The notes under the pieces were generated by a model, which was not told where the DNA came from, searched no databases, and saw only the letters and a list, made by a program, of their open reading frames with translations. From positions 64,001-128,000 of IMG/VR virus record IMGVR_UViG_3300028591_000006: DNA of 64,000 nt; one strand, written 5' to 3'. This document shows positions 1-64,000 of the stretch, piece after piece (within the stretch, counting starts at the first letter, position 1; the number at the start of each line of letters is the position of its first letter). Both the position numbers and the translations under genes were made by a program. The DNA is from a virus (taxonomy: Duplodnaviria > Heunggongvirae > Uroviricota > Caudoviricetes).

Positions 1-930
1 AGTGTAATAAACTTTTCCTCTAGCATCTCTTACCTGGATAGACATTCCTTCAGGGAGTTGTGGTTCAATTGCTGCTAATGCTTTTTGTATACCATCTTTT
101 GTGAACATCTTTGCATAAAGAAGTCTATCAGTCTGACCCCAGTCATCACCGACAGGGAAATAACGTTTATCTTTAGCCTGATTATCTTTGGAATAAAGGA
201 AAAGATTAATTCCATCTGGAACTCTGTTAATCCAATCTGTTGAAGACTTGATTGGTTTGCGAGAAGAATTTACTGGAACTACTTCGCCATCAATATCATC
301 TGCTAAATCGCAAGCATCTTCATAGCTCATAGGAGTTCCGATAACACCACCGTTCTGGTCAAGAACATTGTATTTAATTCCAAGCATTGGTTTTTGGTTT
401 CTACGAATTGCCTTTTTAATACCCTTTGAAATATCTTCTCCAGACATACTTTCCATCTTATTTTTCAAATCACTTACATCATTTTCAAGAGAAGATTTCA
501 CCGGTTTCTTAGCAGACTGAATATAAGAATCAACATCATACATGTTGTTTCCTTTTTCATACTTATCACGAAGCATATCCATTCCGCCACCAGCTTCAAA
601 GAAATTATCGAGGAAATCTCTTACTCTATTCTGTGTACCTTCAAAAGGATATTCAGGACTTTCTTTTGCATAATTCCAAGAATAAGCAATGAGGTCTTCG
701 TATGTAGCACCATTTGTAAAATGTACCTTTACATAACAAAATCCGGTGTCCATGAACTCAAAAAATAAACGAACAGAATAGTCATTATGCTCTGCCATAA
801 CCCAGGAATATCCCTGACCATAACCTTCTTTCATCCACCACCCATTGTATGTTGGACCTACATTTTTATAAACAATATTTGCTGTATCATAAGCAAGTTC
901 TTCAGATTCCATAGAAGATTTCACTAACAT
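1..930 (-). CDS. Partial (runs off window edge) late modular protein of the IKS-motif family; putative internal head/cargo protein
   Basis: Missing from ORF track; hand-translated open frame from ATG at 930 (MLVKSSMESEELAY...) to the edge; linkers YIQSAKKPVKSS and VPVNSSRKPIKSS; late promoter motif at 959-968. Confidence 0.75.
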   Translation of the reverse strand, partial: MLVKSSMESEELAYDTANIVYKNVGPTYNGWWMKEGYGQGYSWVMAEHNDYSVRLFFEFMDTGFCYVKVHFTNGATYEDLIAYSWNYAKESPEYPFEGTQNRVRDFLDNFFEAGGGMDMLRDKYEKGNNMYDVDSYIQSAKKPVKSSLENDVSDLKNKMESMSGEDISKGIKKAIRRNQKPMLGIKYNVLDQNGGVIGTPMSYEDACDLADDIDGEVVPVNSSRKPIKSSTDWINRVPDGINLFLYSKDNQAKDKRYFPVGDDWGQTDRLLYAKMFTKDGIQKALAAIEPQLPEGMSIQVRDARGKVYYT

Positions 931-969
931 ATATTTCCTCTCAATATTCGTGATATTAAAATATATAAA

Positions 970-1461
970 TTATTTCTTTGTCTTGCGGCTTTCCTTTTTC
1001 TTACGATTATATTCATCACGTCTATCTACAGACTTTCTTACAGCCGGACCCTTGGCATTATGGTCAGGAAGTTCGTTTTCCTTAAGCATAAGGATACGGT
1101 TTGCAACGATACGTGGTTCCGGGATAAAGAACATCTTTACATTCTTTCTTTTCGGAGAATGTTCATAATCGTAATGGTCAAATCCGTCTTTATGTGTTTC
1201 ATAGAAATCGGCACGGAAATCTTCGATATGAACGATACCCATATTGCACAGTTCAACAAGCTGCTTGCGATAGATGTTTCCCATAGGTGCTGAGTAATCA
1301 AGATATACTGCGAAATCATCAAGAGTTCCAACATAACTGTTTGACTTGAGTACAGCTTTCTGGAATGTACTGAATCTGCTCCATCTGTCGGCAAACTCAA
1401 ATACATCTACGAATGTACCAATCATCTGAACTTCATCTTTTGTTTTCTTTTCTTCGAACAT
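970..1461 (-). CDS. Hypothetical protein
   Basis: 163-aa ORF with SD (GGAG), in tandem with upstream gene. Confidence 0.7.
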   Translation of the reverse strand: MFEEKKTKDEVQMIGTFVDVFEFADRWSRFSTFQKAVLKSNSYVGTLDDFAVYLDYSAPMGNIYRKQLVELCNMGIVHIEDFRADFYETHKDGFDHYDYEHSPKRKNVKMFFIPEPRIVANRILMLKENELPDHNAKGPAVRKSVDRRDEYNRKKKESRKTKK

Positions 1462-1464
1462 AAT

Positions 1465-2253
1465 TTACTCCTTGTTCAATACTGTTTTTGCTCTACCCTT
1501 TACCATGGTAGACTCTATAAATCTAACCTGACCCTTACAATTTACGTACCAGTCAGAATTAAGATGACGGAAATATCCGCTGCGGAAATGTGGTCGTACA
1601 AAACCATGTTCCACAGTTCTGTGGGAAACAACCTTGTCAGAAAGAGAAATGCTCTTTGCTTTAGGGTTTCTCTTTACACCATTTGGAACTCCATCTACAA
1701 CACACTCAGGAAAAGCATTGATGTAGAACAGGAAATTAAGTGCAAGATTATATGGAGCTGCTTTCTCATTACATTCTTCCACACAGAAAGTAGTATTCAT
1801 ACCATCATCAAAAACTGTAATGAAATGCTTTCCGTTAGGCATCTTTGTGTAAAGGATTGTGCAGCTATAATTCTGTCCGATAACTCCCCAGAACGTTCCG
1901 TTCTCATGGGTTTCAAGGGTGTCAAGAATATTCTGAACTTCCTTCTGACGAACTTCTGTTGTTCTGAAGAAATCAAACAGGCTGTCATCTTTAAGATAGT
2001 ATCTGTCGATTCCATATTCAAGGTCAGTAAGGACAGCAACAACTTCATAAACATACTGATACTTTGCTGAAGTAGGTGACATAGCACTCAGCCAGATAAG
2101 ACTGAATTCTTCAAGTCCACGTGCCTGGCACATGTAGTTGAGTGTCAGTCCTCTCTTGTCGCTGAGTGAGCGTGAAGGATAGTACTTGCATACCTGTTTG
2201 TAAATGTCGTTGTACTGATTCATCTGAATGTTCAGGATATTCCTATATGACAT
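1465..2253 (-). CDS. Hypothetical protein with C-terminal RPHFRSGYFRH motif
   Basis: Start re-placed at ATG 2253 behind AAGGAG; the track start at 2373 overlaps the upstream gene. Confidence 0.7.
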   Translation of the reverse strand: MSYRNILNIQMNQYNDIYKQVCKYYPSRSLSDKRGLTLNYMCQARGLEEFSLIWLSAMSPTSAKYQYVYEVVAVLTDLEYGIDRYYLKDDSLFDFFRTTEVRQKEVQNILDTLETHENGTFWGVIGQNYSCTILYTKMPNGKHFITVFDDGMNTTFCVEECNEKAAPYNLALNFLFYINAFPECVVDGVPNGVKRNPKAKSISLSDKVVSHRTVEHGFVRPHFRSGYFRHLNSDWYVNCKGQVRFIESTMVKGRAKTVLNKE

Positions 2254-2263
2254 AACTTGCTCC

Positions 2264-2491
2264 TTATTTGTTATAATCTTCTTTAGTATAAAGGAATGTA
2301 AACCAGCCACGATATTTCTTAGATTCTCCGAATTTGACTCCATTTTTAAGGAATCTCCATCCACAATATTCAACTGTAATCTGAGTCTTAGTTACTTTTG
2401 TAACTTTTGTATAATTAATCATTTCCTGACCAGCACCGCCACACTGGCGTACTACAACTTCGTCACCAACTTTAACATTGTTCAAATCCAT
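2264..2491 (-). CDS. Small hypothetical early protein
   Basis: AAGGAGCAAATT-ATG directly downstream of sigma70-type promoter. Confidence 0.7.
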   Translation of the reverse strand: MDLNNVKVGDEVVVRQCGGAGQEMINYTKVTKVTKTQITVEYCGWRFLKNGVKFGESKKYRGWFTFLYTKEDYNK

Positions 2492-2506
2492 AATTTGCTC
2501 CTTAAA

Positions 2507-2555
2507 TAGTTTTACTATCTGTAATAAATATACTACCTTGTATAACGCTTGTCAA
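2507..2555 (-). promoter_or_regulatory. Early sigma70-like promoter, class A (TTGACA-17-TATATT plus conserved leader)
   Basis: Shares 29-bp TAGTATATTTATTACAGATAGTAAAACTA with copies at 23352 and 61538. Confidence 0.8.
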
Positions 2556-2633
2556 GAAAAAAAATAAAAAAAACACCAAAATTCATAAGAATTTCAGTGT
2601 TTTTAACAGTTTTTTCAGAATGTACAGCGGAAA

Positions 2634-3095
2634 TTATTTTTCCTTAGCACTCTTCTTCATCAGTTTTTCCATGTTCTTCTGCATTTCTTTAAAGCCTTTC
2701 TGCATGGTTTCAAGCTGCTTACTCTGAGCGTCAATCAGTTTAGCCTGTGTTTCCACAAGTTTCTGAAGGGCAGGGTCACTTCCTGAAGATTTTGATTCAT
2801 TAGCGTGAAGAGTATTTTCATTGAATCGTTTAAGATTATTCTGTTTCTTCTCGTTGATGATTTTCCAGTCTTCATCTGTAAGCTGCTTGATAAACTTTCC
2901 ATCTTTACCAACAATCTGTGCCTCACAGACTACTGGTTTGCGAAGTGAAAGAAGTTCATAAGCATCTTCAATAGATACTTCTGTTCCCTGATTTTTTGTA
3001 CCAGGTTCTACAAGCCAGATACGGATTGTATTTCCATGGCTTGTTACTGAACAGAACTTGCCGCTGATTGGCTGTACACGAATTGTTCTTCCCAT
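2634..3095 (-). CDS. Hypothetical protein with C-terminal coiled coil
   Basis: 153-aa ORF with SD. Confidence 0.7.
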   Translation of the reverse strand: MGRTIRVQPISGKFCSVTSHGNTIRIWLVEPGTKNQGTEVSIEDAYELLSLRKPVVCEAQIVGKDGKFIKQLTDEDWKIINEKKQNNLKRFNENTLHANESKSSGSDPALQKLVETQAKLIDAQSKQLETMQKGFKEMQKNMEKLMKKSAKEK

Positions 3096-3291
3096 AGGAT
3101 TCTCCTTTATATTTAGTTAAAATATAATAACTATTCTACAAAAATGATAGAAATTTTTTCTTCAGAAACATTGAACTCTATTTTGAAATCAGATATCTCT
3201 TTGTGGGTTTTATCATCTTTAAGGACCACAGAAACATGATGTGCTCCAAAACCCTGATGTGCCTTATCCTGAAAGATACCAACGAATTTAC

Positions 3292-3570
3292 TTAACTCCA
3301 TTCTGTTCTCCGTTCAGATGGAATAACTTCTTCAAATACCTTATGCAACTCAGCAATAAGTTTATCACCAAAATGAGCAATTGATTTACAAAGGTATAAT
3401 GAAAATTGACTGATTTCAGGCTGCTCTTCACTTTCTGCTTTCATCGTAAAGGCAAGTACATACTCAAACAGGAATTTTTCATCCGGACTGTCCGTAAACT
3501 TTTCGTAAAATGAAAGAAGGAAGTTTCTGAAAGATTCTGTACAATAATCAAAAGTTTCTTTTTTTGTCAT
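3292..3570 (-). CDS. Hypothetical protein
   Basis: 92-aa ORF with AAGGAG SD. Confidence 0.6.
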   Translation of the reverse strand: MTKKETFDYCTESFRNFLLSFYEKFTDSPDEKFLFEYVLAFTMKAESEEQPEISQFSLYLCKSIAHFGDKLIAELHKVFEEVIPSERRTEWS

Positions 3571-3598
3571 AAATACTCCTTATCTTTAATTATAGAAA

Positions 3599-4504
3599 TT
3601 ATTTGTCTTTCATACCCTTGGAAATACTCTGTTTTGCTTTCGGACAGCGACCGGGAACAAATCCTTCCGGACATTCGAACTGCATTACTTCTATGATTCC
3701 ATTGTTATAGTAATGACGACCTTTATTGGCTTTGCTGATGTTAGCTTTACATTTATCAGATTTGGCTATTCCACGATGTCCATCAGCAACTTTCTTAGTA
3801 TGAGCCTTTCTTTGTTCTTCGGAAAGATTATTCCACCAGTCTTTACGGCTTTGACTTCTTTTTTCAGAACCAGCAGCTGTATTGGTTCTTCCTGGTCGGA
3901 AACCATCCGGACATGATTCTGCAACAGTATCTATAATACCATTAGTATACCATTTCTTACCTTTGATTTGTTTAAGAGATTTATTACGTTCTGAATTGAT
4001 TCTTCGTTGTTCCTGACCTTCGGCAGACATCCAGTAAGCACTAATAGAATTTTTATGTTTTTGTTTGGATTCTTCGGAAAATACCTGTTTCTGACGGGCT
4101 GCTGATATTTTCTTTCTTATTTCTGCACCTCTTTCACTTGCGTGTAATTTTCGTATAGATTTTGAAATCTTTTCATTTACAGTTTCTCCAAGATTTCCAC
4201 CATTACCACCATCCGAGATATTATAATTGGCAAGACCTATAGAACGATAATATTCAATATATCTCTTCTCAAGAATATCAGCATCTTGTTTTGTAATACA
4301 TTTCTCAAGAACTTTTTTCTCGAAATTTTCTATGCCATATTTAGGTATTGCATACTCTAATAAAATTTTACCAGAGCCTAAATACCCATCTGTTTCAGGT
4401 GTTTCTCCTTTATAAAGAGTTCTTTGACCAATATAATTGTGTCCATTGATTTTGTTAGTCGTTACGTAAATGTAATGATACAATATTACCCTTTTCATAA
4501 GCAT
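3599..4504 (-). CDS. Free-standing GIY-YIG homing endonuclease with NUMOD3-like repeats
   Basis: YIYVTTNKINGHNYIGQ...YLGSG...E..YI...YNIS.GG.GG catalytic pattern; HS/FSEE..K repeats; WYTNG..CP.GF repeats. Confidence 0.9.
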   Translation of the reverse strand: MLMKRVILYHYIYVTTNKINGHNYIGQRTLYKGETPETDGYLGSGKILLEYAIPKYGIENFEKKVLEKCITKQDADILEKRYIEYYRSIGLANYNISDGGNGGNLGETVNEKISKSIRKLHASERGAEIRKKISAARQKQVFSEESKQKHKNSISAYWMSAEGQEQRRINSERNKSLKQIKGKKWYTNGIIDTVAESCPDGFRPGRTNTAAGSEKRSQSRKDWWNNLSEEQRKAHTKKVADGHRGIAKSDKCKANISKANKGRHYYNNGIIEVMQFECPEGFVPGRCPKAKQSISKGMKDK

Positions 4505-4633
4505 TCTCCTTTTTGGAATGATTATGAGAACCTTTTTATATAATTAAGGTAAACATAAGCAATTCCACATCAATTGTTTGTGTTATTTAGGCTATGGATA
4601 TTCGGTGTATCCATAGTCGTTTAAGATGATTTC

Positions 4634-4662
4634 AATATAATATGAAACATAATTATTGTCAA
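4634..4662 (-). promoter_or_regulatory. Sigma70-like promoter upstream of GIY-YIG gene
   Basis: TTGACA-17 nt-TATATT on minus strand. Confidence 0.65.
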
Positions 4663-4668
4663 TAAAAA

Positions 4669-4694
4669 AAAGACCACCCTTTCGGATGGTCTTT
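4669..4694 (-). terminator. Intrinsic terminator after major capsid gene
   Basis: AAAGACCA/TGGTCTTT stem; U-run on minus strand. Confidence 0.75.
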
Positions 4695-4716
4695 GTTGTT
4701 TTATGTGGCTTTAAGG

Positions 4717-6177
4717 TTACTCGATAACGAACTTAAGCATTGAATTTTCGAATGCACGGGTACCACCAAGCATACAACCCATACCCTGAATAGAGTGCAG
4801 GTCATCCATAGCAAGAGGGTTTGTAGCGTAGAGAGAAATGAATGAACCTGTAAGATAAGATGCATCCATATCATCACGCTTGTATCCCATAAGTGCGGTA
4901 TCTTCATCGAAGTCCTGGTTCTTAAGAACCTTGAAACGATTGAAGAGTGTACCGGCAACATAAGGTCCGATTGGTTCAGCAGAGTAAGAGTTAGCTGACC
5001 AGATATCCTTGCTGTTGTAGAAGTTAGCAGAAAGAGATTCGATAATGTTCATCAACTTAGAACCTGCAACAATCCAGTTAGCACCAGAACGTGCAATGTT
5101 CTTACGAATTTCGTTGCTTGCTTCAATGATTGACTGAAGAACAGACATGTTATGTTCAATCTGTGAAACTCCAGATGGAAGGATTGAATTCCATGTTGCT
5201 GTACCTTCTGCACGAGCGAGCATTTCGTCAAACATATTACAGCTGATTTCCTTGTTAATCAGACCACCAAGGCTTGTAGAAAGAACCTGGTCGATATCAT
5301 ATCCGTTGAGAACCTGCTTTGCAGCATAGAAGTCATCAAGAGAATATGTTGAGCGGAGTCTGTAAGGATTTGCTGTGATTGTCTTAGACTTCCATTCAAG
5401 AATAATCTGAGCAGGTTTCTTACCACCAACATAGTTATCAGGTGTTGCACCCCAGTCATAGCGGTATTTGATAGAAACTTCAGCACCACTTGCAGCGGCA
5501 TTGAGTGTAATTGCAACATCACCACTCTCGTAGTCTACTGTACCTGAATCAATTACATTAAGAACAGGAGTAATCTGTCCTTTTCCGTCATCAAGTGTGA
5601 ATGCGTTAGCAACACCAGAAACTGTGATTTCAAGTGTGTTAGGGAGCATTGTTCCTTCAGGAGCAGTAAATGTTACATCTGTTCCAGATACAGTTGCATC
5701 AGCACCTACCTTGTTTGTTGTGTAAGTGTTATCCTTAGCCCAGTTTGTTGCACCAAGAAGAGCTGTACCCTTTGTGATACCGTTGCGGTTTTCGTTAGCG
5801 GTAATCTGTGGATAGAAGATTGGTGATTCTTTTGTTGGCATTGGCTGAACGCCGCAAACTTCTGTGTAAGCGAAGTTTGGAATCAAAATAGAATAGAGGT
5901 TGTAAAGGATAGAAATTGGATTGTCTACCTTTGAAATGTCTGATACGGCAGACTTAATTTCTTCTTTTGATTTCTTGCCGGTAGTCAGCATTACGTTTGT
6001 AACCTGCTGAAGAGAGTTCTTAAGAACTGCCTCTTTTTCCTTAGACATCTTTGTTCCCCAGCGTTTTGCATATGCGTCTCTTGACTGTGCAATGAGATTG
6101 TTATGCAAAGGGTCAACTGAAGAATTAATCTGTGTAATGGTTGAGTTGAGTTTAGCCTGTGCTTCTTCTCTTGTCAT
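4717..6177 (-). CDS. gp23: Major capsid protein, T4 gp23-like, with inserted beta-rich domain
   Basis: VCGVQPM..P..IFY motif, EINKEI, ANWIV.., motif order of gp23 family; 486 aa; near prohead protease. Confidence 0.9.
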   Translation of the reverse strand: MTREEAQAKLNSTITQINSSVDPLHNNLIAQSRDAYAKRWGTKMSKEKEAVLKNSLQQVTNVMLTTGKKSKEEIKSAVSDISKVDNPISILYNLYSILIPNFAYTEVCGVQPMPTKESPIFYPQITANENRNGITKGTALLGATNWAKDNTYTTNKVGADATVSGTDVTFTAPEGTMLPNTLEITVSGVANAFTLDDGKGQITPVLNVIDSGTVDYESGDVAITLNAAASGAEVSIKYRYDWGATPDNYVGGKKPAQIILEWKSKTITANPYRLRSTYSLDDFYAAKQVLNGYDIDQVLSTSLGGLINKEISCNMFDEMLARAEGTATWNSILPSGVSQIEHNMSVLQSIIEASNEIRKNIARSGANWIVAGSKLMNIIESLSANFYNSKDIWSANSYSAEPIGPYVAGTLFNRFKVLKNQDFDEDTALMGYKRDDMDASYLTGSFISLYATNPLAMDDLHSIQGMGCMLGGTRAFENSMLKFVIE

Positions 6178-6228
6178 AGTAATTATTCTCCTTTATGAAT
6201 AACTATTTAATTTTTCCAACACTCTAAC

Positions 6229-6252
6229 AGAGTGGCTTATTTCAGCCACTCT
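6229..6252 (-). promoter_or_regulatory. Hairpin in 5' leader of capsid mRNA
   Basis: AGAGTGGCT-6 nt-AGCCACTCT between late promoter motif (6287-6296) and capsid ATG. Confidence 0.5.
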
Positions 6253-6314
6253 TGCTCTAAAACGAACGTTGGTGGCATTGTATACTAAATATATAAATGT
6301 TGCTGCTCGGAAAG

Positions 6315-7607
6315 TTAATCGTTCAGATAATTGCAAAGTTCCTGACCAGGATTCCAGATGACTTCAAACTGCAAAGTTCCAAGACTTTCATTATAATATG
6401 GGTCATCTCTCTGGTCTTCAGGAGCAAAACTTGTATCACCAGTTGAAAATTCTACAAAATATTCACCTTCATATGTATCATCCATAGTTACATAATAACT
6501 ACCATTTGTTGTTTCAGCATAACTTCTACAATTATCTTTAAATTCATACAAAGGAATTGTATCATTTACCTTACCAACTTCAGGAACATCACTTCTTGTA
6601 ATTCTTACAAAACAATCAGAAGTTGCATTATGGATTTCTGAAATCTGAGCTGCGGATTTCACAGCCTTTTTCTTTCCTTTCTTAGACCTTCCATGACATC
6701 CGGATTCGATAGGATTTGAAAGACCAATATATTCACGAATTGTATCCGGTTCAAACCAGATTAAATCATTCAGTTCGGTCATTGTCGGTGGATTTCCTTC
6801 TTCACGGAAAAGCAGCTCTTCACAGGCATTAAGAATATCATCAGGGTCAGCACCATCTTCAATCATACTGTCGAACTGGTCCTTACCGCCTGACCAGAGT
6901 CTTGTATAAAGGTCATTGCCGCTGATATCTTCTGTAACGTACATTGACTGGATTGGGCGACGAGAATTTGTAAGATAATCCTTTGCAATCTGTGCTTTAC
7001 TATCTGCTGTGAATCCATGCTGACGAAGGAACTCACGTACATGACGAATTGTTGTCTGAGAATAATCCCAATCAGGATAAAGAACAGGTTTACCATCAAC
7101 AATCTCTGCAACTAACGTACCGTAAGAATACAACTTATCATCATCGAACTCAGCTTTATTGTAGAAACTTGCTCTTGAATCATGCTGTGGTTGCAAATAT
7201 CCACGAGCCATAGATTGTACAGGTTTCTTTTTACCTTTCTTCTTTCCGCAAGCTGACGCAACAAGTTTTCCACTATTCAGTTTACGTGCAATCTGAGCAG
7301 CCTGAGTATTGAACCATTCAGCATCAGATTCTCCCGGATTGGAAACTTCAGTATCCCATACACTTCCACTTTTTGCTTCATAAGGCATTACAAAATCCCA
7401 TTCATAATCGCTCATTGCTGAATTACTAGCAAGAACGGCAATCTTCGCACAAACTGTAGGTTCATCAAATCCTTCACCCATGCCAAATGCAAGACAAAGT
7501 TCATCACCATTATTCAGATTATCAAGTGTGATATAATAAGTAGATTCAGGACTTGCAGATACGCTTTCTACACCTTTCTGAATATCCTGTGGAGTTATTT
7601 TCTTCAT
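6315..7607 (-). CDS. Acidic multi-module late protein, IKS-motif family (putative head cargo)
   Basis: Basic linkers KKKGKKKPVQS, RRPIQS, PIES..KKGKKKAVKSA separate about 4 modules; late promoter 7637-7646. Confidence 0.75.
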   Translation of the reverse strand: MKKITPQDIQKGVESVSASPESTYYITLDNLNNGDELCLAFGMGEGFDEPTVCAKIAVLASNSAMSDYEWDFVMPYEAKSGSVWDTEVSNPGESDAEWFNTQAAQIARKLNSGKLVASACGKKKGKKKPVQSMARGYLQPQHDSRASFYNKAEFDDDKLYSYGTLVAEIVDGKPVLYPDWDYSQTTIRHVREFLRQHGFTADSKAQIAKDYLTNSRRPIQSMYVTEDISGNDLYTRLWSGGKDQFDSMIEDGADPDDILNACEELLFREEGNPPTMTELNDLIWFEPDTIREYIGLSNPIESGCHGRSKKGKKKAVKSAAQISEIHNATSDCFVRITRSDVPEVGKVNDTIPLYEFKDNCRSYAETTNGSYYVTMDDTYEGEYFVEFSTGDTSFAPEDQRDDPYYNESLGTLQFEVIWNPGQELCNYLND

Positions 7608-7650
7608 ATATTTCCTCGCTTAAAATGTTTATATGGAAATATATAATAAA

Positions 7651-7680
7651 AGACCCCTACGAACTTAATCATAGGGGTCT
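7651..7680. terminator. Stem-loop terminator
   Basis: AGACCCCTA...TAGGGGTCT inverted repeat in intergenic gap. Confidence 0.6.
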
Positions 7681-7706
7681 AAGGAAGGTATTAATATGGC
7701 TTATTA

Positions 7707-8063
7707 TTAATTATTCAATAATTCAAAACATTTAGAGAAGTTTTCATCGGTTATGAACTTCCCTTCACCTTTCTTACGTTCAAAACCAACCTTTTCAATT
7801 TTTATAGTCGAATCGATTTCTTCTTCAGTAAACACAGGCTCATGTTCAGGAAGATTTATTAATATATCGCTGCCATAAACAATATACAAATTACCTTCAT
7901 ACACAAACAATTCATTTTCAGAATCATATACAAATCTATTAACATGATGTGGATTTTTAGGAATATATCTGATATTCCTGTTTTTCCAGATAGTTTTATA
8001 GATTCTAAAAGCCAATTCGTCTTTCTTCAAAAAAGTAATTTTAATCATAATTTTGCTCCTCAT
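7707..8063 (-). CDS. Hypothetical protein
   Basis: 118-aa ORF, gene-dense minus-strand context. Confidence 0.6.
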   Translation of the reverse strand: MRSKIMIKITFLKKDELAFRIYKTIWKNRNIRYIPKNPHHVNRFVYDSENELFVYEGNLYIVYGSDILINLPEHEPVFTEEEIDSTIKIEKVGFERKKGEGKFITDENFSKCFELLNN

Positions 8064-8072
8064 AAGTATTAT

Positions 8073-8765
8073 TTATCCTTTTCTTCTTGTAGCATTATCA
8101 TCTACAAAATCTTTACCAAAAGCATAAGAATGTGAATTCCTACGTCTAGGTTTAGTATAAAAATAACCGTTTACATTGCCATTATCATCTCTTGAAACGC
8201 TTTTAGCTTTATCTTCAAACATACCAACAGTATCAGGTGTAGCATTAGGATTACTAGGATAATCAAACTCAGCTTCACCATTGAATCTGTGTCTGTTATT
8301 TCCATTTCTCATAGAATCATCTTTCAATGCCGGAGAATAAATAATACATTCCTGTTTGAACGGAATTGCAAAACTAGCGTCAAATTCTCTCATAAAATCG
8401 TTCATAACCTGACGGAAATCTTTATCATCAGTCATATTGATAACCATGTAAGAATGTTCATTATCTTCTTTCGATTTATCTTGAGGACCTTGATAGCCAC
8501 CATACACAGATGTAACTTTCCAACCATAATAATCGCATAATTCTCTAAGACCATCTCTCAAAGCAATTTCCATCTCCTGATTAGTATATTCCCCATCATA
8601 ATCAGGTTCTTTTCTCTGGCTTTTATCTGCTGTCAATACAACAGTTTCATGGTCATACATATATGATTTCATACGATTATAGCTTGCACTATAAATTTTA
8701 TCTTTACCGAGAATTATATCAAGACTCTGTTTATTAAGTTCATGTCCGTTCATGTGTTTTACCAC
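8073..8765 (-). CDS. Hypothetical phage protein
   Basis: 230-aa ORF (probable start M5 behind GGTGG). Confidence 0.7.
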   Translation of the reverse strand: MVKHMNGHELNKQSLDIILGKDKIYSASYNRMKSYMYDHETVVLTADKSQRKEPDYDGEYTNQEMEIALRDGLRELCDYYGWKVTSVYGGYQGPQDKSKEDNEHSYMVINMTDDKDFRQVMNDFMREFDASFAIPFKQECIIYSPALKDDSMRNGNNRHRFNGEAEFDYPSNPNATPDTVGMFEDKAKSVSRDDNGNVNGYFYTKPRRRNSHSYAFGKDFVDDNATRRKG

Positions 8766-8811
8766 CTATTATAATTATAGAAAACCCACCATTTTCAGGT
8801 GGGATGCATCT

Positions 8812-11661
8812 TTACTTATTCCAGCGTTTGAATGCTTCAGGAGTACAAGGATTACCCCAGGTACTTCGTGTCTTTTCAGAAATCACACCGTCTCTTTCAA
8901 GTCCGTCCTTATACGATTCCCAATCCTGTTGCATTTCATAATAATCATTCCACTGTCCGGCAGCCTTAAAATCCTGTACAGCCTGTCGGAAAGTAAGACC
9001 AGATGTTACAGATTCACGGGAATTGTCAATCTTATGATACATTGTTTCGCCATTAGAGAAACGTGCTGTTACACCAAGTTTCTGCCATCCGTAATCTTTT
9101 ACAAGAGTATCGAGATAAGTATTAATTTTTGCTGCAAGATTATCAAATTCGGCATCTGACAAATCTTCGGTATTTCCACCTTCTTTTATCTCAATCCAGA
9201 TACCTTCATAGTATCCGTCACGGATTTTAATACAGAAAGGTGGGGCATAATCTGGGTCACGATAATCATCATAAAGCGGAATATCCATTTCAGTTGCAAG
9301 GTCTGTGGCATTATCAATTTCATCTCTATATTCAAGAGAATCAAGGTCATAATCACGTTCCTCTGTGTCTACATCATTTTCTTCATCATATACATAGTTC
9401 TCAGCAACATATGTTACAAGTGGGAAATCATATCCATAAACATTATCATTGCTGCCGAAGTTTGATGTTCCTGACTTAATAAGACGTTTAGATTGTATTT
9501 TCATTTTCTTTTCTCCTTTCTTACCTGACTGAATATTTTCCGTTCCATTCCATAAGTAATCCGGGTCAATTACTACATCAAATCTGTTTCCAAACTCAGG
9601 ATTTATACCCCAGATAAAACTTTCTGAATTTAATGACATATCATCAATCCAATAAGAATTAAATCCGCTCGGCTCTTCTTCTTCCGCATACAGATTAAAT
9701 GCAAAACCACTTGGAATGGCAAAAGGTGCTTCATTAGATGGAATTTCTTCAGCAACTGATTCCGCAATAGATTTAAGACCTTCTGGATAAATTGTCAGGG
9801 TGTGACCAAAATCGTGTTGAAAGAAATCATCCTGACACATCTCTATGAATTCTTCATCTGTATCACGATGATATACCTCATAAGCGTCTGGCCAATTATC
9901 ACCTTCTTCTCTTTCGAGATATTTTAACCACTGGTCAAATCCAGCACGAGTATAAAGAGTTCCATCATCGGCAAGAAGTAGGGGTTCGGTAAAACTTATT
10001 CCGATGTCACCAATCTTTTCTTCTACTTCATCCATATCATATTCCTGGTATTCCCAGCTGCCATTTGCAGATTTAATTACTTTCATATTCTTATCTCCTT
10101 TTGATGATGTCAGGCAGATTTTTTCAAATCCACTCATGGCATCCCAGTCTTCAAGCAAATCATTATCATCAAGAATGTTATAGACTTTATTCAGTAATGG
10201 AATGTCATCTTTAAGAATTCTCTTATTGATAGTTCTGTAATCCTGTTTATCATCAATAACATAGAAAAGCAAATCATCAAGCTGCTTTAATTCTTCATCG
10301 CTCAAAGAATTTCTTACAACATCATATTTGGTAAAGTCTTCCTCTTCACCATACGCTTTAGTAATATAACCGAGAACGATTGATATACCATCTCTTTCAC
10401 CTTCGCTGAGAGATGCAGACGATTGTATTTTCATATTATTTCTCCTTGAAGAACCGATGTTTTTCTTAGAAGATGTAACCTCATTAAAGGCTTTAAGTGG
10501 CGGAGCTTTTACACCTTCCGGTAAACCATTTGGATATAAATGCTTATTAGCATAAACATCATATTCATGATTCTTCATCTGTTCGATAGCATATTCGAGT
10601 TTTGTAGAGAGTGATTTGATATCTCTTTCCCTGAAAGAATCATCTTTTTTCCATTTCTCAGCAGCAAAAGTATATTGTTTTTCAGCAACAGTTTGTTTGT
10701 TATGAAATACTGTGAACCATGACGAATTAAAAGAACTACCGTGTAAGGTTGTGTATAAACTCCACCCATTCTTAAAATAAGCTGTCACTGAAATTTCAGG
10801 TATACCACCATTAATGCGTCTGCTTAAATGTATATCTGCTCCGTAAGGTTTTAACAAATCCTCAATAACTTGTAACATCTCTCTTTCAGCTTTATCATAC
10901 ACATCAACTGTTTCTAAACTAGAATAATCTATTGCCGATTTAATAATATTATTCATAATCTCAAATCCTTCTTTGTACTGTTTCTGATATTCAGTCCAGG
11001 CATCACCAAGACCATCTATAGCCTCAGCCATATTACCAACTTCGCCAAGGTTCCATTCCTCATCATAACAGAATTTCTTGGCTGAGTTATAATCTCTCTC
11101 GGTCATATCACCAAACCGTTCTGTAAGCTGTTCAAGGTAATAGTCTTTATAGTCTTCACGTGTTTTCATATTTCCACCTTTCAATGCACTTTCAATAACA
11201 TCCCAGTCTTCTTCCGGATAATTTGCAACTCCATAAAGCTGCCCTTCAACTCCCAAATCCTGGAGAAGAATTCCATCAGTAATCTTGTAAGCCGATACAT
11301 CTTCAATATCTACACCATAGGTATCAGCCACATCTTCCGGATTATCACAAGCCCAGATTGCGTAATTGAAATTGTCTTTTGAGATTCCATATTCGGTAAG
11401 TTTGTTTATGATATTGTCTACGAGAGCATAGATGGCATCTTCATCTGCTGCAATGCTCTCAGGGTCTACATTGTCTGTAACTGAGTCAAAGTCAACTTCC
11501 GGGTAAAGACGCTGAAGGTCGTTTATCACTCCGTCATAGTTTCTGACCTGACCATCCTGAAACATTTCCCATGCAAGTACATTGCGTACAGAAGTGAATG
11601 AATCAAGATTAGATATGATATCGCTGCGATAGACTGTCTTATTTATACCTGTTGTTTCCAT
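8812..11661 (-). CDS. 949-aa acidic polyprotein with five internal in-frame RBS+ATG; IKS-motif family
   Basis: Internal KGGNMKT, KEGFEIMNNIIKSA, RRNNMKIQSSA, KGDKNMKVIKSA, KKGEKKMKIQSK; late promoter 11666-11675. Confidence 0.8.
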   Translation of the reverse strand: METTGINKTVYRSDIISNLDSFTSVRNVLAWEMFQDGQVRNYDGVINDLQRLYPEVDFDSVTDNVDPESIAADEDAIYALVDNIINKLTEYGISKDNFNYAIWACDNPEDVADTYGVDIEDVSAYKITDGILLQDLGVEGQLYGVANYPEEDWDVIESALKGGNMKTREDYKDYYLEQLTERFGDMTERDYNSAKKFCYDEEWNLGEVGNMAEAIDGLGDAWTEYQKQYKEGFEIMNNIIKSAIDYSSLETVDVYDKAEREMLQVIEDLLKPYGADIHLSRRINGGIPEISVTAYFKNGWSLYTTLHGSSFNSSWFTVFHNKQTVAEKQYTFAAEKWKKDDSFRERDIKSLSTKLEYAIEQMKNHEYDVYANKHLYPNGLPEGVKAPPLKAFNEVTSSKKNIGSSRRNNMKIQSSASLSEGERDGISIVLGYITKAYGEEEDFTKYDVVRNSLSDEELKQLDDLLFYVIDDKQDYRTINKRILKDDIPLLNKVYNILDDNDLLEDWDAMSGFEKICLTSSKGDKNMKVIKSANGSWEYQEYDMDEVEEKIGDIGISFTEPLLLADDGTLYTRAGFDQWLKYLEREEGDNWPDAYEVYHRDTDEEFIEMCQDDFFQHDFGHTLTIYPEGLKSIAESVAEEIPSNEAPFAIPSGFAFNLYAEEEEPSGFNSYWIDDMSLNSESFIWGINPEFGNRFDVVIDPDYLWNGTENIQSGKKGEKKMKIQSKRLIKSGTSNFGSNDNVYGYDFPLVTYVAENYVYDEENDVDTEERDYDLDSLEYRDEIDNATDLATEMDIPLYDDYRDPDYAPPFCIKIRDGYYEGIWIEIKEGGNTEDLSDAEFDNLAAKINTYLDTLVKDYGWQKLGVTARFSNGETMYHKIDNSRESVTSGLTFRQAVQDFKAAGQWNDYYEMQQDWESYKDGLERDGVISEKTRSTWGNPCTPEAFKRWNK

Positions 11662-11772
11662 AAGAAAATATATAAATCAGAACAGCATACTTCCAAGGTA
11701 TTTATAATTGCATATAAGGACTTCATCAGTCTTATTATTGTCTACTCCATGACTTGAGTATTTCATATAAAT

Positions 11773-12219
11773 TCATTTTGTTTCCTTTAAGAAATCTAAA
11801 GAATCATCAACCATCTTTTGTCTTTCTTCTACAGACATGTCATTCCATCGGGGTTTTCCTTGGATTCCTAATTGAAGGAATATTGCCATAAGAACTTGCT
11901 TTGATATGCTGTTTCCTGATTGTTTATAGAGTTGACTCTTACTGTTCACCTTTGCAGCTTTGTTGAAATCCTCATCCGAGAATCCCATAAGTCTCCATGT
12001 CTCATTCTCAGTTAACTTACGGATAGCATATTTCTTACCCATTTCTTTATCTCCTTCTACGACCGGAAGTATAGCAGTCTTCTTACCTTCCGGGCGTGTT
12101 GTTATAGTCGGACATAATCCGCTCTTATCTACAGTTTTATTAAACGCATTTATCGTATCACCCGGTTTACACTCATTACTGAGTAATGTATCCCAGGCTT
12201 GTTCATAAAATTCATACAT
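11773..12219 (-). CDS. C5-cytosine methyltransferase C-terminal fragment (last TRD-like module plus motifs IX-X)
   Basis: LCPTITTRP module then IRKLT..E.WRLMGF..(IX) and LYKQSGNSI(X); internal AAGGAG-ATG at 12042. Confidence 0.9.
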   Translation of the reverse strand: MYEFYEQAWDTLLSNECKPGDTINAFNKTVDKSGLCPTITTRPEGKKTAILPVVEGDKEMGKKYAIRKLTENETWRLMGFSDEDFNKAAKVNSKSQLYKQSGNSISKQVLMAIFLQLGIQGKPRWNDMSVEERQKMVDDSLDFLKETK

Positions 12220-12427
12220 CTTCTTTAATGATAGAATCTTCCATTTCTTCAAGAATCATTATATCAAGAAACGACATTGTTGTAAGGGTTGGACAGATTT
12301 CAGGTGCTCTTGCTCCCCACGAACGAATATCAGAATATCTTGCCTTTACGGAATGCTTCTCATATCCTTTTCGTATCTGCTTACCGAATTCATTTCTTTC
12401 CTGTCGTAACAGATATATCTTCTTCAT
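12212..12427 (-). CDS. Free-standing TRD-like mini-ORF of split methyltransferase
   Basis: ICPTLTT motif; stop overlaps next start (ATGTATGA). Confidence 0.7.
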   Translation of the reverse strand: MKKIYLLRQERNEFGKQIRKGYEKHSVKARYSDIRSWGARAPEICPTLTTMSFLDIMILEEMEDSIIKEDV

Positions 12428-12572
12428 ATTCCAGTACCATATTATCTTTAGCAGCTGATGTTATGGTATTGCACAATCCGGTATAATTTATTTCGAGTTT
12501 CTGCTCAAACTTTTTATCAGAATTATCTTCCGGAGTTCTGCCACGCATTGCTACTATCAGATATTCTTTCAT
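12390..12572 (-). CDS. Free-standing TRD-like mini-ORF
   Basis: EQKLEIN..GLCNTITSAAKDNMVLE; ATGA overlap with HNH stop. Confidence 0.75.
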   Translation of the reverse strand: MKEYLIVAMRGRTPEDNSDKKFEQKLEINYTGLCNTITSAAKDNMVLEYEEDISVTTGKK

Positions 12573-12895
12573 ATTTCCTTTCTCATCTTTGCAGCGTGAC
12601 TCTGATTCTCATCATTGGTACACCACTCAAGATTACTTACCTTATTATTCAGTTTATCAAAATCTATATGGTTTATCTGCTCCTTATTGTCCGGATTCGG
12701 AATAAAAGCCAGAGCCACAAGACGATGAACTTTCTTATGCTTACGCACATTATTCTTGTATAAATCAACAAGGGCATAACCTTTTTCAGTAATAAATGGT
12801 TTCAGAAGTTTACCACGTTTAACACCATAAACTTCACCATCCTTAGATACACAGTACAGACCTTCATACCCCGGAATGTCTTTCCACTTTTTCAT
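12569..12895 (-). CDS. NUMOD4-HNH homing endonuclease inserted in the TRD array
   Basis: WKDIPGYEGLY.VS..G.V (NUMOD4) plus VHRLVA.AFI.N....INHID..K.NN...NLEW (HNH). Confidence 0.92.
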   Translation of the reverse strand: MKKWKDIPGYEGLYCVSKDGEVYGVKRGKLLKPFITEKGYALVDLYKNNVRKHKKVHRLVALAFIPNPDNKEQINHIDFDKLNNKVSNLEWCTNDENQSHAAKMRKEI

Positions 12896-12982
12896 CTTCT
12901 TTCTCCCGCTCAATCAATATGTAAGGCATGTGCTCGCCATCAGATTACCATAAAAGATAATCTCACTTTTCTTCTCGTTCAT
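12887..12982 (-). pseudogene. Degenerate TRD-like module (internal deletion/frameshift)
   Basis: MNEKKSEIIFYGNL in one frame, HMPYILIERE in another, only about 30 codons in total. Confidence 0.4.
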
Positions 12983-12998
12983 CAATTTCCACCAGATA

Positions 12999-13136
12999 CT
13001 ATGGATGAAGTACAGTCGAAACGGTAACACTCACTGTATCAGAGCTGTACACCCTATCCTGATTATAATATTGCGTTCCACCATTGCTGACCTTTTCACC
13101 AAGTCCGCCAAGCATTACCGGTTCAATATCATTCAT
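12999..13136 (-). CDS. TRD-like mini-ORF ending at TAG, probably prematurely
   Basis: Not in ORF track; MNDIEPVMLGGLGEK...QDRVYSS..VSVTVST VLHP*YLVEIDE; GGTGG SD, ATGAATGA overlap. Confidence 0.65.
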   Translation of the reverse strand: MNDIEPVMLGGLGEKVSNGGTQYYNQDRVYSSDTVSVTVSTVLHP

Positions 13137-13317
13137 GACATTCCACCATTATTTTTGGCTGCAAGTTACCACCTGTACAACAAGGGATGGTAGGACAGAT
13201 ACCCCATTTGGAATAAACACGATTAGCACTTTCAAAGGTATGGTCAATCGTGTGGTCCATACAGGCGAGAATTATAACTTCAGGTGAAACTTCTCTCTCT
13301 AAGCAATTTTCATTCAT
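13129..13317 (-). CDS. TRD-like mini-ORF, in frame, (AG)4 near start
   Basis: ANRVYSKWGICPTIPCCTGGNLQPKIMVE; (AG)4 at 13293-13300. Confidence 0.75.
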   Translation of the reverse strand: MNENCLEREVSPEVIILACMDHTIDHTFESANRVYSKWGICPTIPCCTGGNLQPKIMVECHE

Positions 13318-13618
13318 ATTCACAAACTATTACGCAATTACTATTATCAGCTTCAATACCTTTCCAGTATCTTGCCAAAACCGTATTTGCAATCTCCTTA
13401 TTTATATCAATTATAGAAATATCATTAACACTTAAAAACTTACCGTTCAAACTTCTTCTAATGGTTGCTGGGTAATTACGGCATTTGAGCAATAAGTTCC
13501 CATTCCTTTCCAATCCCTTGCAAGCAAGGTCATCGCTATGTCCGTTTCCTTCAGAAATTTCGTTCCCACTTCCGAAAGATAACAGGTCATTACATTGTTT
13601 GTTTGTAGTATTATTCAA
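13310..13618 (-). CDS. Dual-frame TRD ORF; the 0-frame ends in a TRD-like module
   Basis: C-terminal IDINKEIANTVLARYWKG; TTG start overlapping upstream stop, GGAG SD. Confidence 0.65.
   Translation of the reverse strand: MNNTTNKQCNDLLSFGSGNEISEGNGHSDDLACKGLERNGNLLLKCRNYPATIRRSLNGKFLSVNDISIIDINKEIANTVLARYWKGIEADNSNCVIVCEYE
13447..13614 (-). CDS. Hidden TRD-like module in the +1 frame of ORF 13310-13618
   Basis: Hand translation: ..MTCYLSEVGTKFLKETDIAMTLLARDWKGMGTYCSNAV..*, clearly paralogous to neighbouring TRDs. Confidence 0.7.
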   Translation of the reverse strand: MILQTNNVMTCYLSEVGTKFLKETDIAMTLLARDWKGMGTYCSNAVITQQPLEEV

Positions 13619-13874
13619 TTTCTATAACTCCATTGCTTGGTATCTGTCCGCTACCAAAGCCTTTATAATCCCTTGCAAGAATTGTCATTGCAACATCTAC
13701 ATCTACTTTATAGACTTTTCTGTAGTTACAATAACAACACCATTTCCTATGCTCTGAATCTTGCTTATTCCTCTGTTTTCCCTTGCGATTATACAGTTCG
13801 CAACTTTCAGCAGCTTTGGATTCTTGATACTCAAATCTATCGGAATAATTACTCTCTCTAGCCGTTTCTGTCAT
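13611..13874 (-). CDS. Dual-frame TRD ORF; the 0-frame ends in a TRD-like module
   Basis: C-terminal VDVAMTILARDYKGFGSGQIPSNGVIE; TAATG overlap, AAGGTGG SD. Confidence 0.65.
   Translation of the reverse strand: MTETARESNYSDRFEYQESKAAESCELYNRKGKQRNKQDSEHRKWCCYCNYRKVYKVDVDVAMTILARDYKGFGSGQIPSNGVIEIE
13703..13870 (-). CDS. Hidden TRD-like module in the +1 frame of ORF 13611-13874 (no own start)
   Basis: Hand translation: QKRLERVIIPIDLSIKNPKLLKVANCIIARENRGISKIQSIGNGVV..*. Confidence 0.7.
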   Translation of the reverse strand, partial: QKRLERVIIPIDLSIKNPKLLKVANCIIARENRGISKIQSIGNGVVIVTTEKSIK

Positions 13875-14068
13875 TATTCCACCTTTACAAGCACATCCGC
13901 TATGCCGCCCTTACTTGCTGTAATGGTCTTGCAGATTCCATAGATTGAGAAAACAGAACCGTCATATCCGTCATGCAGACCATATATGTTGCCAAGATAG
14001 ACAGCATTTTCAAAGTCTTTTTCCTGAGTCCTCTCTCTCTGATTATCTGCAACTTCTTTCTTACTCAT
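13874..14068 (-). CDS. First TRD-like mini-ORF, in frame, (AG)5 near start
   Basis: YLGNIYG...GSVFSIYGICKTITASKGG; ATGA overlap with catalytic fragment; (AG)5 at 14031-14040. Confidence 0.75.
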   Translation of the reverse strand: MSKKEVADNQRERTQEKDFENAVYLGNIYGLHDGYDGSVFSIYGICKTITASKGGIADVLVKVE

Positions 14069-14799
14069 TCAAGTTTTCCATCATCAATAAGCTGCTGAAT
14101 AAGTTTCTCAGCTTTCTCCGATTTTATAAAATAAGAATCAGCCACTTCTTCCTGAAGGAAGTCTTTCATAACATACTTCAAAGGAATCTTTTTAGGGAAC
14201 TCAAATTCTATAAAATCTTTTGAAAGAATTGATACACCAAAACAGCGTTCACGATTCTGCGGAATACCAAAGTCCTTGGCATTCAAATCTTCGTAATAAG
14301 TATAATATCCACGAGATTTAAGATAATCGAGCCATTTATTAAGTTCGGGAAGATTGCTCTCAGAATGACATTGCGGAACATTTTCCCAGATACAAATATC
14401 AGGTAACTGTTCATCCGGAAGTTCTGTAAGAAGTCTTTTTACTTCAAAAAGTAAAGAAGATGTTGTTCCGCTACCTTCTTTCATACCTTCCATTTTACCG
14501 GCCACTGAAAGCGATTGGCAGGGCCAAGAATAAAACATCACATATGTATATTTATCCTTATCTACAATTTCCAAGTCAGAACCATGAATCTTAGTTATAT
14601 CAAGAACTGGAAATTCTGTACCATGAATTGCATTATAAGATTTAATTGCAAACTCATCAAACTCAACCAACTTGTAGCGTTCAAAATCTACACCTATAGC
14701 TTTCATAGCCATAGATTGGGAACCCACACCTCCGAATAATTCTAGCAATCTAATTTTCTTTTTGATTTCCGGTTGTGGCAGGTCAAATAAAAAACCCAT
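14065..14799 (-). CDS. dcm: C5-cytosine DNA methyltransferase N-terminal catalytic fragment (motifs I-VIII)
   Basis: LLELFGGVG (I), SWPCQSLSVAG (IV, catalytic PC), IWENV (VI), LNAKDFGIPQNRER (VIII). Confidence 0.95.
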   Translation of the reverse strand: MGFLFDLPQPEIKKKIRLLELFGGVGSQSMAMKAIGVDFERYKLVEFDEFAIKSYNAIHGTEFPVLDITKIHGSDLEIVDKDKYTYVMFYSWPCQSLSVAGKMEGMKEGSGTTSSLLFEVKRLLTELPDEQLPDICIWENVPQCHSESNLPELNKWLDYLKSRGYYTYYEDLNAKDFGIPQNRERCFGVSILSKDFIEFEFPKKIPLKYVMKDFLQEEVADSYFIKSEKAEKLIQQLIDDGKLE

Positions 14800-14883
14800 T
14801 TCATATCTCCATATATTTTCAGTATATCTTAATAATAGAAAAACCCGCCTTCTCAGACGGGTTTGTTACAGAATGAAAAATAT

Positions 14884-15408
14884 TTATTTTCTAACAGACA
14901 TGCCACCAACCCTATCATACATGGGGTCGGAATCAAATTCTTCAGGGAAATCAATTCCAACAGTAATAGCATCAACAAGGGCTTTTCCAATATCACCCCA
15001 TTTATCAGCAAACTTTCCTGACTGATTACCGGTATAGAACTCAGTATCATAAATAGCGAGCTGCACCCTACCATTATCTCGCCATGTATCATCTGCCCTA
15101 CCCTGTAATTCCTGAAGAGCCTTAATGTCATTAGGATTATTCCTGTCGCCCCAGAAAGTAAGAACATAAGTATCATCATCATAACTTTCTGCAACGGCAT
15201 TACCAAACATCTTAACAAAGACATTTTCAATAAGAACATCTAATTCACGACTAGCTTCATTGAGTCTGTCACCATCTTTATCCCAGTCAAAATCCACTCC
15301 ATTATCTTCACGATAATTTTCTTCAAAAACATCCGTAAGGGTTGTAATATCTACCCCAATCATGATTCTGTCCGGATTATCATAATAATCTGATTTGATA
15401 ACTTTCAT
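14884..15408 (-). CDS. Acidic protein starting MKVIKSD, IKS-motif family
   Basis: N-terminus matches internal module starts of the 949-aa protein. Confidence 0.7.
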   Translation of the reverse strand: MKVIKSDYYDNPDRIMIGVDITTLTDVFEENYREDNGVDFDWDKDGDRLNEASRELDVLIENVFVKMFGNAVAESYDDDTYVLTFWGDRNNPNDIKALQELQGRADDTWRDNGRVQLAIYDTEFYTGNQSGKFADKWGDIGKALVDAITVGIDFPEEFDSDPMYDRVGGMSVRK

Positions 15409-15420
15409 ATTTATCTCCTA

Positions 15421-16332
15421 TTAAAACATTGGAATGGATTCATCATCTGCATCATATACAGGTGGTTCCTGTGGATTTCCATTACCTTCTCCAAGAAGTC
15501 CAAGTTCACGACCAGCTTCTTCAATATGCTCCCACATAACACCATAAATATACATACGGTAAGGATTAACATAAATTAAATCCGGATTTCTTGCAGATAC
15601 ACCGTGTGAACGATAAACATTATTTGCCATAAGACCTGATGGTGCCCATTTCTCGCTATAAGGAATGCTTGTCTGCATCTGATATTCAATTTCATTATTA
15701 CCTAACCAGAGACAACCAGTTTCAAAATAAGGTTCGCCATCACAGAAAGCATGATATCCATATCCGTCAGTATCAAATTGATTTATATCTTCAAGATGCC
15801 CATCATCAATCGCCTTGTTTACAGCCTCTACCAAATCATCAGCGGATTTGAAACCATGTACAATGTCTTCACTTGTGTAAAGCTGCTCATGGAAAAGTTT
15901 CTGAGCATTGTCTTCGATATCAAAAGGATTTGCATAGAATTCAACATCAGCTGCCCCAGCTTCATACTTGTACATACTGTCAAGATATTCCGGACTTTCT
16001 GCAAATTCTTCTTCACCTTCCACCCATTCATCTACAGCTTCATACATAGCTTCAAGTGCAGTATGGTCAGCATCATAATCATTTAGATATTCATTAAAAT
16101 AATATTCAACATCAAAAGGCTGATTACGATATTCATTAAGTTTGGTTACAAGTTCATCCTGAGTTTCAAGCCAGTCGGCAAACTCATTGATAAACTCATC
16201 ATAGTAATGTTCTTTGTCTTCATTACCTGTTTCTGCAAACCAGTCAACATCAAAAATACCGGCTGTTTCAAGGGCATTCCTGATATTGTTGTATGCCGGG
16301 TCATATGGACTTAATTCCGATTTAATTAACAT
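15421..16332 (-). CDS. Highly acidic protein starting MLIKSE, IKS-motif family
   Basis: Start re-placed at ATG 16332 behind AAGGAG; downstream of protease. Confidence 0.7.
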   Translation of the reverse strand: MLIKSELSPYDPAYNNIRNALETAGIFDVDWFAETGNEDKEHYYDEFINEFADWLETQDELVTKLNEYRNQPFDVEYYFNEYLNDYDADHTALEAMYEAVDEWVEGEEEFAESPEYLDSMYKYEAGAADVEFYANPFDIEDNAQKLFHEQLYTSEDIVHGFKSADDLVEAVNKAIDDGHLEDINQFDTDGYGYHAFCDGEPYFETGCLWLGNNEIEYQMQTSIPYSEKWAPSGLMANNVYRSHGVSARNPDLIYVNPYRMYIYGVMWEHIEEAGRELGLLGEGNGNPQEPPVYDADDESIPMF

Positions 16333-16401
16333 ATGCAACTCCTTATAAGTTTTACTATCTGTAATAATAAACGATTGAATACAGATAGTCAAGCAAAATC
16401 T

Positions 16402-17274
16402 TTATTTTTTGAAAAGTTTCTTAAGGTCTTTTGTATCAGGATATTTCTTAAGGGAACTCTTGATTGCCTTTGTACTTGGAAATCTGCTCTTAAGATTAAC
16501 TGAGCTTGCAAGAGGGAATGTCTTGGATTTATCGGCAAGGTGCAGACTGTTGAACATTGCTGCAATCCAGTCATTTGTAGGATTCTTTTCATAGGCTTCT
16601 TCAATTGCAGAAGTAATCTGCTCACGAAGACCTTTTTCTAGGTCAAGAACTGACTGTGTGAGGTCAGGAGCATTATCACTAGACGTACATAATTGTAAAC
16701 AACGTGGCACGGCAGGCACCGAAACCGTATCTTGCGAAACGGCAAGATATGTATCTTCGTCAACACGTGTGAGTCCATTTCCAATATCAATCAAATCACC
16801 AAATCCACGTGAAGATGTTCCAATCATACCTGTTTTTGCAAGTGAATATATGAGATTGCCCTTTGGAGTATCCATTAAATCAAGGTTGGAAAGTACCAAA
16901 TTATCATCACCAATCCAAAAGTCGTTTATGCGAATCACGACATTTTCAAGCAATACTTCCGAACTATCCCTATGACAATCTTCACCCCAGAAACAATGAT
17001 TATCCAAAGCAGCTTTAATAAAAGGATTTTCACGAATAGATTCCCAAAGTTTCTTACTAAAGACCATATTATTGAGAGTTGGTATGTCATAATATGCAAT
17101 AGGCATATTCTTCCAGGAATAAAGAACACCTGTATTGTCCATTTCTGGTTTGTAACCTTGCAAGATATAATCTTCTTGTTTCATCAAACCAGATTTAATC
17201 AGTTTACTTTTAGTATCAGAAAAAGTCTTAGCAGAAAACCAATTACCTTTAATCCATACATTATGTTGATTCAT
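16402..17274 (-). CDS. gp21: Prohead (capsid maturation) protease, T4 gp21-like
   Basis: PTLNNMVF, WGEDCH, DTPKG.L...L...G.IGTSSRGFG signature; late promoter 17311-17320. Confidence 0.9.
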   Translation of the reverse strand: MNQHNVWIKGNWFSAKTFSDTKSKLIKSGLMKQEDYILQGYKPEMDNTGVLYSWKNMPIAYYDIPTLNNMVFSKKLWESIRENPFIKAALDNHCFWGEDCHRDSSEVLLENVVIRINDFWIGDDNLVLSNLDLMDTPKGNLIYSLAKTGMIGTSSRGFGDLIDIGNGLTRVDEDTYLAVSQDTVSVPAVPRCLQLCTSSDNAPDLTQSVLDLEKGLREQITSAIEEAYEKNPTNDWIAAMFNSLHLADKSKTFPLASSVNLKSRFPSTKAIKSSLKKYPDTKDLKKLFKK

Positions 17275-17321
17275 ATTCTATACCTCTTAAATTCAAAATA
17301 GATGATATAGAAATATATAAC

Positions 17322-18416
17322 TTATTTCTTCAACATACCTCGAACAAAGTTTTCCCCTGGACATTCTTTAGAACGAACATTCTTCTCACCATTATTCCAA
17401 TACAATAAACCCTTACTATCTTTAGGATGAAATTGTCCTTTCACAAAATTTTCCCCTGGACAATTAACAGCAAAAATATTTATTTCTCCATTTGTCCATC
17501 GCTCACCTTTCAAATCTGGAAATGTCCTGCCATATCTAAATCCTTTAGGACATATTGCTACAAGTATGTCTGATTTTCCATTTGTATACCAATGTTTATG
17601 AGTATGCTCATTTTCGCCTAATCTTCCACGAGTGAATCCATCAGGAGCTTCCTTAGCATGAATTTCAATCTCACCATTATTCCAGTAATACAATCCTGTA
17701 TTAACATCTCTTAATCTTTGCTTAATAGCATCACCTTTCTCACCTTCATACATCTTGCGTTTAATTTCAATTTGCTGTTTCTTTTGTTCTTCGGTCATAG
17801 GCACACCTTTATTCCAAGGTGTATGACCCATTAATGTTTTAGAAATCTTTCGTTTAGTTTCTTCAGATTTTGGACCTTTATTTATACCTTTACAACGTTC
17901 CGACATTTTTCTTTTCTGTTCTTCGGTAAAATGTTTTCCTCTCCATCGGCTACCCATAGCATAACGTTGTTCAGGTGTATATTTCATACCTCTTGTACCA
18001 CTATGCAATGACATTAACTTCTTGGTTTCTTCTGTATGATGTCTTCCTAAGAATGTAGGTCCACCTTCTCCGCCATCAGTCATATTGTATCCATAACATC
18101 TATCGTTCGAATGGTACATCATAATAAAGAACTTTTCCCAATAATCGAAGTCATAAGTTTCCAAGATTACTTCTGCTGTAAAATTCTCATATCCATATTT
18201 ATGAATTGCATTCTTTAACAACGTACCTTCACCAACATTCGATAGTAAATGTCCTCTCTTAAATCTACTGACAATATTCCTAGACTGTCCGATATAGACT
18301 TTGTGATTTATGATGTTTTCAATTTTATAAACACCTGAAATAATAACATTCGGCATTTTCTTAATTTCAAGGATTGAAATGGAATTGGTTAAAATTCTAT
18401 AATTATTATTAGACAT
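17322..18416 (-). CDS. Free-standing GIY-YIG homing endonuclease with NUMOD3 and WxNG..CP repeats
   Basis: ISGVYKIENIINHKVYIGQS..; GYNMTDGGEG; HTEETKK/KSEETKRKIS repeats. Confidence 0.92.
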   Translation of the reverse strand: MSNNNYRILTNSISILEIKKMPNVIISGVYKIENIINHKVYIGQSRNIVSRFKRGHLLSNVGEGTLLKNAIHKYGYENFTAEVILETYDFDYWEKFFIMMYHSNDRCYGYNMTDGGEGGPTFLGRHHTEETKKLMSLHSGTRGMKYTPEQRYAMGSRWRGKHFTEEQKRKMSERCKGINKGPKSEETKRKISKTLMGHTPWNKGVPMTEEQKKQQIEIKRKMYEGEKGDAIKQRLRDVNTGLYYWNNGEIEIHAKEAPDGFTRGRLGENEHTHKHWYTNGKSDILVAICPKGFRYGRTFPDLKGERWTNGEINIFAVNCPGENFVKGQFHPKDSKGLLYWNNGEKNVRSKECPGENFVRGMLKK

Positions 18417-18630
18417 AGACGATACCTCTTTTATCGTTTGTGTTTAGAAAGCCGTAGATACTCGTAATATCTGCGGCTTTTGTTTATTATAAATCCTTTT
18501 ATTCAGTTAATCAATAGAACTACTCGAAAATGTTTTTATTATGATATAATCTCCACCCTATCCGTCTATACTCTTCGTAAATAGGTTTCCAAATCATCTC
18601 ACATTGTTTTCTCTCATATCCAGTCATATC

Positions 18631-19233
18631 CTACTCCATAGCCTGTTTAAGTTTATAAATTTCTTTATCATAATACTCAAGCATGGAATCAATCTTTGAT
18701 GAAACCATACTATCATAATTCTGTACACATTCAAGTATGTCGTAAATCATCTGAAGTCTTTCAAGAAGTAACGTCTGTGCAACCTGACCATTGGTATCGA
18801 ATGAACCATGCTCATCAACAAAATTCCAGTCACCCGGAAGAACATACATAGGAGAGATATCAGAATCATAGTTGATTGCTGTTTCAATCATATCATCATA
18901 ATAATCCTCGGTCTGCTCATAGAGTTCCTGGGCAAGTTCATGATAAGTATAGAATTCTGGTCCAGTACAAAGAAAATGAATTGTTCTCAAATCGAAAAAT
19001 AAAGCTGCAAGATACTGAGCACATTCAGACAAGGTATACAAAGGCTCAGGACTCTGATAATAACGTGATTCAATTACAGTTTCATAACCGGGAATGTGTT
19101 TCATAACTTCCTGTTTAGAACGATTACTGAAACCAGGAACCTTAGCAATCAGTTTGTTTGTCTGCCATGCTTCCCAGCCATTCTCACCTTTCTTGAGTAC
19201 CACATCTGATTTTAATTCTTTTCGTATTCTCAT
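18631..19233 (-). CDS. Ferritin/Dps-like four-helix protein with N-terminal extension
   Basis: DLRTIHFLCTGPEFYTYHELAQELYE....YYDDMIE fits Dps ferroxidase pattern; start at ATG 19233 just after late promoter. Confidence 0.6.
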   Translation of the reverse strand: MRIRKELKSDVVLKKGENGWEAWQTNKLIAKVPGFSNRSKQEVMKHIPGYETVIESRYYQSPEPLYTLSECAQYLAALFFDLRTIHFLCTGPEFYTYHELAQELYEQTEDYYDDMIETAINYDSDISPMYVLPGDWNFVDEHGSFDTNGQVAQTLLLERLQMIYDILECVQNYDSMVSSKIDSMLEYYDKEIYKLKQAME

Positions 19234-19249
19234 AAGAAAATATATAAAC

Positions 19250-19567
19250 CTAAACCACACCATTTTCCTTAAGGAATTTGTACATCTTCTGATTAAGGCT
19301 CTGCTGCTGAGAATCATCTATACCAATCTGTATGACAGTATCATTTCCATCAAGTTCGAGAATAACATCAGCTTCAGGACATTTCTCTTTCAGATATTCA
19401 GCAACCTTAAAACATACATATTCCCGCCAGCATGTAAATACAGTTCCGTCTATATCCACAGGTTCTTTACGGTCAAGTTTTAATGCCTCTATACACCCTC
19501 TGCTATGTTTCTTATAGATTGGATAAGATACTTCTATGATTTTCTCAACTAATACTTCAGTAGTCAT
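19250..19567 (-). CDS. Hypothetical protein
   Basis: 105-aa ORF. Confidence 0.6.
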   Translation of the reverse strand: MTTEVLVEKIIEVSYPIYKKHSRGCIEALKLDRKEPVDIDGTVFTCWREYVCFKVAEYLKEKCPEADVILELDGNDTVIQIGIDDSQQQSLNQKMYKFLKENGVV

Positions 19568-19619
19568 ACTTTTAATAATAGATAAGCATATAATCTCAGT
19601 ATCATGGCGTTATAAAAAC

Positions 19620-19649
19620 CTATATTATTCATATAGGGGTTTACACTTC
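19620..19649 (-). repeat. 30-bp element, exact inverted copy of 61456-61485
   Basis: Reverse complement GAAGTGTAAACCCCTATATGAATAATATAG matches base for base. Confidence 0.85.
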
Positions 19650-19716
19650 ACCTAGTTTTTATGATATCGTTTGAGAATATAAATATTTCTAATATTAAAT
19701 TATAAAGGAGCAATAT

Positions 19717-20121
19717 ATGGCTGAAGAGAAAATTTATGAATCTAAGAAGATACTTGAACAGATTATGGATACAACAAATCCGGATAATGTCGTTGATATT
19801 ATCAGAATTGTACTCAATACTTCTGATGACAGTAAAATGAAACTGTATGTTATCGGAGAAATCCTTACCAAAAATAAAAATGATGTAATCTATAAACTGA
19901 AAGGTGATGTAAACCATTTGCGTAAGAAGATTTCAAATCAGCGTCTTTATATCAATAAACTCAAGAAAGCACTTACCGGATGCCAGGCTAAACTTAGTCA
20001 GGCTAATGCTATCTCAGATAAAATTGACCGTGATGCTTATCGTAAGGCTTGCAATTCTTATGATAACAATTATAGTCCGAAGAAAAAGATTGTAGTAAGA
20101 AAAAAGCCTTATACGAAATAA
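19717..20121 (+). CDS. Hypothetical coiled-coil protein
   Basis: AAAGGAG SD; first gene of plus-strand block. Confidence 0.7.
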   Translation: MAEEKIYESKKILEQIMDTTNPDNVVDIIRIVLNTSDDSKMKLYVIGEILTKNKNDVIYKLKGDVNHLRKKISNQRLYINKLKKALTGCQAKLSQANAISDKIDRDAYRKACNSYDNNYSPKKKIVVRKKPYTK

Positions 20122-20145
20122 TAAAGATGATATTGGGAGCAAAAT

Positions 20146-21126
20146 ATGACACGTGGTGAATTGTGGGATAAACTGATTGAGTTTGCAATCAGCAATAAGT
20201 CATTTCCAAAAGCAGAAACGTTTGCCGCATACTGTAAAAATATTCCGGAAGACACGATTAAGAAAGTTTATCGTATGTGGATTCAGGAAGGTAAACTTGA
20301 ACGTAACGGTGATACTTTATGTTTTACTGACAAAAGTATACAATCTCAACTTATGGAAGATGAAATAAAGCGGGTGACTAAACCTGTTATGAGACAATCT
20401 GTTCGTAAGCGAATGGAACAACAGACTAATTTTATTTTGAAAATAATTAAGATTATCGCAATTATAATCGGTTCGGTATTAACAACAGTTTCGATTCATT
20501 TTACATTTGGTTTCAACAAGATGGGTATGGCAATCCTCTGGGGATTTTTACTCTCAGCCGCTGTCGTATGTTTTATGTCTTTTGCTTTTACAATCCGTTC
20601 ATATGTTACGAAAAAAATGACACGTGTTTTAATTGTTGTACTATGGGTCCTCGGAATTTCATATTCTGTATTCACAGCTGTTTCCGGACAGTTTAATGAT
20701 TTCCGTAAATACACAGCATCTGACAATTCCGTTCAGATTGAGAATAAGAATAAGATTTATGAAAAGCAGCTTAAGGCACTTGAAAAGAAACAGGAAGAAC
20801 TTCTGCACTGGCGAAAGAAAGAAGAAGAGTACACCCTTAATCCTGAACTTAAGGTTGAAAACAGAAATACATGGAAAGATATTCAGAGCGGTGTTGAAGA
20901 ATTGAAGAAAGTCGAAACCGATATTGTGAATATCCAGGACAAGCTGCTGAACAATATCGATACTGAAGTTGTTCTTGAAGAAACTGTATATAATTGGCTT
21001 GCGTCATTTCTTGGTGTAAGTGCAGATATTATTCAGTTTATAATCATTCTCTTTCCGGCATTGTTTATTGACCTTTGCTCTACAGTATGCTTTACATTTG
21101 CACTCGGCAAGGAAAACAATGTCTGA
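20146..21126 (+). CDS. Multi-pass membrane protein with coiled coil
   Basis: Three hydrophobic segments, long coiled coil, C-terminal TM. Confidence 0.7.
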   Translation: MTRGELWDKLIEFAISNKSFPKAETFAAYCKNIPEDTIKKVYRMWIQEGKLERNGDTLCFTDKSIQSQLMEDEIKRVTKPVMRQSVRKRMEQQTNFILKIIKIIAIIIGSVLTTVSIHFTFGFNKMGMAILWGFLLSAAVVCFMSFAFTIRSYVTKKMTRVLIVVLWVLGISYSVFTAVSGQFNDFRKYTASDNSVQIENKNKIYEKQLKALEKKQEELLHWRKKEEEYTLNPELKVENRNTWKDIQSGVEELKKVETDIVNIQDKLLNNIDTEVVLEETVYNWLASFLGVSADIIQFIIILFPALFIDLCSTVCFTFALGKENNV

Positions 21127-21236
21127 AACGCTCTAGGATTGATTTGGAGAGCCTTTATACCCTTTGGTAATGATATTTGTCGATTTCATTCAGAAAGGCT
21201 CTCAGAACGAAGATATAAGCGAATAGGAGTAAAATT

Positions 21237-21659
21237 ATGAATATTATTTTTAATAAAGGTAAACCCTATGAAGAAGTGTTTACTACAGAACAAATCGAAA
21301 GTATGACAAAAGACCAGTTGAAAGGTCTGAAACAAAGATGTACAGAATGTATTGCTGAGATTGCAAATAAAAGAAGTCATTATAAGAATGAAAATACAGA
21401 AGAAGCAAACAGTAAAGACTTCTGGACTAAGATGAATAAATATAAAGCTGCCATAACTATTCAGCAGAGATACATCAAATATCTTAGCGATGTTGAACGT
21501 GCAAAAGAACCGAAACCTGACCAGAAAGATAATGAACATTGGCTTTGGTGCTATTATCAGGAAAGCCTTAAAATGCTTACTGAAGATATGGTAGAACAGA
21601 TTAAGGAAATGGCAGATAATAGGGCTGAATTCCATATTGAGTTTGAAAGATTTGACTAG
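21237..21659 (+). CDS. Hypothetical protein
   Basis: 140-aa ORF with SD. Confidence 0.65.
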   Translation: MNIIFNKGKPYEEVFTTEQIESMTKDQLKGLKQRCTECIAEIANKRSHYKNENTEEANSKDFWTKMNKYKAAITIQQRYIKYLSDVERAKEPKPDQKDNEHWLWCYYQESLKMLTEDMVEQIKEMADNRAEFHIEFERFD

Positions 21660-21672
21660 GAGGAATTAATAA

Positions 21673-22137
21673 ATGAAAGAACCAACAGAAAGAAGAAAAC
21701 ATTTTGAGTTGTTTTATAAAAATCTCAAAGAATCAAAAGACTTTGAAAAATTGTCTGTCCGTGAACTTATGTGGAGAAGTTATAATCAGGCTTGTGCAGA
21801 CTGTGGACAGGATTGTTCTGAGATAAGTATTGAAGAAACACAGAAGATTATCGAAGACCAGATATTCTTTGATTTCATTTCTGACTGTTTATTGCATCCA
21901 GACAAGTCTAAACCTGTGCAGTCAAATGATTATGTAAAGGTTACATATTGTGAACCAAATAAGTGTGTAGGATTTCCTGACAGAATGGATGAAATGGATT
22001 GTGAACATTGTGAACGTACGAGAATTATTAATCTTTCAAAACTCTGTGGCGTTGAATCTGACGAAAAACTTAACGATAAGATTCTTACAGCAGATGAAGT
22101 AAGGGAACTTTCGAAGGCAATTGCTAAGGAGATATAA
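21673..22137 (+). CDS. Hypothetical Cys-containing protein
   Basis: GGAGG SD; CxxC pairs. Confidence 0.65.
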   Translation: MKEPTERRKHFELFYKNLKESKDFEKLSVRELMWRSYNQACADCGQDCSEISIEETQKIIEDQIFFDFISDCLLHPDKSKPVQSNDYVKVTYCEPNKCVGFPDRMDEMDCEHCERTRIINLSKLCGVESDEKLNDKILTADEVRELSKAIAKEI

Positions 22138-22140
22138 ATC

Positions 22141-22356
22141 ATGTTGTGTTATTTTATAGTATCGTTTATTGTATTTATAGTTAGTTTCTGGTTTGGTGCT
22201 CAATATGGTATTGATAGTTGTTCGAACGATATTGAGAACACTACAATTCTCAAATATATCAAGCGTGATATTCTTAGAAATAGCAATATGTCAGATGAGG
22301 CCAAATTACATTATCTTGATGTATTAACCGCACAATTAAAATCTATCAATGTGTAA
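22141..22356 (+). CDS. Small membrane protein
   Basis: N-terminal TM; AAGGAG SD. Confidence 0.55.
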   Translation: MLCYFIVSFIVFIVSFWFGAQYGIDSCSNDIENTTILKYIKRDILRNSNMSDEAKLHYLDVLTAQLKSINV

Positions 22357-22358
22357 TT

Positions 22359-23315
22359 ATGGCAATTAACTTTAAGAAATTATTTGACGACGCACACATA
22401 AAGACACGTGATGACCCTTACCGTCACTGGACTCATATATGTTGTCCTTTCTGTAAGAATCCGCCAGATACTCACTTCAATGGTGGTTTCTTTTCGTTAC
22501 AGCCGAGATATAACTGTTTCCGCTGCGGTTCACATTCTTATTATGACGCTGTATCACTTGCCCTCAACATTTCAATTTCTGAAACGTCAAAACTTTTTAA
22601 GAGTTATGATTATATTCCGAAAGAACCTGTTGAGAAGAAAGTTGCTAAGGCTGAACATCTTGATTTACCTGGATATCACCTTGATGAAAATGAAAAGGAA
22701 TATCTGCGTGGTCGTGGATTTAATGTAGAGTATCTGCAATCAAAATTTCATATCCGTGGTGGTGGAATTGCCGGTGACTGGGCATACCGTATTCTCATTC
22801 CGATTTATTACAATCACGTTCTTGTATCATGGACAGGTCGAAGTATCCTTCCGAAAGAAACGATTAAAGAACTTGAAATTCCACGTTATAAGAACCTGAG
22901 CATTGAACAGTCTGTAATAAACAGTAAGGAGATTTTCTTTAATCTCGATAACTGTAATCGTAAGGAAGTTATTCTTGTAGAAGGTCCTATGGATGTGCTT
23001 AAGATAGGTGATAACTGCGTGTGCAGCTTAGGAACTTCAGTAACACGGGAACAGGAATTATTTCTTAAGAACAGATTTGAAAAGGTATTTATTGCTTTTG
23101 ATAATGAACCGGATGCTCAGCGTAAGGCACGACATCTTGGTATGAATCTCAGCTCAGCCGGAATGAAAGTCGAAGTTGTAAATATCTGTGAAGATTATTA
23201 TAAAATGCAATTTGATGAAGAAATCGGAATGTGGATTCTTGTTCAGAAAAATGACCCAGGTGAACTCACTGAAGAAGAAGTAAGACAGATTAAAAAAGAA
23301 TTAGAATTTTTATAA
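22359..23315 (+). CDS. dnaG: DNA primase (Zn finger plus TOPRIM)
   Basis: CPFC..C..C zinc ribbon; YL.GRG; ILVEGPMDVL, FIAFDNEPDA TOPRIM motifs. Confidence 0.9.
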   Translation: MAINFKKLFDDAHIKTRDDPYRHWTHICCPFCKNPPDTHFNGGFFSLQPRYNCFRCGSHSYYDAVSLALNISISETSKLFKSYDYIPKEPVEKKVAKAEHLDLPGYHLDENEKEYLRGRGFNVEYLQSKFHIRGGGIAGDWAYRILIPIYYNHVLVSWTGRSILPKETIKELEIPRYKNLSIEQSVINSKEIFFNLDNCNRKEVILVEGPMDVLKIGDNCVCSLGTSVTREQELFLKNRFEKVFIAFDNEPDAQRKARHLGMNLSSAGMKVEVVNICEDYYKMQFDEEIGMWILVQKNDPGELTEEEVRQIKKELEFL

Positions 23316-23331
23316 ATTTTTTACTTTTTTC

Positions 23332-23382
23332 TTGACAAAGGTTATGCAACGTAGTATATTTATTACAGATAGTAAAACTATC
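23332..23382 (+). promoter_or_regulatory. Early sigma70-like promoter, class A
   Basis: TTGACA-17-TATATT plus 29-bp conserved block, GATAG-TAAAA-CTATC leader hairpin. Confidence 0.8.
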
Positions 23383-23393
23383 GAGGAGTTTAT

Positions 23394-24050
23394 ATGAAAC
23401 AAATTAAAATCTTGTTCGCAATGCTTATGATTGCTATGTTGGCTGCTTGCAGTAACCCTAATATGCCAAGTGTTGAGTCTGAACCACAGACACCTGTTCA
23501 GCAGAAACCTTCAGATACCCCTAGTGATACACCTTCAGATGTACCTAGTGATGTACCACCTGCTGAAGAAGAGCCTTCTGATACACCTACAGAAGAAACA
23601 CCTATTAATCCTTGGATTCTTGTTGTAAAGGATAGTTCTGCTGGTACAAGAGGAAATGCTGGTACTGATTTTGTTTATATTGACGAAACAGTTGCAAATC
23701 CTTTTGCCGCTCTTGTCAGTGCCGGAACAATTCAACTTGAATTTGTTGGAAAGCGTGAATTAAAAACATCTTCGAATATGTGGTATGGAACTTCTGCTAC
23801 TGATAAGATTAGTGTTGTCAATCGGTACAAAGTTTATATTCACAAAGACGCTGTTAATTCAGAATATTTCCTTGAAGATAGTTCTTTGAAGTATTATCTG
23901 ACTACTTCTAATAACAATTATGCTTTTCGTTACAGAATTGTTAAAGAAAACGATGTTTGGAAAATGTCAGTTGTTCATCATAATTCTTTAGGTGCAAACG
24001 ATATGCCGTTGTATATCGTAAAGAACAGTTACTCTGTAAAGAATAACTAA
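23394..24050 (+). CDS. Early lipoprotein with PSD[TV] low-complexity linker
   Basis: Signal peptide with lipobox LAAC; own early promoter and terminator. Confidence 0.8.
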   Translation: MKQIKILFAMLMIAMLAACSNPNMPSVESEPQTPVQQKPSDTPSDTPSDVPSDVPPAEEEPSDTPTEETPINPWILVVKDSSAGTRGNAGTDFVYIDETVANPFAALVSAGTIQLEFVGKRELKTSSNMWYGTSATDKISVVNRYKVYIHKDAVNSEYFLEDSSLKYYLTTSNNNYAFRYRIVKENDVWKMSVVHHNSLGANDMPLYIVKNSYSVKNN

Positions 24051-24053
24051 AGC

Positions 24054-24081
24054 AAAGAGCCACCCTTTTGGGTGGCTCTTT
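24054..24081. terminator. Bidirectional intrinsic terminator
   Basis: AAAGAGCCACCC-TTTT-GGGTGGCTCTTT between convergent genes. Confidence 0.85.
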
Positions 24082-24084
24082 TAT

Positions 24085-24348
24085 TTAGTGATGACTTCTT
24101 GGTATTTTCACATCAAGATGTAGGAAATAATATTTTGATGTAGTTTGCGTAAGAACTTTCTTTGGTACAAACTGAATATTTTTCAAGAGAGTTGTTTCAT
24201 AATAAATCTTAAATCGCTTTGTAATTTCTTCAAACAATTCTTCAGTCATTACGATACCGCAATCCAAAAGATAATTTCGATATACTGGCTTAGAAGTTTC
24301 TTCAGTAACTCTCTCACCATTTCCAATCATAAATGCATCATTCCACAT
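24085..24348 (-). CDS. Small hypothetical protein at end of tail operon
   Basis: 87-aa ORF abutting upstream gene. Confidence 0.5.
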   Translation of the reverse strand: MWNDAFMIGNGERVTEETSKPVYRNYLLDCGIVMTEELFEEITKRFKIYYETTLLKNIQFVPKKVLTQTTSKYYFLHLDVKIPRSHH

Positions 24349-24349
24349 A

Positions 24350-25888
24350 TTACTGTCCTATTTGAGTCAAACAAACAATAACACCATTTGAAGCACTTAC
24401 TTTTTTAGTAGTTGAATCAAATGTAAAAACATGATTGCTATCATTTATTGTATTATGAATATATGATTTTCCATTAGAGAACTGACCAATAAAACTATCC
24501 ATTGTTGCCCCACCAGTAATGCTATATCCAACTACGATATAAATACCATCAAGACCATCGGATGTCCATGCTGAACTATCATCTGTTATGAACTTAGTTT
24601 CTAAATCAACAACCTTACCGTTTAATGCTTCAAGCTCTGTTCTAAGATTCTTAATTTCTTCAACATCAATTGTTGTACCAAGTTCATCAAAGAAACCTGT
24701 TCCACTTTCTGGTATAATCCATGCGATATTTGTTCCTTTAGTGTATAATTTACCGTTAATTGTAAGTGAATCACCTGTTGGATAAATATTGAATACCTGT
24801 CCGTTTTTCAAGTCATCAAGTGCTACTACAACATCGTTATCTATTGTGATTTCAGTAGTTGTATCAGGGTCATCTACAGCAAGAATATTACCGCTGTATT
24901 TATAGACGCTAGATACTTCACCTTCAAGATTTGTAACCCTCTGTTTGAGACCTGGGTTTACTGCTGTTCCATCACCATCAAGAGTCTCATTAATAGTTGC
25001 TATTGCATCTGCATTATCGGCAACATCCTTTACAAGACCGTTTGTATCATCACCTACAGTTGTCTGTAATGCTGACACATCATCTTTGATATCTGCAATA
25101 TCAAGGAATAAACCTGTCGGTTCTACATCCGGGTCGCTGCCTGGAGTACCTACTTTGGTTTCCAGAGATGTTGTTCTATCAACAAGACCTGTTGTAGGTG
25201 TATCTACAGTTGTCTGTAATGCTGACACATCATCTTTGATATCTGCAATATCATGGAACAATCCTGTTGCAGGTTCAGGTGAAACTGCTGGTTCTCCAAC
25301 CTTATTTTCAAGACTTGTTGTTCTGTCAACAAGACCTGTTGTAGGTGTATCTACAGTTGTTTCGAGACTTTCAATTCGTTCAGTAAGTGTAGAACCGCCG
25401 CCGCCCTGACCGATTTCAGCTTCGAGATTTGCAATGTCCGATTCATTTTCTTTCACCCTATCAAGAAGACCATCATAATGTTTTGCAGGGTCTTCAGAAT
25501 TATCATCCCACCCATCCTTAACATATCCTTCAAGAGTATTTATTTTACTTGCAAGCGAAACAACTCCCGGAGCAGGCGAAGTAGTTACCCCAGCCTGGTC
25601 AGCAACAGCTTGAATACGTGTTACAACATCATACATTCCTGGAGGCAACGGTACTATACCATCATATTTGTAATTATATTCCAGAGGGTCGATTCCAACG
25701 AATCTTGCAACATTATCTACGGCATAAGCATTAAATTTGAAATAATTTTTCCAGTCAGCAATAGATAATGTTTTAATTCCGGCATTATCTGTTGCCATCT
25801 GATAAACGAGAACACGAAAATAGCGTTCTGTCTCATCTGTAATTGCACCGATTGGTATATCTGATGGTTCTTGAATCTCTGTAGCCAT
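24350..25888 (-). CDS. Fibre/fibritin-like segmented coiled-coil protein
   Basis: Heptad segments with GL motifs; internal repeats; start behind AAGGAG at 25888. Confidence 0.7.
   Translation of the reverse strand: MATEIQEPSDIPIGAITDETERYFRVLVYQMATDNAGIKTLSIADWKNYFKFNAYAVDNVARFVGIDPLEYNYKYDGIVPLPPGMYDVVTRIQAVADQAGVTTSPAPGVVSLASKINTLEGYVKDGWDDNSEDPAKHYDGLLDRVKENESDIANLEAEIGQGGGGSTLTERIESLETTVDTPTTGLVDRTTSLENKVGEPAVSPEPATGLFHDIADIKDDVSALQTTVDTPTTGLVDRTTSLETKVGTPGSDPDVEPTGLFLDIADIKDDVSALQTTVGDDTNGLVKDVADNADAIATINETLDGDGTAVNPGLKQRVTNLEGEVSSVYKYSGNILAVDDPDTTTEITIDNDVVVALDDLKNGQVFNIYPTGDSLTINGKLYTKGTNIAWIIPESGTGFFDELGTTIDVEEIKNLRTELEALNGKVVDLETKFITDDSSAWTSDGLDGIYIVVGYSITGGATMDSFIGQFSNGKSYIHNTINDSNHVFTFDSTTKKVSASNGVIVCLTQIGQ
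25054..25360. repeat. Intragenic direct repeats (50 bp x2, 35 bp x2; about 150-bp period)
   Basis: 25054-25103 = 25204-25253; 25179-25213 = 25326-25360. Confidence 0.85.
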
Positions 25889-25890
25889 AA

Positions 25891-26979
25891 TTATCTCCTT
25901 ATAGTTTCTCGTGTATAGAACATAGCACCTACGGTACATATGCCATTTTCAATTTGCATTGCAAGACATGGACCGTCCGGGTCATTGTCATATAACCTTA
26001 ACATTATAGGAATATATTTCTCATAATGCTGATTATTAGGTTCATAAATCTTTTCCTGAATATATGTCTTCTCAGCAGTATTAGACAAAATATCTATCTC
26101 TGACCATATGAGTTCTTTATTATCAACGATTGAAGACTGACATTTAAGGTCATAAGAGAACATAATGAAACCATCACCAATAACAACAGAACGCTCTTCT
26201 TCGATATTTCGTTCTGTTTTTGTCTTAAGGTCTTTCATACGAACTTCACGATAAAGTTCTACAATCTCATTATCAGTAAACCCATCAAGAATTTCCATTG
26301 ATACAGGGTCGCCAAATGGACAGCTGAAATTGGTGTAATCACGGTCTATTCCAGTGGAATATATTTCTGTATCTGTGCCGCTTAGATAACAGTATGGTAC
26401 ATAAAATATGAGAACTTCAACACGTGCTGGTTTTGTAAGAGTAATGATATAGTCGAACTCATTCATCATCTTGAGCATTTCATCAAGAGTCTGATATTCA
26501 CTTCCACCACCATCTTCTGCCGGTTCTTCGATAAAATAATTTTGAAAACCAATCTGAATGAGACCTTCAGACATATCCGTAAATACACCGGAGTCTGTAT
26601 ACTTTAACGGAATCTCATCTGTATTTTTTGTGGCATCAGTATAAAGGTCAGAACCATGATACTCAAGTACCTTTCCAGTAAACATCGAAGAAGATATAAG
26701 TTGAAATAAACGGATGTCTTTTTTTAACATTGAATATGCAATAATTGAACGATAAGGTTCTTTATTGATGTTTCGTGCATTACGATTAAACGAGTTGAAA
26801 ATAATAAAAGAATCCCCATTCCGCATTTCATCTTTGAGAATCTCATACAAATCCTGTAGGTCTGAGGAATTCATTAAAGCATCTATAAAAGAGTAAACAT
26901 ATTTCTCTTCTATAGGAAATTTAGGAGAAGTATTTCTTTTCGCATATTGCTGTATTTCAGATTTGCTGATAAGTTCCAT
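25891..26979 (-). CDS. Putative baseplate wedge protein
   Basis: Position directly after gp6-like gene; no motif recognised. Confidence 0.45.
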   Translation of the reverse strand: MELISKSEIQQYAKRNTSPKFPIEEKYVYSFIDALMNSSDLQDLYEILKDEMRNGDSFIIFNSFNRNARNINKEPYRSIIAYSMLKKDIRLFQLISSSMFTGKVLEYHGSDLYTDATKNTDEIPLKYTDSGVFTDMSEGLIQIGFQNYFIEEPAEDGGGSEYQTLDEMLKMMNEFDYIITLTKPARVEVLIFYVPYCYLSGTDTEIYSTGIDRDYTNFSCPFGDPVSMEILDGFTDNEIVELYREVRMKDLKTKTERNIEEERSVVIGDGFIMFSYDLKCQSSIVDNKELIWSEIDILSNTAEKTYIQEKIYEPNNQHYEKYIPIMLRLYDNDPDGPCLAMQIENGICTVGAMFYTRETIRR

Positions 26980-26980
26980 T

Positions 26981-28903
26981 TTATACCTTTCTTACAGTTA
27001 TAGAATTAAGTTTACGTAAACCGTCTTCTGCACCAATTGAAAGAATACCTTCGTTCTCCATGCCCCAGTAACATCGGATGATACCCTCACGGAAAGAATA
27101 ATTTGTAAGGTCAAGAGAAACAAGCTGCTCAGTATGATAACCGATTGGCTGAGAAGGATTTGTTTCATCATAGATTTCACAAGTTGTTATACTTCCGGCT
27201 GTTTCTATTTCCTGGAAAGTATATACGGTGTCTGGTTCTTCTTCACTCTCAGAAGGTACAGTTAATGTATACCACCCTCTACCTGGTCTTTCATTTGAAT
27301 ATGATGGTATTGTAATTTTCTTATTAGATTCTTTTACAGCTTCTTCATAATAATGATAACCCTTAAGAATAAGACCTGTAGATGCATAAGGGCTTGAATC
27401 CTGAATGTCCTGAACGATTGCTGCAAGGTCGAGGTCTTCAAACAATGACGAATCTTTAGACTGTAAGTATGAAAGATTATAATACTGACTTGCTTTAGAT
27501 TTCACAAACTGCTCAAAAGCATCCTGAGAAGTTGTTGTAGTATATTCAAAAGCAAGATGTTGTCGAACCTCGGTGAAATCATAAACTTTCAGAACAGCAA
27601 TATCTTTATATGGTTCAATACGTGTGAGCAGACGTTCAATAATTTCATCAGCGAGTTTATTACCGTTAGGGTCTACAAGATAAACCTGAACAATACCTGT
27701 GATATCAAGAATCTGTTTTCCAGTTCGTATCCATCTTTCATAATCTGAAAGAACCATGCAATCACCGACTTCCGGCTGAGCATTAAACCATGCCGTATAT
27801 TCCGGAATAGAAGAAATATTTATTCCTGAATACAATCTTTGCTTGAGATAAAGACCAAGTTTACCAACAGAAGGTTCGTTAATAGCAACTGAAGATTTTG
27901 TGTTTTTTACATTCAATTTAACCTGATTCTCATTTACATCTTCATAAGAAGAGACGAAAGTAAGAGTGTCTGCTTTTATCTCACCCTGAATACCATCAGA
28001 CTTGATGTATGATACTTCGTAAGGATAACCATTAGGATTATTAACTTCACTTCCAGAGAAAATTTTAATGTACAAATATGAATCATAATAATATGCGAAG
28101 TATCCATTGCGAGGAACGGCATATGTATTTGTAAATTGAATAGGATTCAATTCATTTGTTTTTAATGAACGCTGCCATTTTTCACCATCATATGTAACTA
28201 CATCACCATTGCGGAATTCTGTTGTAAGACCATCCTCTGAGAATTTTGTCTGACCATCTGCGATTACCCAGTAAGACTGTCCTTTAATTCCATACGCATT
28301 CTGCAAAAATGGAGTTCCACCCCATTTATTATCCCCGTTTGACTGTGGTTTCCATGAACCAAGGAATGATAACTGGTCATAAGATGTTTCATAACTTACT
28401 TCAGGAATTTCCACACCGTTTACTTTTACTGTAAGATAAGACAAATCAGGGTTCGCAGCTTGAATCTTGATGATAGACTTGTATGTTCCTGTTTCGGTAA
28501 TCCTTGTTCCCTGGACAGCAGTAACGGTACGTTCATCGGTACCAAGCAATGTTATGTTTTCCATCAACGTGTATATGATACCGTCATCTGTTGTAAGTTC
28601 ATCGTATTGAGCAATTTCGGTTCTTTCATACTGGGGGTCTGTTGCTGGTGGTTGAGCAAGCGATACTGATACCTGAGTTGTAGCTGTTGTACGATATGGA
28701 ATCTTCTGTAGGAAAAACGCAAGCCACGAACGCATTGTATCATCAGAGAAATTATTAATATCTGTGAACTCAGCATTAATACGATTCTGCTCTTCGAGAA
28801 TAGATTTTTCCATATTTACACCGATAGCTGACCAGAGATTATAAAGTTCAGTTTCTCGTTCTTCTGAACTGAAATATGTAGCAAATTGATTCAAAAAAGC
28901 CAT
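26981..28903 (-). CDS. Baseplate wedge subunit (gp6/BplJ-like)
   Basis: 640 aa; TATTQV..L, YTL.ENI, V.A.QG, Y.V.Y..SDG..G, I....Y.A pattern; follows gp25-like gene. Confidence 0.7.
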   Translation of the reverse strand: MAFLNQFATYFSSEERETELYNLWSAIGVNMEKSILEEQNRINAEFTDINNFSDDTMRSWLAFFLQKIPYRTTATTQVSVSLAQPPATDPQYERTEIAQYDELTTDDGIIYTLMENITLLGTDERTVTAVQGTRITETGTYKSIIKIQAANPDLSYLTVKVNGVEIPEVSYETSYDQLSFLGSWKPQSNGDNKWGGTPFLQNAYGIKGQSYWVIADGQTKFSEDGLTTEFRNGDVVTYDGEKWQRSLKTNELNPIQFTNTYAVPRNGYFAYYYDSYLYIKIFSGSEVNNPNGYPYEVSYIKSDGIQGEIKADTLTFVSSYEDVNENQVKLNVKNTKSSVAINEPSVGKLGLYLKQRLYSGINISSIPEYTAWFNAQPEVGDCMVLSDYERWIRTGKQILDITGIVQVYLVDPNGNKLADEIIERLLTRIEPYKDIAVLKVYDFTEVRQHLAFEYTTTTSQDAFEQFVKSKASQYYNLSYLQSKDSSLFEDLDLAAIVQDIQDSSPYASTGLILKGYHYYEEAVKESNKKITIPSYSNERPGRGWYTLTVPSESEEEPDTVYTFQEIETAGSITTCEIYDETNPSQPIGYHTEQLVSLDLTNYSFREGIIRCYWGMENEGILSIGAEDGLRKLNSITVRKV

Positions 28904-29175
28904 TAGTTCATTTCTCCTAATCGTGATACATCTACACTAATATCATAGAATTGTATTCTTGAATTTCTACCATCGAAAGTAACGTTTGGTCCAAGGTCTT
29001 TGAAAGCGAGTTTTATTGCTGCAATCTGACTCCCATATACAAATTCTGCGATATCTACACCCCTTTCATAGTAAGGAATGTCTGAAGTGGTATGTAAAAG
29101 TCGTGTATTCATTCGTTTCAAAAGAGCTTCTTTACCGTTATATTTTTTTGACAATGTTTCATCAAATTCAATCAT
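28903..29175 (-). CDS. Baseplate wedge gp25-like protein
   Basis: RL.T....IPY..RG motif; start ATG 29175 just after late promoter 29179-29188. Confidence 0.55.
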   Translation of the reverse strand: MIEFDETLSKKYNGKEALLKRMNTRLLHTTSDIPYYERGVDIAEFVYGSQIAAIKLAFKDLGPNVTFDGRNSRIQFYDISVDVSRLGEMN

Positions 29176-29203
29176 ATAAAATATATAAAAAGAATAAGAA
29201 GAT

Positions 29204-29542
29204 TTAATCAATCATTACAGACGTTTGATTACAATTAGCAACAACAATAGTTGCTGATTCAGTTGCTCCTGTATTTGGATTTGTTAATGTTATTGTTAAT
29301 TTATCTCCCATAAGTACTATAGGTATATTGTCCGCAGATGTTTGAATAGATGTACCTTTTATTATACCACCACCTGCAAAAGCACCGTGTGTTGCTGTGA
29401 ATGATATTGCTGTAAATACGGGAAAATTATCAACCATTATTGAAGTATCAACTTGACTTGCAGGTGGTGGTAATATAGCCGTTACTGCTCCGGATAATGT
29501 TGTTGCAGTAGCTGCTGGATTATATACACATACTAGTTTCAT
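29204..29542 (-). CDS. Spike-tip (PAAR-like) protein
   Basis: 112 aa after spike gene; G.I.GT..K.S.D..P.V..GD pattern. Confidence 0.55.
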   Translation of the reverse strand: MKLVCVYNPAATATTLSGAVTAILPPPASQVDTSIMVDNFPVFTAISFTATHGAFAGGGIIKGTSIQTSADNIPIVLMGDKLTITLTNPNTGATESATIVVANCNQTSVMID

Positions 29543-30288
29543 ATAGTTACCTGCAAATGATTATTTACATTAAATCCGGCATTAGCTGTAATATTACATT
29601 GTGCTGTAGCCTGAATCTCGCAATTCTGAGTTGCTGTGATTTTCGTACTTCCAGTAGATTGTATTTCGCAATTCTGTTTTGCTGTGATTTTGGTATTTCC
29701 AGTTGTATCTATTGTGCAGTCTTTTTTAGCAACTACTTTACAGTTTGAGTTGGTATAAATCTGTATATCATTGTCTGAATCTACGTTTACTTTACCTGAG
29801 GAAATAATGTTTATCTCTGAACCGTAAGTATAAATCTTATCGTTTTTATCTATGAGAATAAATCCGTTGTTTTGATGTATTACTGTATAATCATCTGTCT
29901 TAATCATATAGCTGTCTACACCAATACGCTCAGCACCTACAGTATCTTTAGGTTCATAACCTTGTATGTTTCCACCATTTACAGATTTTTTGGTGTCAAA
30001 CTTTTCGTAAAATTGTTTATCAATTTCATCTGGATTTTTATACAAAACAGGATACATGAGATTACCCTGATGAAATTCAACCAATACTTTATCGTCTTTT
30101 CGTAATGGTAAAGACATAGCCCAGAACGGAACATAAGTAAGAGGATATCCGGTACCTTTTTGAAAGAATTCATCAATAAGAACATTGCAATAAAGTTTCT
30201 TTTCACGTTTTACCGTATCAATCATGTCTTCAACAAGAGTTCCTATATAGACACCTGTTGCCTCTACGCCTATAAATTGTTCAGCCAT
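29539..30288 (-). CDS. Baseplate central spike (gp5/gpV-like OB fold plus beta-helix)
   Basis: PL..DDKVLVEF.QG....P OB-fold motif; C-terminal 8-aa repeats NCEIQ.TG.TKITA. Confidence 0.75.
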   Translation of the reverse strand: MAEQFIGVEATGVYIGTLVEDMIDTVKREKKLYCNVLIDEFFQKGTGYPLTYVPFWAMSLPLRKDDKVLVEFHQGNLMYPVLYKNPDEIDKQFYEKFDTKKSVNGGNIQGYEPKDTVGAERIGVDSYMIKTDDYTVIHQNNGFILIDKNDKIYTYGSEINIISSGKVNVDSDNDIQIYTNSNCKVVAKKDCTIDTTGNTKITAKQNCEIQSTGSTKITATQNCEIQATAQCNITANAGFNVNNHLQVTI

Positions 30289-30290
30289 AA

Positions 30291-31133
30291 TTACCTTCCC
30301 ATATATTTAATATTAGCAAAACTATGTACATAAGCATTCGTTTTTAGAACATCAATTCTCGAATATGCACACAAGTAAGACAATCCAGTATCAAACTCGG
30401 GAATATTTTCAAACTTCATAGTGTATACACTCATAAACGATGCTGGTATTGCTGTCTGAATAGTAAACTTCTTTCCAATCATTTTACTGAGAAAGTCTTT
30501 CTGATTCCACACTTTAGCACCATGAGCTGATGAAAATGCTGTTTCTATCTGGTCATTTTGAAACATAATTTTATCTGAACCAAGTAATAAAGGGTCAAAC
30601 TCCATATTGGTTGCCTTCTGTGTTACAATACTTCTCCATGTACGACTAATTAATTCTTTAGTTCCGGCATAAATATAAACAGCTTCACTAAAATCATCAG
30701 GCTTCTTCACCTTAGCCTGTTCAAGTGAATATAATCTGTTATCCTGAATAAAATTGCCGGCATACTGATTGATTATAGGACACGGAACTTTAAGACTCGA
30801 ACTTTGTCTTGATAAGTCGAGTCGCAAAGCTCTTGCAAGTTCCTGAGTATTTGCGATAGGTTTTGAAATCAGTGTATACAGAGATTTAGGACATGCAGAG
30901 AGTTCATAATGCCAAGTACCATTCGAACCTGTAGATTCAGAAACTGACATTGGCACCCAGTCTATTTCGTAATATGTGAAATAATAATCTGGACTTTCTT
31001 CAAAAGTACATTTACCTGCACATTCAAAAATGATATCAAGGAATGTACTACATGCGAAAAAATCATCTATGATAAATCCTTTAAGAATCTGACCTTCTCC
31101 AAGGTCAAGATTTATTTGTCTACCTTTTGCCAT
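30291..31133 (-). CDS. Putative baseplate hub protein
   Basis: Position upstream of spike; inference from gene order. Confidence 0.45.
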   Translation of the reverse strand: MAKGRQINLDLGEGQILKGFIIDDFFACSTFLDIIFECAGKCTFEESPDYYFTYYEIDWVPMSVSESTGSNGTWHYELSACPKSLYTLISKPIANTQELARALRLDLSRQSSSLKVPCPIINQYAGNFIQDNRLYSLEQAKVKKPDDFSEAVYIYAGTKELISRTWRSIVTQKATNMEFDPLLLGSDKIMFQNDQIETAFSSAHGAKVWNQKDFLSKMIGKKFTIQTAIPASFMSVYTMKFENIPEFDTGLSYLCAYSRIDVLKTNAYVHSFANIKYMGR

Positions 31134-31387
31134 TATTCACTCTCATTAAAGAAATATTTCTGATAAAGATTGTCTGTAACAACATATCGGGTGCCTGTCG
31201 AAAGTGTTATAGGCGATGCAACCGATACATAATTATTCAACAACTCAGCTTTCATGGATTTCTGTCCAATAGAGTCGAGAATCTTATCAGGTCTATGATT
31301 CCATCTCTCAGGAATAAATATCTCAGAGGCATCCCCTATCAGAAATAGATTTGCAACACCTCTTGGAAGTTTCACCGGTTTTATCAT
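31133..31387 (-). CDS. Small baseplate protein (gp53/tailX-like)
   Basis: HRPDKI...I...LL..N motif; position. Confidence 0.45.
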   Translation of the reverse strand: MIKPVKLPRGVANLFLIGDASEIFIPERWNHRPDKILDSIGQKSMKAELLNNYVSVASPITLSTGTRYVVTDNLYQKYFFNESE

Positions 31388-31397
31388 AAGTTTCTCC

Positions 31398-32399
31398 TTA
31401 AATTTTCTTTGTGGTAGCTTTGAATATTTTCTTTACATTTTCTCCAACATCGCTGCCGAATGTAGCAATACTATCAAGAAGTGATGACATAGCACCTTGA
31501 GAATTCGCAAATTGACTTATCATAAAATCACCATTAGTCTGACAATAGTTTACATCCATAACCGTTGCCTGAACAGTACATTTTGCCCACAAAGGATAAC
31601 CATAAGTATCCATATTTGGAGAATATTCGACATCTACCTTCTCAAGATAAACACCACCAAAAGCAAAAAGATTACCAATAACTAATGTAACAGCATCTCC
31701 ACCTTTATCTCCTACAGATTCACCGCTATCGCTTGATATTGTAGTGTTAGACTTATTATCGGGAGAATATCTAACTGAAGGACCAGGAATTGCAAATTCT
31801 GTTGCAATGGCATCTACACCGGCTGTTATGAGACCTTTTCCACCATCTGTATTTGCTCGTGAAGTATCGATTCCCCTAGCATTGTCCAGAGTCTTCTTTA
31901 TCTGCTCACCAGTTCCCAAATCTCGTGGAAATACAAAAGAAAGAAGTGCTTGTGTTGGTTCCCAAACATCTGTTTTACCGCCATTTCCATCTTCAATAAA
32001 ATTAAAAGAGAAACTGAATGAGAAAGGTTTTGTGGAATTCCAGAACTTACGATTCATCCAAGGTTGTTGAATAGAAGTACCTCGGAATCCTTGAAGTCCT
32101 TTATTAACCATATTGACGAGAGAACCACCTATAGCAGTAATACCACCACCGAACATCTCTTCCCATTTAGACTCTCCGGAAAGTTTTATACCTTCATTCA
32201 GAATACCACATACACGTCTTCGTTTATTTTTACATGCAATAAGTATTTCTTGAGGATTGTTTTCTTTGAGAGAATTTGTTCCGACGAACTCTGAACCACC
32301 AGTAACAAACTGGTCTTCAATTCGCATAAAATTAGCTGTACCGAACTCAGATACACCCAAACTACTTGCTAGATTAGTTACTATATTTGCTAATGCCAT
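31398..32399 (-). CDS. Tail tube initiator/baseplate (gp48-like) protein
   Basis: PFSFSFSFNF..., VYLEKVDVEYSP, P...C.VQ.T tube-fold pattern. Confidence 0.55.
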   Translation of the reverse strand: MALANIVTNLASSLGVSEFGTANFMRIEDQFVTGGSEFVGTNSLKENNPQEILIACKNKRRRVCGILNEGIKLSGESKWEEMFGGGITAIGGSLVNMVNKGLQGFRGTSIQQPWMNRKFWNSTKPFSFSFSFNFIEDGNGGKTDVWEPTQALLSFVFPRDLGTGEQIKKTLDNARGIDTSRANTDGGKGLITAGVDAIATEFAIPGPSVRYSPDNKSNTTISSDSGESVGDKGGDAVTLVIGNLFAFGGVYLEKVDVEYSPNMDTYGYPLWAKCTVQATVMDVNYCQTNGDFMISQFANSQGAMSSLLDSIATFGSDVGENVKKIFKATTKKI

Positions 32400-32406
32400 A
32401 TTTTAC

Positions 32407-34230
32407 CTACCTGTTTGAAGAATTAGAGTTCAATGGATTGTCCTTGTTATGAGTTGTATCAATATTAAGGTCAAGCTGCATATCATGAGCAAAATCTTTG
32501 TAAGCCTGTTTCCAAGGTTCGTACTTTTCATTAACCCATCGTTCTTGGTCAGTTGCCTTAGCAAATGTAAATGCTTTTCCATTGTTATCCTGATATTGTT
32601 GTAGAACATTATCTATAGCACCTTGATATCCCTCTTTTCCAAAAGTTTCTGCCTGAAATGCTGTAAGAGTACCTTCAGATACACGTTTTGATATTGCTTC
32701 TCCAACAAGTTCCGATTTCCTATTTTCCTGCTCTAAAATAAGATTCTCTTGTCTGCGTTCATATTCACTATCCGACATCGGTCCTTTCTTGGAACGAGCA
32801 AGAAGGTCTTCATAACGTTCTGCCTTAGCAACCAATTCAGGAGATGCATTGTTCAATATCTCCCTAGCATCATTCTCGTAATTTCTCTTAATATCAAGTT
32901 TGGCATCAAAAGCGGAATTTGCAGCTAGCAAACGTGAATTCAAATCTTCTTCACTTTCACCCTTATACTTCTTGCGAATAGCCGATAGATAGTCCTGTCT
33001 ATATTTTTCTACACCTTCATCTGTACTTAAATCATAATCTTTTTTCTTAAGCGATTCAGCACCGGCTAAACTGAAAAGTTCTTTGTCTCCCTTCTGTTGA
33101 GCCTTTTCCAAAGCTGTTCTATATTGTGATAATTCTTTGTCTTTCTTAAGACCTTTAAGTTCATCCTTTTCTTCACTGCTTATTCCACCAAATGAGAAAC
33201 CTGGGAAATGAATCTGTGACATTATTCTTTCACCAGCAAGTTGTAATTTTTTAGGAATAGTTTCGACGTTGGAACGTATCTCAGCAATGGCAATATCACG
33301 TTTGACAGGCATTTCAGCAAGCCATGTGTATAACTTACCTTTAAGCCACATCCAGATTTGAGAACCTATAACAACAACACTTCCAAGTAAAGCTGCCAAT
33401 CCGGCAAATTTCCCCACAATACTTCCAACAACATAACCTATGGACTGTGTAGCATTAAGCTGTTTATCTCTATCTTTTTTCTCATCAGCCTTCTCAGCTT
33501 CTTGCTTATCTTTTTCCTGTTTACCAGTTTTATCATCGTTGATAAGCTCTTTAAGATTTTCTATATTTTCCTGTTGAGCAGATTTAATTTCATCAAAATT
33601 ATCTTCAATGAGTTCAGTAAGGTCTGTAAGTTGAGTATTAATTGTCGCAACTTCTGGGGAAGAAGATACCGTTCCCTGACTAGTGTTATTTTTATCAGTT
33701 TTACTACCACTACGAGCATCCTTAAAACCCTGTAGAAATCCACTCGAAAAATCTTTTACTGTTTTGTCTATAAGATTAGACATTGTTTTAAGAGGATTAT
33801 CGAGTGATGTAACTACAGAATTAAATCCTGCCTGAACTTTAGCCTGAGTTTCTTTCCAGTCACGCTCTTCCTGAGCTTTTTTCCGCTGACGGTCAAGTTC
33901 ATCCTGTCGTTGAAGTTTTCTTTGATATTCTTGCCATTTAATATATTTCTCTTGTTCATATTTTGCGGCAAGGGCTGCATCAGCTTTTCCACCAGATGCA
34001 ACTTCTCCACCTTTCATTCCTTTTTTTACAAGGTCAGATTTGTTAACACCGACAGTTACAGCCTTTTCAATGTCTTTGTAATGAACCGGAACATCATCAT
34101 CCGCTAAAGACTCTGCGATTGTCTCCATTGATTTAACGATGATTGTACCAAGGTCTCTACTTGCAATTGGTGTAGATTCTTGGGTTGCCGGAAGAGTTGA
34201 ACCTGTATCGCCACGAGAATATATAGCCAT
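32407..34230 (-). CDS. Tape-measure-like helical protein
   Basis: 607 aa, charged coiled coils plus central hydrophobic segment; follows chaperone-like genes; late promoter 34251-34260. Confidence 0.6.
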   Translation of the reverse strand: MAIYSRGDTGSTLPATQESTPIASRDLGTIIVKSMETIAESLADDDVPVHYKDIEKAVTVGVNKSDLVKKGMKGGEVASGGKADAALAAKYEQEKYIKWQEYQRKLQRQDELDRQRKKAQEERDWKETQAKVQAGFNSVVTSLDNPLKTMSNLIDKTVKDFSSGFLQGFKDARSGSKTDKNNTSQGTVSSSPEVATINTQLTDLTELIEDNFDEIKSAQQENIENLKELINDDKTGKQEKDKQEAEKADEKKDRDKQLNATQSIGYVVGSIVGKFAGLAALLGSVVVIGSQIWMWLKGKLYTWLAEMPVKRDIAIAEIRSNVETIPKKLQLAGERIMSQIHFPGFSFGGISSEEKDELKGLKKDKELSQYRTALEKAQQKGDKELFSLAGAESLKKKDYDLSTDEGVEKYRQDYLSAIRKKYKGESEEDLNSRLLAANSAFDAKLDIKRNYENDAREILNNASPELVAKAERYEDLLARSKKGPMSDSEYERRQENLILEQENRKSELVGEAISKRVSEGTLTAFQAETFGKEGYQGAIDNVLQQYQDNNGKAFTFAKATDQERWVNEKYEPWKQAYKDFAHDMQLDLNIDTTHNKDNPLNSNSSNR

Positions 34231-34260
34231 AAATTATTCCTTATTATAATAAATATATAA

Positions 34261-34542
34261 TTAGCTAGAAATAAGTCCATGAAGATTGTTATAGAGATTC
34301 TGTGTTTCGCTATCTTTCAATAAGCAATTGAATTCATGAAGTTCCCAGATTTTCATATTAAGCAATGAATCAATAGAACCGAGGCCGAACATAGATAACG
34401 GAAGTATTACACCCTGATAGAACTCATAAATATTTCTGGAATCACGATTAATAAGTGACTCCAGCGAGTAAGGGAATGTTGTATAACACCTTACCACCGC
34501 ACTTCTTACATTTAAGTTCGTAAGTTTTATTCTGAACTCCAA
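34261..34542 (-). CDS. Small gp51-like/tail chaperone extension ORF, lacking a convincing own start
   Basis: SIDSLLNMKIWEL..F..LL motif; overlaps the upstream gene in +1 frame. Confidence 0.55.
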   Translation of the reverse strand: MEFRIKLTNLNVRSAVVRCYTTFPYSLESLINRDSRNIYEFYQGVILPLSMFGLGSIDSLLNMKIWELHEFNCLLKDSETQNLYNNLHGLISS

Positions 34543-35212
34543 ACTTACTTACTTCTTCAACTTTATCAAAAAGTTCATTTATAAAATTATACGGATTACA
34601 ATCAAGATAATTCATAAGTCCATCGAATGTACTGTTTTCATTAAAGAATCGTTCTCCTTTCTCATCTACAAGATGTAAGATTCCTCTCATATACAGATAT
34701 TGAAATGAAGTATCATGAGATTTGAAAATCTCATCATGCTGCACATTTTTTACTGTCTGAAAATAATCGTACAAAGCACATTCAAGATTCATTGTTGGTG
34801 GCATAATCTTGTATGTCTTTTCGGTCTTTTCTGTACGGAAAACGATTTCTGGTACTTTATAATCTTCTGGTGTAGGATTAAGGTCTTCATCCGAAAGGAA
34901 AGCTGTAACTTCATGCGGTTCATTACAAAAATTACCGTTACTATCTGTACAACGACATCTTACTGTAAATTTAAGTTTATTCTCTAAGGAATGGATTTTT
35001 ACAAGCATGAACAGATGACGCAATTCGCTTAATGTAAGTTGATTAGCGTCTTCTTCCATAAGGTCATTAAGGATAGATGTTACTACACTTTCAGGAAGTT
35101 CGCCATCACTGGTTGCTAATGTTCCATAGTGCCTTCCCGTCATACAAAGGTCGATGTTTACCTCTTTAAGTTGTGATAATTGTGGTGCTGGAAATCTAAT
35201 TGTTTTTCTCAT
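34448..35212 (-). CDS. gp26-like baseplate hub/tail assembly chaperone with Zn fingers
   Basis: L..LF.LVK.HS...F.V.CxC..C and C-terminal CKKC. Confidence 0.65.
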   Translation of the reverse strand: MRKTIRFPAPQLSQLKEVNIDLCMTGRHYGTLATSDGELPESVVTSILNDLMEEDANQLTLSELRHLFMLVKIHSLENKLKFTVRCRCTDSNGNFCNEPHEVTAFLSDEDLNPTPEDYKVPEIVFRTEKTEKTYKIMPPTMNLECALYDYFQTVKNVQHDEIFKSHDTSFQYLYMRGILHLVDEKGERFFNENSTFDGLMNYLDCNPYNFINELFDKVEEVSKFGVQNKTYELKCKKCGGKVLYNIPLLAGVTY

Positions 35213-35238
35213 TGTTTACTCCTTATAAAATTATATAA

Positions 35239-35997
35239 TTATTTCACATCTTTCCAATGTTCGCCATCAATATCAAGTATCTGAAGATTAGTATGATTTT
35301 TCTTAAACTCAGGGATACGGGAATATGTAACTGTCACTTTATGTAATCCCGTTCCACCTTTATTCGCAGCTGTTCGACTAATCCTTGTAGGATATATACG
35401 AGGATATGTGGTTATACCTGTTGGTTTTGCACCTATAGGAATCTCTGGTTTCATACTATCAAGTGCTGAACTAAGAACATTTGGTAGAACAGCATTTGGT
35501 AATCTTTCAAGAGTAGAAACAATCACGTTCTTATAAGCCATATACTCACCGGCTGTGAGTGTATCTTCAAACTCAATATAACGGGCACGGGCACAAAGTT
35601 CACATGGTGCATTAAAATAAACACCTGTTCCACCACGAATCATGTTATACCAGGTCTTATGAAAGTTATAAACAGAATTAATACTATCTTCGAGATACGT
35701 TACTACAATGTTTTGTAGTTTTACACGTTTTGGAATCTCATAAGTCACCGGACCATTGTTCATCTGTTCTATTTCAAATTCATCATCCGGAAGGTTTACC
35801 TGTTCTGCTAACTGAGAAACGTATCCGCAATAAACAATATTTCCAAGAGTTGCTGTCTGCATTGCCTGAAGAACAAGATTTTCTTCAGAACTTGCCAGAC
35901 TTTGCGGATAGTAACTCTCGAAGGATGGTGCATCAATCATCCAGAGGAATTTGTATTCTTTTTTAAGGTCAGTTAGTGGTAATGTTCGTGGTAACAT
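35239..35997 (-). CDS. Tail-tube-like protein (gp54-like)
   Basis: IVVTYLED...SVY.F..TW motif paralogous to tube. Confidence 0.6.
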   Translation of the reverse strand: MLPRTLPLTDLKKEYKFLWMIDAPSFESYYPQSLASSEENLVLQAMQTATLGNIVYCGYVSQLAEQVNLPDDEFEIEQMNNGPVTYEIPKRVKLQNIVVTYLEDSINSVYNFHKTWYNMIRGGTGVYFNAPCELCARARYIEFEDTLTAGEYMAYKNVIVSTLERLPNAVLPNVLSSALDSMKPEIPIGAKPTGITTYPRIYPTRISRTAANKGGTGLHKVTVTYSRIPEFKKNHTNLQILDIDGEHWKDVK

Positions 35998-36016
35998 CTC
36001 AACTCCTTAATGGAGA

Positions 36017-36577
36017 TTAAATCTGCTTACCACGCATTTCAGGAACGTTCTGATTTCTATCCCAAGAGATGTTTACAGTAAGTTTATTAACCTCAGTTCC
36101 ACCTTTGTTTACTTCACCGATATCAACACCATAAACACGCACACCAATAAGACGACGATAAGCGGTAATTGTTTCTTTAGTTACAGAAACCATGGCAACA
36201 CCAATATTGAATTTAGCTTCAATACCGAACACGCCAGCCTGGTTATCTTCGTTACCTGTAAGGTCTTTAAGTGCTGAGAAGAAGTCATAACACCACATCT
36301 CTTCATCAACATAGAAACTTAAATCTGTCTCACGAGTAGATTCATCAACACCTGGAATATTGAAGAATTCACCTGCCCATGGAATTTTAATTTTAGCAGT
36401 TTTACGGTCAGCAAAGATAGCCTTTTCGTTATAAATATCAGCAATGCTGCTGAACTGCAAAGCCTTTGGAAATTTAGCCATTACAGGTGCTGGAACATCT
36501 TCGATAAAAATCTTATATAAATAGTTTCTTTGGAAATCACCAATAGTTGCATGTACATCTCTACAAGAAATACCCAT
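36017..36577 (-). CDS. Tail tube protein (gp19-like)
   Basis: FQRNYLY.I.I, IKIPWAG..FNIPG, ..W; follows sheath; late promoter 36594-36603. Confidence 0.8.
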   Translation of the reverse strand: MGISCRDVHATIGDFQRNYLYKIFIEDVPAPVMAKFPKALQFSSIADIYNEKAIFADRKTAKIKIPWAGEFFNIPGVDESTRETDLSFYVDEEMWCYDFFSALKDLTGNEDNQAGVFGIEAKFNIGVAMVSVTKETITAYRRLIGVRVYGVDIGEVNKGGTEVNKLTVNISWDRNQNVPEMRGKQI

Positions 36578-36601
36578 ATTATTCTCCTTTAAGAAATATA
36601 T

Positions 36602-36623
36602 AAAGGGAGCTTATACTCCCTTT
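36602..36623 (-). terminator. Stem-loop after sheath gene
   Basis: AAAGGGAG-6-CTCCCTTT. Confidence 0.6.
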
Positions 36624-36627
36624 AAGA

Positions 36628-39033
36628 TTAAGCATTTACTAACGCCACGTTAATGTTGATTACTTCGGAATCTTTCATGATTGCAACTTCGATAGGAATT
36701 GTCAAAGTTCTTCCTGCCTTCTGTGCCTCAGCAAAGGTAGGCATGTTAATCTTGAAGGAGTATACGAAGTTCTTAGTCTGCAAGTCAGTAAGAATCTTTG
36801 TAAGTCCAGATTCCTGATTAAGGAGGTCTGTTGGCGTACTATAACGGAATACAAACTGCTGCTCAAAAGTAACAATCTGTTCACGAATCTGGTCAACAAT
36901 AAATACCGGAGCAATATATGAAAGGTCTGTATTGAGAGCGTATGTAGTTCTCTGTTCCCACATCATTGTTCCGTTATTTGTACTTCTCTGCCAGTTAATG
37001 CGATTTGTTTTAAGTTCTGTTCCAAACTTTTCATAATCACATTCCATAAGTTTTTCAACAGAGATATTACCATAAGTAGCACCAGCTGGTGGATAACAAA
37101 GATAACCATAGCTGCTGAGCATATCTGCAAGAATAGCAACATAGTTGACTGAAGGGTAAACATAAATATATTTGTCTTCTTCAATCTCAACTTCATCAGG
37201 TCTTGAACCAATTGCTACGTATTCATTGGTATAAACATTCTTTTTCCAATTTTCCAAGTCAGAATAGAATTTGAATGCCGGAGCATCGACAAAAGTGTGC
37301 ATAAAGTAATCTTTTGCCTTCGCAGCAATCTTGTTTGCAACCTTGTAGTTTGTGATACCATTCATTGCAATAACGTTACATGGTGAAGTTTCAAGTGGTG
37401 TGAGGTCAATTTCAGATGCAACGATATTGTTACTTCCGTTAGAACCGTTGTCAAGAGTGAAATAATCTCTGATAGCATCCCAGTTAGAAGAGATATTACC
37501 GTTGATAAACAGCTGTACATCACCGAAATCGAGATTCTTCCAGTAAATATCCGATTCTGAATTTGTAGACATATCTACTGACTTCTTAATGCGATACTGA
37601 CTATCGGCATAATCGGCAATGGTTACTCTCCAATCTTTAACTGATACAGGAATACGTTCTACTGTATAGTATGAATCTTTAGAAGGCTGAGCAACAAGTT
37701 CCATCGTAAGTGTATTTTCTGCATCCCATGATGCTGTACCAATTGCATTTACCTGACTTACATATTCGTAAGTGTAAATGTTATGAGAGATAGTAATATT
37801 AGTTGCAGAATTAAGAGCTGCAATAATATCAATGTTTGTTTCTGGTGCAGGATTTACAACAATCATTGTACTTGAAAGAGAAACAACTTTTCTCCATACA
37901 TCCATGTTCTGCTGATACATACCTGTTTCTACAGAACGAGTATAAACATAATATTTGAGTTCACCAAATTTACTTCCAGCATAAAGATTTGAAAGTTCTG
38001 TATTTACATTAGCGTTTGTAATCTCTACAACTTCAGAAGTTCCCCAAGTAGTATTAAGTTTTCTGATTTCATAGAATGTTGTTCCTGCATCTGCTGTTCC
38101 ATACCAGTGAGCCGGTGAAAGATACGTTTCTGTTCCGTCAGCGATATAAACATCTGCAAAGGCTGTAGGACTTCCCTTTGTTCCTTCAGGTGTAATTTCT
38201 GCAAGGTCTTCATTGTAACTCTTACCATCAAGTTCCCACACGTTATCATGAACATCATAATTGGTATTTCTTACAGTACCAATCACCTTTGGAGTTCCAG
38301 GTTCTCCCTGAGGCTCAACAGTCTCCTGCATAAGAGCATTATAGAACTTTGTACCATCAGTCCAGATATTGTACAAATCTACAGTTATCACATCCGTGAT
38401 GATTTCTCCATCTACAACTTTATACACACGAAGTTCATCGTCGTGATTAAGCATGATAACTGCAACTACAGATTCACCAACAGAATCATAAAGTACACAA
38501 CCGTTCTTAATTGTCTTACCATAAAGATTCTTTTCTTCTCGTGGAGAAACATCTTCGATAACAATCGTTTGTGGAGTTGAAGGAGATGCACCTTCATTAG
38601 GAACTGAACTTGAGATAGGAAGTGGTGCAAATTTAATTGCAGTAACACCAGCATCTCCTACACTAGTATTTGCTGCAGCAAGAACCGGTGTAGGGTCAAG
38701 CATTGTAATATCTTCAAATGTTTCACAATCTTCATTTGATTCTTTATTAGAAGATGTAGAGACAAAGTAAGCATTTGCCATTTTAGCATTCTGATTAAGA
38801 CGCCAGACATATGCGTAACTTACCTTTTCAAGAATCTTAGCAAGACCATAATAATTAGCATTATAATCAAGGTCATAACCAAGAATATCCTTGAAGTTTT
38901 CAGCTGTTACATAATTCATTCCAAGTTTACCTTTTGTAGTAAGCATTGGAATTATTGTTCTGAGTAATGACGCACCGCCAGTCTGAAATGACTGGTCATC
39001 AATTGTCAAATATACACCGCTCTGTTTATCCAT
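36628..39033 (-). CDS. Tail sheath protein (gp18-like) with large insertion
   Basis: SGVY..I.D.S N-terminus; VDAP, PPAG...G.I, RIN, MWEQRT...LSYI C-terminal sheath motifs; late promoter 39059-39068. Confidence 0.85.
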   Translation of the reverse strand: MDKQSGVYLTIDDQSFQTGGASLLRTIIPMLTTKGKLGMNYVTAENFKDILGYDLDYNANYYGLAKILEKVSYAYVWRLNQNAKMANAYFVSTSSNKESNEDCETFEDITMLDPTPVLAAANTSVGDAGVTAIKFAPLPISSSVPNEGASPSTPQTIVIEDVSPREEKNLYGKTIKNGCVLYDSVGESVVAVIMLNHDDELRVYKVVDGEIITDVITVDLYNIWTDGTKFYNALMQETVEPQGEPGTPKVIGTVRNTNYDVHDNVWELDGKSYNEDLAEITPEGTKGSPTAFADVYIADGTETYLSPAHWYGTADAGTTFYEIRKLNTTWGTSEVVEITNANVNTELSNLYAGSKFGELKYYVYTRSVETGMYQQNMDVWRKVVSLSSTMIVVNPAPETNIDIIAALNSATNITISHNIYTYEYVSQVNAIGTASWDAENTLTMELVAQPSKDSYYTVERIPVSVKDWRVTIADYADSQYRIKKSVDMSTNSESDIYWKNLDFGDVQLFINGNISSNWDAIRDYFTLDNGSNGSNNIVASEIDLTPLETSPCNVIAMNGITNYKVANKIAAKAKDYFMHTFVDAPAFKFYSDLENWKKNVYTNEYVAIGSRPDEVEIEEDKYIYVYPSVNYVAILADMLSSYGYLCYPPAGATYGNISVEKLMECDYEKFGTELKTNRINWQRSTNNGTMMWEQRTTYALNTDLSYIAPVFIVDQIREQIVTFEQQFVFRYSTPTDLLNQESGLTKILTDLQTKNFVYSFKINMPTFAEAQKAGRTLTIPIEVAIMKDSEVININVALVNA

Positions 39034-39070
39034 AATAGAATTCTCCTTAATGATTAATAAATATATAATC

Positions 39071-40024
39071 TTAGTTTATTACCAAAGTATTGTTGTTATG
39101 GTAAATATTAATATTCTCCTGTTTTACCGGAGATATAACGAGTCTATTTGCAAAAGAATCTAATAAGCTGCCACTACCTTGTGGCGGATTGTTTACCTTG
39201 CTTGCATCCACCATAGCAAATATTCCACCATGTACATTTGGAAGAGGCAATTCGTCACCATAATTTGCAAGGTAGAATCCCTGGCTTTGCAGAGAGAACG
39301 CATTATAATTCCCCGGCATAAATCCACGTTCAGTATCAAGTTCAATAGTATATTTCAGATTCTCAAGTTTTTTACATCCGGAATTACCAGTTATATATCC
39401 TGAAAATAAATCATTATGACAACGTACTTCGAGAGTATTGTAATGACCTGTCATTCTTCTCGGACTTACAAGTGATAACCAACAGTTAGGATTCCAACCT
39501 TCTTTTATGAGGAGTGCATCACTGATATCCGCACCGCTTGTACGGATTGAGAAGACTCTTGTAGGTTTACCAGTTCCATCATATCCAAGGTATGTCTGAA
39601 CTGTAGCTATAATGATTCCCTTAAACTCGGCTATTGCACTTCCATCAAGAGTTACAAATTCACCAAACCACTGAGGTTGGGTTGTTCCTTTGTTTGTAAA
39701 AGAATATGTAAACCCAATTGCAATATCCGATGTTGTTACATTTAACGTAACTATCGCTTCTGTTGTTATCTTTACAATTTTGTGGGTGTATTTTTCTCCG
39801 TTTTCATCTGTATATGCTGATTCAATATCTGTTGGAATGATGAGCATAGAAAACGGATATATAGTTACTTCTGCTCCGGATGACGTTACTTCTGGTCGCA
39901 TTAAAGGTCTTGTAAGAAGACCTTCATTAGACAAACCAGCCATAAAGGTATTAAGATAGTCAGCCTGTAAAGGTGTAGAAAATTTCCACCCAATTTTCTG
40001 TTTTCCGGTGTCTGTACTTGGCAA
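39071..40024 (-). CDS. Late structural protein, function unknown
   Basis: TTG start with AAGGAG; late promoter 40052-40061. Confidence 0.6.
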   Translation of the reverse strand: MPSTDTGKQKIGWKFSTPLQADYLNTFMAGLSNEGLLTRPLMRPEVTSSGAEVTIYPFSMLIIPTDIESAYTDENGEKYTHKIVKITTEAIVTLNVTTSDIAIGFTYSFTNKGTTQPQWFGEFVTLDGSAIAEFKGIIIATVQTYLGYDGTGKPTRVFSIRTSGADISDALLIKEGWNPNCWLSLVSPRRMTGHYNTLEVRCHNDLFSGYITGNSGCKKLENLKYTIELDTERGFMPGNYNAFSLQSQGFYLANYGDELPLPNVHGGIFAMVDASKVNNPPQGSGSLLDSFANRLVISPVKQENINIYHNNNTLVIN

Positions 40025-40096
40025 TTTAATTCTCCTTTTAATCTGTTACATAAATATATAAATCATCAAAAATTTATAAACTTTTTTATTTTTTTG

Positions 40097-40140
40097 TTGA
40101 CAAACATTTTAGTAAGTATTATAATCAATTACAGAAAGGT
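40097..40140 (+). promoter_or_regulatory. Early sigma70 promoter, class B
   Basis: TTGACA-17-TATAAT-CAATTACAGAAAGGTTGA; second copy at 44742. Confidence 0.85.
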
Positions 40141-40165
40141 TGAGAGAAACCTTAAGGAGCAAATT

Positions 40166-40522
40166 ATGTATTCAAGAACAATCAATGTAAACAACAAAGA
40201 TTACAATTTTATCGCAGCTTTCCGCAAGAACAGAAGTGGGTTCGTACATGAGTGCGAACTTCATATCGGTTTCCAGCAGTTCGACAGTAAGGCACAGTAT
40301 TACAACAGAACCTGGGAATGTTATGAATTTCAGAGTGTAATGTGTAGTGCCCTTTATGATTACAAAGAATATATTACAAATCATCTTAAGGAAACATTCC
40401 TTGCAGAACGTGGTTATAAGAGAATGACACCAAAACTTAAGGCTGAGTTTGAACTTTTCTGTGCAAACAATCAGCAGCTTAAAGATATTGCTAAGGTTCG
40501 TGAAGAACTTGAGCACCGCTAA
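40166..40522 (+). CDS. Early hypothetical protein
   Basis: AAGGAGCAAATT-ATG at 40166. Confidence 0.75.
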   Translation: MYSRTINVNNKDYNFIAAFRKNRSGFVHECELHIGFQQFDSKAQYYNRTWECYEFQSVMCSALYDYKEYITNHLKETFLAERGYKRMTPKLKAEFELFCANNQQLKDIAKVREELEHR

Positions 40523-40569
40523 TTTTCAAATATGGTTTCCGGTTATCCTTAAAACCGGAAGGAGTAAAT

Positions 40570-41070
40570 ATGAATTTCGATGTTAAATCGGGAGAAAAAC
40601 TTCCGAATGGTGATGTATCACAGTTTATGACAGTGATGAACAAAGAACTTTCTTCAATCAAAGAGAAAGGAACCACAGAAGGTCTTACAATTCAGGACAA
40701 GGCACATTTCTTGGCTGTAGCTCGTAACCTTACAAGTGCAATTGAGTATTACACAAAATTGTGGGGTGCTGAAGTTGCAAATCAGGATACAGGCTTTGAA
40801 TTCAAAGACCTTGGACTTATTGTTTCTTCAAAAGCAGGTGGAAATACAACCGAAATCAGTTCAGAGATTTTCGATGTACTTACTGTAGAAGAAATCAAGA
40901 AGGTTGCAAAGGTTACAGAAAAGGCTCTTAAGGATAATGGTATGTCTGACTTTATTGAAAAGTTCAAGAAAGTTACAGGTACTAGAGCAAACTTAGTACA
41001 GTACAAATCGATTACATCTGTTCTTACTTCAGAAGGTGTTAAAACAATGCCAACATCAAAAACATATTAA
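40570..41070 (+). CDS. Early hypothetical protein
   Basis: 166 aa with AAGGAG. Confidence 0.7.
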   Translation: MNFDVKSGEKLPNGDVSQFMTVMNKELSSIKEKGTTEGLTIQDKAHFLAVARNLTSAIEYYTKLWGAEVANQDTGFEFKDLGLIVSSKAGGNTTEISSEIFDVLTVEEIKKVAKVTEKALKDNGMSDFIEKFKKVTGTRANLVQYKSITSVLTSEGVKTMPTSKTY

Positions 41071-41078
41071 AAACTATT

Positions 41079-41100
41079 TAGTAGGTCTTCGGACCTACTA
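41079..41100 (+). terminator. cUUCGg stem-loop
   Basis: TAGTAGGTC-TTCG-GACCTACTA. Confidence 0.75.
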
Positions 41101-41166
41101 CAAATCATTAAGAACTGTTGCAGTTTTGTTAGTTTCTGTTACAAAAATTAACAAGGAGTAAACTTT

Positions 41167-43203
41167 ATGAGTTTTGTTAAATTCAGAGATGCTATCATCA
41201 CACATTTTGATGATATGCAGAAAAAGTACGACAATTTGTTTGTCGTAGATTTGGACAAAGATAAGTTCTACGAATTTTACCTTTCAGTTTATCCGGAAGG
41301 AACAAATCCAATGTTCCGTGAACGCACTGAACATGACTGTTCTACATGTCGCCACTTTATCAAATCAATCGGTAATGTTGTTGGTATTAAGGAGGGTAAG
41401 ATTGAAACAATCTGGGATGTTACTGTTGATGACAAGACTTATCAGATTGTTGCAAATGCAATGGCTGATTATGTAAAGACAAAAGCCATTCAGGATTTCT
41501 ACTTCTCAAAAGAATCTTCAGCAGGTTGTCTTGAAAATTATGAACAGAGTGAAGACGGTTCTGTAAGGACTTGGCAACACTTCTATTTGAAGGTTCCACA
41601 GAAGTATGTAACATTTGGTGTAGATGAAAAGAAAGCACAAATGCGTGATATTCGTAACGTATTCTTCCGTTCACTTTCGGAATTCTCAATCAGCAGCATT
41701 GATACAGTTCTTGAACTTATCGCTCAGAATTCATTGTATCGTGGAAATGAATGGGAAGCTAACTTGAAGAAGTTGCGTGGATATAAAATTGCTTTTGACA
41801 AGCTTGATGAAAAGGAAAAGGAACTGTTCGCTTGGGAAAAGGCAGGTGAAGCCGGTATTGCTGTAGGTAAGATTCGCAATCATTCAATTGGAACACTTCT
41901 TATTGATATCAATGAAGGAATGGATTTGGACCAGGCAGTTACCCGCTACGAGAAAGTTGTAGCACCAACAAACTACAAAAGACCAAAAGCAATTTTTACA
42001 CAGAAGATGGTTGAAGAAGCACAGAACAAGATTACTGAACTCGGTTATTCAGATTCTCTTGCACGACGATTTGCAACAATTGATGATATTACAGTAAACA
42101 ATATCCTCTTCTCAAATCGTGACGTAGCAAAAGAAAAGAACCTTGATGTATTCGGTGAACTTAAATCTGAAGCAACTTCAAATCCAAACAAATTCAACAA
42201 GGTTGAAGAAATCAGTCCTGAGAAGTTTGTACAGAATGTTCTTCCTACCGCTCGTGAACTTGAAGTTTATTTCGATGGTAAGAACGAAAAGAATCTTTGT
42301 TCACTTATCGCACCAAAGAATAAAGGTGCAAAGACAATGTTTAAGTGGAACAACGGTTTTTCATGGGCTTACAAAGGAAACATTACTGATTCACTTATTA
42401 AAGAGAACGTAAAGAATGCCGGTGGAAACGTTACAGGTGATTTGCGATTCTCAATTCAGTGGAATGATAACGGTGACAACAATAATGACTTTGACGCACA
42501 TTGTACAGAATGTTTTGCGGGTGGCAGACACAATGAAATCTATTATTGCGACAAACGAAGCGTATACACTCGTGGTCAGCTTGATGTAGACATTATTCAG
42601 CCAAACGGTAAGGTTGCGGTAGAGAATATTTATTGGACTTCACGAAATACAATGTCTGACGGAAAGTACATTTTCTATGTACACAATTTCAATCATCGTG
42701 GTGGACGTTCTGGATTCTCAGCAGAAATTGAGTTTGACGGAACAATCTATAAGTTCTGTTATGACAAGGAACTTCGCCAGAATGAAAAGGTAATGGTTGC
42801 GGAAGTAACTTTGAAAGACGGACAGTTTACAATCAAAGAACTTCTTCCTTCAACTACAGCATCAAAAGATATTTGGGGAATCAAGACAAACAGTTTCGTT
42901 CCTGTATCAGTAGTTATGTACTCACCAAACTATTGGGATGAACAGGATGGAATCGGTAATAAGCATTACATGTTTATGCTGAAAGGTTGTGTCAATGATG
43001 AAACACCTAACGGATTCTTCAATGAATATCTTAAACCTGAGCTTGAAGTTCACAGAAGAGTTTTTGAGGCTCTTGGTTCTAAGATGAAATGTGAAGATTC
43101 AGAAAATCAGTTGTCTGGACTTGGATTCTCCGCTACAAAGCGTGATGAATTGGTTGTAAAAGTAATCGGTTCAACAGAACGTTTGTTGAAAATTAAATTC
43201 TAA
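41167..43203 (+). CDS. Large conserved phage protein with TerD-like C-terminal region
   Basis: GDLRFSIQWN...DFDAHC...LDVD..P..VENI..Y.F.VHNF pattern. Confidence 0.6.
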   Translation: MSFVKFRDAIITHFDDMQKKYDNLFVVDLDKDKFYEFYLSVYPEGTNPMFRERTEHDCSTCRHFIKSIGNVVGIKEGKIETIWDVTVDDKTYQIVANAMADYVKTKAIQDFYFSKESSAGCLENYEQSEDGSVRTWQHFYLKVPQKYVTFGVDEKKAQMRDIRNVFFRSLSEFSISSIDTVLELIAQNSLYRGNEWEANLKKLRGYKIAFDKLDEKEKELFAWEKAGEAGIAVGKIRNHSIGTLLIDINEGMDLDQAVTRYEKVVAPTNYKRPKAIFTQKMVEEAQNKITELGYSDSLARRFATIDDITVNNILFSNRDVAKEKNLDVFGELKSEATSNPNKFNKVEEISPEKFVQNVLPTARELEVYFDGKNEKNLCSLIAPKNKGAKTMFKWNNGFSWAYKGNITDSLIKENVKNAGGNVTGDLRFSIQWNDNGDNNNDFDAHCTECFAGGRHNEIYYCDKRSVYTRGQLDVDIIQPNGKVAVENIYWTSRNTMSDGKYIFYVHNFNHRGGRSGFSAEIEFDGTIYKFCYDKELRQNEKVMVAEVTLKDGQFTIKELLPSTTASKDIWGIKTNSFVPVSVVMYSPNYWDEQDGIGNKHYMFMLKGCVNDETPNGFFNEYLKPELEVHRRVFEALGSKMKCEDSENQLSGLGFSATKRDELVVKVIGSTERLLKIKF

Positions 43204-43219
43204 ATAAAGGAGTAAAGTT

Positions 43220-43594
43220 ATGGAAAAACTTTTTGAAACAGCAAGCAAAATGAAGGTTCGTTTTAATTACCGTGGAGTAATTACTACAGAAGATTTGTGG
43301 GATTTGGATGTAAAAGCATTGGATTACATTTATAAGCAGCTTATGGTTGCAAAGAAGGAATCCGAAACAGAAAGTCTTCTTGAAGAAAAGAAAACAAATC
43401 CAATTCTTGAAGTTCAGATTGAAATTGTAAAACACATTTTCAACGTAAAGGTTGAAGAACGTAAAGCTGCAGAATTGCAGGCTGAAAATGCCGCAAAGAA
43501 ACAGAAGATTCTTTCAATCCTTGCCCGTAAACAGGACGCTGAACTTGAAAACAAGTCTGCTGAGGAGCTTGAAGCACTCATTAAAGACTTGTAA
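43220..43594 (+). CDS. Coiled-coil partner of the 678-aa protein
   Basis: FETASK.K.RF...G....EDLWDL motif. Confidence 0.7.
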   Translation: MEKLFETASKMKVRFNYRGVITTEDLWDLDVKALDYIYKQLMVAKKESETESLLEEKKTNPILEVQIEIVKHIFNVKVEERKAAELQAENAAKKQKILSILARKQDAELENKSAEELEALIKDL

Positions 43595-43626
43595 TTGATT
43601 AAAGTGGTGAACATTTAATGAATAAC

Positions 43627-43703
43627 GGATAGGGATACCACTTAAACCGAATCCCTATCCACCGTAGTCTGCCGGTCCTACAACAAAGTATCAAAGACCG
43701 GCA
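43627..43703. terminator. Tandem large-loop hairpins between convergent genes
   Basis: 10-bp stem 43627-43660 and 8-bp stem 43670-43703. Confidence 0.55.
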
Positions 43704-43708
43704 AACTT

Positions 43709-44674
43709 TTATTCACCTACAAATGCACCTTCTTCAAAATCTTTTTCTTCAAAACCGTAATCTTCAAAATCAGCATCTACATCCAGGATATAATTATGAG
43801 CCGTATCAAAGAAAACTCTATCGTTATCAATTACAATGAATACCTCTCCATCTCCGGATTCCTGAATGACATCTCTCATTGAAACACCATCGTCACTATC
43901 AATCTCCCACCACATGCCTTTTATATCTTCAAACTCATAGTCTTCCGGGAGATGTACATTATATTCATCAAAATCTTCTTCAGAATTAATTTGTACGAAA
44001 GAAGTACCAGATGGACTGTTCTCTTCATCATCTTCATCAAGGTCACCTTCAAGGACATTATCGTCTTCAGGTTTTTCAATACCAACGAGAATATTATCAT
44101 CGGTTTCTTCTACGGTAAGGTCTACAGCCGATTCAATACTCTCCGGTGCCTCATCAACGCTTACTGTATACAGACCGATTTTAACCTTTACATCATCGTC
44201 ATCTTCGATAAGTTTATTAATCTCGGTTACGTCTTTATGAGTAATAATATCATCACATTCAATGACATTATCTTCCCCGGCTTCCGTACCAAAGTAATCT
44301 TCAAGTTCTCCGACAACAGAATCAACAGATGATTTTACAATCCCATTCTGTTTCCATTTCTCAACTATTTTCTTTGCCTCACGTTTTCCTTTACCGTTTT
44401 GTGTAAGTCTATTCATGGCTTCTTCTTCCTTGATTTTACCCAGAGCGAACTGGTCTTTAATATCACCGATAGCTGATGATTCTATAGTTTCTTTGGTATA
44501 TTCAGTAAATGCCTTATCGAAATCATCTTCGCTCATTTCAGCGAAGTCATCATAAACATGAAAATAATCTTCGAGTGCAGCTCTCAGGTCTGCCTTATTT
44601 TCAAATGTAGCTTTAAGTTCATCTACATCAGCTGCCTGTTCTTCCGTAATATTGAATATGTCTTTAGTATTCAT
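43709..44674 (-). CDS. Very acidic late protein, IKS-motif family (scaffold/core-like)
   Basis: TIESSA, IVKSSV, SIESAV motifs; late promoter variant 44695-44704. Confidence 0.65.
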   Translation of the reverse strand: MNTKDIFNITEEQAADVDELKATFENKADLRAALEDYFHVYDDFAEMSEDDFDKAFTEYTKETIESSAIGDIKDQFALGKIKEEEAMNRLTQNGKGKREAKKIVEKWKQNGIVKSSVDSVVGELEDYFGTEAGEDNVIECDDIITHKDVTEINKLIEDDDDVKVKIGLYTVSVDEAPESIESAVDLTVEETDDNILVGIEKPEDDNVLEGDLDEDDEENSPSGTSFVQINSEEDFDEYNVHLPEDYEFEDIKGMWWEIDSDDGVSMRDVIQESGDGEVFIVIDNDRVFFDTAHNYILDVDADFEDYGFEEKDFEEGAFVGE

Positions 44675-44741
44675 AACAATATTCTCCTATAGAAAGATAT
44701 ATAAATCTTACAGAATAATTATAGAAAATTTTATTTTTTTG

Positions 44742-44788
44742 TTGACAAATATTTTACTAAGTATTATAATCAATTACAGAAAGGTTGA
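44742..44788 (+). promoter_or_regulatory. Early sigma70 promoter, class B
   Basis: TTGACA-17-TATAAT; near-identical to 40097 copy. Confidence 0.85.
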
Positions 44789-44814
44789 AAAAAGAACTTT
44801 CTAAGGAGCAAATT

Positions 44815-45120
44815 ATGGAAAGACTTGTTGGAGCAAAAGAAAAGATTATTAATATCTGTGCTGAGTATTTTAATAACTGTGTTAGTGAAAATGGATTCGA
44901 AAGTTTCAAAGAAATGAAATCTAATTACGATTGGGAAGCTGAAGACATCCGTTCAGAAATCTACAGTACAATTAATCATTTTTTGAATGACCTTTACAAC
45001 AATGGTATTGATTATGAAATTACACTTCATGATGATTGTTTTCTTGAAATCTATGAAAACGGTTGGGTTGTAATGTCTTATAAAGATTTGAAGAAAGAAG
45101 TTTTCAATCTTGTAAAATAA
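44815..45120 (+). CDS. Early hypothetical acidic protein
   Basis: AAGGAGCAAATT-ATG at 44815. Confidence 0.7.
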   Translation: MERLVGAKEKIINICAEYFNNCVSENGFESFKEMKSNYDWEAEDIRSEIYSTINHFLNDLYNNGIDYEITLHDDCFLEIYENGWVVMSYKDLKKEVFNLVK

Positions 45121-45306
45121 GGAGCAGATTATGAGATACTATATCGTGAAAATCAGTACAGACGGACAGTACGAAAGATTTCCTACAGTTTATTTTACAA
45201 GAAACGCTGCTCAGAAAATCTGCGACTGGAATAATTCGATGTATTCTGGATACTGGAAGGTATGTGAAGAATAGGGTAAATCTATCATTAAGATAAGGAG
45301 AAAATT

Positions 45307-45660
45307 ATGAAAAATATTATGGTGTGCGGTTCTCGTTCTATCACAAACGAAGAAGTTATCTTTTCAAAATTGAATGATGTTCTAACTCAACATCCTGACA
45401 TGATTCTTATTTCCGGTGGTGCAAAAGGAGTAGATTCTATCGCTGAAAACTGGGCAAAATCACATCATGTTTTTATAAAACAGTTCAAGCCAGACTGGAA
45501 GAAATATGGTCGTGGAGCAGGCATTGTCCGTAATAAACAGATGGTTGAAGAATCCGACAAAGTAATAATCTTTTGGGATGGCATTTCTAAAGGTACAAAA
45601 TCAGACATTGATTTCTGCAAAAAATTCGGAAAAGAACATCTGATTGTGAGACTCATTTAA
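45307..45660 (+). CDS. SLOG-family protein (DUF2493/YspA-like)
   Basis: VCGSR, ISGGAKGVD, DW..YG..AG..RN..MV, FWDG.SKGT. Confidence 0.9.
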   Translation: MKNIMVCGSRSITNEEVIFSKLNDVLTQHPDMILISGGAKGVDSIAENWAKSHHVFIKQFKPDWKKYGRGAGIVRNKQMVEESDKVIIFWDGISKGTKSDIDFCKKFGKEHLIVRLI

Positions 45661-46079
45661 TTATGAGATTCTAAGAATTTACGACTCATTGAAAACACCA
45701 AAGGCTGAATATCAGGAATCAGACGTTTAACCGTATCGAAAGTTAATCCTGTAGATATTGTATTGTCTACAAGGAATTTTGGTTTCTCTGATAGTTTTAT
45801 ATCTGAAACGCTCATTCCTAAATCAATTGCCGCAATATCATCTTTATTCATTCCTTTCTTGATGTTCCTAAGTTCCTGGTCACTAGGGGTTTTAGAGAGG
45901 ATGTCACATACATCTATTTCAAGGTCGCTCCGCAATTCTTTTATTCTATTGCATATATTCAATGTATAAATCGCTTTCCCACCATGCTGAGGTGTTGGAA
46001 TAAGTATGCAACTTTCTTTTAATTGCGGTGCTAAGAATTCTGCAATTTCATTAACATAACGAGAGTTGTTTGTTTTCAC
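45657..46079 (-). CDS. Phosphoribosyltransferase (ComF-like)
   Basis: LIPTP, LVDNTISTGLT PRPP-binding loop variant. Confidence 0.75.
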   Translation of the reverse strand: MKTNNSRYVNEIAEFLAPQLKESCILIPTPQHGGKAIYTLNICNRIKELRSDLEIDVCDILSKTPSDQELRNIKKGMNKDDIAAIDLGMSVSDIKLSEKPKFLVDNTISTGLTFDTVKRLIPDIQPLVFSMSRKFLESHN

Positions 46080-46105
46080 ACCTTTTATGACAGAAGATAC
46101 ATATC

Positions 46106-47095
46106 CTATTGTCTGAGCATAAAATGAAATCCATTGTATTCAATCATAGGTGAGTTATCTTTACGATAATATGCACTCGCTACAGCCACTCCACCATCAC
46201 CAACACTCATTGGTGATATAAGTGTTCCATCTTCATATCCAGTCACGTTGCAGCCATTATATTTTGACTTCTTCTTTTTCTTCTTAAGACCGGCTGTAAC
46301 TTTATATTTGAATCCATCACCGGCATCCTCCCACCCATCATCAACAGAAATATCAGTAACATTACTTTCTTCATTCTGCTGAGTATTTACTTCTTCTGTT
46401 TCTGTATATTCAGTTTCTTTTGTTTCTTCAGGTTTTTCCTGGATACCGGCAAGTTTATTATAAGCTGCAAGGGCATCTTCACCCTTATCAAAGAAATCTG
46501 CTTTCAAAGTACGATATTCATTTCCATTACGGTAAAGTTTCCAAACAGAGAATTTCTTATCAGCCGGATTTCCTGCAAGAACGGCATAGTAACCACCGGT
46601 AAGTCCACCAATACGCTGAACCTTTCCGACTTTTGCACGACTGAATCCTTTCTGTTTGCGAATCCAGTTCTGAGCATCTTCTGGGGAAATAATGTCTGCG
46701 ACCCATTTACCGGCTTCCTTTACCTTATTTCCAACTTTCTGAGCAGCTTTACCAGTTGCCCTTGCCTTATCTACAATTCCATATTTAATTTTGCCAAGCG
46801 GATTAAATGAAAGGATTAAAGAGGAATTTATGACTGTAGAAAACAACTTCTTCAGAACGTCATTACTTATTACATCACCTTCAGAATATTCAGGAATAAG
46901 GTTCAGATTGTCGTCTATCTCGATTATTTCATAACTTCCATTTCCCATTCCGATAGCATAAAGCTCAGTATATATTCCTTTGTCGGTTAAGATAACATCA
47001 ATATCATTTCCTTTAACTTCGATTCCATTAAGTGATTCATCTTCTGTTTTCAGAAAGGCTGCGATTGCTGATGGTATTGTTCCAGTAATAGTCAT
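46106..47095 (-). CDS. Late protein, unknown function (possible head cargo)
   Basis: TVINSS motif, acidic/basic tail; late promoter 47112-47121. Confidence 0.6.
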   Translation of the reverse strand: MTITGTIPSAIAAFLKTEDESLNGIEVKGNDIDVILTDKGIYTELYAIGMGNGSYEIIEIDDNLNLIPEYSEGDVISNDVLKKLFSTVINSSLILSFNPLGKIKYGIVDKARATGKAAQKVGNKVKEAGKWVADIISPEDAQNWIRKQKGFSRAKVGKVQRIGGLTGGYYAVLAGNPADKKFSVWKLYRNGNEYRTLKADFFDKGEDALAAYNKLAGIQEKPEETKETEYTETEEVNTQQNEESNVTDISVDDGWEDAGDGFKYKVTAGLKKKKKKSKYNGCNVTGYEDGTLISPMSVGDGGVAVASAYYRKDNSPMIEYNGFHFMLRQ

Positions 47096-47123
47096 AAATT
47101 ACCTCTATGAGAAATATATAAAT

Positions 47124-47723
47124 TCATGAAATATTATTACCATTCATAAACTTGAGTAATGTTACTCTCGATACATTCAGTCTTTTTGCTACACTCGATT
47201 TACTCATACCATCTTTCCTCATTCGTCTTATAACACCTTCCATTCCACTCAATTTATATTTGCACGGTTTCTGTCCTTTCTTTCGTCCAATCTGCTTACC
47301 TGACTTTCTTGCATTTTCCATCCCCATTTTAGTTCTTTCTGAGATAAGATTACGTTCTATCTCAGCACTTAATCCAAAAGCAAAAGCAAGAACCTTAGAC
47401 TGTATATTGTCACCTAATTCATATCCTTCTTTTATTGCAATAACTTTTACACCTTTGTTTAATAATATTTGAAGCGTGTCCAATATCATCATTAAAGAAC
47501 GACCAAGACGTGATAATTCTGTAATAACAATTAAATCACCTTTTTGAACAATGTTGATAAGTTCTCCAAGTTTACGTTTAGACGGGTCTTTTGTACCACT
47601 AATATTTTCCGAAATAAAGATGAGATTATAGATACGATGATACCTACAATAGTTCTTGATAGCAAGTTTCTGATTATCCGTAGTCTGCATTGGTGTGCTG
47701 ACTCTTACATAAGCATAGTTCAT
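47124..47723 (-). CDS. Serine recombinase (resolvase/invertase family) with C-terminal HTH
   Basis: YAYVRVST..Q...NQ, E.ISG, GD.I..TELSRLGRS, E.ER.LI.ERT..G. Confidence 0.95.
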   Translation of the reverse strand: MNYAYVRVSTPMQTTDNQKLAIKNYCRYHRIYNLIFISENISGTKDPSKRKLGELINIVQKGDLIVITELSRLGRSLMMILDTLQILLNKGVKVIAIKEGYELGDNIQSKVLAFAFGLSAEIERNLISERTKMGMENARKSGKQIGRKKGQKPCKYKLSGMEGVIRRMRKDGMSKSSVAKRLNVSRVTLLKFMNGNNIS

Positions 47724-47787
47724 AATTTTTTACTCCTAATTTTTATGATAATTTAATTATAACACAAAATAAAATAATGTAAATTAC

Positions 47788-47812
47788 AAACGACCGCTTT
47801 GAATGTACAAGG
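47788..47812 (+). repeat. Crossover site 1
   Basis: AAACGACCGCTTTGAATGTACAAGG. Confidence 0.9.
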
Positions 47813-48043
47813 TGATATGGTTCTGACTTTGCCGGAATACTCGATTGGCAAGATAGATTGACCACATCAAGTTTAACCGGTATATCTATAGACCCTCTAC
47901 CTGAAACAAATAGACTTTCAACGGAAGCGAGGTACATTAATAGTACCGATACAAATAGACCATACACTGACTCTAATGATGATAATTCTTTTGAAAATCG
48001 ACCAAAAAACCTTACCATAAGGATTTGGAGACGCATAAGATAA
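47799..48043 (+). pseudogene. Silent cassette 1 (short, frameshifted)
   Basis: LNVQGDMV frame stops at 47859-47861; the conserved C-terminus ENRPKNLTIRIWRR is in another frame. Confidence 0.65.
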
Positions 48044-48523
48044 CTAAGCCTTTCTTCTCCAAATCTTAATTGTTAAATTCTTTGGTCTACATTCTTGAAC
48101 TGTAGCGTTACCGTTATATTCGGTATAACTACGGTCAACGTATTGTGTACCGTTCCACACTACAGCACCGTCAGTATAAGGTTTACCTTGAAAATTGTTG
48201 TTACCATAATCGTAATGACACCATCCAGACCAATTTCCCCACCAATGAGTATGGTCATTTATGGTATGTGAATGGTAACCATCTTCAGATGTGCTCGGAG
48301 TAGCTACTATAGTACCTGTACCGCAACCTTCATCATAAGAAACACCAGCACCTTGAGCATCTTGATTACGACCATAATAGGAATGGCTATGACTACCAGC
48401 ACCACTCATTCCCCTATCCGAACATCCACCCGTAGTACCTTCACTCCAATGTTTATGGTCCATATAATGTTGATGCCACATTCCATGATTATGATAACCA
48501 TTTTGATAACCTTGTACATTCAA
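48044..48523 (-). CDS. Silent cassette 2 (His-rich fibre tip, no own start)
   Basis: TTG-NVQ at site 2; HxH motifs; ends RPKNLTIKIWRR. Confidence 0.85.
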   Translation of the reverse strand: MNVQGYQNGYHNHGMWHQHYMDHKHWSEGTTGGCSDRGMSGAGSHSHSYYGRNQDAQGAGVSYDEGCGTGTIVATPSTSEDGYHSHTINDHTHWWGNWSGWCHYDYGNNNFQGKPYTDGAVVWNGTQYVDRSYTEYNGNATVQECRPKNLTIKIWRRKA

Positions 48524-48534
48524 AGCGGTCGTTT
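48510..48534 (-). repeat. Crossover site 2
   Basis: Exact reverse complement of site 1 (25 bp). Confidence 0.9.
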
Positions 48535-48539
48535 AGAAT

Positions 48540-48549
48540 TTATATATTT
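48540..48549 (+). promoter_or_regulatory. Late promoter motif on the central invertible segment
   Basis: TTATATATTT 31 nt upstream of ATG 48581. Confidence 0.7.
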
Positions 48550-48580
48550 GTAAACTCAATATTCTTTGGAGATTTAAGTT

Positions 48581-49324
48581 ATGGCTGTAGATAATGAAGT
48601 TCGTAACATTGATTTATTCGGTAATCTTTTGTCACTCAAACAGGATATTTTCGACGCAGTTCACCCTATTGGTGAAACTTATACGCAATATCCACAGCAA
48701 GACCCGCCTGCAACAGTTTATAATAAAAACGGAATTACTTCCGAATGGGAAACAATAAATGATTATGATGGTGCGTTCTTCAGAGCAGAAGGAACAAACG
48801 CAAACCCCTTTACAGAAAAAGGGACCGCTTTGAATGTACAGAATGATATGGTGAGAAGTCATAATCATTATAACGCTCATGTACATTATATAGACCATAA
48901 GCATTGGACAGAAGGTACGAGTGGTGGATGTAGTGACCGAGGTACTGATACTACAGGTTGGCATGAACATGGTTTGGTATTGCGTTGTGGTGATGGAACC
49001 GGTAATTATGGTGTTAACAACGTTATGGTTGATGATGGTGACCTAGTTGATTCAAAAGGATTAATAGGTGGTAATTATGCGAGTGGAGCAGGTAGTCATA
49101 GTCATACTATAAATGACCATACACATTGGTGGGGAAATTGGTCTGGATGGTGTCATTACGATTATGGTAATAACTATTTTACAGGACGACCATATTGTGA
49201 TGGTCCGGTAGTATGGGATGGTACGCAATATGTTGATAGAAGTTGGACGGATTCAAACGATAATAATGCTATTGAAAACCGTCCAAAGAACTATACTATA
49301 AAGATTTGGAAGCGTACAAACTAA
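48581..49324 (+). CDS. Expressed fibre-tip protein: constant N-terminus plus cassette 3
   Basis: HPIGETYTQ..GAFFR collar-like N-terminus; HxH-rich variable part; ends RPKNYTIKIWKR. Confidence 0.85.
   Translation: MAVDNEVRNIDLFGNLLSLKQDIFDAVHPIGETYTQYPQQDPPATVYNKNGITSEWETINDYDGAFFRAEGTNANPFTEKGTALNVQNDMVRSHNHYNAHVHYIDHKHWTEGTSGGCSDRGTDTTGWHEHGLVLRCGDGTGNYGVNNVMVDDGDLVDSKGLIGGNYASGAGSHSHTINDHTHWWGNWSGWCHYDYGNNYFTGRPYCDGPVVWDGTQYVDRSWTDSNDNNAIENRPKNYTIKIWKRTN
48823..48840 (+). repeat. Crossover site 3 (in the coding sequence)
   Basis: GACCGCTTTGAATGTACA 18-bp core, reads T-A-L-N-V-Q. Confidence 0.9.
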
Positions 49325-49803
49325 GCAGTTCTTTTCCAGATTCTAAATGTTAAATTCTTTGGTCTTGTTTCTGTACTACCGGTATCGTCTGTATTGTCTT
49401 TATTGATATAATAACCTGCGTTACTCCAAACTTGTGCTTGATTTGTGTAATTATCACCCCACCAAGTAGCCCAATTATCATTGGTATGATAACAAGTATA
49501 GTCAGTCCATACTCTACCACCACCTGTAGAATTGTTGCTAGGTCCACCTGAATTACCATAATAGTCACTTACAGATACAGATACGGGGTAGTTTGTAAAA
49601 TAATCAGAACCACAAGGTATTACACCCTCACCCGAAGTATTTACACCTATAGCACAACTACCACTAGCACCATGTCCGTGATTTATACTATGAGTATGAT
49701 TAGATAAATCATGTTGATGGTCCATATGATGTCCATGAGAAAATTCGTGTCTGTGTTGCATTCCATGATGATGTGACTGAACAGTTTGACCTTGTACATT
49801 CAA
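49321..49803 (-). CDS. Silent cassette 4 (His-rich fibre tip)
   Basis: TTG-NVQ at site 4; HxH array; ends RPKNLTFRIWKR. Confidence 0.85.
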   Translation of the reverse strand: MNVQGQTVQSHHHGMQHRHEFSHGHHMDHQHDLSNHTHSINHGHGASGSCAIGVNTSGEGVIPCGSDYFTNYPVSVSVSDYYGNSGGPSNNSTGGGRVWTDYTCYHTNDNWATWWGDNYTNQAQVWSNAGYYINKDNTDDTGSTETRPKNLTFRIWKRTA

Positions 49804-49814
49804 ATCGGTCGTTT
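49790..49814 (-). repeat. Crossover site 4
   Basis: AAACGACCGATTTGAATGTACAAGG, 1 mismatch to site 1. Confidence 0.9.
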
Positions 49815-49853
49815 ATATTTTACAGAAACATAACATTTTCTATAATTAAAAAT

Positions 49854-50396
49854 ATGATTGGAAAATATAAGAAATTATACGAAACTGAACGTCAGGTTAA
49901 ACTAAACTTACAGCAAACACTTGCAAATGTAATCAAAGACAACGAAAAACTTCGTTTCGAATTGTCCGAGATATCTAAGCGTATCGGTTTACGAAACTTT
50001 ACAGAACTTCTGGATGAAGTTGAACACGAATTTAATCTTGAACAGGAAAACAACAGATTAAAATTAGAATGTATAACATGCGTCTACACAGATAGTCCAT
50101 GCGTCCTTTCAGATTACGGAAAAGATAAAAACGGAATATGTGACCATTTCAAAAGCGTATTTCAGGAAAATGCAGAACTGAATGAAATAATTAAAAAACT
50201 TAAGGTTGATTATGACACCTGGTATTCCGCAGAAAATCCACCTAAGAATAATATGGAACAGGTAATTGCGGAAGATGATTATGGTACTATTCTCATGGCT
50301 TGGTATTGTGTACATAAAAAGAAATGGTACAATAACGAATGTCCTGACCCGGATGATGAAATTACGGTTGTGCGTTGGAAGAAACTGAAAATATAG
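49854..50396 (+). CDS. Hypothetical protein (coiled coil, Cys cluster, DUF551-like tail)
   Basis: W.S.E.PP....V...W...TVVRWKK C-terminus. Confidence 0.6.
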   Translation: MIGKYKKLYETERQVKLNLQQTLANVIKDNEKLRFELSEISKRIGLRNFTELLDEVEHEFNLEQENNRLKLECITCVYTDSPCVLSDYGKDKNGICDHFKSVFQENAELNEIIKKLKVDYDTWYSAENPPKNNMEQVIAEDDYGTILMAWYCVHKKKWYNNECPDPDDEITVVRWKKLKI

Positions 50397-50422
50397 CTCT
50401 CAGACGCTAATAGATTAAAAAT

Positions 50423-50480
50423 AACAAGGGTATCTGAGTGAAATAGTGTTATTACACTACCAACTCAAAATACCCTTGTT
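50423..50480. terminator. Long interrupted hairpin between convergent genes
   Basis: AACAAGGGTAT/ATACCCTTGTT outer stem with two inner stems. Confidence 0.55.
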
Positions 50481-50492
50481 TTTCACGTTCTA

Positions 50493-51860
50493 TTAACGAG
50501 TTATATCTGCTGCACTGTTTCTTGTCAAAGTTTCCTGATTTCCATCATATTCAAAGCTGATAAATGAATCACCGTATGTAACCATGTAGTTCATAAAGTC
50601 TACATAACTTCCACCCTGATTTCTTGGAATAATGTTATACAGTCCTGTCGCTGTGATTTCCTTTGTGCTGTAGAATGTCAGCCCAGTGTTAGTTCCTGTA
50701 TAAGCGTAAAGGCTTATATTCGCAGCAGTAACATTTACAGTAACCTGAAGATTACTGAATCCGTCATAGCCGCTGTCAGGATTTACTGTAAGAGTGGTGT
50801 TGTTGTTAATTGTTACTGATTTACCTGTCTGTAATCTATTTACCGGAACGTTTGTATGAACTAATACAGAATTGAGCAGCTTATCACCGTCAGCAGTAAT
50901 CATTGTGTCACCGTTTTCGGTAATTGTAAGTTCTTTATCCTGGTCCGGAACAACATTGACGTGAACTTCTTCCATAGCAACATAGTCAGGATTAATCGGT
51001 CGTATAACTGTTTCACCGGAAGTCTTAATCGCTTCATAACGAGTATGCTCAACCGGAATAGTTACATCAACATTAACTTCAACTTCCTTAGTTGCGTCAT
51101 ATCCGTCTGAAGGAATGATTGTGTGAGTTCCGTTAGAAGTTATCTCAGCTACAGTTTTATCCTCAATAATTGGTGCATGTGGTGCGTCTTCGCTTTCCGT
51201 TACAAAGTTACAAACGAAATCCTCTTTCATTACATAACCATTTATTGTTGATACAAGTCCTGTTATCTTTAATGTATAAGATTTTACATAATCAAGAATA
51301 GTATCCGGATAAACTGTAAGAATACCACCTGTGCTGTCTTTAAGAATTGTACAAGGTGTTGTATCAATAGTTGCTATGGCATTATCAATGTTTACCGGAA
51401 GATTGGTTTTAAGGATGAATACAGGATTGACGGGAGCTGCTGATACAGTACCTACCTGAAGTGCAACATCATTAACCTCAACATAAATTGGAAGTGGTGC
51501 TGGTGGATTTACAGGTTCATCCGGAATGAATGGTTTTGGTGCAATATCAAAAGTAATCTCGTCTACAAAAGAATTATATTCACCGTCTACAAAAGCATCC
51601 CAATAAATCATAACCTTACGGGATAATGTTGTATTGGTAACGGTCTTAATGTTGGGAAGTGTGAGTATGACATTACTTGCAGGTGTGAGTGGAATTTTAT
51701 AAAGATTGTCTACAACAGACCAGCTCTCTTTATCATTATTAAGTGCAAGTAATGAGTAAGATACTTTGGTTGGAATATAATAGATTCCGGCACTGTCACG
51801 GAATCCGAGATTTACCTTTACAGTAGAACCTTCATTAGGTGTGTTATTTAATCTAATCAT
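50493..51860 (-). CDS. Virion structural protein with Ig-like domain and about 37-aa repeats
   Basis: Repeats IT.NG...I.P..GYD...EV.VNV; late operon. Confidence 0.65.
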   Translation of the reverse strand: MIRLNNTPNEGSTVKVNLGFRDSAGIYYIPTKVSYSLLALNNDKESWSVVDNLYKIPLTPASNVILTLPNIKTVTNTTLSRKVMIYWDAFVDGEYNSFVDEITFDIAPKPFIPDEPVNPPAPLPIYVEVNDVALQVGTVSAAPVNPVFILKTNLPVNIDNAIATIDTTPCTILKDSTGGILTVYPDTILDYVKSYTLKITGLVSTINGYVMKEDFVCNFVTESEDAPHAPIIEDKTVAEITSNGTHTIIPSDGYDATKEVEVNVDVTIPVEHTRYEAIKTSGETVIRPINPDYVAMEEVHVNVVPDQDKELTITENGDTMITADGDKLLNSVLVHTNVPVNRLQTGKSVTINNNTTLTVNPDSGYDGFSNLQVTVNVTAANISLYAYTGTNTGLTFYSTKEITATGLYNIIPRNQGGSYVDFMNYMVTYGDSFISFEYDGNQETLTRNSAADITR

Positions 51861-51999
51861 AATCTAAGACCTCTAAATAATTGAATTCTTCTGCGGCAAT
51901 AACTAATGAAGAATCATATACTTCATCAGCATTGTTCTGTGTTACTGTTAGAAATGCTTTTGACTTTACGACATTAAGGTCGTTCTCAACTAATTCCAT
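51853..51999 (-). CDS. 48-aa leaderless ORF
   Basis: Hand-translated; ATG 4 nt after late promoter motif; overlaps next gene start. Confidence 0.5.
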   Translation of the reverse strand: MELVENDLNVVKSKAFLTVTQNNADEVYDSSLVIAAEEFNYLEVLDYD

Positions 52000-52087
52000 A
52001 TTAAAATATATAAAAAGAAAAGAACCCTACCTCGTAATTGAGATAGGGTTTTGTTTTAACAATATTTTAATTATTCTATTTTCTCCT

Positions 52088-53359
52088 TTATACTAATCTG
52101 TATCTAGCCCATACCCAAACAGTTGAACTAGGTATAAGTCCTCCACCCCATCCTTCTACACGGCAATACCACTGATTGTAAACGTTCTGTTGTGGAATAC
52201 ACATATAGTCTCCATTTATTTGTCCTTGACCATCAGTTGTCCAAGCGTGTACGGCTATTACTTCACTACGCCCATCTGGTACACCTATGTTACCCATATA
52301 GAAACAACTGTTTGCATCCAAAGTAACTGTTGTGTTAGAAATATCAATTACTTCACCTGCACTCATTTTCCAATCAGTCCATTGAGCAGAAGATGGAGAT
52401 ACTGTATTTGGATTGATACATCGTCTAGTATATACTCTACCACCTGTATCTAAAATTTTCTGGAAAATCCATTGTGTTGAACTAGATGCTACGTCTGTGT
52501 TGGAACCTTTTACTTCCAGAATACCATAAAATCCTGCATGTGGTGTGTTGATTGTATTGCTACTGATAGTGTAGATACCTGGGTTGACAACAATATTGCA
52601 GTCTGCAGCAATTATGTTATTATTCAATATGGTCGGCATAATAAACCAATCATTATTTACTCTTGATACTGCATAAGAGTTCGCTCTACCTTGCTCGTTG
52701 TCAATTACTACTGTACCATTCAATGTAATTGGTGAAGTAGCTTGACTTACAGTAATGCTATAATGACCATGTGTTTTACCTAAACGTAAGAAACTACCTA
52801 CATAAGTATTTACGCCAAGTCCTATAAGTTGATTACACAATGCTTTTATATCATTATAAACATTATCTGTACCAGTCGCTCTATAATCATATTTTATAAC
52901 AGTATCACTCTTTGCTACAAGCTGATTGCTTGAACTTGCATTAGCCGGAATCTTGCCATTGATTGCGGTAATGTCCTGTTTGTTTAACGCAATCTGTGCC
53001 TCGTCAAGCTGAGCTGTTTCATCGGTCATAAGTTTGAAAGCTGACCAATTAAATGGAACATCAACTGTTGCACTGTTTAAATTCCATATATTTACAACAA
53101 AACTGTTTAGAGTTTTGGCTAAAACTGTAAACAGAATACCGCCTGTGGAAATGGTGCTAAAATTAAGTACGTAATCTGTATCTGGCATTGGAGTAACGAA
53201 AGTAATTTCTCTATCAGCATAAGCACCAGGACTAATAGAACTAATTGTTTCACTCCCGCTCTGTTGTAATGTAACGCTAGGTACTAATTCGCCAGACACG
53301 CCGTTGAGACCGGCAATATGTGTTTCGTTTCCTTGATTATCTCTGTATAAAAGGCTCAT
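52088..53359 (-). CDS. Tail fibre/adhesin-like protein (type A)
   Basis: MSLLY..N.G.E.HIAGLNG N-terminus shared with 53877 gene; gp53-like/H-lectin-like module, pyocin-knob-like module. Confidence 0.65.
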   Translation of the reverse strand: MSLLYRDNQGNETHIAGLNGVSGELVPSVTLQQSGSETISSISPGAYADREITFVTPMPDTDYVLNFSTISTGGILFTVLAKTLNSFVVNIWNLNSATVDVPFNWSAFKLMTDETAQLDEAQIALNKQDITAINGKIPANASSSNQLVAKSDTVIKYDYRATGTDNVYNDIKALCNQLIGLGVNTYVGSFLRLGKTHGHYSITVSQATSPITLNGTVVIDNEQGRANSYAVSRVNNDWFIMPTILNNNIIAADCNIVVNPGIYTISSNTINTPHAGFYGILEVKGSNTDVASSSTQWIFQKILDTGGRVYTRRCINPNTVSPSSAQWTDWKMSAGEVIDISNTTVTLDANSCFYMGNIGVPDGRSEVIAVHAWTTDGQGQINGDYMCIPQQNVYNQWYCRVEGWGGGLIPSSTVWVWARYRLV

Positions 53360-53370
53360 TTTCTATCTCC

Positions 53371-53862
53371 TTAATCTGTGGTTTTAGTGTATTCAATGAT
53401 AAATTTCCATGTTGTTGTAGAACCAACTAATTCACCATCTGCAAAAAGGGCAAGAACGGAACCGTCGTTCCTAATAAGTGACAGAACTGTGATATCATTT
53501 CGATATGTGTTTACCGGCACCGTATACATAGAACCCGAACAAGTTCCTTCGAATTTCACACAGGTATCAATCGACAATGCTGAAATATCAACGTTTTTCT
53601 GTGTACCTTTCTCTGAAGATTCAATGATAACTTTCCTATAAATCGGTTTACCATCAATCCAATGCTTACCCGTATCAGTTTCTTCTGTTGAGTAATCATC
53701 CTTGTTCTTCCAATCGTCTGTAATACACACCATTACGTTATTCGGGATAGTATGATTAGCGACTGCAATTGTATGAGCTGCACGGGTTCCGACCCACATC
53801 CTTACACCACTTGATAATGTGGTTAATTCTCCTGTGTCCTCAGACACTTTATTTACTGACAT
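53371..53862 (-). CDS. Tail fibre-associated protein (type B)
   Basis: MSV......TGEL.T..SG.R.WVGTR shared with 54521 gene; YST.E..TG..WIDGKPIYRK. Confidence 0.65.
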   Translation of the reverse strand: MSVNKVSEDTGELTTLSSGVRMWVGTRAAHTIAVANHTIPNNVMVCITDDWKNKDDYSTEETDTGKHWIDGKPIYRKVIIESSEKGTQKNVDISALSIDTCVKFEGTCSGSMYTVPVNTYRNDITVLSLIRNDGSVLALFADGELVGSTTTWKFIIEYTKTTD

Positions 53863-53876
53863 ATTCCAATTCCTCC

Positions 53877-54503
53877 TTATTCTGTTTGATATGAATACTC
53901 TATGTGTGCTCTACAATCTGTACCCAGTGGTGGAGTACCATATCCAATACTCAAACTTACGACATTAGTATCATGTGACAATACGGATGTTCTTGAAAAC
54001 TGTGCAGACTCCGTTCCCGTATACCATGCTATTGTTGTATCAGTGTTACGTCCTTTGTTTACAGGTAAGCCTGTTGCTAAGGTAGAGAGTTCATTAACCC
54101 CATCATAAACAACGTCACCAGAAACAATTACAAGTTTTCCAATTTTGAAACATCTTAAATTACCAGAAATAGATGGACCTAAAGTTGGAGTTATAACCTG
54201 TACAAAATCATACACAGCATTACTTGTAACAGGATTCATATCACCATCAGTAACCGCATCCACCACGATAGGAACACCACTTGCAACATCATCAGTGATA
54301 TTTGCGATTCCGTACTGTGCCTTCTGCTCAAGGCTGAGGCTATTCCATTCATTCCTTGTTCCGGTAAATGTAAGCTGGTCACGTGTCTGGCTAACCTCGC
54401 CATTCTGAACAATTACGCCTTTACCGGAAACGAGGTCTGCCTGTCCATTAAGACCGGCTATATGTTCTTCTGTTCCGTTATCTTTATAAAAAAGTAAACT
54501 CAT
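53877..54503 (-). CDS. Tail fibre/adhesin-like protein (type A')
   Basis: Paralogous N-terminus; NPVTSNAV module; ..KIGKLVIV C-terminal domain. Confidence 0.65.
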   Translation of the reverse strand: MSLLFYKDNGTEEHIAGLNGQADLVSGKGVIVQNGEVSQTRDQLTFTGTRNEWNSLSLEQKAQYGIANITDDVASGVPIVVDAVTDGDMNPVTSNAVYDFVQVITPTLGPSISGNLRCFKIGKLVIVSGDVVYDGVNELSTLATGLPVNKGRNTDTTIAWYTGTESAQFSRTSVLSHDTNVVSLSIGYGTPPLGTDCRAHIEYSYQTE

Positions 54504-54520
54504 ATCTCGTTTCCTCCAAT

Positions 54521-55009
54521 TTAATCACAGATGTATGTAGCACTTCCGTAGAACGTTGTGTTACCCTGTGTATATCCACCGATTGCCTCAAGTCCTTTAG
54601 AACTGTCATTACGCAATGTCAAATGCTGATGCTTTGAACTTTCAGCTTCAACAGATGTGAGAGCAATTGTAAAGTCTGCTGCAGGTCTAGGAAGTCCTGT
54701 TGCTACAGTTACATTACCCGGCAATGAAGGGTTGTCTACGAAAACTACACCTGTGAATTTTACCATAGCAATCTTTCCGTATCGAACGTATGAGATTGTT
54801 CCATTTGAAATATAATCTGCATTGAGTGTGGCGTTTCCGGTTGTTGTTTCCTGTCCGCCATCATCTGTAATACAAATCATTGTGTTTCCGGGAATAGAAC
54901 CGTTCAGTTTTGCGGCATTATACGCATCACGGGTTCCGACCCAATAGCGTGTTCCGCTTGCTGTGGTTACGAGTTCTCCGGTTAATTTATTGACTGTACT
55001 TACTGACAT
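54521..55009 (-). CDS. Tail fibre-associated protein (type B')
   Basis: Paralogous N-terminus; RYGKIA.V..TGLPRP C-terminal domain. Confidence 0.65.
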   Translation of the reverse strand: MSVSTVNKLTGELVTTASGTRYWVGTRDAYNAAKLNGSIPGNTMICITDDGGQETTTGNATLNADYISNGTISYVRYGKIAMVKFTGVVFVDNPSLPGNVTVATGLPRPAADFTIALTSVEAESSKHQHLTLRNDSSKGLEAIGGYTQGNTTFYGSATYICD

Positions 55010-55077
55010 ATAAATCTCCTTTTATTTGAGTTTGTTAAAAGAACTGCCATTTCTGACAGCCCTTTTAAGTTTATACA

Positions 55078-57315
55078 TTACACATCTTCTGTATACCAAG
55101 TGAGGTTGATATACAAGTCAAGTCTATCTCCCGAAAGCGGAATACAAACAATCTCACCATTTGTATCAACAGATATAAAGGTGGGTGTTGCACCTGTACT
55201 CTGAAAGTTTATAGTAGTACAAGGTTGGAATATTGCAGGTCTATATCCTTGTGGAACAGAGCCTATTTTGGTACTTTGAGTCCACTCGAAAGAACCTTCA
55301 GTATTGAACCTCGCAATACACTGAACGATATTTCCCCTTCGTACCAATGAAGAGTATGCACCCGGTGATTGACTGATTATATCAGTTATGTTTGCCTGTG
55401 TTTTTTGAACAAAATTATTGTAAATCGTGCCCGACATAACAGGAGCAGTAGAGCCTTCTGTTATTGCATTTATAGCAGATAACCTCTCAATCTTCCAATA
55501 AGGTGGTGTTCCTTGTTCAATATCTGCCACATAACTTACTTGATATGTCGCATCGTTGTCATTACTTATAGAATAAGTAACGGTTCCTGATACAGATTTT
55601 GTGTATGGTCCGTCAAGGAAATATGTGAGGCTGTAAGAACCAAAGGTTATTCCGGTACGTTTAAATTCACCTGCATAAGTACCTACAGGAAGAGTAATGA
55701 TATGGTTAACAAGAGCCCTCATATCTTCTATTGCATCCACTGTACCCACAACACTAAAATTATGTTTTATAACAGCTTCGTTCCTTGAAACAAGTGGATT
55801 TGTAGTAGGTCTTGTGGCATCTGGAATAAGATTATTTAATCCAGCAAGTGCATCTTCAACAGTTGTTTTCTCAGCACCACCTATAGTAAGTGGGTCTGTA
55901 AGGTTCTTCTTCTGATAATTTGTATTCAAGGTAACTGCAACCGCATTACTTGTAACAGGATTCAGGTTTCCTTCCTGAACAGTATTTACGGTAATAACAC
56001 CGCCTGTGAAATCATCTATAATCTGAACAATGTCAAAAGCCTTCTTTGTGTTGAGGCTCAAACTATCCCATTCAGCCTGAGTACCAATGAATGTTTTCTT
56101 GAAATCACCGTCCAAGTCTACCCAATCAAAGTCCTCAACAGTCCATGTAGCAATGTTACCACCAACAGCAGCAACACTACTTTCAGGTGTATAAGCACTA
56201 CCAACTGTAAATGTTCCATCATTGTTTATTGTTACGCTGTATGTGCTGTCGTCAGAACTTTTCTTAGCGAACAGTTTACCTGCTGTATCATCTACATACA
56301 GTTCATAACCACCTGCACTTACTGTAATACTTGTGCTGTATTCAGGACTTGTTGGTGTACTTATGACATTTCCGTTCATGTCATAGAATGTACCGTCAAC
56401 TTCCGCACCAGTGAAGTTCTGAGTTAAATCTTCGTATTTATAGATATGTCCTTCTGTTTCAGTTCCTGTGTTACCATTAAACAATACGGTATCGCCAACT
56501 GAAGGATTTGAAGGAAGTTCATCTACCTTACTCAGCTTACTGTCATCATGAAGTTCAGTCCATACAAGAGCACTTGCTTCAAGAGTTGCACTGAAAATTC
56601 TTCCGTCATTTGTCCACAATGTAGTCTTATCTGCATCAGAACCTTTGAGTAAGAAATGTCTTCCTGTCGGAATATTGTAATCAGCATTGAGTGCGAATGT
56701 TGTGGTAACATTTACAACCGCTGTGCTGTCGTCATTCATCTGTGTCCAAGCTGTAAGTAAATCATTTACACTACCTACTGAAAGGATACTTCCGCTTGGT
56801 GTAATATCAACCCATTCTGTAATGCTTACGAGTTTTACATTACGAATTGTATAAGGGTTATAAGAACCGGTTGCGGCACCAGCTGTCCACCAAGGCATTA
56901 CAGAAGATTTGATTTTGTTGAAATCTACTGTGATTGTATTTACATCACTGCCAAGTCTCTGAACGAGTGCATTGTTACCTGCCATGTAAACAAGTTCTGC
57001 ACCTGTATCAGGGTCAGTAACAGGAATACCCTCAATCTGTGGTGAATAAGAAGTTGGAGCAACATCTGTGATTGTTCCATCCTGTGTCATAAAATAAGTT
57101 GTAGTATCAGCACTGAACTGCAACCTTTGTTCGAGGGTCGCTCTCATCTGATATGTGTGACCCTTAATAAAGTTAGCTGTAGTCTCACCACAGTACATGC
57201 GTATAGCCCCTTCTGTAGCAGAAAGTGGCATGACTGTTACTGTCTTGAGACGTGTGTTTACGTGAGCAGCAACTTCGGTTAAACCGATTTCGTCAAGGTA
57301 TTTTCTTTGACTCAT
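55078..57315 (-). CDS. Large modular tail fibre protein
   Basis: KYLD..GL N-terminus; modules shared with A/A'/B genes; RRGNIV...VPQGYRP..W C-terminus. Confidence 0.7.
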   Translation of the reverse strand: MSQRKYLDEIGLTEVAAHVNTRLKTVTVMPLSATEGAIRMYCGETTANFIKGHTYQMRATLEQRLQFSADTTTYFMTQDGTITDVAPTSYSPQIEGIPVTDPDTGAELVYMAGNNALVQRLGSDVNTITVDFNKIKSSVMPWWTAGAATGSYNPYTIRNVKLVSITEWVDITPSGSILSVGSVNDLLTAWTQMNDDSTAVVNVTTTFALNADYNIPTGRHFLLKGSDADKTTLWTNDGRIFSATLEASALVWTELHDDSKLSKVDELPSNPSVGDTVLFNGNTGTETEGHIYKYEDLTQNFTGAEVDGTFYDMNGNVISTPTSPEYSTSITVSAGGYELYVDDTAGKLFAKKSSDDSTYSVTINNDGTFTVGSAYTPESSVAAVGGNIATWTVEDFDWVDLDGDFKKTFIGTQAEWDSLSLNTKKAFDIVQIIDDFTGGVITVNTVQEGNLNPVTSNAVAVTLNTNYQKKNLTDPLTIGGAEKTTVEDALAGLNNLIPDATRPTTNPLVSRNEAVIKHNFSVVGTVDAIEDMRALVNHIITLPVGTYAGEFKRTGITFGSYSLTYFLDGPYTKSVSGTVTYSISNDNDATYQVSYVADIEQGTPPYWKIERLSAINAITEGSTAPVMSGTIYNNFVQKTQANITDIISQSPGAYSSLVRRGNIVQCIARFNTEGSFEWTQSTKIGSVPQGYRPAIFQPCTTINFQSTGATPTFISVDTNGEIVCIPLSGDRLDLYINLTWYTEDV

Positions 57316-57410
57316 TTCTTTTTCCTCCTTTAGAATACTGAGAAATGATATTCTAAGATTAAATATATATTTATCTAATATATAAAATGATAACTCGTGG
57401 AGGATTTAGT

Positions 57411-57599
57411 ATGGATAAATTACCTGTTAAAGAATTCAAATGTATGATTTGTGGAAAGAAGTTTACTGAACTTACACCAATTCATGAAAAGCGTTGTATC
57501 TGTAAAAACTGTTATGATGTTGCTGTATCAGAAACATACGACAAAGGTCAGGAATTTATAACAGTGAAAAAATTAAAGAAGATTGTAAAGAATAAGTAG
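57411..57599 (+). CDS. Small Zn-ribbon protein
   Basis: CxxC..CxCxxC; GGAGG SD. Confidence 0.6.
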   Translation: MDKLPVKEFKCMICGKKFTELTPIHEKRCICKNCYDVAVSETYDKGQEFITVKKLKKIVKNK

Positions 57600-57622
57600 G
57601 TGGTTTTTAAGACCACCTACTT
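57594..57622. terminator. Bidirectional terminator
   Basis: AAGTAGGTGGT-7-ACCACCTACTT. Confidence 0.8.
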
Positions 57623-57644
57623 AATAACGACATAATATTAATTA

Positions 57645-58619
57645 TTAGTCTACGAACAGAGCATCGATTTCTTCGTTGCTAATTGGTGTGAAACTGTCAC
57701 CGCTGCTAAGAGCTATCCATTCCATTCCGTTGAACTGATATACTACACCCTGAACATATTTCTCGTCCTTTGTGTAATATGTCTTTCCAGAATCAACAGT
57801 TTCATCTTCAGTAAGAACATATCCGCCTGAACCGTTTGATTCATACCAACCGAGAGCCTTTGGATTTGCTTCTGGGTCTGGGTCTGCAACCTCATTATAT
57901 TCATACTGTGTTGGACCGAGGTACATAATTACATCATCTTCAAACGGCTCACTTGGCATTGCATCAAGTGTGAATGAAAGTTTGTCTGAAACATCAAATA
58001 CAGGTCCAATCAAACACCACTTCATTACATCTTCATCTTTTGTTTCTGTGTAGAGGTTCAAGTCTACAAATGAATCACCTGTGAACAATGTGTTCAAAGT
58101 TTCAAGAGCAGTTTCGTTAGCTTCCTGTTCTTTTGTGAATTCAGCGAAAGTATCTGCAAGTCCGGTTACCTTGTAGAATGAAGAACCGTCATCGTTTGTT
58201 GCATACAAAGCATCTTCAACAAGTCCGGCGTCTGAAGAAGTTGCAACATAACATTTTGCAAGAAGTGTAGCAGAACCAAGAGTTCCAGCAGGTACATAAG
58301 CTGCGATAGCACTGTTTACATAAGATGTACCACCATCAATACTCCATACTGAGTTTGTAGATGTACCTGTAACTTTTACAGCAGCAACCTCACTGTTAGC
58401 AGAAATATGTTTTCCCGCACCATCAGTAAAGTCCGAAGTAGTTCTACCTTCAGCCTGAACAGTGTACATCCAACCTACTTTCTGAACATTAAGATTTGGA
58501 AGATGTGCTACATCAGCTACGGTTCCCTTGAATTCAAGTTTACCTGCATTTCCAATATACTCTTTAAGTTTTAATACGAGTTCCTGAAGTCCGTCATAGT
58601 CAAGAAATTTCTTTTCCAT
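57645..58619 (-). CDS. Virion fibre/decoration protein
   Basis: KFLDYDGL N-terminus; FKGTVA...LP..VG.MY.V module. Confidence 0.65.
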   Translation of the reverse strand: MEKKFLDYDGLQELVLKLKEYIGNAGKLEFKGTVADVAHLPNLNVQKVGWMYTVQAEGRTTSDFTDGAGKHISANSEVAAVKVTGTSTNSVWSIDGGTSYVNSAIAAYVPAGTLGSATLLAKCYVATSSDAGLVEDALYATNDDGSSFYKVTGLADTFAEFTKEQEANETALETLNTLFTGDSFVDLNLYTETKDEDVMKWCLIGPVFDVSDKLSFTLDAMPSEPFEDDVIMYLGPTQYEYNEVADPDPEANPKALGWYESNGSGGYVLTEDETVDSGKTYYTKDEKYVQGVVYQFNGMEWIALSSGDSFTPISNEEIDALFVD

Positions 58620-58679
58620 ATCATTTCTCCTTATAAGATATTTTAATTGTCCTTATATTTCAAAGGACAACCGTAAACA

Positions 58680-59885
58680 TTATTCACCGAACAAAGCGTC
58701 AATCTCATCAATTGGAATCGGTACAGGTTCATCACCACTAGGAGATACAGGTTGCATTTCCCACTGATAAGTTCTTTCGTTCCAAATCCATGTAAGACCA
58801 ATAGCCGCAATTTGTTCGTCTGTGGTGTATTTTGGATTCACACCTGGGTCATAGTCAATAACCTGTCGCATAACAAGGTCGAGTGCTACAACCTGTTCAT
58901 CTGTTGTAATTGCTGTAGAATCTGCAAGATATACAATCTGTCCAAGAACGATGTGTTCAGCTTCTACAGCTGCATCATCAGGAAGTGCTCTTGCGTCTGG
59001 GTAGAATACTGTATTGTTTACAATAGTTCCGCCATAAAGCTGACCTGTAAGAATGAAGTAAGCATTACCGTTGAAAAGATATGCAGGTCTTTCCTCAGTA
59101 ATTCCTCCACCATAATCTACAGTAATTCTGTCTTCAGATGTACTTACCATTGTCCAGAGTTCAGCACGACTTTTAAGAACATCATCTACATTGGTTCCCT
59201 GATAAGTAATGGTATTAAAAATGAAATACCATTTGTTATTATAAGGCCAAGCCTGAAGCTGATGTCTTGTTCCGTTAGGTGTTTCGAGTGTAATTGTACC
59301 TTCTGCTTCCTCAATAAGTGTATTGAGTTCTTCAAGCGTATTTACAACCACATTCACTTTAGTTCCGGAAAATACAGTATCTTCCTGAACAAAGTAGTAA
59401 ACGCCATCTTTGGTAAGTGCCTTTGTATTGTACTCTTCACCGAACTGAGTTCTCAATGTAACCTGTTCACCGTTGAGTGCAATCTGTTCTTTCATCTTAG
59501 CAACGTCTTCAATAGGAAGTTCTTCATAATGGTCTGTTGCAGTTCCAATATAAAAGAATCCTCGTTTGAAATCACCGTTATCTTCACCGATGTATTGAAC
59601 AATCTTATCTACCCATTCCTCACCAGGTGTTGGCATTTTATCTACCTGAATATCAGAACCACCACTTCCTGATTGGAACAAACGGAAGTTACCGGTTACA
59701 GGGTCAGGGTCTAAAGATTTATCATATTTGTAGAAGTTACGGTCTTCAAGACAATATGCGAAATACATCTCAGGCATTTGATTCTTTTTTACAGCTTTCA
59801 TGTCTGCAAAAGTCTCATATTCCTGACGAACAAAGTCTGGTTTCTTACCTAAATACGATAGGTTATCACCAAATGGAATTGCCAT
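58680..59885 (-). CDS. Virion fibre/decoration protein
   Basis: Internal repeated modules; shares C-terminal I...EIDALF with 57645 gene. Confidence 0.65.
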   Translation of the reverse strand: MAIPFGDNLSYLGKKPDFVRQEYETFADMKAVKKNQMPEMYFAYCLEDRNFYKYDKSLDPDPVTGNFRLFQSGSGGSDIQVDKMPTPGEEWVDKIVQYIGEDNGDFKRGFFYIGTATDHYEELPIEDVAKMKEQIALNGEQVTLRTQFGEEYNTKALTKDGVYYFVQEDTVFSGTKVNVVVNTLEELNTLIEEAEGTITLETPNGTRHQLQAWPYNNKWYFIFNTITYQGTNVDDVLKSRAELWTMVSTSEDRITVDYGGGITEERPAYLFNGNAYFILTGQLYGGTIVNNTVFYPDARALPDDAAVEAEHIVLGQIVYLADSTAITTDEQVVALDLVMRQVIDYDPGVNPKYTTDEQIAAIGLTWIWNERTYQWEMQPVSPSGDEPVPIPIDEIDALFGE

Positions 59886-59910
59886 TTTGTATTCCTCCTT
59901 AATAAAAATT

Positions 59911-59936
59911 ACATCCGCTATATTTCAAGCGGATGT
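59911..59936 (-). terminator. Stem-loop
   Basis: ACATCCGCT-8-AGCGGATGT. Confidence 0.6.
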
Positions 59937-59944
59937 TTGTGAAA

Positions 59945-61402
59945 TTAGTTAAAACTCCATTTCATGTTCTCACTAACTGTACCAGCTGGGTCTGTAAGGT
60001 AATATACAAGATACTCAACACCATCGTAAGTTCTTGTTACATGAGTGTAAGAACCTGTGGCATCAAAGCTATTGTTTGTAATCTGAGTAAGCTCGCCAAG
60101 ACTAGCAGGGTAAGCATAAACTACCTGGTATCCATATTCTGCCTGAGCGTTCGAACCAATAGTCCATTCTGAACTTGGTGTACCTGCCGACTTAGTATTA
60201 GCATTAAGTTTAGCATCTGCCGCTTCGTTGTAGACGTTAGCTTCAAACCAATCAATTCCTGTAATAAGAGTATCAAAGGTTTCAGGAGTAAGCTGATATG
60301 CTGGGTCGTAATCATCACCTGCAGCATTTCCAACCATGTTGTAATCACCAAGGTATCTGTAGAGCTTGATTGTGTAAGCTGCGGTTGCAACATCTGAATC
60401 GAGCATTTCATCAGCAACACCAATTGCCTTGAGTGTGATAGCAGCTGTGATTTCGATAGGAGTTCCATCATATACAGCAGAAGTTGCGTCTGGTGTAGAA
60501 CCATCTGTTGTATAGTGGATTACTGCTCCGGTTGTTGCACAAGTAATTGTAACCTGTGTTCCCTTGTCTACTGCACCAGCACTTGGGCTGAATGTTGGAG
60601 TAGCAACTGTTGGAACATTGATAATGTAATTTGTTGTAGCAACACTTGAATCTTTCATATCTGTCTTCATAGCAATTGCCTTTACAGTAGTTGTTCTGTT
60701 GATTGTGAATGCAGCTGTATATGTTGGTGAACTTGCTGTTGGTGTAGTACCGTCTGTTGTATAATGGATTGTAGCACCTTCTGTAGCACAAGTAATTGTA
60801 ACTTCTGTTCCAGATTCAACTTCACCACCTGCTGGCATAATCTTTGGTGTCTTAACTTTTTTAGCACCACTGCCACCACCGCCTTCAGCGATTTCAGCAA
60901 CCTTGTCCATAGCATCTTCAAATGCTGCCTGGTCTTCGTATGTTACCGGGAACATATCCATACCAAGGAAGTCATACTTGATTGTGAGTGAGTTAGGGTC
61001 AGTCATAGCAACATGAATCTGTTTGCCCTGATACCACTTACCATTGATTTCAACAAATCCACCTTCGATAAATGCAATAACATCTTCAACTTCTGATACG
61101 TCTGCATACTCATGAGTAATAGTAACGTTACCAATAAAGTTAAAACGAATTGTTTTAGTATTTGGTTCTACGATAGAAAGACGGTCAACATTGTACCATG
61201 TTTCTCCAATGAGCAGAAGTCCTTTGTCTTCGAGTTCTGCAACAGCATCATCAAAATCGCTCTGGTTAGCGAAAACCTGATTCTCAATCTTTCCATCGAA
61301 ATATAGTGTTAACTTGAGCTTTTTCTCGTTAACCTTTACTTTTGACAAATGGATAAGATTGGTGTAATTGAGTTCGTACTTAAACATACGTTCATCCTCC
61401 AT
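59945..61402 (-). CDS. Late protein with two chitobiase/beta-hexosaminidase C-terminal (Fn3-associated) domains
   Basis: TP...P..G.V..GT.VTITCAT.GA.IHYTTDG.TP x2; three N-terminal repeats; late promoter 61419-61428. Confidence 0.8.
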   Translation of the reverse strand: MEDERMFKYELNYTNLIHLSKVKVNEKKLKLTLYFDGKIENQVFANQSDFDDAVAELEDKGLLLIGETWYNVDRLSIVEPNTKTIRFNFIGNVTITHEYADVSEVEDVIAFIEGGFVEINGKWYQGKQIHVAMTDPNSLTIKYDFLGMDMFPVTYEDQAAFEDAMDKVAEIAEGGGGSGAKKVKTPKIMPAGGEVESGTEVTITCATEGATIHYTTDGTTPTASSPTYTAAFTINRTTTVKAIAMKTDMKDSSVATTNYIINVPTVATPTFSPSAGAVDKGTQVTITCATTGAVIHYTTDGSTPDATSAVYDGTPIEITAAITLKAIGVADEMLDSDVATAAYTIKLYRYLGDYNMVGNAAGDDYDPAYQLTPETFDTLITGIDWFEANVYNEAADAKLNANTKSAGTPSSEWTIGSNAQAEYGYQVVYAYPASLGELTQITNNSFDATGSYTHVTRTYDGVEYLVYYLTDPAGTVSENMKWSFN

Positions 61403-61455
61403 TAATTTAGATTCATTAAAATATATAAATCAACAGAAAAATATAAAAACTACCC

Positions 61456-61485
61456 GAAGTGTAAACCCCTATATGAATAATATAG
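61456..61485 (+). repeat. 30-bp element, inverted copy of 19620-19649
   Basis: Exact match. Confidence 0.85.
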
Positions 61486-61517
61486 CCCTTATAATGCGTA
61501 TTTATGCAGAATTTATA

Positions 61518-61566
61518 TTGACAGATAGGTTATTACATAGTATATTTATTACAGATAGTAAAACTA
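61518..61566 (+). promoter_or_regulatory. Early sigma70-like promoter, class A
   Basis: TTGACA-17-TATATT plus 29-bp block. Confidence 0.8.
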
Positions 61567-61589
61567 TATTAAACTATCAGGAGCAAAAT

Positions 61590-61862
61590 ATGAATAAGAT
61601 TAAAGAAATTGACCTTAAAGCACTTTCAGATGACGGAAAAACATATTATGAAATTGCATTAAGTCTTAGAACCGGAGAATATATCCGTATCAAGAATCCG
61701 AGTTGTTCAGCTGCGGCTGTGGATGCAGCCTGTGCTTATTTCTGTATTGATTATGACGGAAATGTATATAAGCGTGTTAAGGTTTTCTTCATGGGAACTT
61801 CTCCTGAACTCAATCTTAATATGATTCCTAAGAAGTATCACAAATACTTCAAGGAGGCTTAA
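61590..61862 (+). CDS. Early hypothetical protein
   Basis: AGGAG-ATG at 61590. Confidence 0.65.
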   Translation: MNKIKEIDLKALSDDGKTYYEIALSLRTGEYIRIKNPSCSAAAVDAACAYFCIDYDGNVYKRVKVFFMGTSPELNLNMIPKKYHKYFKEA

Positions 61863-61863
61863 T

Positions 61864-62028
61864 ATGGGAGCAATATGGACAAACATCAAAGGTGAAAAGT
61901 TCAAGATAATGTTCTGCAAGGAATATGTTACATTCTTCTGTCCAAAAGATAAATCGTTTCTTACACTTGACCACAACATCAGCATGAAAAAGCTGCTGAA
62001 ACTTCCATACTTCAATCTCGTGAGATGA
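61864..62028 (+). CDS. Small hypothetical protein
   Basis: Hand-translated 54 aa, GGAGG SD. Confidence 0.5.
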   Translation: MGAIWTNIKGEKFKIMFCKEYVTFFCPKDKSFLTLDHNISMKKLLKLPYFNLVR

Positions 62029-62031
62029 TAT

Positions 62032-62229
62032 ATGTGGGTAGATAAATACGGATTTGAAATCTTTATGGGAGACCAGGAAGAGCGTAAGGAAGGTGACAGA
62101 TGGGTTCCGGATGAAGATGACAAGATTACAATGTCACCGGAAGAATTCATGAAAGGACATCCAGGTGCTAAAACTATTGCTGAGTACTGGAAGAAAGAAA
62201 AGAAACCGAAGAATGTTGGATTGTTCTAA
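62032..62229 (+). CDS. Small hypothetical protein
   Basis: 65-aa ORF in operon. Confidence 0.55.
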   Translation: MWVDKYGFEIFMGDQEERKEGDRWVPDEDDKITMSPEEFMKGHPGAKTIAEYWKKEKKPKNVGLF

Positions 62230-62238
62230 GGAGCAGAT

Positions 62239-62757
62239 ATGACACAGTGGGAGAAATTCAAAGAAAATACCTATCAGCAGATGCTTGGTAAACACAGAGC
62301 AAAGTTTATGATTGAATCATTCTATCTTGACTACGATGCCGGAACTCTTCTTGTAACCTATTCGAAAGGCTCAGACAGTATCATTTATATCGACCCGGAG
62401 GAATATGATGATGTTTATGCTTTTGAAAGAGAGCTGCAAAGTAAACTCGTAATTGGTGCTATTCCTGAGAAAGAGTGCTGGGGTGGCGAACTTGCAGAAT
62501 CCATGATTCATTATCTTGTCCGCACCCACATGAATGATTTTGTTTACATCAGTGATGAAACTCTGAATGAACTTTCTCAGTCTATCGGATATCCGGTTGA
62601 TTACATTATACGGAAAGTAAATAATGTAATTCATGCAGAAAAGATTTCTATAATGCTTAAGAATGAAGCTGACAAAATAAAGTTACCGGTAGCCTACAAT
62701 TATTGTGTAAAACTGCCTGTAAAATCTGTCAGCGAAAAGGAACTTGCTTTAATATGA
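62239..62757 (+). CDS. Hypothetical protein
   Basis: AAGGAG SD, 172 aa. Confidence 0.65.
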   Translation: MTQWEKFKENTYQQMLGKHRAKFMIESFYLDYDAGTLLVTYSKGSDSIIYIDPEEYDDVYAFERELQSKLVIGAIPEKECWGGELAESMIHYLVRTHMNDFVYISDETLNELSQSIGYPVDYIIRKVNNVIHAEKISIMLKNEADKIKLPVAYNYCVKLPVKSVSEKELALI

Positions 62758-62864
62758 AAAACAAGAAAGGGATTCCTATGACACCTGAAGAACTCGAAGA
62801 GTATAATCAGGTGTGGAAGGATATAAACGAAAGTATTGAACTTGTTATGAAATATGGAGAAGAA

Positions 62865-63119
62865 TTAGTTTCCTAAAGTCTTCTCAACAAATTCTGCCCA
62901 ATATTCCCACAAGGTTATTGTATATTCCAAACTGTCTATTGAACGGTTGTAATACAGTTCCCATTCAAAATCATCATCACTTTCCGGTGGATTTAGTTCT
63001 GGTCTTACGGGTTTTGGTGGCAGTATTGGTTTTACTTCCTGAATTGTTACGCAACTTGTCATTGTTAGACTTAGCAGTAGCACGAGCATGATTACGCAAA
63101 TCTTCTTTAGTTTTCGCAT
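62865..63119 (-). CDS. o-spanin (lipoprotein)
   Basis: Hydrophobic signal, MTSC lipobox, Pro-rich LPPKPVRP; overlaps i-spanin. Confidence 0.75.
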   Translation of the reverse strand: MRKLKKICVIMLVLLLSLTMTSCVTIQEVKPILPPKPVRPELNPPESDDDFEWELYYNRSIDSLEYTITLWEYWAEFVEKTLGN

Positions 63120-63333
63120 TCTCTATCTCCTTGTCGTTTTCTTTTTTCTTTACAGTTTCTTCCTGTACCTTTTCAGTATAATCTTTAAGGTCTTCAGCGT
63201 TCTGTTTGTAAGCATCCGCAATCTTTTTATTGTCTTTTGCTTCATCAGATTTCTTACCAGCATATTTAATGGCAAGTATCAGACAAAGGAAAAGTAATAC
63301 AATAATTCCTACACCAATAATGATTGTTTTCAT
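62977..63333 (-). CDS. i-spanin
   Basis: N-terminal TM plus charged coiled coil; upstream of o-spanin. Confidence 0.75.
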   Translation of the reverse strand: MKTIIIGVGIIVLLFLCLILAIKYAGKKSDEAKDNKKIADAYKQNAEDLKDYTEKVQEETVKKKENDKEIENAKTKEDLRNHARATAKSNNDKLRNNSGSKTNTATKTRKTRTKSTGK

Positions 63334-63490
63334 ATAATCCCTCCTTACATTACTTCTTCAAGAATATAATCAGAACATTCATTATATTTAATGACCTCTT
63401 TAATAATCCAACCTTCTTTAAGAAGTTTGTTCAAGTCATCAAATTCTTTTGGTAAGCTACCTGCATAAATTCTTATTACCTTATTAAGTT

Positions 63491-63778
63491 TCATTTGTCT
63501 TCCTCCTCTACTTCAATATTAGATTCTTCTTTCGGCATAAGTTTATCTGCAAATGCCAGTCCGACTTTCTGTCCTACGTTTACACCAAGATACATCATGC
63601 TGATTGCAAAGAAGTACGACAGTGCTCTCTCTACAAGTCCTACAAGCTGTTCCTGAATCTGCTTCGTAATAATCATCACTAAAGCACACCAGGCGATAAC
63701 AAGAATTGTAATGATAAGCCATACAATCCATACAACGAACTTGCGGCTGTCTGTTTTCTTTCCCTTCTCTTCACTCAT
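63491..63778 (-). CDS. Holin-like membrane protein
   Basis: SRKF motif, two TM helices, charged C-terminus; next to spanins. Confidence 0.65.
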   Translation of the reverse strand: MSEEKGKKTDSRKFVVWIVWLIITILVIAWCALVMIITKQIQEQLVGLVERALSYFFAISMMYLGVNVGQKVGLAFADKLMPKEESNIEVEEEDK

Positions 63779-64000
63779 ATTTACACCTCATCATCAAAAT
63801 AATGTTCGTCATCATTATTAAGTACATCCCAAAACCACACAGTTAATATTAACCCGACAGTTACTACGCACGCACAAATTAATATTACTTCTAAAATGGT
63901 ACTTACCAAAATTAGCTCCTTACATTTACAATCCGGAATTTTCACCATAAAGAACTTTTACATTTACAAGTCTTTCAACAAGTTCTTTAGTCCAATTCTC

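Follow-up and report, generated by a model that had tools for sequence, protein, structure and literature searches.

A conserved Ile/Val/Leu-x-Ser tag on the head proteins of an uncultured T4-type phage as a candidate cutting site of its prohead protease

A short Ile/Val/Leu-x-Ser tag is carried by the capsid protein, the head protease and about six bead-on-a-string proteins of an uncultured rumen or gut phage, whose 143-kb genome has head genes of the T4 type. Comparison with related phages suggests that the phage's own head protease most likely cuts at this tag. The original prediction defined the motif as [IV][KQE]S, which proved genuine and enriched but too narrow, the middle position being free in relatives. 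The refined signal is [ILV]-x-S followed by S, A, G or M, with any residue in the middle.

Results

Coordinates refer to the window, a stretch of 64,000 nucleotides of the phage genome, unless genome positions are indicated; all features given in window coordinates lie on the minus strand, and ↓ marks a proposed scissile bond. With all 225 ORFs of the 142,789-bp genome shuffled protein by protein as background, we counted 108 copies of [IV][KQE]S versus 71.3 in shuffles (z 4.6) and 179 copies of [ILV].S[SAG] versus 102 (z 8.6). In a basic context there were 11 copies of the strict form [KR][KR].[IVL][KQ]S versus 1.2 (z 9.1) and 29 copies of [KR][KR].[IVL].S versus 9.1. No enrichment was seen in the same shuffles when E, T, A, G, N or D took the place of Ser in this context; the Glu form, [KR][KR].[IVL].E, occurs 18 times versus 13.2.

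Ten of the 11 strict copies fall within linkers of five head-block ORFs, and six ORFs hold 5-15 sites each against 1.1-2.3 expected. The three most site-dense ORFs, absent from the gene list first proposed, are located just upstream of the window (genome positions 51300-54608, 58877-60184 and 60231-62042). Moreover, nine ORFs begin with M-x(0-6)-[ILV]-[KQ]-S. With shuffling confined to the first 10 residues, 2.8 ORFs would be expected to have [ILV][KQ]S in that segment compared with the 9 observed, a number reached in 7 of 5000 shuffles.

The major capsid protein gene (4717..6177, 486 aa) belongs to the T4 gp23 family. Its product matches Pfam Gp23 (PF07068, 76.5 bits, residues 96-441 covered) and PHROG 138, the major head protein; residue 98 aligns with residue 102 of T4 gp23, and an N-terminal stretch precedes the conserved core. 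The alignment with cultured homologues begins only at about residue 105. The sequence EEIKS↓AV is present at residues 72-78, as had been predicted, and contains the proposed boundary between propeptide and mature protein, I74-K75-S76↓A77 (5947..5958). In an alignment of 116 homologues (46-100% identity), I74, S76 and A77 are invariant in 116/116 and residue 75 takes 10 different identities. The site lies 23 residues ahead of the conserved IPNF of the PN[LF] block; at the same offset, the Listeria phage LIS04, the nearest cultured relative, has L-L-E59↓T, and in the alignment I-K-S76↓A77 falls near E65↓A66 of T4. We found no conserved Glu near the site, no Glu column exceeding 65% between residues 20 and 100. 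A second, internal propeptide site, I17-N-S19↓S20 (6118..6129), has I/V in 112/116 and S in 86/116 homologues. Since D80, I81 and V84, downstream of A77, are likewise conserved, part of the conservation at the capsid site could be structural.

The prohead protease gene (16402..17274, 290 aa) encodes a member of the Peptidase S77/T4 gp21 family, with matches to Peptidase_S77 (PF03420, 36.4 bits, cutoff 27) and PHROG 207 (E 1e-18); the direct match to T4 gp21 (5JBL) is weak (E 0.04). S155 lies in SSRG and aligns with the ASRG serine of 5JBL; both catalytic residues, H101 and S155, show at least 97% conservation across 100 homologues. In these homologues, the N-terminal site L25-I-K-S28↓G (17188..17202) has I in 98%, K in 96%, S in 92% (N in 8%) and G/S in 100%. 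The C-tail carries P-L-A-S257↓S (16501..16515), whose F-P-L-A-S-S block is retained by about three quarters of the homologues, and I271-K-S273↓S (16450..16464), with I/V/L in 90%, a variable P2, S in 68% plus N in 10%, and S/A in 72% at the next residue, though the flanks differ. The latter was quoted originally as AIKS↓SL and is found there, at residues 270-275 of 290. Conserved candidate sites at both termini are as expected for an auto-processed zymogen.

Several head-block ORFs consist of modules joined by motif linkers. The four-module ORF of 432 aa (1..930) has its first 310 codons in the window and extends 368 nt past the window start. Its leader is MLVKS↓S, its sites number 7 versus 1.1 expected, and it includes two double-site linkers, IQS↓AKKPVKS↓S (490-522) and VNS↓SRKPIKS↓S (241-273). 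Two linkers in this ORF are nearly identical in DNA. As in VNS↓SRKPIKS↓S, many linkers consist of two sites flanking a basic spacer of 6-18 residues. Directly upstream of the capsid gene, a four-domain polyprotein of 430 aa (6315..7607) has its linkers at 7209-7280, 6942-6971 and 6651-6710. For this ORF, the one polyprotein covered by structure prediction, AlphaFold gave four folded domains, and the segments with pLDDT below 50 (residues 119-150, 210-222 and 298-328) coincide with the motif linkers. Its module 133-221 is DUF8033, a domain that is also found on its own in small viral proteins. In homologues of the 430-aa ORF, 3-7 modules are connected through [KR][KR][PAS][VI][KQ]S; module gain and loss falls exactly at the linkers, and the 262 linker sites of these homologues give the consensus [KR][KR][PAS][VI][KQ]S[SMAG].

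A multi-module ORF of 949 aa (8812..11661; 11 sites versus 2.2 expected) has linkers at 10417-10479, 10066-10113 and 9469-9534, each containing an in-frame RBS and ATG followed by MK(V)I[KQ]S. Its last module is a separate gene in the relative L002, starting MKIQSKRVIKS↓G. A 603-aa protein featuring a leader, an acidic domain and an array of basic peptides is conserved across the clade; its homologues, down to 29% identity, have 8-18 sites where 2-4 would be expected, and among those listed most retain a leader of the M-A/K-K/R-x-[ILV]-K-S type. One array contains six RKPVxS copies with variable P2. Most modules are strongly acidic (net charges -51, -46, -55, -26, -25), whereas the spacers carry +2 to +8.

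The motif linkers of these polyproteins recur in relatives L001-L008 and L014; in the more distant L013 (51% identity in the capsid), the sites in capsid and protease are retained and basic linkers are few. Linker P2 is mostly K or Q, the basic context is also conserved, and the polyprotein linkers contain no Glu. Linker codons differ between copies, and therefore it is the peptide that is under selection.

Smaller acidic proteins, too, carry at the N-terminus a short leader that ends in the proposed site, as do leaders of the T4 capsid-targeting-sequence (CTS) type. One of 174 aa (14884..15408) begins MKVIKS↓D, with a TAGGAG RBS before its ATG. The acidic gene directly after the protease (15421..16332, 303 aa) begins MLIKS↓ELSP at a real ATG at 16332, with an AAGGAG RBS 7 nt ahead. 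In L002, the homologous gene begins MKILS↓ELSP; in the position after the protease, L005 has a gene starting MIKS↓S and L014 one starting MKRLIKS↓S, so a leader of this kind is present in four phages.

All the peptide strings quoted in the original prediction were located in the ORFs to which they had been assigned: KKPVKSS and RKPIKSS in the 432-aa ORF, KKPVQS and KKAVKSA in the 430-aa ORF, and TIESSA and IVKSSV in an acidic protein of 321 aa (43709..44674). The last is a weak candidate only, outside the head block, with IES↓S, VKS↓S and IES↓A (3 sites versus 0.5 expected, p about 0.02 uncorrected), and no relatives of it were retrieved. On the other hand, ORF 46106-47095 (329 aa), also on the earlier list, is not a member, as it has no [IV][KQE]S and its broad motif is not enriched (3 versus 0.9).

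Discussion

We consider that the motif is probably the recognition site of the phage's own S77 prohead protease, with Ser at P1. The serine-P1 code first proposed draws strong comparative support from the capsid, the protease ends, the linkers and the leaders, even though the motif definition had to be widened. With P3 hydrophobic, P2 free and P1 fixed, the motif would be in the same register as the T4 gp21 rule, L/I-x-E (PMC5694885), and the herpesvirus one. Ser at P1 would nevertheless be unprecedented in the gp21 family, as every characterised member cuts after Glu (PMC5694885, PMC10052503).

From these patterns we infer that cleavage takes place, at which bond, and what becomes of the products. 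Within the prohead, the protease would cut after Ser in [I/V/L]-x-S↓[S/A/G/M]. Its own chain would be trimmed at three places, L-I-K-S↓G and P-L-A-S↓S as well as I-K-S↓S. The capsid would lose its propeptide of 76 residues through a cut at I-K-S76↓A77, a further cut falling at I-N-S19↓S. Several head-block proteins would lose their short leaders, M-x(0-6)-[ILV]-[KQ]-S, which are similar in length and position to the T4 capsid-targeting sequence. The six bead-on-a-string ORFs would be cut at their disordered linkers. Because many linkers have two sites around a spacer, the products would be folded, mostly acidic modules together with small basic peptides.

The T4 proteins IPI-III and Alt bear a capsid-targeting sequence, and gp22, gp67 and gp68 are T4 core proteins that undergo processing. 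The capsid (gp23 family) and protease (S77) of our phage are homologous to those of T4, and here too acidic head genes follow the protease. The proposed capsid propeptide, the short leaders ending in a candidate site and the multiple candidate sites in putative core proteins likewise parallel T4. However, P1 is Glu in T4 and proposed to be Ser here, and the substrates here are long multi-domain polyproteins with basic spacers that would be cut twice. The domains proposed to be released are acidic, whereas T4 internal proteins are basic. The leaders are also shorter, about 4-10 residues compared with 10-20 in T4 (PMC5694885).

In the phages phiKZ, 201phi2-1 and SPN3US, capsid, portal and ejection proteins are processed by the gp175/gp245 protease, whose sites are S/A/G-x-E or A-x-E (PMC5694885, PMC10052503). 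These giants share with our phage the protease family and, if the proposed cleavage holds, many processed head proteins, C-terminal autocleavage, several sites per propeptide and a preference for Ser at P1'. They differ in cutting after Glu and in having long N-terminal propeptides, and bead-on-a-string polyproteins with repeated linkers have not been described there.

The herpesvirus assemblin (S21) shares the protease fold of gp21, and its maturational and release sites are (V/L/I)-x-A↓S. This site logic is nearly identical to that of our motif, with an aliphatic P3, a free P2 and small residues at P1 and P1'. P1 is Ala in assemblin and proposed to be Ser here; the proposed rule would be closer to that of assemblin than to L/I-x-E of T4. 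On the other hand, assemblin acts only on the protease-scaffold fusion and is evolutionarily very distant from the protease of this phage.

The fate of the modules divides our readings. We hold only tentatively that the acidic modules are injected cargo, as the original prediction suggested, and give about the same modest credence to a reading in which cleavage is real and its products are scaffold or core. The acidic modules would then build the prohead core and be expelled upon DNA entry, in the way that T4 gp22 fragments leave the head as DNA enters; the small basic peptides alone would remain on the DNA, and there would be no anti-defence role. The strong acidity of the modules beside basic spacers and the clade-wide 603-aa protein, with its leader, acidic domain and basic peptide array, are consistent with such a core. 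So is the lack of a match between any module and an anti-defence or other characterised family. Searches for known anti-defence proteins (Ocr, ArdA, Dar, IPI) gave no match, Pfam and PHROGs returning families of unknown function only. An Atlas search of the modules gave DUF8033 and no characterised family, and Foldseek found no credible match to the 430-aa model in PDB or AFDB clusters. However, scaffolds are seldom mosaics of independent folds that also occur as free-standing phage genes, as DUF8033 does, and turnover of modules as fast as that seen among close relatives is more usual in accessory or conflict genes.

Capsid-packaged anti-restriction proteins are represented by the Dar system of phage P1 and by IPI* of T4. 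These proteins are loaded into the head, in some cases trimmed by the head protease, and injected to shield the incoming DNA. The likeness to our modules is conceptual; we found no homology to P1 Dar or T4 IPI* and no sequence similarity to T4 IPs. Nor did Pfam or PHROG searches match the IP families of IPI-III, and the modules are mostly acidic.

An unlikely alternative is that the motif stays uncleaved and acts as a flexible linker or docking peptide, with the capsid I-x-S-A conserved for structure. Basic [KR][KR]P[IV][KQ]S could in that case tether modules, bind DNA or the scaffold surface, or serve as an in-frame recombination joint. The basic residues, the Pro at P4 and the K/Q at P2 are indeed tighter than a minimal protease site needs, and modules are swapped exactly at the linkers. 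The near-identical DNA of two linkers in the 432-aa ORF and the conserved residues past the capsid site also point this way. Yet codons differ in other linkers, and the double sites around spacers, like the six-copy RKPVxS array, resemble processing sites. A linker role would also leave unexplained why the same tripeptide rule holds at the capsid boundary, at both protease termini and at the N-termini of free-standing genes.

Less probable still is that the protease keeps the Glu rule of all studied gp21-family enzymes (PMC5694885, PMC10052503), cutting the capsid for example after S-K-E72, with [ILV]-x-S cut by another host or phage enzyme or unrelated to maturation: this S-K-E, four residues upstream of S76, fits the phiKZ-type S/A/G-x-E here and in 65% of homologues, but residue 72 is Q, D, A or other in the remaining 35%, I74, S76 and A77 never vary, the linkers lack Glu, the basic Glu form is not enriched, and no second protease gene was noticed among the head-block ORFs scanned.

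Taking serine-P1 cleavage together with the cargo reading gives a broader scenario, which we regard as rather doubtful. Here the clade, made of uncultured rumen and gut T4-type phages, would have switched its gp21-family protease from Glu to Ser at P1, and about 30 small modules per genome, each folding independently, would be loaded, released and injected as counter-defence effectors. The 4-10-residue leader would serve for loading, and the polyproteins would be shuffled sets of fast-evolving modules, DUF8033 among them. The basic spacers, once excised, would remain as peptides that condense DNA.

If the proposed code is true, this would be the first known gp21-family head protease to cut after a non-glutamate residue, with a specificity resembling that of its distant relatives, the assemblins of herpesviruses. 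The code would also provide a simple sequence rule with which to read the processed head proteome of an abundant, uncultured phage clade from metagenomic contigs. Orphan domains such as DUF8033 would thereby gain a first functional context, as modules delivered via the capsid.

The [ILV]-x-S motif and its distribution

One tripeptide rule with a free middle position, [ILV]-x-S followed by a small residue, recurs in four places in this phage: the propeptide boundary of the capsid protein, both ends of the prohead protease, the N-termini of head-block proteins and the disordered linkers between their domains. Judging from sequence comparison, we consider this motif to be probably a prohead-protease cleavage site, at which the gp21-family protease would cut with Ser taking the place of Glu (hereafter, ↓ marks a proposed cut and P1 the residue before it).

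The window sits in a single 142,789-bp contig as bases 64001-128000 (genome coordinates refer to the whole contig). Against within-protein shuffles of all 225 ORFs, the form of the motif put forward in the original prediction, [IV][KQE]S, was indeed enriched (108 observed vs 71.3; z 4.6), as were [ILV].S[SAG] (179 vs 102; z 8.6) and the basic context [KR][KR].[IVL][KQ]S (11 vs 1.2; z 9.1). The same basic context with a terminal E, T, A, G, N or D stayed at background level in these shuffles. Five head-block ORFs hold ten of the 11 strict basic copies. The excess of sites is carried by six ORFs, three of them outside the window, namely those of 603 aa (genome 60231-62042; 14 sites vs 1.8 expected), 1102 aa (genome 51300-54608; 15 vs 2.3), 949 aa (window 8812-11661; 11 vs 2.2), 432 aa (window -368 to 930; 7 vs 1.1), 435 aa (genome 58877-60184; 7 vs 1.8) and 430 aa (window 6315-7607; 5 vs 1.2). 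All peptide strings quoted in the original prediction were found where it had placed them, but the ORF at 46106-47095, which it had counted in the family, lacks any [IV][KQE]S. Peptide seeds found no relatives of ORF 43709-44674 in viral contigs.

Megablast of window positions 1-20000 against 50,697 phage records gave no match and no close relative, and the closest cultured-phage capsid, that of Listeria phage LIS04, is 27% identical; at such a distance, published proteomes are not transferable. The major capsid protein (window 4717-6177, minus strand; 486 aa) belongs to the gp23 family (Pfam PF07068, 76.5 bits; PHROG 138) and the prohead protease (window 16402-17274, minus strand; 290 aa) to the gp21 family (Peptidase_S77, 36.4 bits with a cutoff of 27; PHROG 207), its SSRG serine aligning with the ASRG serine of T4 gp21. 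The portal gene lies just upstream of the window (genome 55463-57424), and sheath and baseplate genes occupy window 29-39 kb. Three GIY-YIG-type homing endonuclease genes (window 3599-4504 and 17322-18416, both minus strand, and genome 49121-50215; PHROG 314/7168) directly adjoin the capsid gene, the protease gene and the head block, so that mobile endonucleases border the most conserved head genes. Elsewhere, a 678-aa ORF (window 41167-43203, plus strand) matches PHROG 1735, of unknown function, end to end (E 2e-260), a far stronger match than the window's other genes give, which suggests a highly conserved, possibly mobile gene amid otherwise very divergent phage genes.

Sites in the capsid protein and the protease

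Across 116 capsid homologues (46-100% identity), I74, S76 and A77 are invariant, while ten different residues occur at position 75 (K, M, A, T, Q, L, S, N, R, V) and the sequence immediately upstream of the site varies. Most of them also retain a second such site, I/V-x-S at residues 17-19. Since capsid residue 98 aligns to residue 102 of T4 gp23, the I-K-S76 site lies in the same region as the T4 cut, E65↓A66. The LIS04 capsid seems, from its sequence, to use L-L-E: its site, itself only predicted, is L-L-E59↓T, 22 residues upstream of the conserved VPNL, compared with I-K-S76↓A, 23 residues upstream of IPNF, in our phage.

In the protease, the N-terminal L-I-K-S-G/S is near-invariant among 100 homologues (I 98%, K 96%, S 92%, the remainder N). 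The F-P-L-A-S-S block of the C-tail is well kept, and nearer the C-terminus the site singled out by the original prediction reads [IVL] (90%), a variable residue, S (68%) or N (10%), then S or A (72%), with flanks that vary between homologue subgroups. Members of the gp21 family normally process themselves, either at both ends or at the C-terminus (PMC5694885). A perfect 9-bp inverted repeat (CTATCTGTA..TACAGATAG; window 16360-16400, minus strand) separates the protease stop from the ribosome-binding site of the following gene; it could form a hairpin that affects how far this acidic gene is reached by read-through or how it is translated.

Linkers, modules and leaders

When split in silico at [ILV]-x-S↓[SAG], the six ORFs yield folded-size, mostly acidic pieces with net charges down to -55. 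The basic spacers between pieces are 6-18 residues long and very often have a site on each side (VNS↓SRKPIKS↓S, IES↓SRKITS↓G, LTS↓SKGDKNMKVIKS↓A), and the 603-aa protein closes with RKP[VI]xS units in an array, their P2 variable. For the 430-aa ORF, an AlphaFold model that drew on 34 aligned homologues contains four folded domains, and its only long stretches with pLDDT below 50 (residues 119-150, 210-222 and 298-328) are the motif linkers. Module 133-221 of this ORF is DUF8033 (PHROG 4264), which elsewhere forms free-standing viral proteins of 78-117 aa. Three linkers of the 949-aa ORF each include an in-frame ribosome-binding site and an ATG that opens MK(V)I[KQ]S, and its last module is a separate gene in L002, a locus of a relative; the sequence of this ORF therefore looks like that of a gene fusion whose former leaders are now internal sites. 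In the 432-aa ORF, two SSRKPIKSS linkers (window 241-273 and genome 63959-63979) are near-identical in DNA (TCT TCT CGC AAA CCA ATC AAR TCN TCN) and could serve as a joint at which in-frame recombination duplicates or exchanges modules.

The same linkers occur in ORFs adjoining the capsid and protease genes of the relatives' loci L001-L008 and L014. Homologues of the 430-aa ORF (n=68) are mosaics of 3-7 modules, and their 262 basic-context sites show K or R at P6/P5, P over A over S at P4, V/I/L at P3, K over Q over others at P2 and S/M/A/G at P1'. Peptide seeds found no relatives of the 603-aa protein in viral contigs, and its family was later recovered by HMMER. These homologues, down to 29% identity, carry 8-18 sites vs 2-4 expected; the N-terminal leader persists in most of those listed, and one (P0302) has five tandem R-P-L-N-S↓G-I units. 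In the more distant locus L013 (51% capsid identity), the sites of both capsid and protease are retained, but basic linkers are few. There, the two genes after the protease (L013:3616-4332 and L013:4334-7501) share a different N-terminus, MF[IL]..G..YNA[ST]H, possibly a targeting leader specific to that lineage.

The start M-x(0-6)-[ILV]-[KQ]-S is seen in nine ORFs, against 2.8 expected from shuffles confined to the first ten residues, and we therefore rejected the explanation that such starts merely reflect AT-rich start regions. The 603-aa protein opens with MAKRLIKS↓, followed by a 171-residue domain of net charge -51. For the gene after the protease, the true start is the ATG at 16332, preceded by an AAGGAG ribosome-binding site, which makes its N-terminus MLIKS-ELSP. 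Outside the window and far from the head block, a 156-aa acidic ORF (genome 17694-18164, minus strand) starts with MDIKS↓DVEV, perhaps a leader-tagged protein whose gene stands apart from those of the head; T4 internal-protein genes likewise sit away from head genes.

Fate of the putative products

The original prediction had the released acidic modules perhaps injected as anti-defence factors. Pfam and PHROGs returned only unknown-function families for the modules, the Atlas search returned DUF8033, and searching PDB and AFDB clusters with the 430-aa model in Foldseek yielded nothing above noise (TM by query no higher than 0.14); no family or fold match in these searches links the modules to anti-defence. 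We regard injected cargo as a tentative reading of the products. Their strong negative charge would suit a scaffold expelled by the incoming DNA at least as well as cargo, although scaffolds are not usually mosaics of independently folding domains whose set changes from one close relative to another and which are also found on their own as small phage genes.

Register and specificity of the proposed cut

The motif has the layout of the T4 prohead-protease site, L/I-x-E, and of the giant-phage sites, S/A/G-x-E and A-x-E, with Ser replacing Glu. It also matches in register the herpesvirus assemblin rule, (V/L/I)-x-A↓S. We place the cut after Ser because a cut before it (x↓S-A), which we judge less likely, would turn the variable residue into P1. 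It is unlikely that the motif is instead an uncleaved linker, a docking peptide or a recombination joint. Module gain or loss in the 430-aa ORF homologues falls exactly at linkers. Linker codons vary from copy to copy, so that the constraint acts on the peptide. Least probable of all, we think, is a protease that retains the Glu rule while the Ser motif serves something else, as no column of capsid residues 20-100 exceeds 65% Glu in the 116 homologues, and in S-K-E72, which would suit a rule of the phiKZ type, E72 is replaced by Q, D, A or another residue in 35% of them.

Cleavage after Ser is the reading that we favor. Our literature search found no published non-Glu specificity in the gp21 family, which is no proof of absence. 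Since every characterised member cuts after Glu (PMC5694885 section 14; PMC10052503), a Ser rule would be a new specificity. The system described here would be a variant of T4-type head maturation, in which head proteins that carry leader tags and are processed by the protease are already known.

Follow-up and report, generated by a model that had tools for sequence, protein, structure and literature searches.

Phage T4, whose head genes are of the gp20/gp21/gp23 type, makes several small and diverse internal proteins (IPI, IPII, IPIII and Alt), each with a short N-terminal leader that ends in a cut motif of the form phi-x-X (PMC9026906, PMC3012670). The same motif marks the end of the T4 capsid propeptide, which is cut between LTE and A, and gp21 sites are also found in the ends of the protease itself (PMC9026906). 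In the giant phages phiKZ (gp175) and SPN3US (gp245), many ejection and inner-body proteins of the head are cut at a short motif, often at several sites, by a diverged gp21 homologue (PMC9026906, PMC5694885, PMC10052503), and every characterised protease of the family (T4, phiKZ, SPN3US) cuts after Glu (PMC9026906). Polyvalent proteins, for their part, join many unrelated domains in one polypeptide with predicted delivery alongside the DNA, and some in phages are known to be packaged or transferred as a whole (Iyer et al. 2017, PMC5512222).

We analysed a 64,000-nt window from a rumen T4-like phage, whose complete genome of 142.8 kb has terminal repeats. The phage has a T4-type portal (Pfam Portal_T4, E 6e-19), a major capsid protein (4717..6177) matching T4 gp23 (E 6e-12, alignable from residue 99) and a gp21-family prohead protease (16402..17274, minus strand). 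The protease was identified by Pfam Peptidase_S77 (PF03420, E 4.8e-9), by phrog_207 (E 1.1e-18) and by BLASTP against T4 gp21 (E 3e-8, in an alignment that includes the His and Ser blocks); a gp21-family (Peptidase S77) protease and a T4-type head module, the setting of head-internal proteins, thus occur together. Between the protease gene and the gp23-like capsid gene lies an ORF on the minus strand (8812..11661), which encodes 949 aa with a pI of 4.3 and consists of seven modules, A to G; the modules, joints and start codons located below are all on this strand. A 226-aa neighbour (8073..8753) was considered as a SAM lyase, for which the support was faint (Pfam E 0.017, BLASTP E 0.02), and we make no claim about it. 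A split methyltransferase gene lies upstream; its interruption by an intron or a homing endonuclease was considered and not retained.

With a probability of about 0.7, we read the 949-aa ORF as a head-cargo polyprotein whose seven modules would be cut apart by the gp21-family prohead protease of the phage. A protease-processed polyprotein had already been suggested in a preliminary description of this DNA, and the gene context together with the motif evidence makes it the best explanation. We infer that seven independently folding modules would be made late in infection and packaged into the prohead, that the scissile bond would follow the Ser of an [IVL]-x-S motif (x being mostly K or Q), and that the freed pieces would remain in the head and leave it together with the DNA on ejection into the host, as the T4 internal proteins do. 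What the cargo does is guessed by analogy and from the neighbouring genes, since no family is known for any module and no fold for the two searched (D and F), and this weighs against the reading. Head-carried proteins that are injected with the DNA are the first tools of a phage against host defences and are very hard to recognise from sequence; the three-residue tag would provide a testable cargo list for this uncultured rumen phage group, comprising at least eight genes and >20 modules in this genome.

The likeness to the T4 internal proteins extends to module D, because other members of its family carry T4-type leaders. However, the T4 proteins come from separate genes, whereas here seven mostly acidic modules share one ORF, and cleavage is in our case predicted from sequence. 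The 10-residue T4 targeting leader ending in L/I-x-Glu was not found in this phage; instead, its leaders and joints have 5 to 7 residues and end in [IVL]-x-Ser, and this shorter length counts against the cut-cargo reading. Leaders of the T4 type were restricted to the module D homologues of other phages, whose neighbour genes carry them too. The phiKZ and SPN3US substrates differ likewise in being cut after Glu, and their descriptions do not present them as strings of shuffled, independent genes that join at start codons. The features that appear to be new are Ser instead of Glu at the predicted cut position and joints that double as gene starts.

A serine-ending motif as the predicted cut site

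The motif [IVL][KQ]S is found 8 times in the 949-aa ORF, where 1.2 would be expected, and 105 times in the whole genome, where 62 would be expected; ORFs with significant enrichment are concentrated in the head-gene region. An I-K-S at residues 74 to 76 of the major capsid protein (5950..5958, minus strand) stands at the predicted propeptide end, where the cut would fall between IKS and A, and it is conserved as IKS or IMS in four relatives. In the protease, LIKS (26-28) lies near the N-terminus, and NLKS (261-263) and AIKS (271-273) lie in the C-tail, so that the capsid propeptide and the protease share one motif, as in T4. P2 is variable (K, Q, M, T) and P3 and P1 are kept, a spacing that fits the T4 L/I-x-E.

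At least five other late genes also have N-terminal leaders that end in the motif. It is present in the leader MKVIKS of a free 174-aa gene (14884..15408, minus strand) and in the leader MLIKS of a free 303-aa gene (15421..16332, minus strand); the latter follows directly after the protease gene in a scaffold-like position, which it keeps in the relatives L005 and L010. A second putative polyprotein of 430 aa (6315..7607, minus strand) has the ATG-free joints KKPVQS, RRPIQS and KKAVKS, and a third, which has 432 aa in the genome and occupies 1..930 of the window (minus strand), has the leader MLVKS and the joints KKPVKS and RKPIKS (twice).

Judging from these positions, it is most likely at the Ile/Val-Lys/Gln-Ser tag that the head protease of the phage separates the pieces. 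For a gp21-family protease, Ser at P1 would be a novel specificity, which counts against the cut-cargo reading; if the tag is indeed the cut site, a T4-family head protease can switch its specificity from Glu to Ser. Since the leader ends in the predicted cut site, a free gene and a fused module would give the same mature protein. Two further points stand against the cut-cargo reading: the motif has only three residues and is also found away from module borders, at residues 348 and 629 of the ORF and three times in a cytosine methyltransferase, and one of the six joints, A/B, lacks it.

Modules of the 949-aa protein and their occurrence in relatives

Six of the seven modules are acidic. Module A (residues 1-164, 11170..11661) has a pI of 4.05 and stands alone or heads other architectures in P0033-P0040 and P0050. 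Module B (residues 165-242, 10936..11169) has the leader-like MNNIIKS as its C-end and opens a separate gene in L014:1568, P0004, P0025, P0046 and P0059; one contig of run X4 skips 10969-11144 and thereby lacks most of this module. Module C (residues 243-414, 10420..10935) is the sole basic one, with a pI of 8.6. It is followed by module D (residues 415-531, 10069..10419), an all-helical domain of a T4-type internal-protein-like gene family, modelled by AF2 at a pLDDT of 91.6 with a linker tail that is disordered. Its free-standing homologues, about 30 in number and about 115 aa long, begin with leaders of the type MKxLxEYINE followed by A, which agree with the 10-residue capsid-targeting sequence of T4 in length and in the L/I-x-E ending. 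Module E (residues 532-730, 9472..10068) has a pI of 4.1. Module F (residues 731-888, 8998..9471) is an alpha/beta domain and the most widespread module, and its AF2 model (pLDDT 86) also ends in a disordered linker tail. Module G (residues 889-949, 8815..8997) matches phrog_10097, and its free-standing homologues of about 70 aa match phrog_336.

These two PHROGs, both of unknown function, were the only useful matches when the polyprotein and the free-standing module homologues were compared with Pfam and PHROGs; in Pfam, the polyprotein matched no family at the curated cut-off (best E 0.008, 17 bits against a cut-off of 26 bits). Likewise, tblastn against isolate phage genomes returned no match for the whole protein, module D or the free-standing homologue P0096. 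Structure models and fold searches covered modules D and F. For these two modules, Foldseek and VIA-align against the PDB, and for F also against BFVD, gave no fold assignment, the best scores being Z 5.2 and 5.4 and two uncharacterised viral proteins at TM 0.44-0.45, and a feature search of the ESM Atlas gave sub-threshold matches or none. The widespread orphan families to which modules D, F and G belong would gain a first functional setting from the polyprotein reading.

A phmmer search gave 152 matches, in which the modules are present separately and in other orders. A search for such free modules had been named as a check in the preliminary description, and the same result, seven modules that occur alone and reordered, shows the multi-domain build of polyvalent proteins. 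Breakpoints fall at the borders: of the 16 loose ends listed for other metagenome contigs, 15 lie within 30 nt of a module border, one contig breaks at 9021 in the F/G joint, and the E/F joint forms an island of similarity in metagenome contigs of runs X2-X4. One candidate, P0018, was discarded as a free gene beginning at residue 720, because its contig starts 13 nt upstream with the frame still open. Two RNA-library contigs match 9278-9428 and 10616-11010; they indicate that these sequences are present in a metatranscriptome library and say nothing of transcription, starts or ends.

Gene-start sequences within the joints

All five ATGs named earlier in the 949-aa ORF are in frame, and each has a ribosome-binding site as had been claimed, that of 10956 being weak. 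The A/B joint (11167..11181) consists of AAAGGTGG, a spacer of 4 nt and ATG 11169 (residue 165). In the B/C joint (10936..10970), AAGGA, a weak and distant Shine-Dalgarno (SD) element, lies 9 nt upstream of ATG 10956 (residue 236), from which MNNIIKS is read. The C/D joint (10420..10447) has AAGGAG, 7 nt and ATG 10434 (residue 410) followed by MKIQS, with the in-frame reading SRRNNMKIQS. The D/E joint (10069..10100), with AAGGAG, 8 nt and ATG 10086 (residue 526) followed by MKVIKS, reads KGDKNMKVIKS, and its DNA is close to that with which the free gene at 15408 of the same phage begins, ribosome-binding site included. In the E/F joint (9472..9534), AAAGGAG, 8 nt and ATG 9504 (residue 720) lead into MKIQSKRLIKS, and three motifs (IQS, IQS, IKS) are found. 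The F/G joint (8998..9021) reads NSRESVTS, with a degenerate motif (V-T-S), and its counterparts in relatives read NSRKP followed by IKS, IQS or VTS.

Thus, four of the six joints (A/B, C/D, D/E and E/F) have the sequence of complete gene starts, with an SD, a spacer and an ATG read through in frame: the SD is canonical with a spacing of 7-8 nt at 10434, 10086 and 9504, and 11169 has AAAGGTGG, so that each in-frame start has a ribosome-binding site of its own. An M-K-x-[IV]-[KQ]-S leader continues from three of them. The peptides after four of the five internal ATGs (MNNIIKS, MKIQS, MKVIKS, MKIQS) resemble the beginnings of the free genes at 15408 (MKVIKSD), 16332 (MLIKSE) and 930 (MLVKSS), and sites 10434 and 9504 have the 14-mer ATGAAAATACAATC in common, both as previously noted. 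A strong SD precedes 4 of the 17 internal in-frame ATGs in the ORF, whereas in 50 other ORFs of the window the count is 11 of 316 (binomial P about 0.002); by the same criterion, 30 of the 51 called starts in the window are positive. The 12 other internal ATGs of the ORF have no SD.

For three of the five ATGs (11169, 10434 and 9504), relatives have a true start with stops upstream, either at the homologous position or in near-identical RBS-ATG-leader DNA (L014:1568, L003:397, L010:4491). In particular, L003:397 has its true gene start at the C/D position, and the true starts L004:751 and L010:4491 have near-identical RBS DNA. The proposal that the modules were formerly separate genes is supported insofar as they are free in relatives and their joints are real gene starts there, but not for 10956, whose position was found as a start in no relative and whose Met is a Val in P0004. 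Fusion by simple stop loss, as originally proposed, is not supported: the genes, when separate, are spaced by about 50 nt that contain several stops, and joining them thus requires deletion or recombination.

We suggest that cargo modules are shuffled in this phage group as [RBS-ATG-leader]-module cassettes, each of which could stand as a gene by itself or be fused in frame with the preceding cassette; gene-start joints would arise because of this shuffling. These joints show that a ribosome-binding site and start codon keep their form when they are read as part of a linker, which bears on the interconversion of polyproteins and operons. More tentatively, and at less than an even chance in our view, a single joint of roughly 30 nt may act at once as ribosome-binding site, start codon, leader for capsid loading and cutting, and homology for recombination, together with a change of the protease P1 from Glu to Ser. 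If this were true, any module could be expressed alone, from an internal start or within the polyprotein and give the same mature protein, head cargo would be predictable from sequence, and a weak, perhaps leaderless, first start together with strong internal starts would fix the amounts of the modules.

Alternative readings of the joints

The internal SD and ATG sites may have been selected as working starts, giving a nested, C-coterminal set of proteins that sets the relative amounts of the modules, a reading to which we give slightly less than an even chance and which adds to the polyprotein reading and does not exclude it. The first ATG, weak and possibly leaderless, would give the full-length form, whereas initiation at 11169, 10434, 10086 and 9504 would give shorter ones. 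The annotated first ATG (11661) has no SD whatever and abuts a promoter-like motif, the late-promoter-like decamer TTATATATTT (11666..11675), whose TATATATT core ends 5 nt before the ATG; with the core so close and the SD absent, the mRNA may be leaderless. The decamer is found in 15 copies in the window against 0.75 expected, its copies precede structural genes, and the same promoter-ATG arrangement recurs in L005 and L016. The internal sites closely resemble true starts of the phage and its relatives, and local RNA folding around the five is weaker than average (mean -6.1 against -10.3 kcal/mol). Phage lambda C/Nu3 and herpesvirus UL26/UL26.5 are cases in which an in-frame internal start yields a C-coterminal head-assembly protein. 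The annotation of T4 (AF158101) has in-frame internal starts in genes 17 and 21, likewise giving C-coterminal head-assembly proteins (gp17', gp21/gp21'). In such nested head genes, however, a single internal start has a shown product, whereas here up to four candidate starts, known from sequence alone, coincide with module borders and putative cut sites.

Conservation at the joints also favours working starts. At the 9504 joint, silent-site identity to L004 and L016 is 1.00 against 0.43-0.57 in adjacent, equally conserved codons, and the orthologous D/E joint retains SD and ATG in two peptide registers, KGDKNM here and SRRNNM in L015. Nevertheless, frequent recombination at the joint could also freeze silent sites, and an internal start is dispensable, since module E follows ATG-free joints in P0001, P0003 and P0004 and some joints in relatives have lost the ATG (for instance, Met is replaced by Ile in L004 and L015 and by Val in P0004). 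On balance, some use of the internal starts is also probable.

If only the first ATG were used, the SD- and ATG-bearing joints would be silent leftovers of shuffling that serve as linkers, cut sites and recombination homology; we hold this for a possible account, though one well short of an even chance. The same modules are preceded by both kinds of joint, module E following either kind in relatives, and breakpoints cluster at the joints, whose DNA is common to otherwise unlike contigs. But a canonical SD and ATG in weakly structured, A-rich RNA should initiate somewhat in an SD-using host, and the Arg-Arg codons ahead of the joint ATG are kept as AGG-AGA in 10 of 10 cases, which is not what silent leftovers would lead one to expect.

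An uncut, multidomain polyvalent protein, not necessarily packaged, appears improbable. The [IVL]-x-S motif would then be a flexible linker, a recombination joint or the site of another enzyme, and whole delivery has the precedent cited above (PMC5512222). The unrelated domains and a neighbourhood with many anti-restriction genes (methyltransferases and, in relatives, a gene of the S-AdoMet-lyase family) do recall polyvalent proteins. However, the motif also stands at the capsid propeptide end, at both ends of the protease and in the leaders of genes with a single module, none of them a place where a linker would make sense, and the module D homologues of other phages have T4-type cleavable leaders at the same place. 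Pfam on the whole protein and fold searches with modules D and F detected none of the signature effector, LPD or peptidase domains of polyvalent proteins; an embedded metallopeptidase, in particular, is absent, as cutting is here assigned to the prohead protease.

Finally, it is very improbable that the SD-like strings are a by-product of Lys/Gly/Glu/Arg-rich linkers with Met by chance: K, G, E and R codons do resemble SDs and the 10956 site fits, but an SD accompanies 15 of the 20 joints with an ATG and 6 of the 50 without one and is preserved across three different reading registers, and AGG, found as AGG-AGA in every RR-N-N-M joint, occurs in 0 of 38 ATG-free cases, similar S-S-R-K/R joints without ATG using CGT or CGC.

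Candidate internal starts and modules of the 949-aa ORF

The ORF at 8812..11661 (minus strand) comprises 949 codons with 17 in-frame internal ATGs. Five of these had been described as led by ribosome-binding sites, and all five are present in frame on the minus strand: ATG 11169 (residue 165) has AAAGGTGG 4 nt upstream, ATG 10956 (residue 236) has a weak AAGGA with a 9-nt spacer, ATG 10434 (residue 410) and ATG 10086 (residue 526) have AAGGAG with 7- and 8-nt spacers, respectively, and ATG 9504 (residue 720) has AAAGGAG with an 8-nt spacer. The leaders following four of the five, MNNIIKS, MKIQS, MKVIKS, and MKIQS, do resemble the N termini of the free genes 15408 (MKVIKSD), 16332 (MLIKSE), and 930 (MLVKSS), as the preliminary description had stated, and the sequence it reported as shared by two sites is ATGAAAATACAATC, common to 10434 and 9504. 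A strong SD precedes 30 of the 51 called starts of the phage; before internal ATGs, it occurs at 4 of 17 in this ORF versus 11 of 316 in other ORFs (P ~0.002), and the first ATG (11661) has no SD.

Searching 1.8 billion representative proteins yielded 152 matches, whose coverage falls on residues 1-160, 165-249, 243-409, 410-525, 532-712, 720-880, and 889-949. The seven modules (A to G) occur singly and in many orders among these matches, so relatives with separate modules, which it had been suggested to look for, do exist. Six modules have an acidic pI of 4.0-5.3. Predicted models of modules D and F were confident (pLDDT 91.6 and 86.1), with the last 5-6 residues of each forming a linker that is disordered in the models; fold searches of both models found no convincing relative, and Pfam placed the 949-aa protein in no family at its cut-off.

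Joints between modules and gene starts in relatives

In the relatives, the joints between modules are of two kinds. The ATG-free kind typically reads S-S-R-K-P-I-K-S, while the ATG-bearing family reads SSRRNNM, KENNM, GDKNM, or GEKKM and then (K-x-x)-IKS; these readings are AAGGAG or AGGAG plus spacer and ATG translated in three registers. An SD is present at 15 of 20 ATG-bearing joints versus 6 of 50 ATG-free joints. The Arg-Arg before the ATG is encoded by AGG-AGA in 10 of 10 cases, whereas none of the 38 Arg codons in ATG-free joints is AGG (most are CGT or CGC); AGG makes up 9.5% of the genome's Arg codons. On relatives' contigs, DNA nearly identical to that of the joints forms true starts. 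L003:397 opens with MKIQS and module D behind a methyltransferase gene and a terminator, with an in-frame stop 12 nt upstream; AGGAGAAATAAT, found before ATG 10434, also precedes the starts L004:751 and L010:4491; and the gene at L014:1568 opens with module B. In L016, a promoter-adjacent ATG and an SD-led ATG share one frame, 11 codons apart. The SD+ATG joints are genuine gene starts that lie in frame within the longer ORF. No relative was seen to begin at ATG 10956, and one match (P0004) has Val in place of this Met. As a side observation, one joint in L004 (L004:3-692; residue 69 of the ORF that begins at L004:75) reads SRRNNIKMQS, with ATA in the place of the customary ATG and vice versa; this Ile/Met exchange puts the ATG 6 nt farther from the SD.

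The earlier proposal was that separate genes were fused by stop loss. The sequences do not bear out simple stop loss: separate genes have ~50 nt containing several stops between them, and joining therefore needs deletion or recombination, not a single-base change of a stop. When contigs of four other runs were compared over 8700-11900, 15 of 16 listed loose contig ends lay no more than 30 nt from a border (9021, 9504, 10086, 10434, 10956, 11169, and 11661), whereas border zones make up 13% of the region. One contig omits 10969-11144, most of module B, and others retain ~60 nt around 9504 with unlike flanks. At the 9504 joint, residues shared with L004 and L016 use the same codon in 100% of cases, whereas this holds for 43-57% in the next 15-30 codons, where the protein is equally conserved; the joint is therefore conserved at the nucleotide level, which could be for initiation, recombination, or both. 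Separately, the stretch from the end of module F through module G (window 8815-8997 region) shares 100% DNA identity with L016 (~residues 858-912) and L004 (~882-916), the remaining parts of these genes being 60-75% identical; these tracts look like recent recombination.

The [IVL]-x-S motif and proposed T4-type processing

The virus record, of which the window is bases 64001-128000, is complete (142.8 kb, with terminal repeats), and in assembly type the phage is distantly T4-like. Its portal matches Portal_T4 in Pfam (E 6e-19), its capsid protein is related to T4 gp23 (E 6e-12), and its prohead protease matches Peptidase_S77 (E 4.8e-9), phrog_207 (E 1.1e-18), and T4 gp21 (BLASTP E 3e-8, in an alignment that pairs the His and Ser blocks).

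[IVL]-[KQ]-S occurs at every joint except A|B, F|G having the variant V-T-S. There are 8 copies in the ORF versus 1.2 expected, and 105 versus 62 expected genome-wide, with significantly enriched ORFs clustered in the head-gene region. The motif is also present at the positions of the T4 gp21 sites. In the capsid protein, the sequence at residues 74-76 is EEIKS|AV, 23 residues ahead of the gp23-alignable part. At the capsid-propeptide position T4 has LTE|A and this phage IKS|A; relatives have IKS in three cases and IMS in a fourth. The protease carries LIKS near its N terminus (26-28) and two copies in its C-tail, and for T4 gp21 a review describes a corresponding LIE near the N terminus and C-terminal processing (PMC9026906). 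At least five other late genes have N-terminal leaders that end in the motif (MKQYIKS, MAKRLIKS, MLVKS, MKVIKS, and MLIKS). The pattern is thus a hydrophobic residue, any residue, and Ser, spaced as in the T4 L/I-x-Glu (PMC9026906) but with Ser replacing Glu; by analogy with that spacing, we infer a cut after Ser. The earlier suggestion of a protease-processed polyprotein accordingly gains from the motif at joints, capsid propeptide, protease, and leaders, but the A|B joint does not conform.

About thirty of the 152 matches are free-standing module D homologues of ~115 aa, which begin with MKxLxEYINE-like N termini and then Ala or Ser, in length and L/I-x-E ending like the 10-residue T4 capsid-targeting sequence (PMC9026906). 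On two short contigs with such homologues, adjoining small genes begin with like leaders. In the present phage, the conserved module D core starts three residues after MKIQS (alignment A2); therefore, the leader was swapped and its position kept. T4 internal proteins are a diverse defence-countering set with only the leader in common (PMC3012670), and the present phage lacks one defining feature of that family, the Glu-ending leader. The system probably works like T4 internal proteins and like the giant-phage ejection proteins that undergo processing. The mechanism is well supported by sequence but unproven. New features are the Ser at the predicted cleavage position and the joints formed by intact gene starts; our literature search found no paper joining prohead-protease processing with such polyproteins.

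Probable late expression and genome setting

In the window, TTATATATTT has 15 copies versus 0.75 expected, 14 of which lie on the coding strand and precede the protease, capsid, and tail genes, and we read it as a putative late promoter. At the 949-aa ORF, the SD-less ATG follows 5 nt after the end of the TATATATT core, and the same arrangement is found at five other ORFs of the genome and in L005 and L016. The spacing is 4-6 nt at the six ORFs of the genome, and the sites are window 11666-11675, 19238-19247, 29179-29188, and 52004-52013, positions 49106 and 50587 of the full record (G000), L005:994 and 5424, and L016:~905. Such closeness points to leaderless late mRNAs in a T4-like phage. The true start of the ORF listed as 18631..19317 is probably 19233 (MRIRKELKS...). 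Packaging would fit with late production of proteins that have relatives acting at entry. The RNA around the internal starts folds weakly (mean -6.1 kcal/mol versus -10.3 for all in-frame positions), which makes some internal initiation likely; such initiation is not required, because in three relatives module E comes after a joint lacking an ATG, and the ATG has been lost from some joints.

On the minus strand, the protease is followed by two free leader-bearing genes, a multi-part cytosine methyltransferase, the 949-aa ORF, two small genes, a 430-aa polyprotein, and the capsid gene; farther on come a 432-aa polyprotein, a 603-aa protein, the portal, and a 1102-aa protein. The 1102-aa and 603-aa late proteins (G000:C1 51300-54608 and 60231-62042, before the window; 6300-9608 and 15231-17042 of L006) have no Pfam family, carry the leaders MKQYIKS and MAKRLIKS, and are candidate large head cargo next to the portal gene. 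The whole stretch was found in one run only, a sheep gut metagenome (possibly the source sample), and smaller shares in rumen and bovine gut runs.

The polyprotein is directly followed by a 226-aa gene (8073-8753, minus strand), which is conserved in L016 with the same N terminus, MNGHELNKQS. Its resemblance to S-AdoMet lyase is only faint (Pfam E 0.017; BLASTP E 0.02 against the family member in L015). Polyprotein genes of relatives (L014, L015, L016, L003, and the match P0011) sit among C5, D12, and EcoRI-like DNA methyltransferase genes with one S-AdoMet-lyase-family gene and often adjoining HNH endonuclease genes, the window counterpart being 11773-14799; this looks like a variable anti-restriction island within the head-gene region. 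Three homing-endonuclease-type genes, of GIY-YIG/phrog_314 type plus an HNH/NUMOD4-like ORF, are scattered in the head-gene region (window 3599-4504, 17322-18416, and 12569-12913).

What the first reader, a model, noticed from the sequence alone, without database searches (positions are those of the whole stretch)
11773..14799. C5 methyltransferase split into a catalytic fragment, an array of about 11 TRD-like mini-modules and a C-terminal fragment
Seen: motifs I-VIII end at 14065 and motifs IX-X start about 2 kb later. Between them, about 45-65-aa paralogous modules repeat a [CA]xT[IL]x core (ICKTITA, VANCIIAR, VAMTILAR, IAMTLLAR, IANTVLAR, ICPTIP, VSVTVST, LCNTITS, ICPTLTT, LCPTITT). Nearly all are joined by stop/start overlaps (ATGA, TAATG, TTGAATAA, ATGAATGA, ATGTATGA), often with SD. 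Established: Bacillus phage multispecific MTases (SPR, phi3T, rho11) carry several TRDs in one chain, and M.AquI is a two-subunit MTase. Inference: a multi-subunit MTase with exchangeable TRD peptides that tunes protection against many host restriction systems. I do not know of this architecture being described.
Basis: partly seen in the sequence, partly recalled or inferred. Interest (0 to 1): 0.9.

Follow-up and report, generated by a model that had tools for sequence, protein, structure and literature searches.

The report
Repeat-gated split phage cytosine methylase
A large rumen phage encodes its DNA cytosine methylase as a catalytic piece, a tail piece and about ten small separate DNA-recognition modules, four of them behind slippery DNA repeats that set which module is read; this probably lets the phage population vary which DNA sites it protects from host restriction enzymes.

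Summary
On the minus strand, a 244-aa C5-methyltransferase fragment (motifs I-VIII) and a 159-aa fragment (one TRD plus motifs IX-X) flank 2.3 kb. That stretch holds ten TRD-like modules in three frames, one broken module and a NUMOD4-HNH gene.

It is neither an assembly artefact nor a decaying gene:
- A second assembly reproduces every base.
- Relatives with 52-80% identity in the catalytic fragment keep the split; only 8 of 128 loci are continuous.
- The modules evolve under purifying selection in their own frames (dN/dS 0.11-0.21, against 1.1-1.8 in the other frames).

Four mini-ORFs carry a simple-sequence repeat just after the start codon. Repeat length selects TRD B, TRD C or stop, and likewise TRD D, TRD E or stop. 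All three phases of the B|C repeat occur in related phages. Otherwise identical relatives differ only in repeat units.

My best reading is a phase-variable, multi-subunit, multispecific methyltransferase. Trans-acting TRD peptides are supported by a three-chain model but are not shown. I found no paper describing this. The scan has noted similar repeat-switched split methyltransferases on other phage DNA; this window is the most fragmented case.

The parts
14065..14799 (-). Alpha subunit, 244 aa. It holds motifs I (FGGVG), IV (PCQ), VI (ENV), VIII (QNRER) and the proximal variable region, and ends ...DGKLE-TGA.
   Evidence: PF00145 positions 2-207, E 1.8e-37. The same C-terminus DGKL[DE]+stop occurs in 7 lineage loci. 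87 of the best 120 homologues are 241-265 aa.
13874..14068 (-). Mini-ORF A, 64 aa (TRD core SVFSIYGICKTITASKGG). Its ATG overlaps the alpha stop (ATGA). The (AG)5 gate lies at 14031-14040; one unit more or less takes TRD A out of frame.
   Evidence: Core invariant in 6 relatives. pN/pS 0.00-0.17. In-chain in P0126.
13611..13874 (-). B|C selector ORF. ATG 13874 has an AAAGGTGGA SD, and the (AG)4 gate lies at 13852-13859. As sequenced it reads an 87-aa product: a leader followed by TRD C (VAMTILARDYKG). With (AG)5 it would read TRD B (VANCIIARENRG, about 13870..13706, other frame). With (AG)3 or (AG)6 it stops at once.
   Evidence: Related contigs carry (AG)5 (X3, L166) and (AG)6 (X2, L170). L003 and L004 have an (AGCA)14/13 repeat at the same place, reading C and B respectively.
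13310..13618 (-). D|E selector ORF. TTG 13618 is followed by the (ACAA)3 gate at 13595-13606. As sequenced it reads a 102-aa product: a leader followed by TRD E (IANTVLARYWKG). With (ACAA)2 it would read TRD D (IAMTLLARDWKG, 13590..13447). With (ACAA)4 it stops.
   Evidence: L003/L004 have (ACAA)8 and read D; L167 has (AACA)5 and reads E; L170 has (AG)10 and reads E. In X2, X3 and X5 the segment 13300-13623 is replaced by other sequence of 199 nt.
13129..13323 (-). Mini-ORF F, 62-64 aa (NRVYSKWGICPTIPCCTGG). Starts at ATG 13317 or GTG 13323. The AG-repeat gate (9 nt) lies at 13292-13300; plus or minus one unit gives early stops.
   Evidence: pN/pS 0.20-0.43.
12999..13136 (-). Mini-ORF G, 45 aa (DRVYSSDTVSVTVSTV), cut short by an amber codon at 13001-12999.
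   Evidence: The codon is TGG in X2 and X3 (13000 T>C), and the frame stays open in L003, L166 and L167. 6 synonymous and 0 non-synonymous differences to L166. No suppressor tRNA in the genome.
12917..13030 (-). Broken module: N-terminal remnant MNEKKSEIIFYGNL and C-terminal remnant HMPYILIE in different frames.
   Evidence: L166 has the intact 66-aa module. X2 has 79 extra nt at 12939/12940.
12569..12913 (-). NUMOD4 + HNH_3 endonuclease ORF (108 aa from ATG 12895), coupled by ATGA to mini-ORF H.
   Evidence: Pfam E 6.7e-12 and 3.3e-10. 99% identical in L166, with 6 synonymous and 1 non-synonymous differences. Short form also present in L167.
12390..12572 (-). Mini-ORF H, 60 aa (VAMRGR...LCNTITSAAKDN type TRD); no repeat gate.
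   Evidence: pN/pS 0.17-0.36. The same TRD type is in-chain in L020 and L009.
12212..12427 (-). Mini-ORF I, 71 aa (RNEFGKQIRKGYE...ICPTLTT type TRD). It overlaps H by 38 nt.
   Evidence: pN/pS 0.18-0.32 to L003, L166 and L170. The same TRD type is in-chain in L020.
11773..12252 (-). Beta fragment: TRD J (LCPTITT) plus motif IX (IRKLTENETWRLMGF) and motif X (QSGNSI). Starts at TTG 12252 or ATG 12219. An internal AAGGAG-ATG at 12042 could give a TRD-less 89-aa IX-X protein.
   Evidence: PF00145 positions 224-322, E 1.6e-11. An internal SD+ATG just before motif IX is present in WIN, L004, L170 and L167.
14841..14864 (-). Terminator-like hairpin upstream of the alpha gene. None was found inside the array, so the locus is probably one transcription unit.
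   Evidence: Consensus scan only.

Best explanation
This is one late operon, set inside the head-gene block of a T4-like rumen phage, that encodes a split, multispecific, repeat-gated cytosine-5 DNA methyltransferase.

Shown:
- The catalytic alpha piece (motifs I-VIII) always ends at DGKL[DE].
- The beta piece carries one TRD plus motifs IX-X.
- Between them lie TRD modules that are individually open reading frames under purifying selection.
- Four of these start with a short leader and a simple-sequence repeat. Repeat length selects TRD B, TRD C or stop; TRD D, TRD E or stop; and A on/off and F on/off.
- These repeats differ between related phages. In relatives with long tracts they are the only differences between otherwise identical genomes.

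Inferred:
- Each translated TRD mini-protein docks between alpha and a IX-X beta piece, possibly the TRD-less form made from the internal start at 12042. This rebuilds the small domain of a canonical C5 methyltransferase and gives one target specificity.
- Replication slippage at the repeats makes progeny that methylate different sets of sites.
- That hedges between hosts whose Type II enzymes are blocked by a mark and hosts whose Type IV enzymes attack it.
- The HNH gene and recombination at module borders move cassettes between co-infecting phages.
For: Not an artefact:
- Zero differences to an independent contig.
- Other genes in the window are intact.

The split is conserved:
- 87 of the best 120 N-fragment homologues are 241-265 aa.
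- L003, L004, L166, L167 and L170 share the layout.
- Only 8 of 128 distinct loci are continuous, and none of those has a repeat at the N-domain end.

Selection:
- Pooled TRD dN/dS is 0.11-0.21 in the module's own frame, against 1.09-1.77 in the other frames.
- TRD A is invariant over its core.

TRD identity:
- A and C are in-chain in P0126.
- The beta chain of L020 aligns to M.HhaI residues 234-317.

Repeat gating:
- 3 of the genome's 5 AG/CT runs of 8 nt or more lie in this 2.3 kb.
- Repeat density is 1.59 per kb in the arrays of the related loci, against 0.21 per kb in their flanks.
- The window has (AG)4, against (AG)5 in X3 and L166 and (AG)6 in X2 and L170.
- L003 and L004 are identical over 4.3 kb apart from one AGCA unit, which swaps TRD C for TRD B.
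- In 14 near-identical pairs, nearly all internal indels are whole repeat units or 1-2 G; 4 pairs have zero substitutions.
- Different repeat units occupy the same junction in different phages.
- After the repeat, 73 of 82 loci have two long open frames and one short.

Assembly in trans:
- Complex prediction with alpha + TRD-less beta + TRD A gave score 0.88, best of 3 controls 0.01. That mark was reached by 58 of 80 solved complexes and 2 of 110 mismatched pairs.
- The runs agree in at least 78% of contacts, and the partner's pLDDT is at least 65.
- The pass may reflect memory of monomeric methyltransferase structures. It shows fold compatibility, not binding.
- 31 of 37 library representatives matching TRD A are stand-alone proteins of 48-114 aa.
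Against: - There is no expression, protein or methylation data.
- The window's own tracts are short, (AG)4-5 and (ACAA)3, so switching here may be slow. The relatives showing other phases of these tracts are only about 93-95% alike.
- M.SssI cut between the TRD and motif IX ([1-304]+[304-386]) was inactive in fragment complementation (PMC3404938). A free TRD with no covalent link to motif IX has no experimental precedent.
- Several mini-ORFs (A, F, I, J) have no clear SD, and some relatives' modules lack an ATG.
- Two modules in the window are damaged, so not every module is maintained.
- TRD B shows weak constraint (pN/pS 0.44-0.87).
Confidence: 0.7

Rival explanations
1. An M.AquI-like two-subunit enzyme plus a cassette store. 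Only alpha and the J-IX-X beta fragment form an active enzyme. The mini-ORFs are a reservoir of TRD cassettes that work only after recombination places them in the beta (or alpha) chain, as silent pilS copies do in Neisseria.
For: Modules are exchanged as cassettes with borders at junctions: 13300-13623 is replaced, 167 nt are inserted at 14069/14072, and 79 nt at 12939/12940. The window and L166 are 92-99% alike over the array but 63-80% alike over most of the N gene. Relatives carry the same TRD types in-chain. An HNH endonuclease sits in the array. The alpha/beta split has precedent (PMC3404938).
Against: Silent cassettes would need no start codons, no stop/start coupling and no repeat placed 10-30 nt after a start codon. 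They would not need a second frame kept open through the neighbouring TRD. Stand-alone TRD ORFs are conserved in length across at least 30 clusters.
Confidence: 0.15
2. Recoding. The pieces are joined at translation by programmed frameshifting or hopping at the overlaps, giving one long multispecific chain like M.SPRI.
For: Single-chain relatives exist (8 of 128 loci; P0126). The junctions are tight overlaps.
Against: About ten consecutive recoding events would be needed. No slippery heptamers occur at the junctions. The A/B junction has two stops in tandem (TAA TGA). What follows the conserved alpha stop differs in frame and content between relatives. The repeats sit after start codons, not at the stops.
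Confidence: 0.05
3. A decaying multispecific methyltransferase gene: a pseudogene riddled with frameshifts and kept only by chance.
For: The amber codon in G, the internally deleted module and the weakly constrained TRD B show that some decay occurs.
Against: dN/dS is 0.11-0.21 in-frame. The near-identical pairs A-L166, D-L003, E-L003 and G-L166 together show 24 synonymous and 1 non-synonymous differences. The same break points are kept at 52-80% identity of the N fragment.
Confidence: 0.04
4. Assembly or sequencing artefact.
For: None was found; short repeats are error-prone in principle.
Against: An independent contig is identical. Many assemblies from other studies show the same layout. Only four of the junctions have repeats.
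Confidence: 0.01

Closest known systems
Multispecific C5 methyltransferases of Bacillus phages (M.SPRI, M.Phi3TI, M.Rho11sI, M.H2I; from my own knowledge of the Trautner laboratory's work)
   Same: A phage enzyme with one catalytic core and several tandem TRDs of about 40-60 aa between motifs VIII and IX. Each TRD presumably gives its own target.
   Different: Those are single polypeptides with 3-5 TRDs and no repeat switches. Here there are about 10 modules, each its own ORF in one of three frames; the core is split into alpha and beta; and four modules are repeat-gated.
M.AquI, a two-subunit C5 methyltransferase (described in PMC3404938, citing Karreman and de Waard 1990)
   Same: Alpha carries motifs I-VIII plus the proximal variable region. 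Beta carries the distal variable region plus IX-X. They are encoded as adjacent genes.
   Different: M.AquI has two genes and one specificity. Here 2.3 kb of further TRD ORFs and an HNH gene lie between alpha and beta.
Phase-variable DNA methyltransferases (phasevarions; Mycoplasma CpG C5-MTases with poly(G)/poly(GA) tracts, PMC9465063; Type III mod genes, PMC7383803)
   Same: A simple-sequence repeat inside the coding region, with tract length varying between near-identical genomes and shifting the frame.
   Different: Those are bacterial on/off switches of a whole enzyme. Here the switch is in a phage, there are several independent gates, and two gates are three-state selectors between alternative TRDs encoded in overlapping frames.
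Phage contingency loci (T2 agt poly-A tract; bioRxiv 10.1101/2025.10.21.683753 = PMC12633550)
   Same: A hypermutable repeat in a phage DNA-modification gene, read as bet-hedging between restriction systems that attack modified and unmodified DNA.
   Different: That is a homopolymer on/off switch of a glucosyltransferase. The preprint's text does not contain the word 'methyltransferase' and describes no TRD selection or split enzyme.

Membership tests
C5 cytosine DNA methyltransferase (PF00145) | Motifs I, IV (PC), VI (ENV) and VIII in the large domain | tested here: met
   The N fragment matches profile positions 2-207 at E 1.8e-37. FGGVG, PCQ, ENV and QNRER are visible.
C5 cytosine DNA methyltransferase (PF00145) | Motifs IX and X following a variable region | tested here: met
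   The C fragment matches profile positions 224-322 at E 1.6e-11. IRKLT..E..RLMGF and GNS are visible.
C5 cytosine DNA methyltransferase (PF00145) | 5mC formation at defined sites | not testable with these tools
   No methylation data.
Multispecific phage C5 methyltransferases (SPR type) | Several tandem TRDs between motifs VIII and IX | tested here: met
   There are ten modules. The A, C, F, H and I types occur in-chain in relatives.
Multispecific phage C5 methyltransferases (SPR type) | All TRDs and the core in one polypeptide | tested here: not met
   At least 11 separate ORFs in three frames. The split is conserved.
M.AquI-type heterodimeric C5 methyltransferase | Alpha (I-VIII plus proximal variable region) and beta (distal variable region plus IX-X) as separate adjacent genes | tested here: met
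   Both alpha and beta ORFs are present, but they are separated by the array and are not adjacent.
M.AquI-type heterodimeric C5 methyltransferase | The two subunits suffice and give one specificity | not testable with these tools
   Needs reconstitution.
Simple-sequence-repeat contingency locus (phase variation) | A repeat tract inside or just after the start of a coding frame, whose length sets the frame | tested here: met
   Four tracts lie 12-28 nt after the start codons. The frame outcomes were worked out.
Simple-sequence-repeat contingency locus (phase variation) | Tract length varies between otherwise (near-)identical genomes | tested here: met
   For the window's B|C tract, three lengths are seen in relatives that are 93-95% alike. 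For long tracts, L003 against L004 and 14 further pairs, 4 of them with zero substitutions.
Simple-sequence-repeat contingency locus (phase variation) | High-frequency, reversible switching within a population | not testable with these tools
   Only contigs could be laid, not raw reads.
HNH homing endonuclease (NUMOD4 + HNH_3) | Domain content | tested here: met
   Pfam E 6.7e-12 and 3.3e-10.
HNH homing endonuclease (NUMOD4 + HNH_3) | Cleavage of endonuclease-free alleles with co-conversion of flanks | not tested
   Only indirect: the array is mosaic and is most alike to L166 around the HNH gene.

The most novel reading that the evidence does not exclude
Free 45-100-aa TRD mini-proteins, each made from its own repeat-gated ORF, plug in trans into a TRD-less alpha/beta methyltransferase core. 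A single phage operon would then have about 36 heritable but rapidly interconverting methylation-specificity states: two three-state selectors and two on/off gates, on top of the ungated modules. It would be a combinatorial, modular specificity system for a Type II-like methyltransferase, comparable in logic to hsdS shufflons but working by translation frame and subunit exchange.
Probability: 0.45. Interest if true: 0.9.

Novelty: new variant of a known kind. Interest (0 to 1): 0.8.

Why it matters
- If free TRD peptides work in trans, target recognition in C5 methyltransferases can be supplied by a detachable subunit of about 50 aa. That changes how these enzymes are annotated: the mini-ORFs are currently nameless or called pseudogene debris. 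It would also give a natural scaffold for programmable methylation.
- It would be a clear case of a phage contingency locus that switches between alternative specificities, not merely on and off.
- It makes directly testable the idea that phages hedge between restriction systems blocked by methylation and those triggered by it.
- The family is abundant in human-gut and rumen viromes, with hundreds of loci found here. It may therefore shape phage host range in those ecosystems.

Tried and rejected
- A BLAST of the locus against 50,697 GenBank phages found only short HNH matches and no relative.
- A single-protein scan of viral contigs found nothing. The alignment-based scan was needed.
- A profile of TRD A against PDB sequences gave only chance hits.
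- Three long hits in the representative search (P0131, P0145, P0153) are TPR or low-complexity repeat proteins, not methyltransferases.
- Stop-codon reassignment or suppression as the reason for the breaks: the breaks are frame changes, and the genome has only a tRNA-Gln(TTG).
- The sigma-70 promoter scan was no better than shuffles.
- Within-sample repeat heterogeneity could not be measured, because all runs are held as contigs.
- Four full-text searches for phase-variable or repeat-switched phage cytosine methyltransferases, and three on related background, found no paper that describes this architecture.


Full report
WHAT IS THERE

The window is bases 64001-128000 of a 142,789-bp IMG/VR viral contig with direct terminal repeats. 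On the minus strand, ORF 14799..14065 (244 aa) matches Pfam PF00145 at profile positions 2-207 (E 1.8e-37). ORF 12252..11773 (159 aa) matches positions 224-322 (E 1.6e-11).

I call them A to J:
- A 14068..13874
- B, about 13870..13706
- C, the end of ORF 13874..13611
- D 13590..13447
- E, the end of ORF 13618..13310
- F 13323..13129
- G 13136..12999
- H 12572..12390
- I 12427..12212
- J, the first half of the C fragment

There are also remnants of an eleventh module (13030..12917) and a NUMOD4+HNH_3 endonuclease ORF at 12913..12569.

The locus lies inside the head-gene block. A gp21-like prohead protease is at 16402-17274, a GIY-YIG/NUMOD3 endonuclease at 17322-18416, and a gp23-like capsid protein at 4717-6177. 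A terminator-like hairpin precedes the alpha gene, and none lies inside the array.

NOT AN ARTEFACT, NOT DECAY

Other genes in the window are long and intact. A Logan contig of the probable source run (sheep gut metagenome) covers 11700-14860 with no difference.

The split is conserved:
- Of the best 120 homologues of the N fragment (58-100% identity), 87 are 241-265 aa long.
- In seven loci of the window's own lineage the N fragment ends at the same residue...DGKL[DE], followed by TAA or TGA, whatever comes next.
- L003/L004 (75% identity), L166 (77%), L167 (71%) and L170 (68%) all show the same layout: N fragment, a string of small ORFs, C fragment. Four of these also carry an HNH gene in the array.
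- Among 128 distinct loci from viral and metagenome collections, only 8 are continuous genes.

The modules are under purifying selection in their own frames. Pooled over the TRD modules, dN/dS against L003, L166, L167 and L170 is 0.19, 0.21, 0.11 and 0.11. The same nucleotides read in the other two frames give 1.09-1.77. In the most similar pairs (A-L166, D-L003, E-L003, G-L166) there are 24 synonymous and 1 non-synonymous differences. The core of TRD A is invariant in six relatives whose N fragments are 68-77% identical.

Some decay does occur:
- G carries an amber codon that is TGG in X2 and X3; the frame is open at that point in L003, L166 and L167.
- The next module has lost about 79 nt relative to X2 and L166.
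- TRD B is weakly constrained. This may be because its DNA is also read in a second frame.

THE MODULES ARE TRDs

- P0126, a continuous relative, carries in one chain the N domain, an A-type module, a C-type module and motifs IX-X (PF00145 E 3.7e-46).
- In the roughly 55%-identity gut-phage relatives, F-, H- and I-type modules lie in tandem in one beta chain that ends in motifs IX-X.
- The last TRD plus motifs IX-X of the L020 beta chain aligns to M.HhaI residues 234-317.

In L003 and L004, 4.3 kb of sequence is identical except for one AGCA unit in an (AGCA)14/13 tract that begins 12 nt after the ATG of a mini-ORF. With 14 units the ORF reads through to TRD C; with 13 it reads TRD B. The next ORF carries (ACAA)8 in the same position.

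The window has short tracts at the same places:
- (AG)5 at 14031-14040, 28 nt after the ATG of A.
- (AG)4 at 13852-13859, after ATG 13874.
- (ACAA)3 at 13595-13606, after TTG 13618.
- A 9-nt AG tract at 13292-13300, after the start of F.

Three of the genome's five AG/CT runs of 8 nt or more lie in this 2.3 kb of a 142.8-kb genome.

The frame outcomes are as follows:
- B|C gate: n=4 gives a leader plus TRD C (as sequenced), n=5 gives TRD B, and n=3 or 6 gives an immediate stop.
- D|E gate: n=3 gives a leader plus TRD E (as sequenced), n=2 gives TRD D, and n=4 gives a stop.
- A and F are on/off.

All three phases of the window's B|C tract exist in nature. The window has (AG)4, bovine-gut contig X3 and L166 have (AG)5, and X2 and L170 have (AG)6. 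The D|E junction carries (ACAA)3, (ACAA)8, (AACA)5 or (AG)10 in different phages and reads D in some and E in others. The position and effect of the repeat are conserved while the repeat unit itself is not. This points to selection for the switch.

THE WIDER FAMILY

- Repeat density (tetra-, penta- and dinucleotide repeats and poly-G) is 1.59 per kb in the arrays of the related loci, against 0.21 per kb in their flanks.
- 82 of 128 loci have a repeat of at least 4 units at the end of the N domain. There the same B|C selector is fused to the N domain. The observed states are B fused (15), C fused (14), another TRD fused (14) and N only (39).
- 73 of those 82 loci have two long open frames and one short frame after the repeat.
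- None of the 8 continuous genes has such a repeat.
- In 14 near-identical pairs from different samples, almost all internal indels are whole repeat units or 1-2 G in poly-G tracts. Four pairs have no substitution at all.

The long tracts are therefore hypermutable relative to point substitution.

CASSETTE EXCHANGE

- In X2, X3 and X5 the segment 13300-13623, which is the D|E selector bounded by the F repeat and the D|E start, is replaced by 199 nt of other sequence.
- X3 has 167 extra nt exactly at the alpha/A junction.
- The window and L166 are 92-99% alike from the end of the N gene through the array, and most alike around the HNH gene. They are only 63-80% alike over most of the N gene.

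HOW IT MAY WORK

Alpha and beta are an M.AquI-like pair (PMC3404938). Several features fit independent translation of the TRD ORFs: the repeats sit directly after start codons, stop/start overlaps are tight, and the ORFs are individually selected.

An SD plus ATG lies just before motif IX in the window (AAGGAG, ATG 12042), L004, L170 and L167. This could give a TRD-less IX-X protein.

I modelled alpha, this short beta and TRD A as three chains:
- The score was 0.88, with the best of 3 controls at 0.01. That mark was reached by 58 of 80 solved complexes and 2 of 110 mismatched pairs.
- The runs agree in at least 78% of contacts, and the partner's pLDDT is at least 65.
- TRD residues 39-51 and 55-64 touch alpha 175-184 and 206-244 (motif VIII and the proximal variable region), and beta 3-10, 15-19 and 39-44 (motifs IX and X).
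- Because monomeric C5 methyltransferases are solved, this pass may come from memory. It shows that the three pieces can rebuild the canonical fold, not that they bind.

In a library of 1.84 billion cluster representatives, 31 of the 37 proteins that match TRD A are stand-alone proteins of 48-114 aa.

Against trans action, M.SssI cut between the TRD and motif IX was inactive (PMC3404938). I therefore put trans-acting TRD peptides at about even odds. The broader statement, a real, selected, repeat-gated, split multispecific methyltransferase, I put at about 0.7-0.8.

WHAT IS KNOWN

Multispecific phage methyltransferases, two-subunit C5 methyltransferases and fragment complementation (PMC3404938) are all described. 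So are repeat-switched bacterial methyltransferases, including Mycoplasma CpG C5-MTases (PMC9465063, PMC7383803), and since October 2025 phage contingency loci (T2 agt; PMC12633550). I found no paper that combines these, or that describes selection between TRDs in overlapping frames, or stand-alone TRD ORFs.

Earlier notes of this scan report similar repeat-switched split methyltransferases in other gut phages, and the repeat gates in this very stretch. I did not test the notes on other genomes. Those notes are not publications. This window is the most fragmented example I saw: alpha is never fused, and every TRD is its own ORF.

Noticed in passing
window 17322-18416 (-): GIY-YIG + NUMOD3 homing-endonuclease gene next to the prohead protease gene. 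It is a second free-standing endonuclease within 5 kb of the HNH gene in the array.
   Followed up: no
L009-L084 and others, about 220 nt into the N-domain gene (e.g. L009:5250, L011:5218): Most of the roughly 55%-identity relatives carry a 12-21-nt (ACTT)n/(TTAC)n tract inside the catalytic N domain itself. It may be an on/off gate for the whole enzyme. The window lacks it.
   Followed up: no
L166:2371-2589; L167:4450-4986: L166 has an extra TRD ORF directly after the HNH gene that the window lacks. L167 has a second, full-length (178-aa) NUMOD4-HNH gene immediately upstream of its N fragment.
   Followed up: no
G000:C1:20335-20425 (outside the window): The only tRNA in the genome is a 91-nt tRNA-Gln(TTG), unusually long and possibly intron-containing.
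   Followed up: no
window 8812-11661 (-), 14884-16392 (-): Very acidic proteins without Pfam matches (949, 174 and 323 aa) flank the methyltransferase locus inside the head module. They may be scaffold or internal head proteins.
   Followed up: no
L005 / relative of P0003; L170: Relatives carry further DNA-modification or anti-restriction genes next to the locus: a PAPS_reduct-family gene, a MethyltransfD12 (Dam-like) gene and an S-AdoMet lyase.
   Followed up: no
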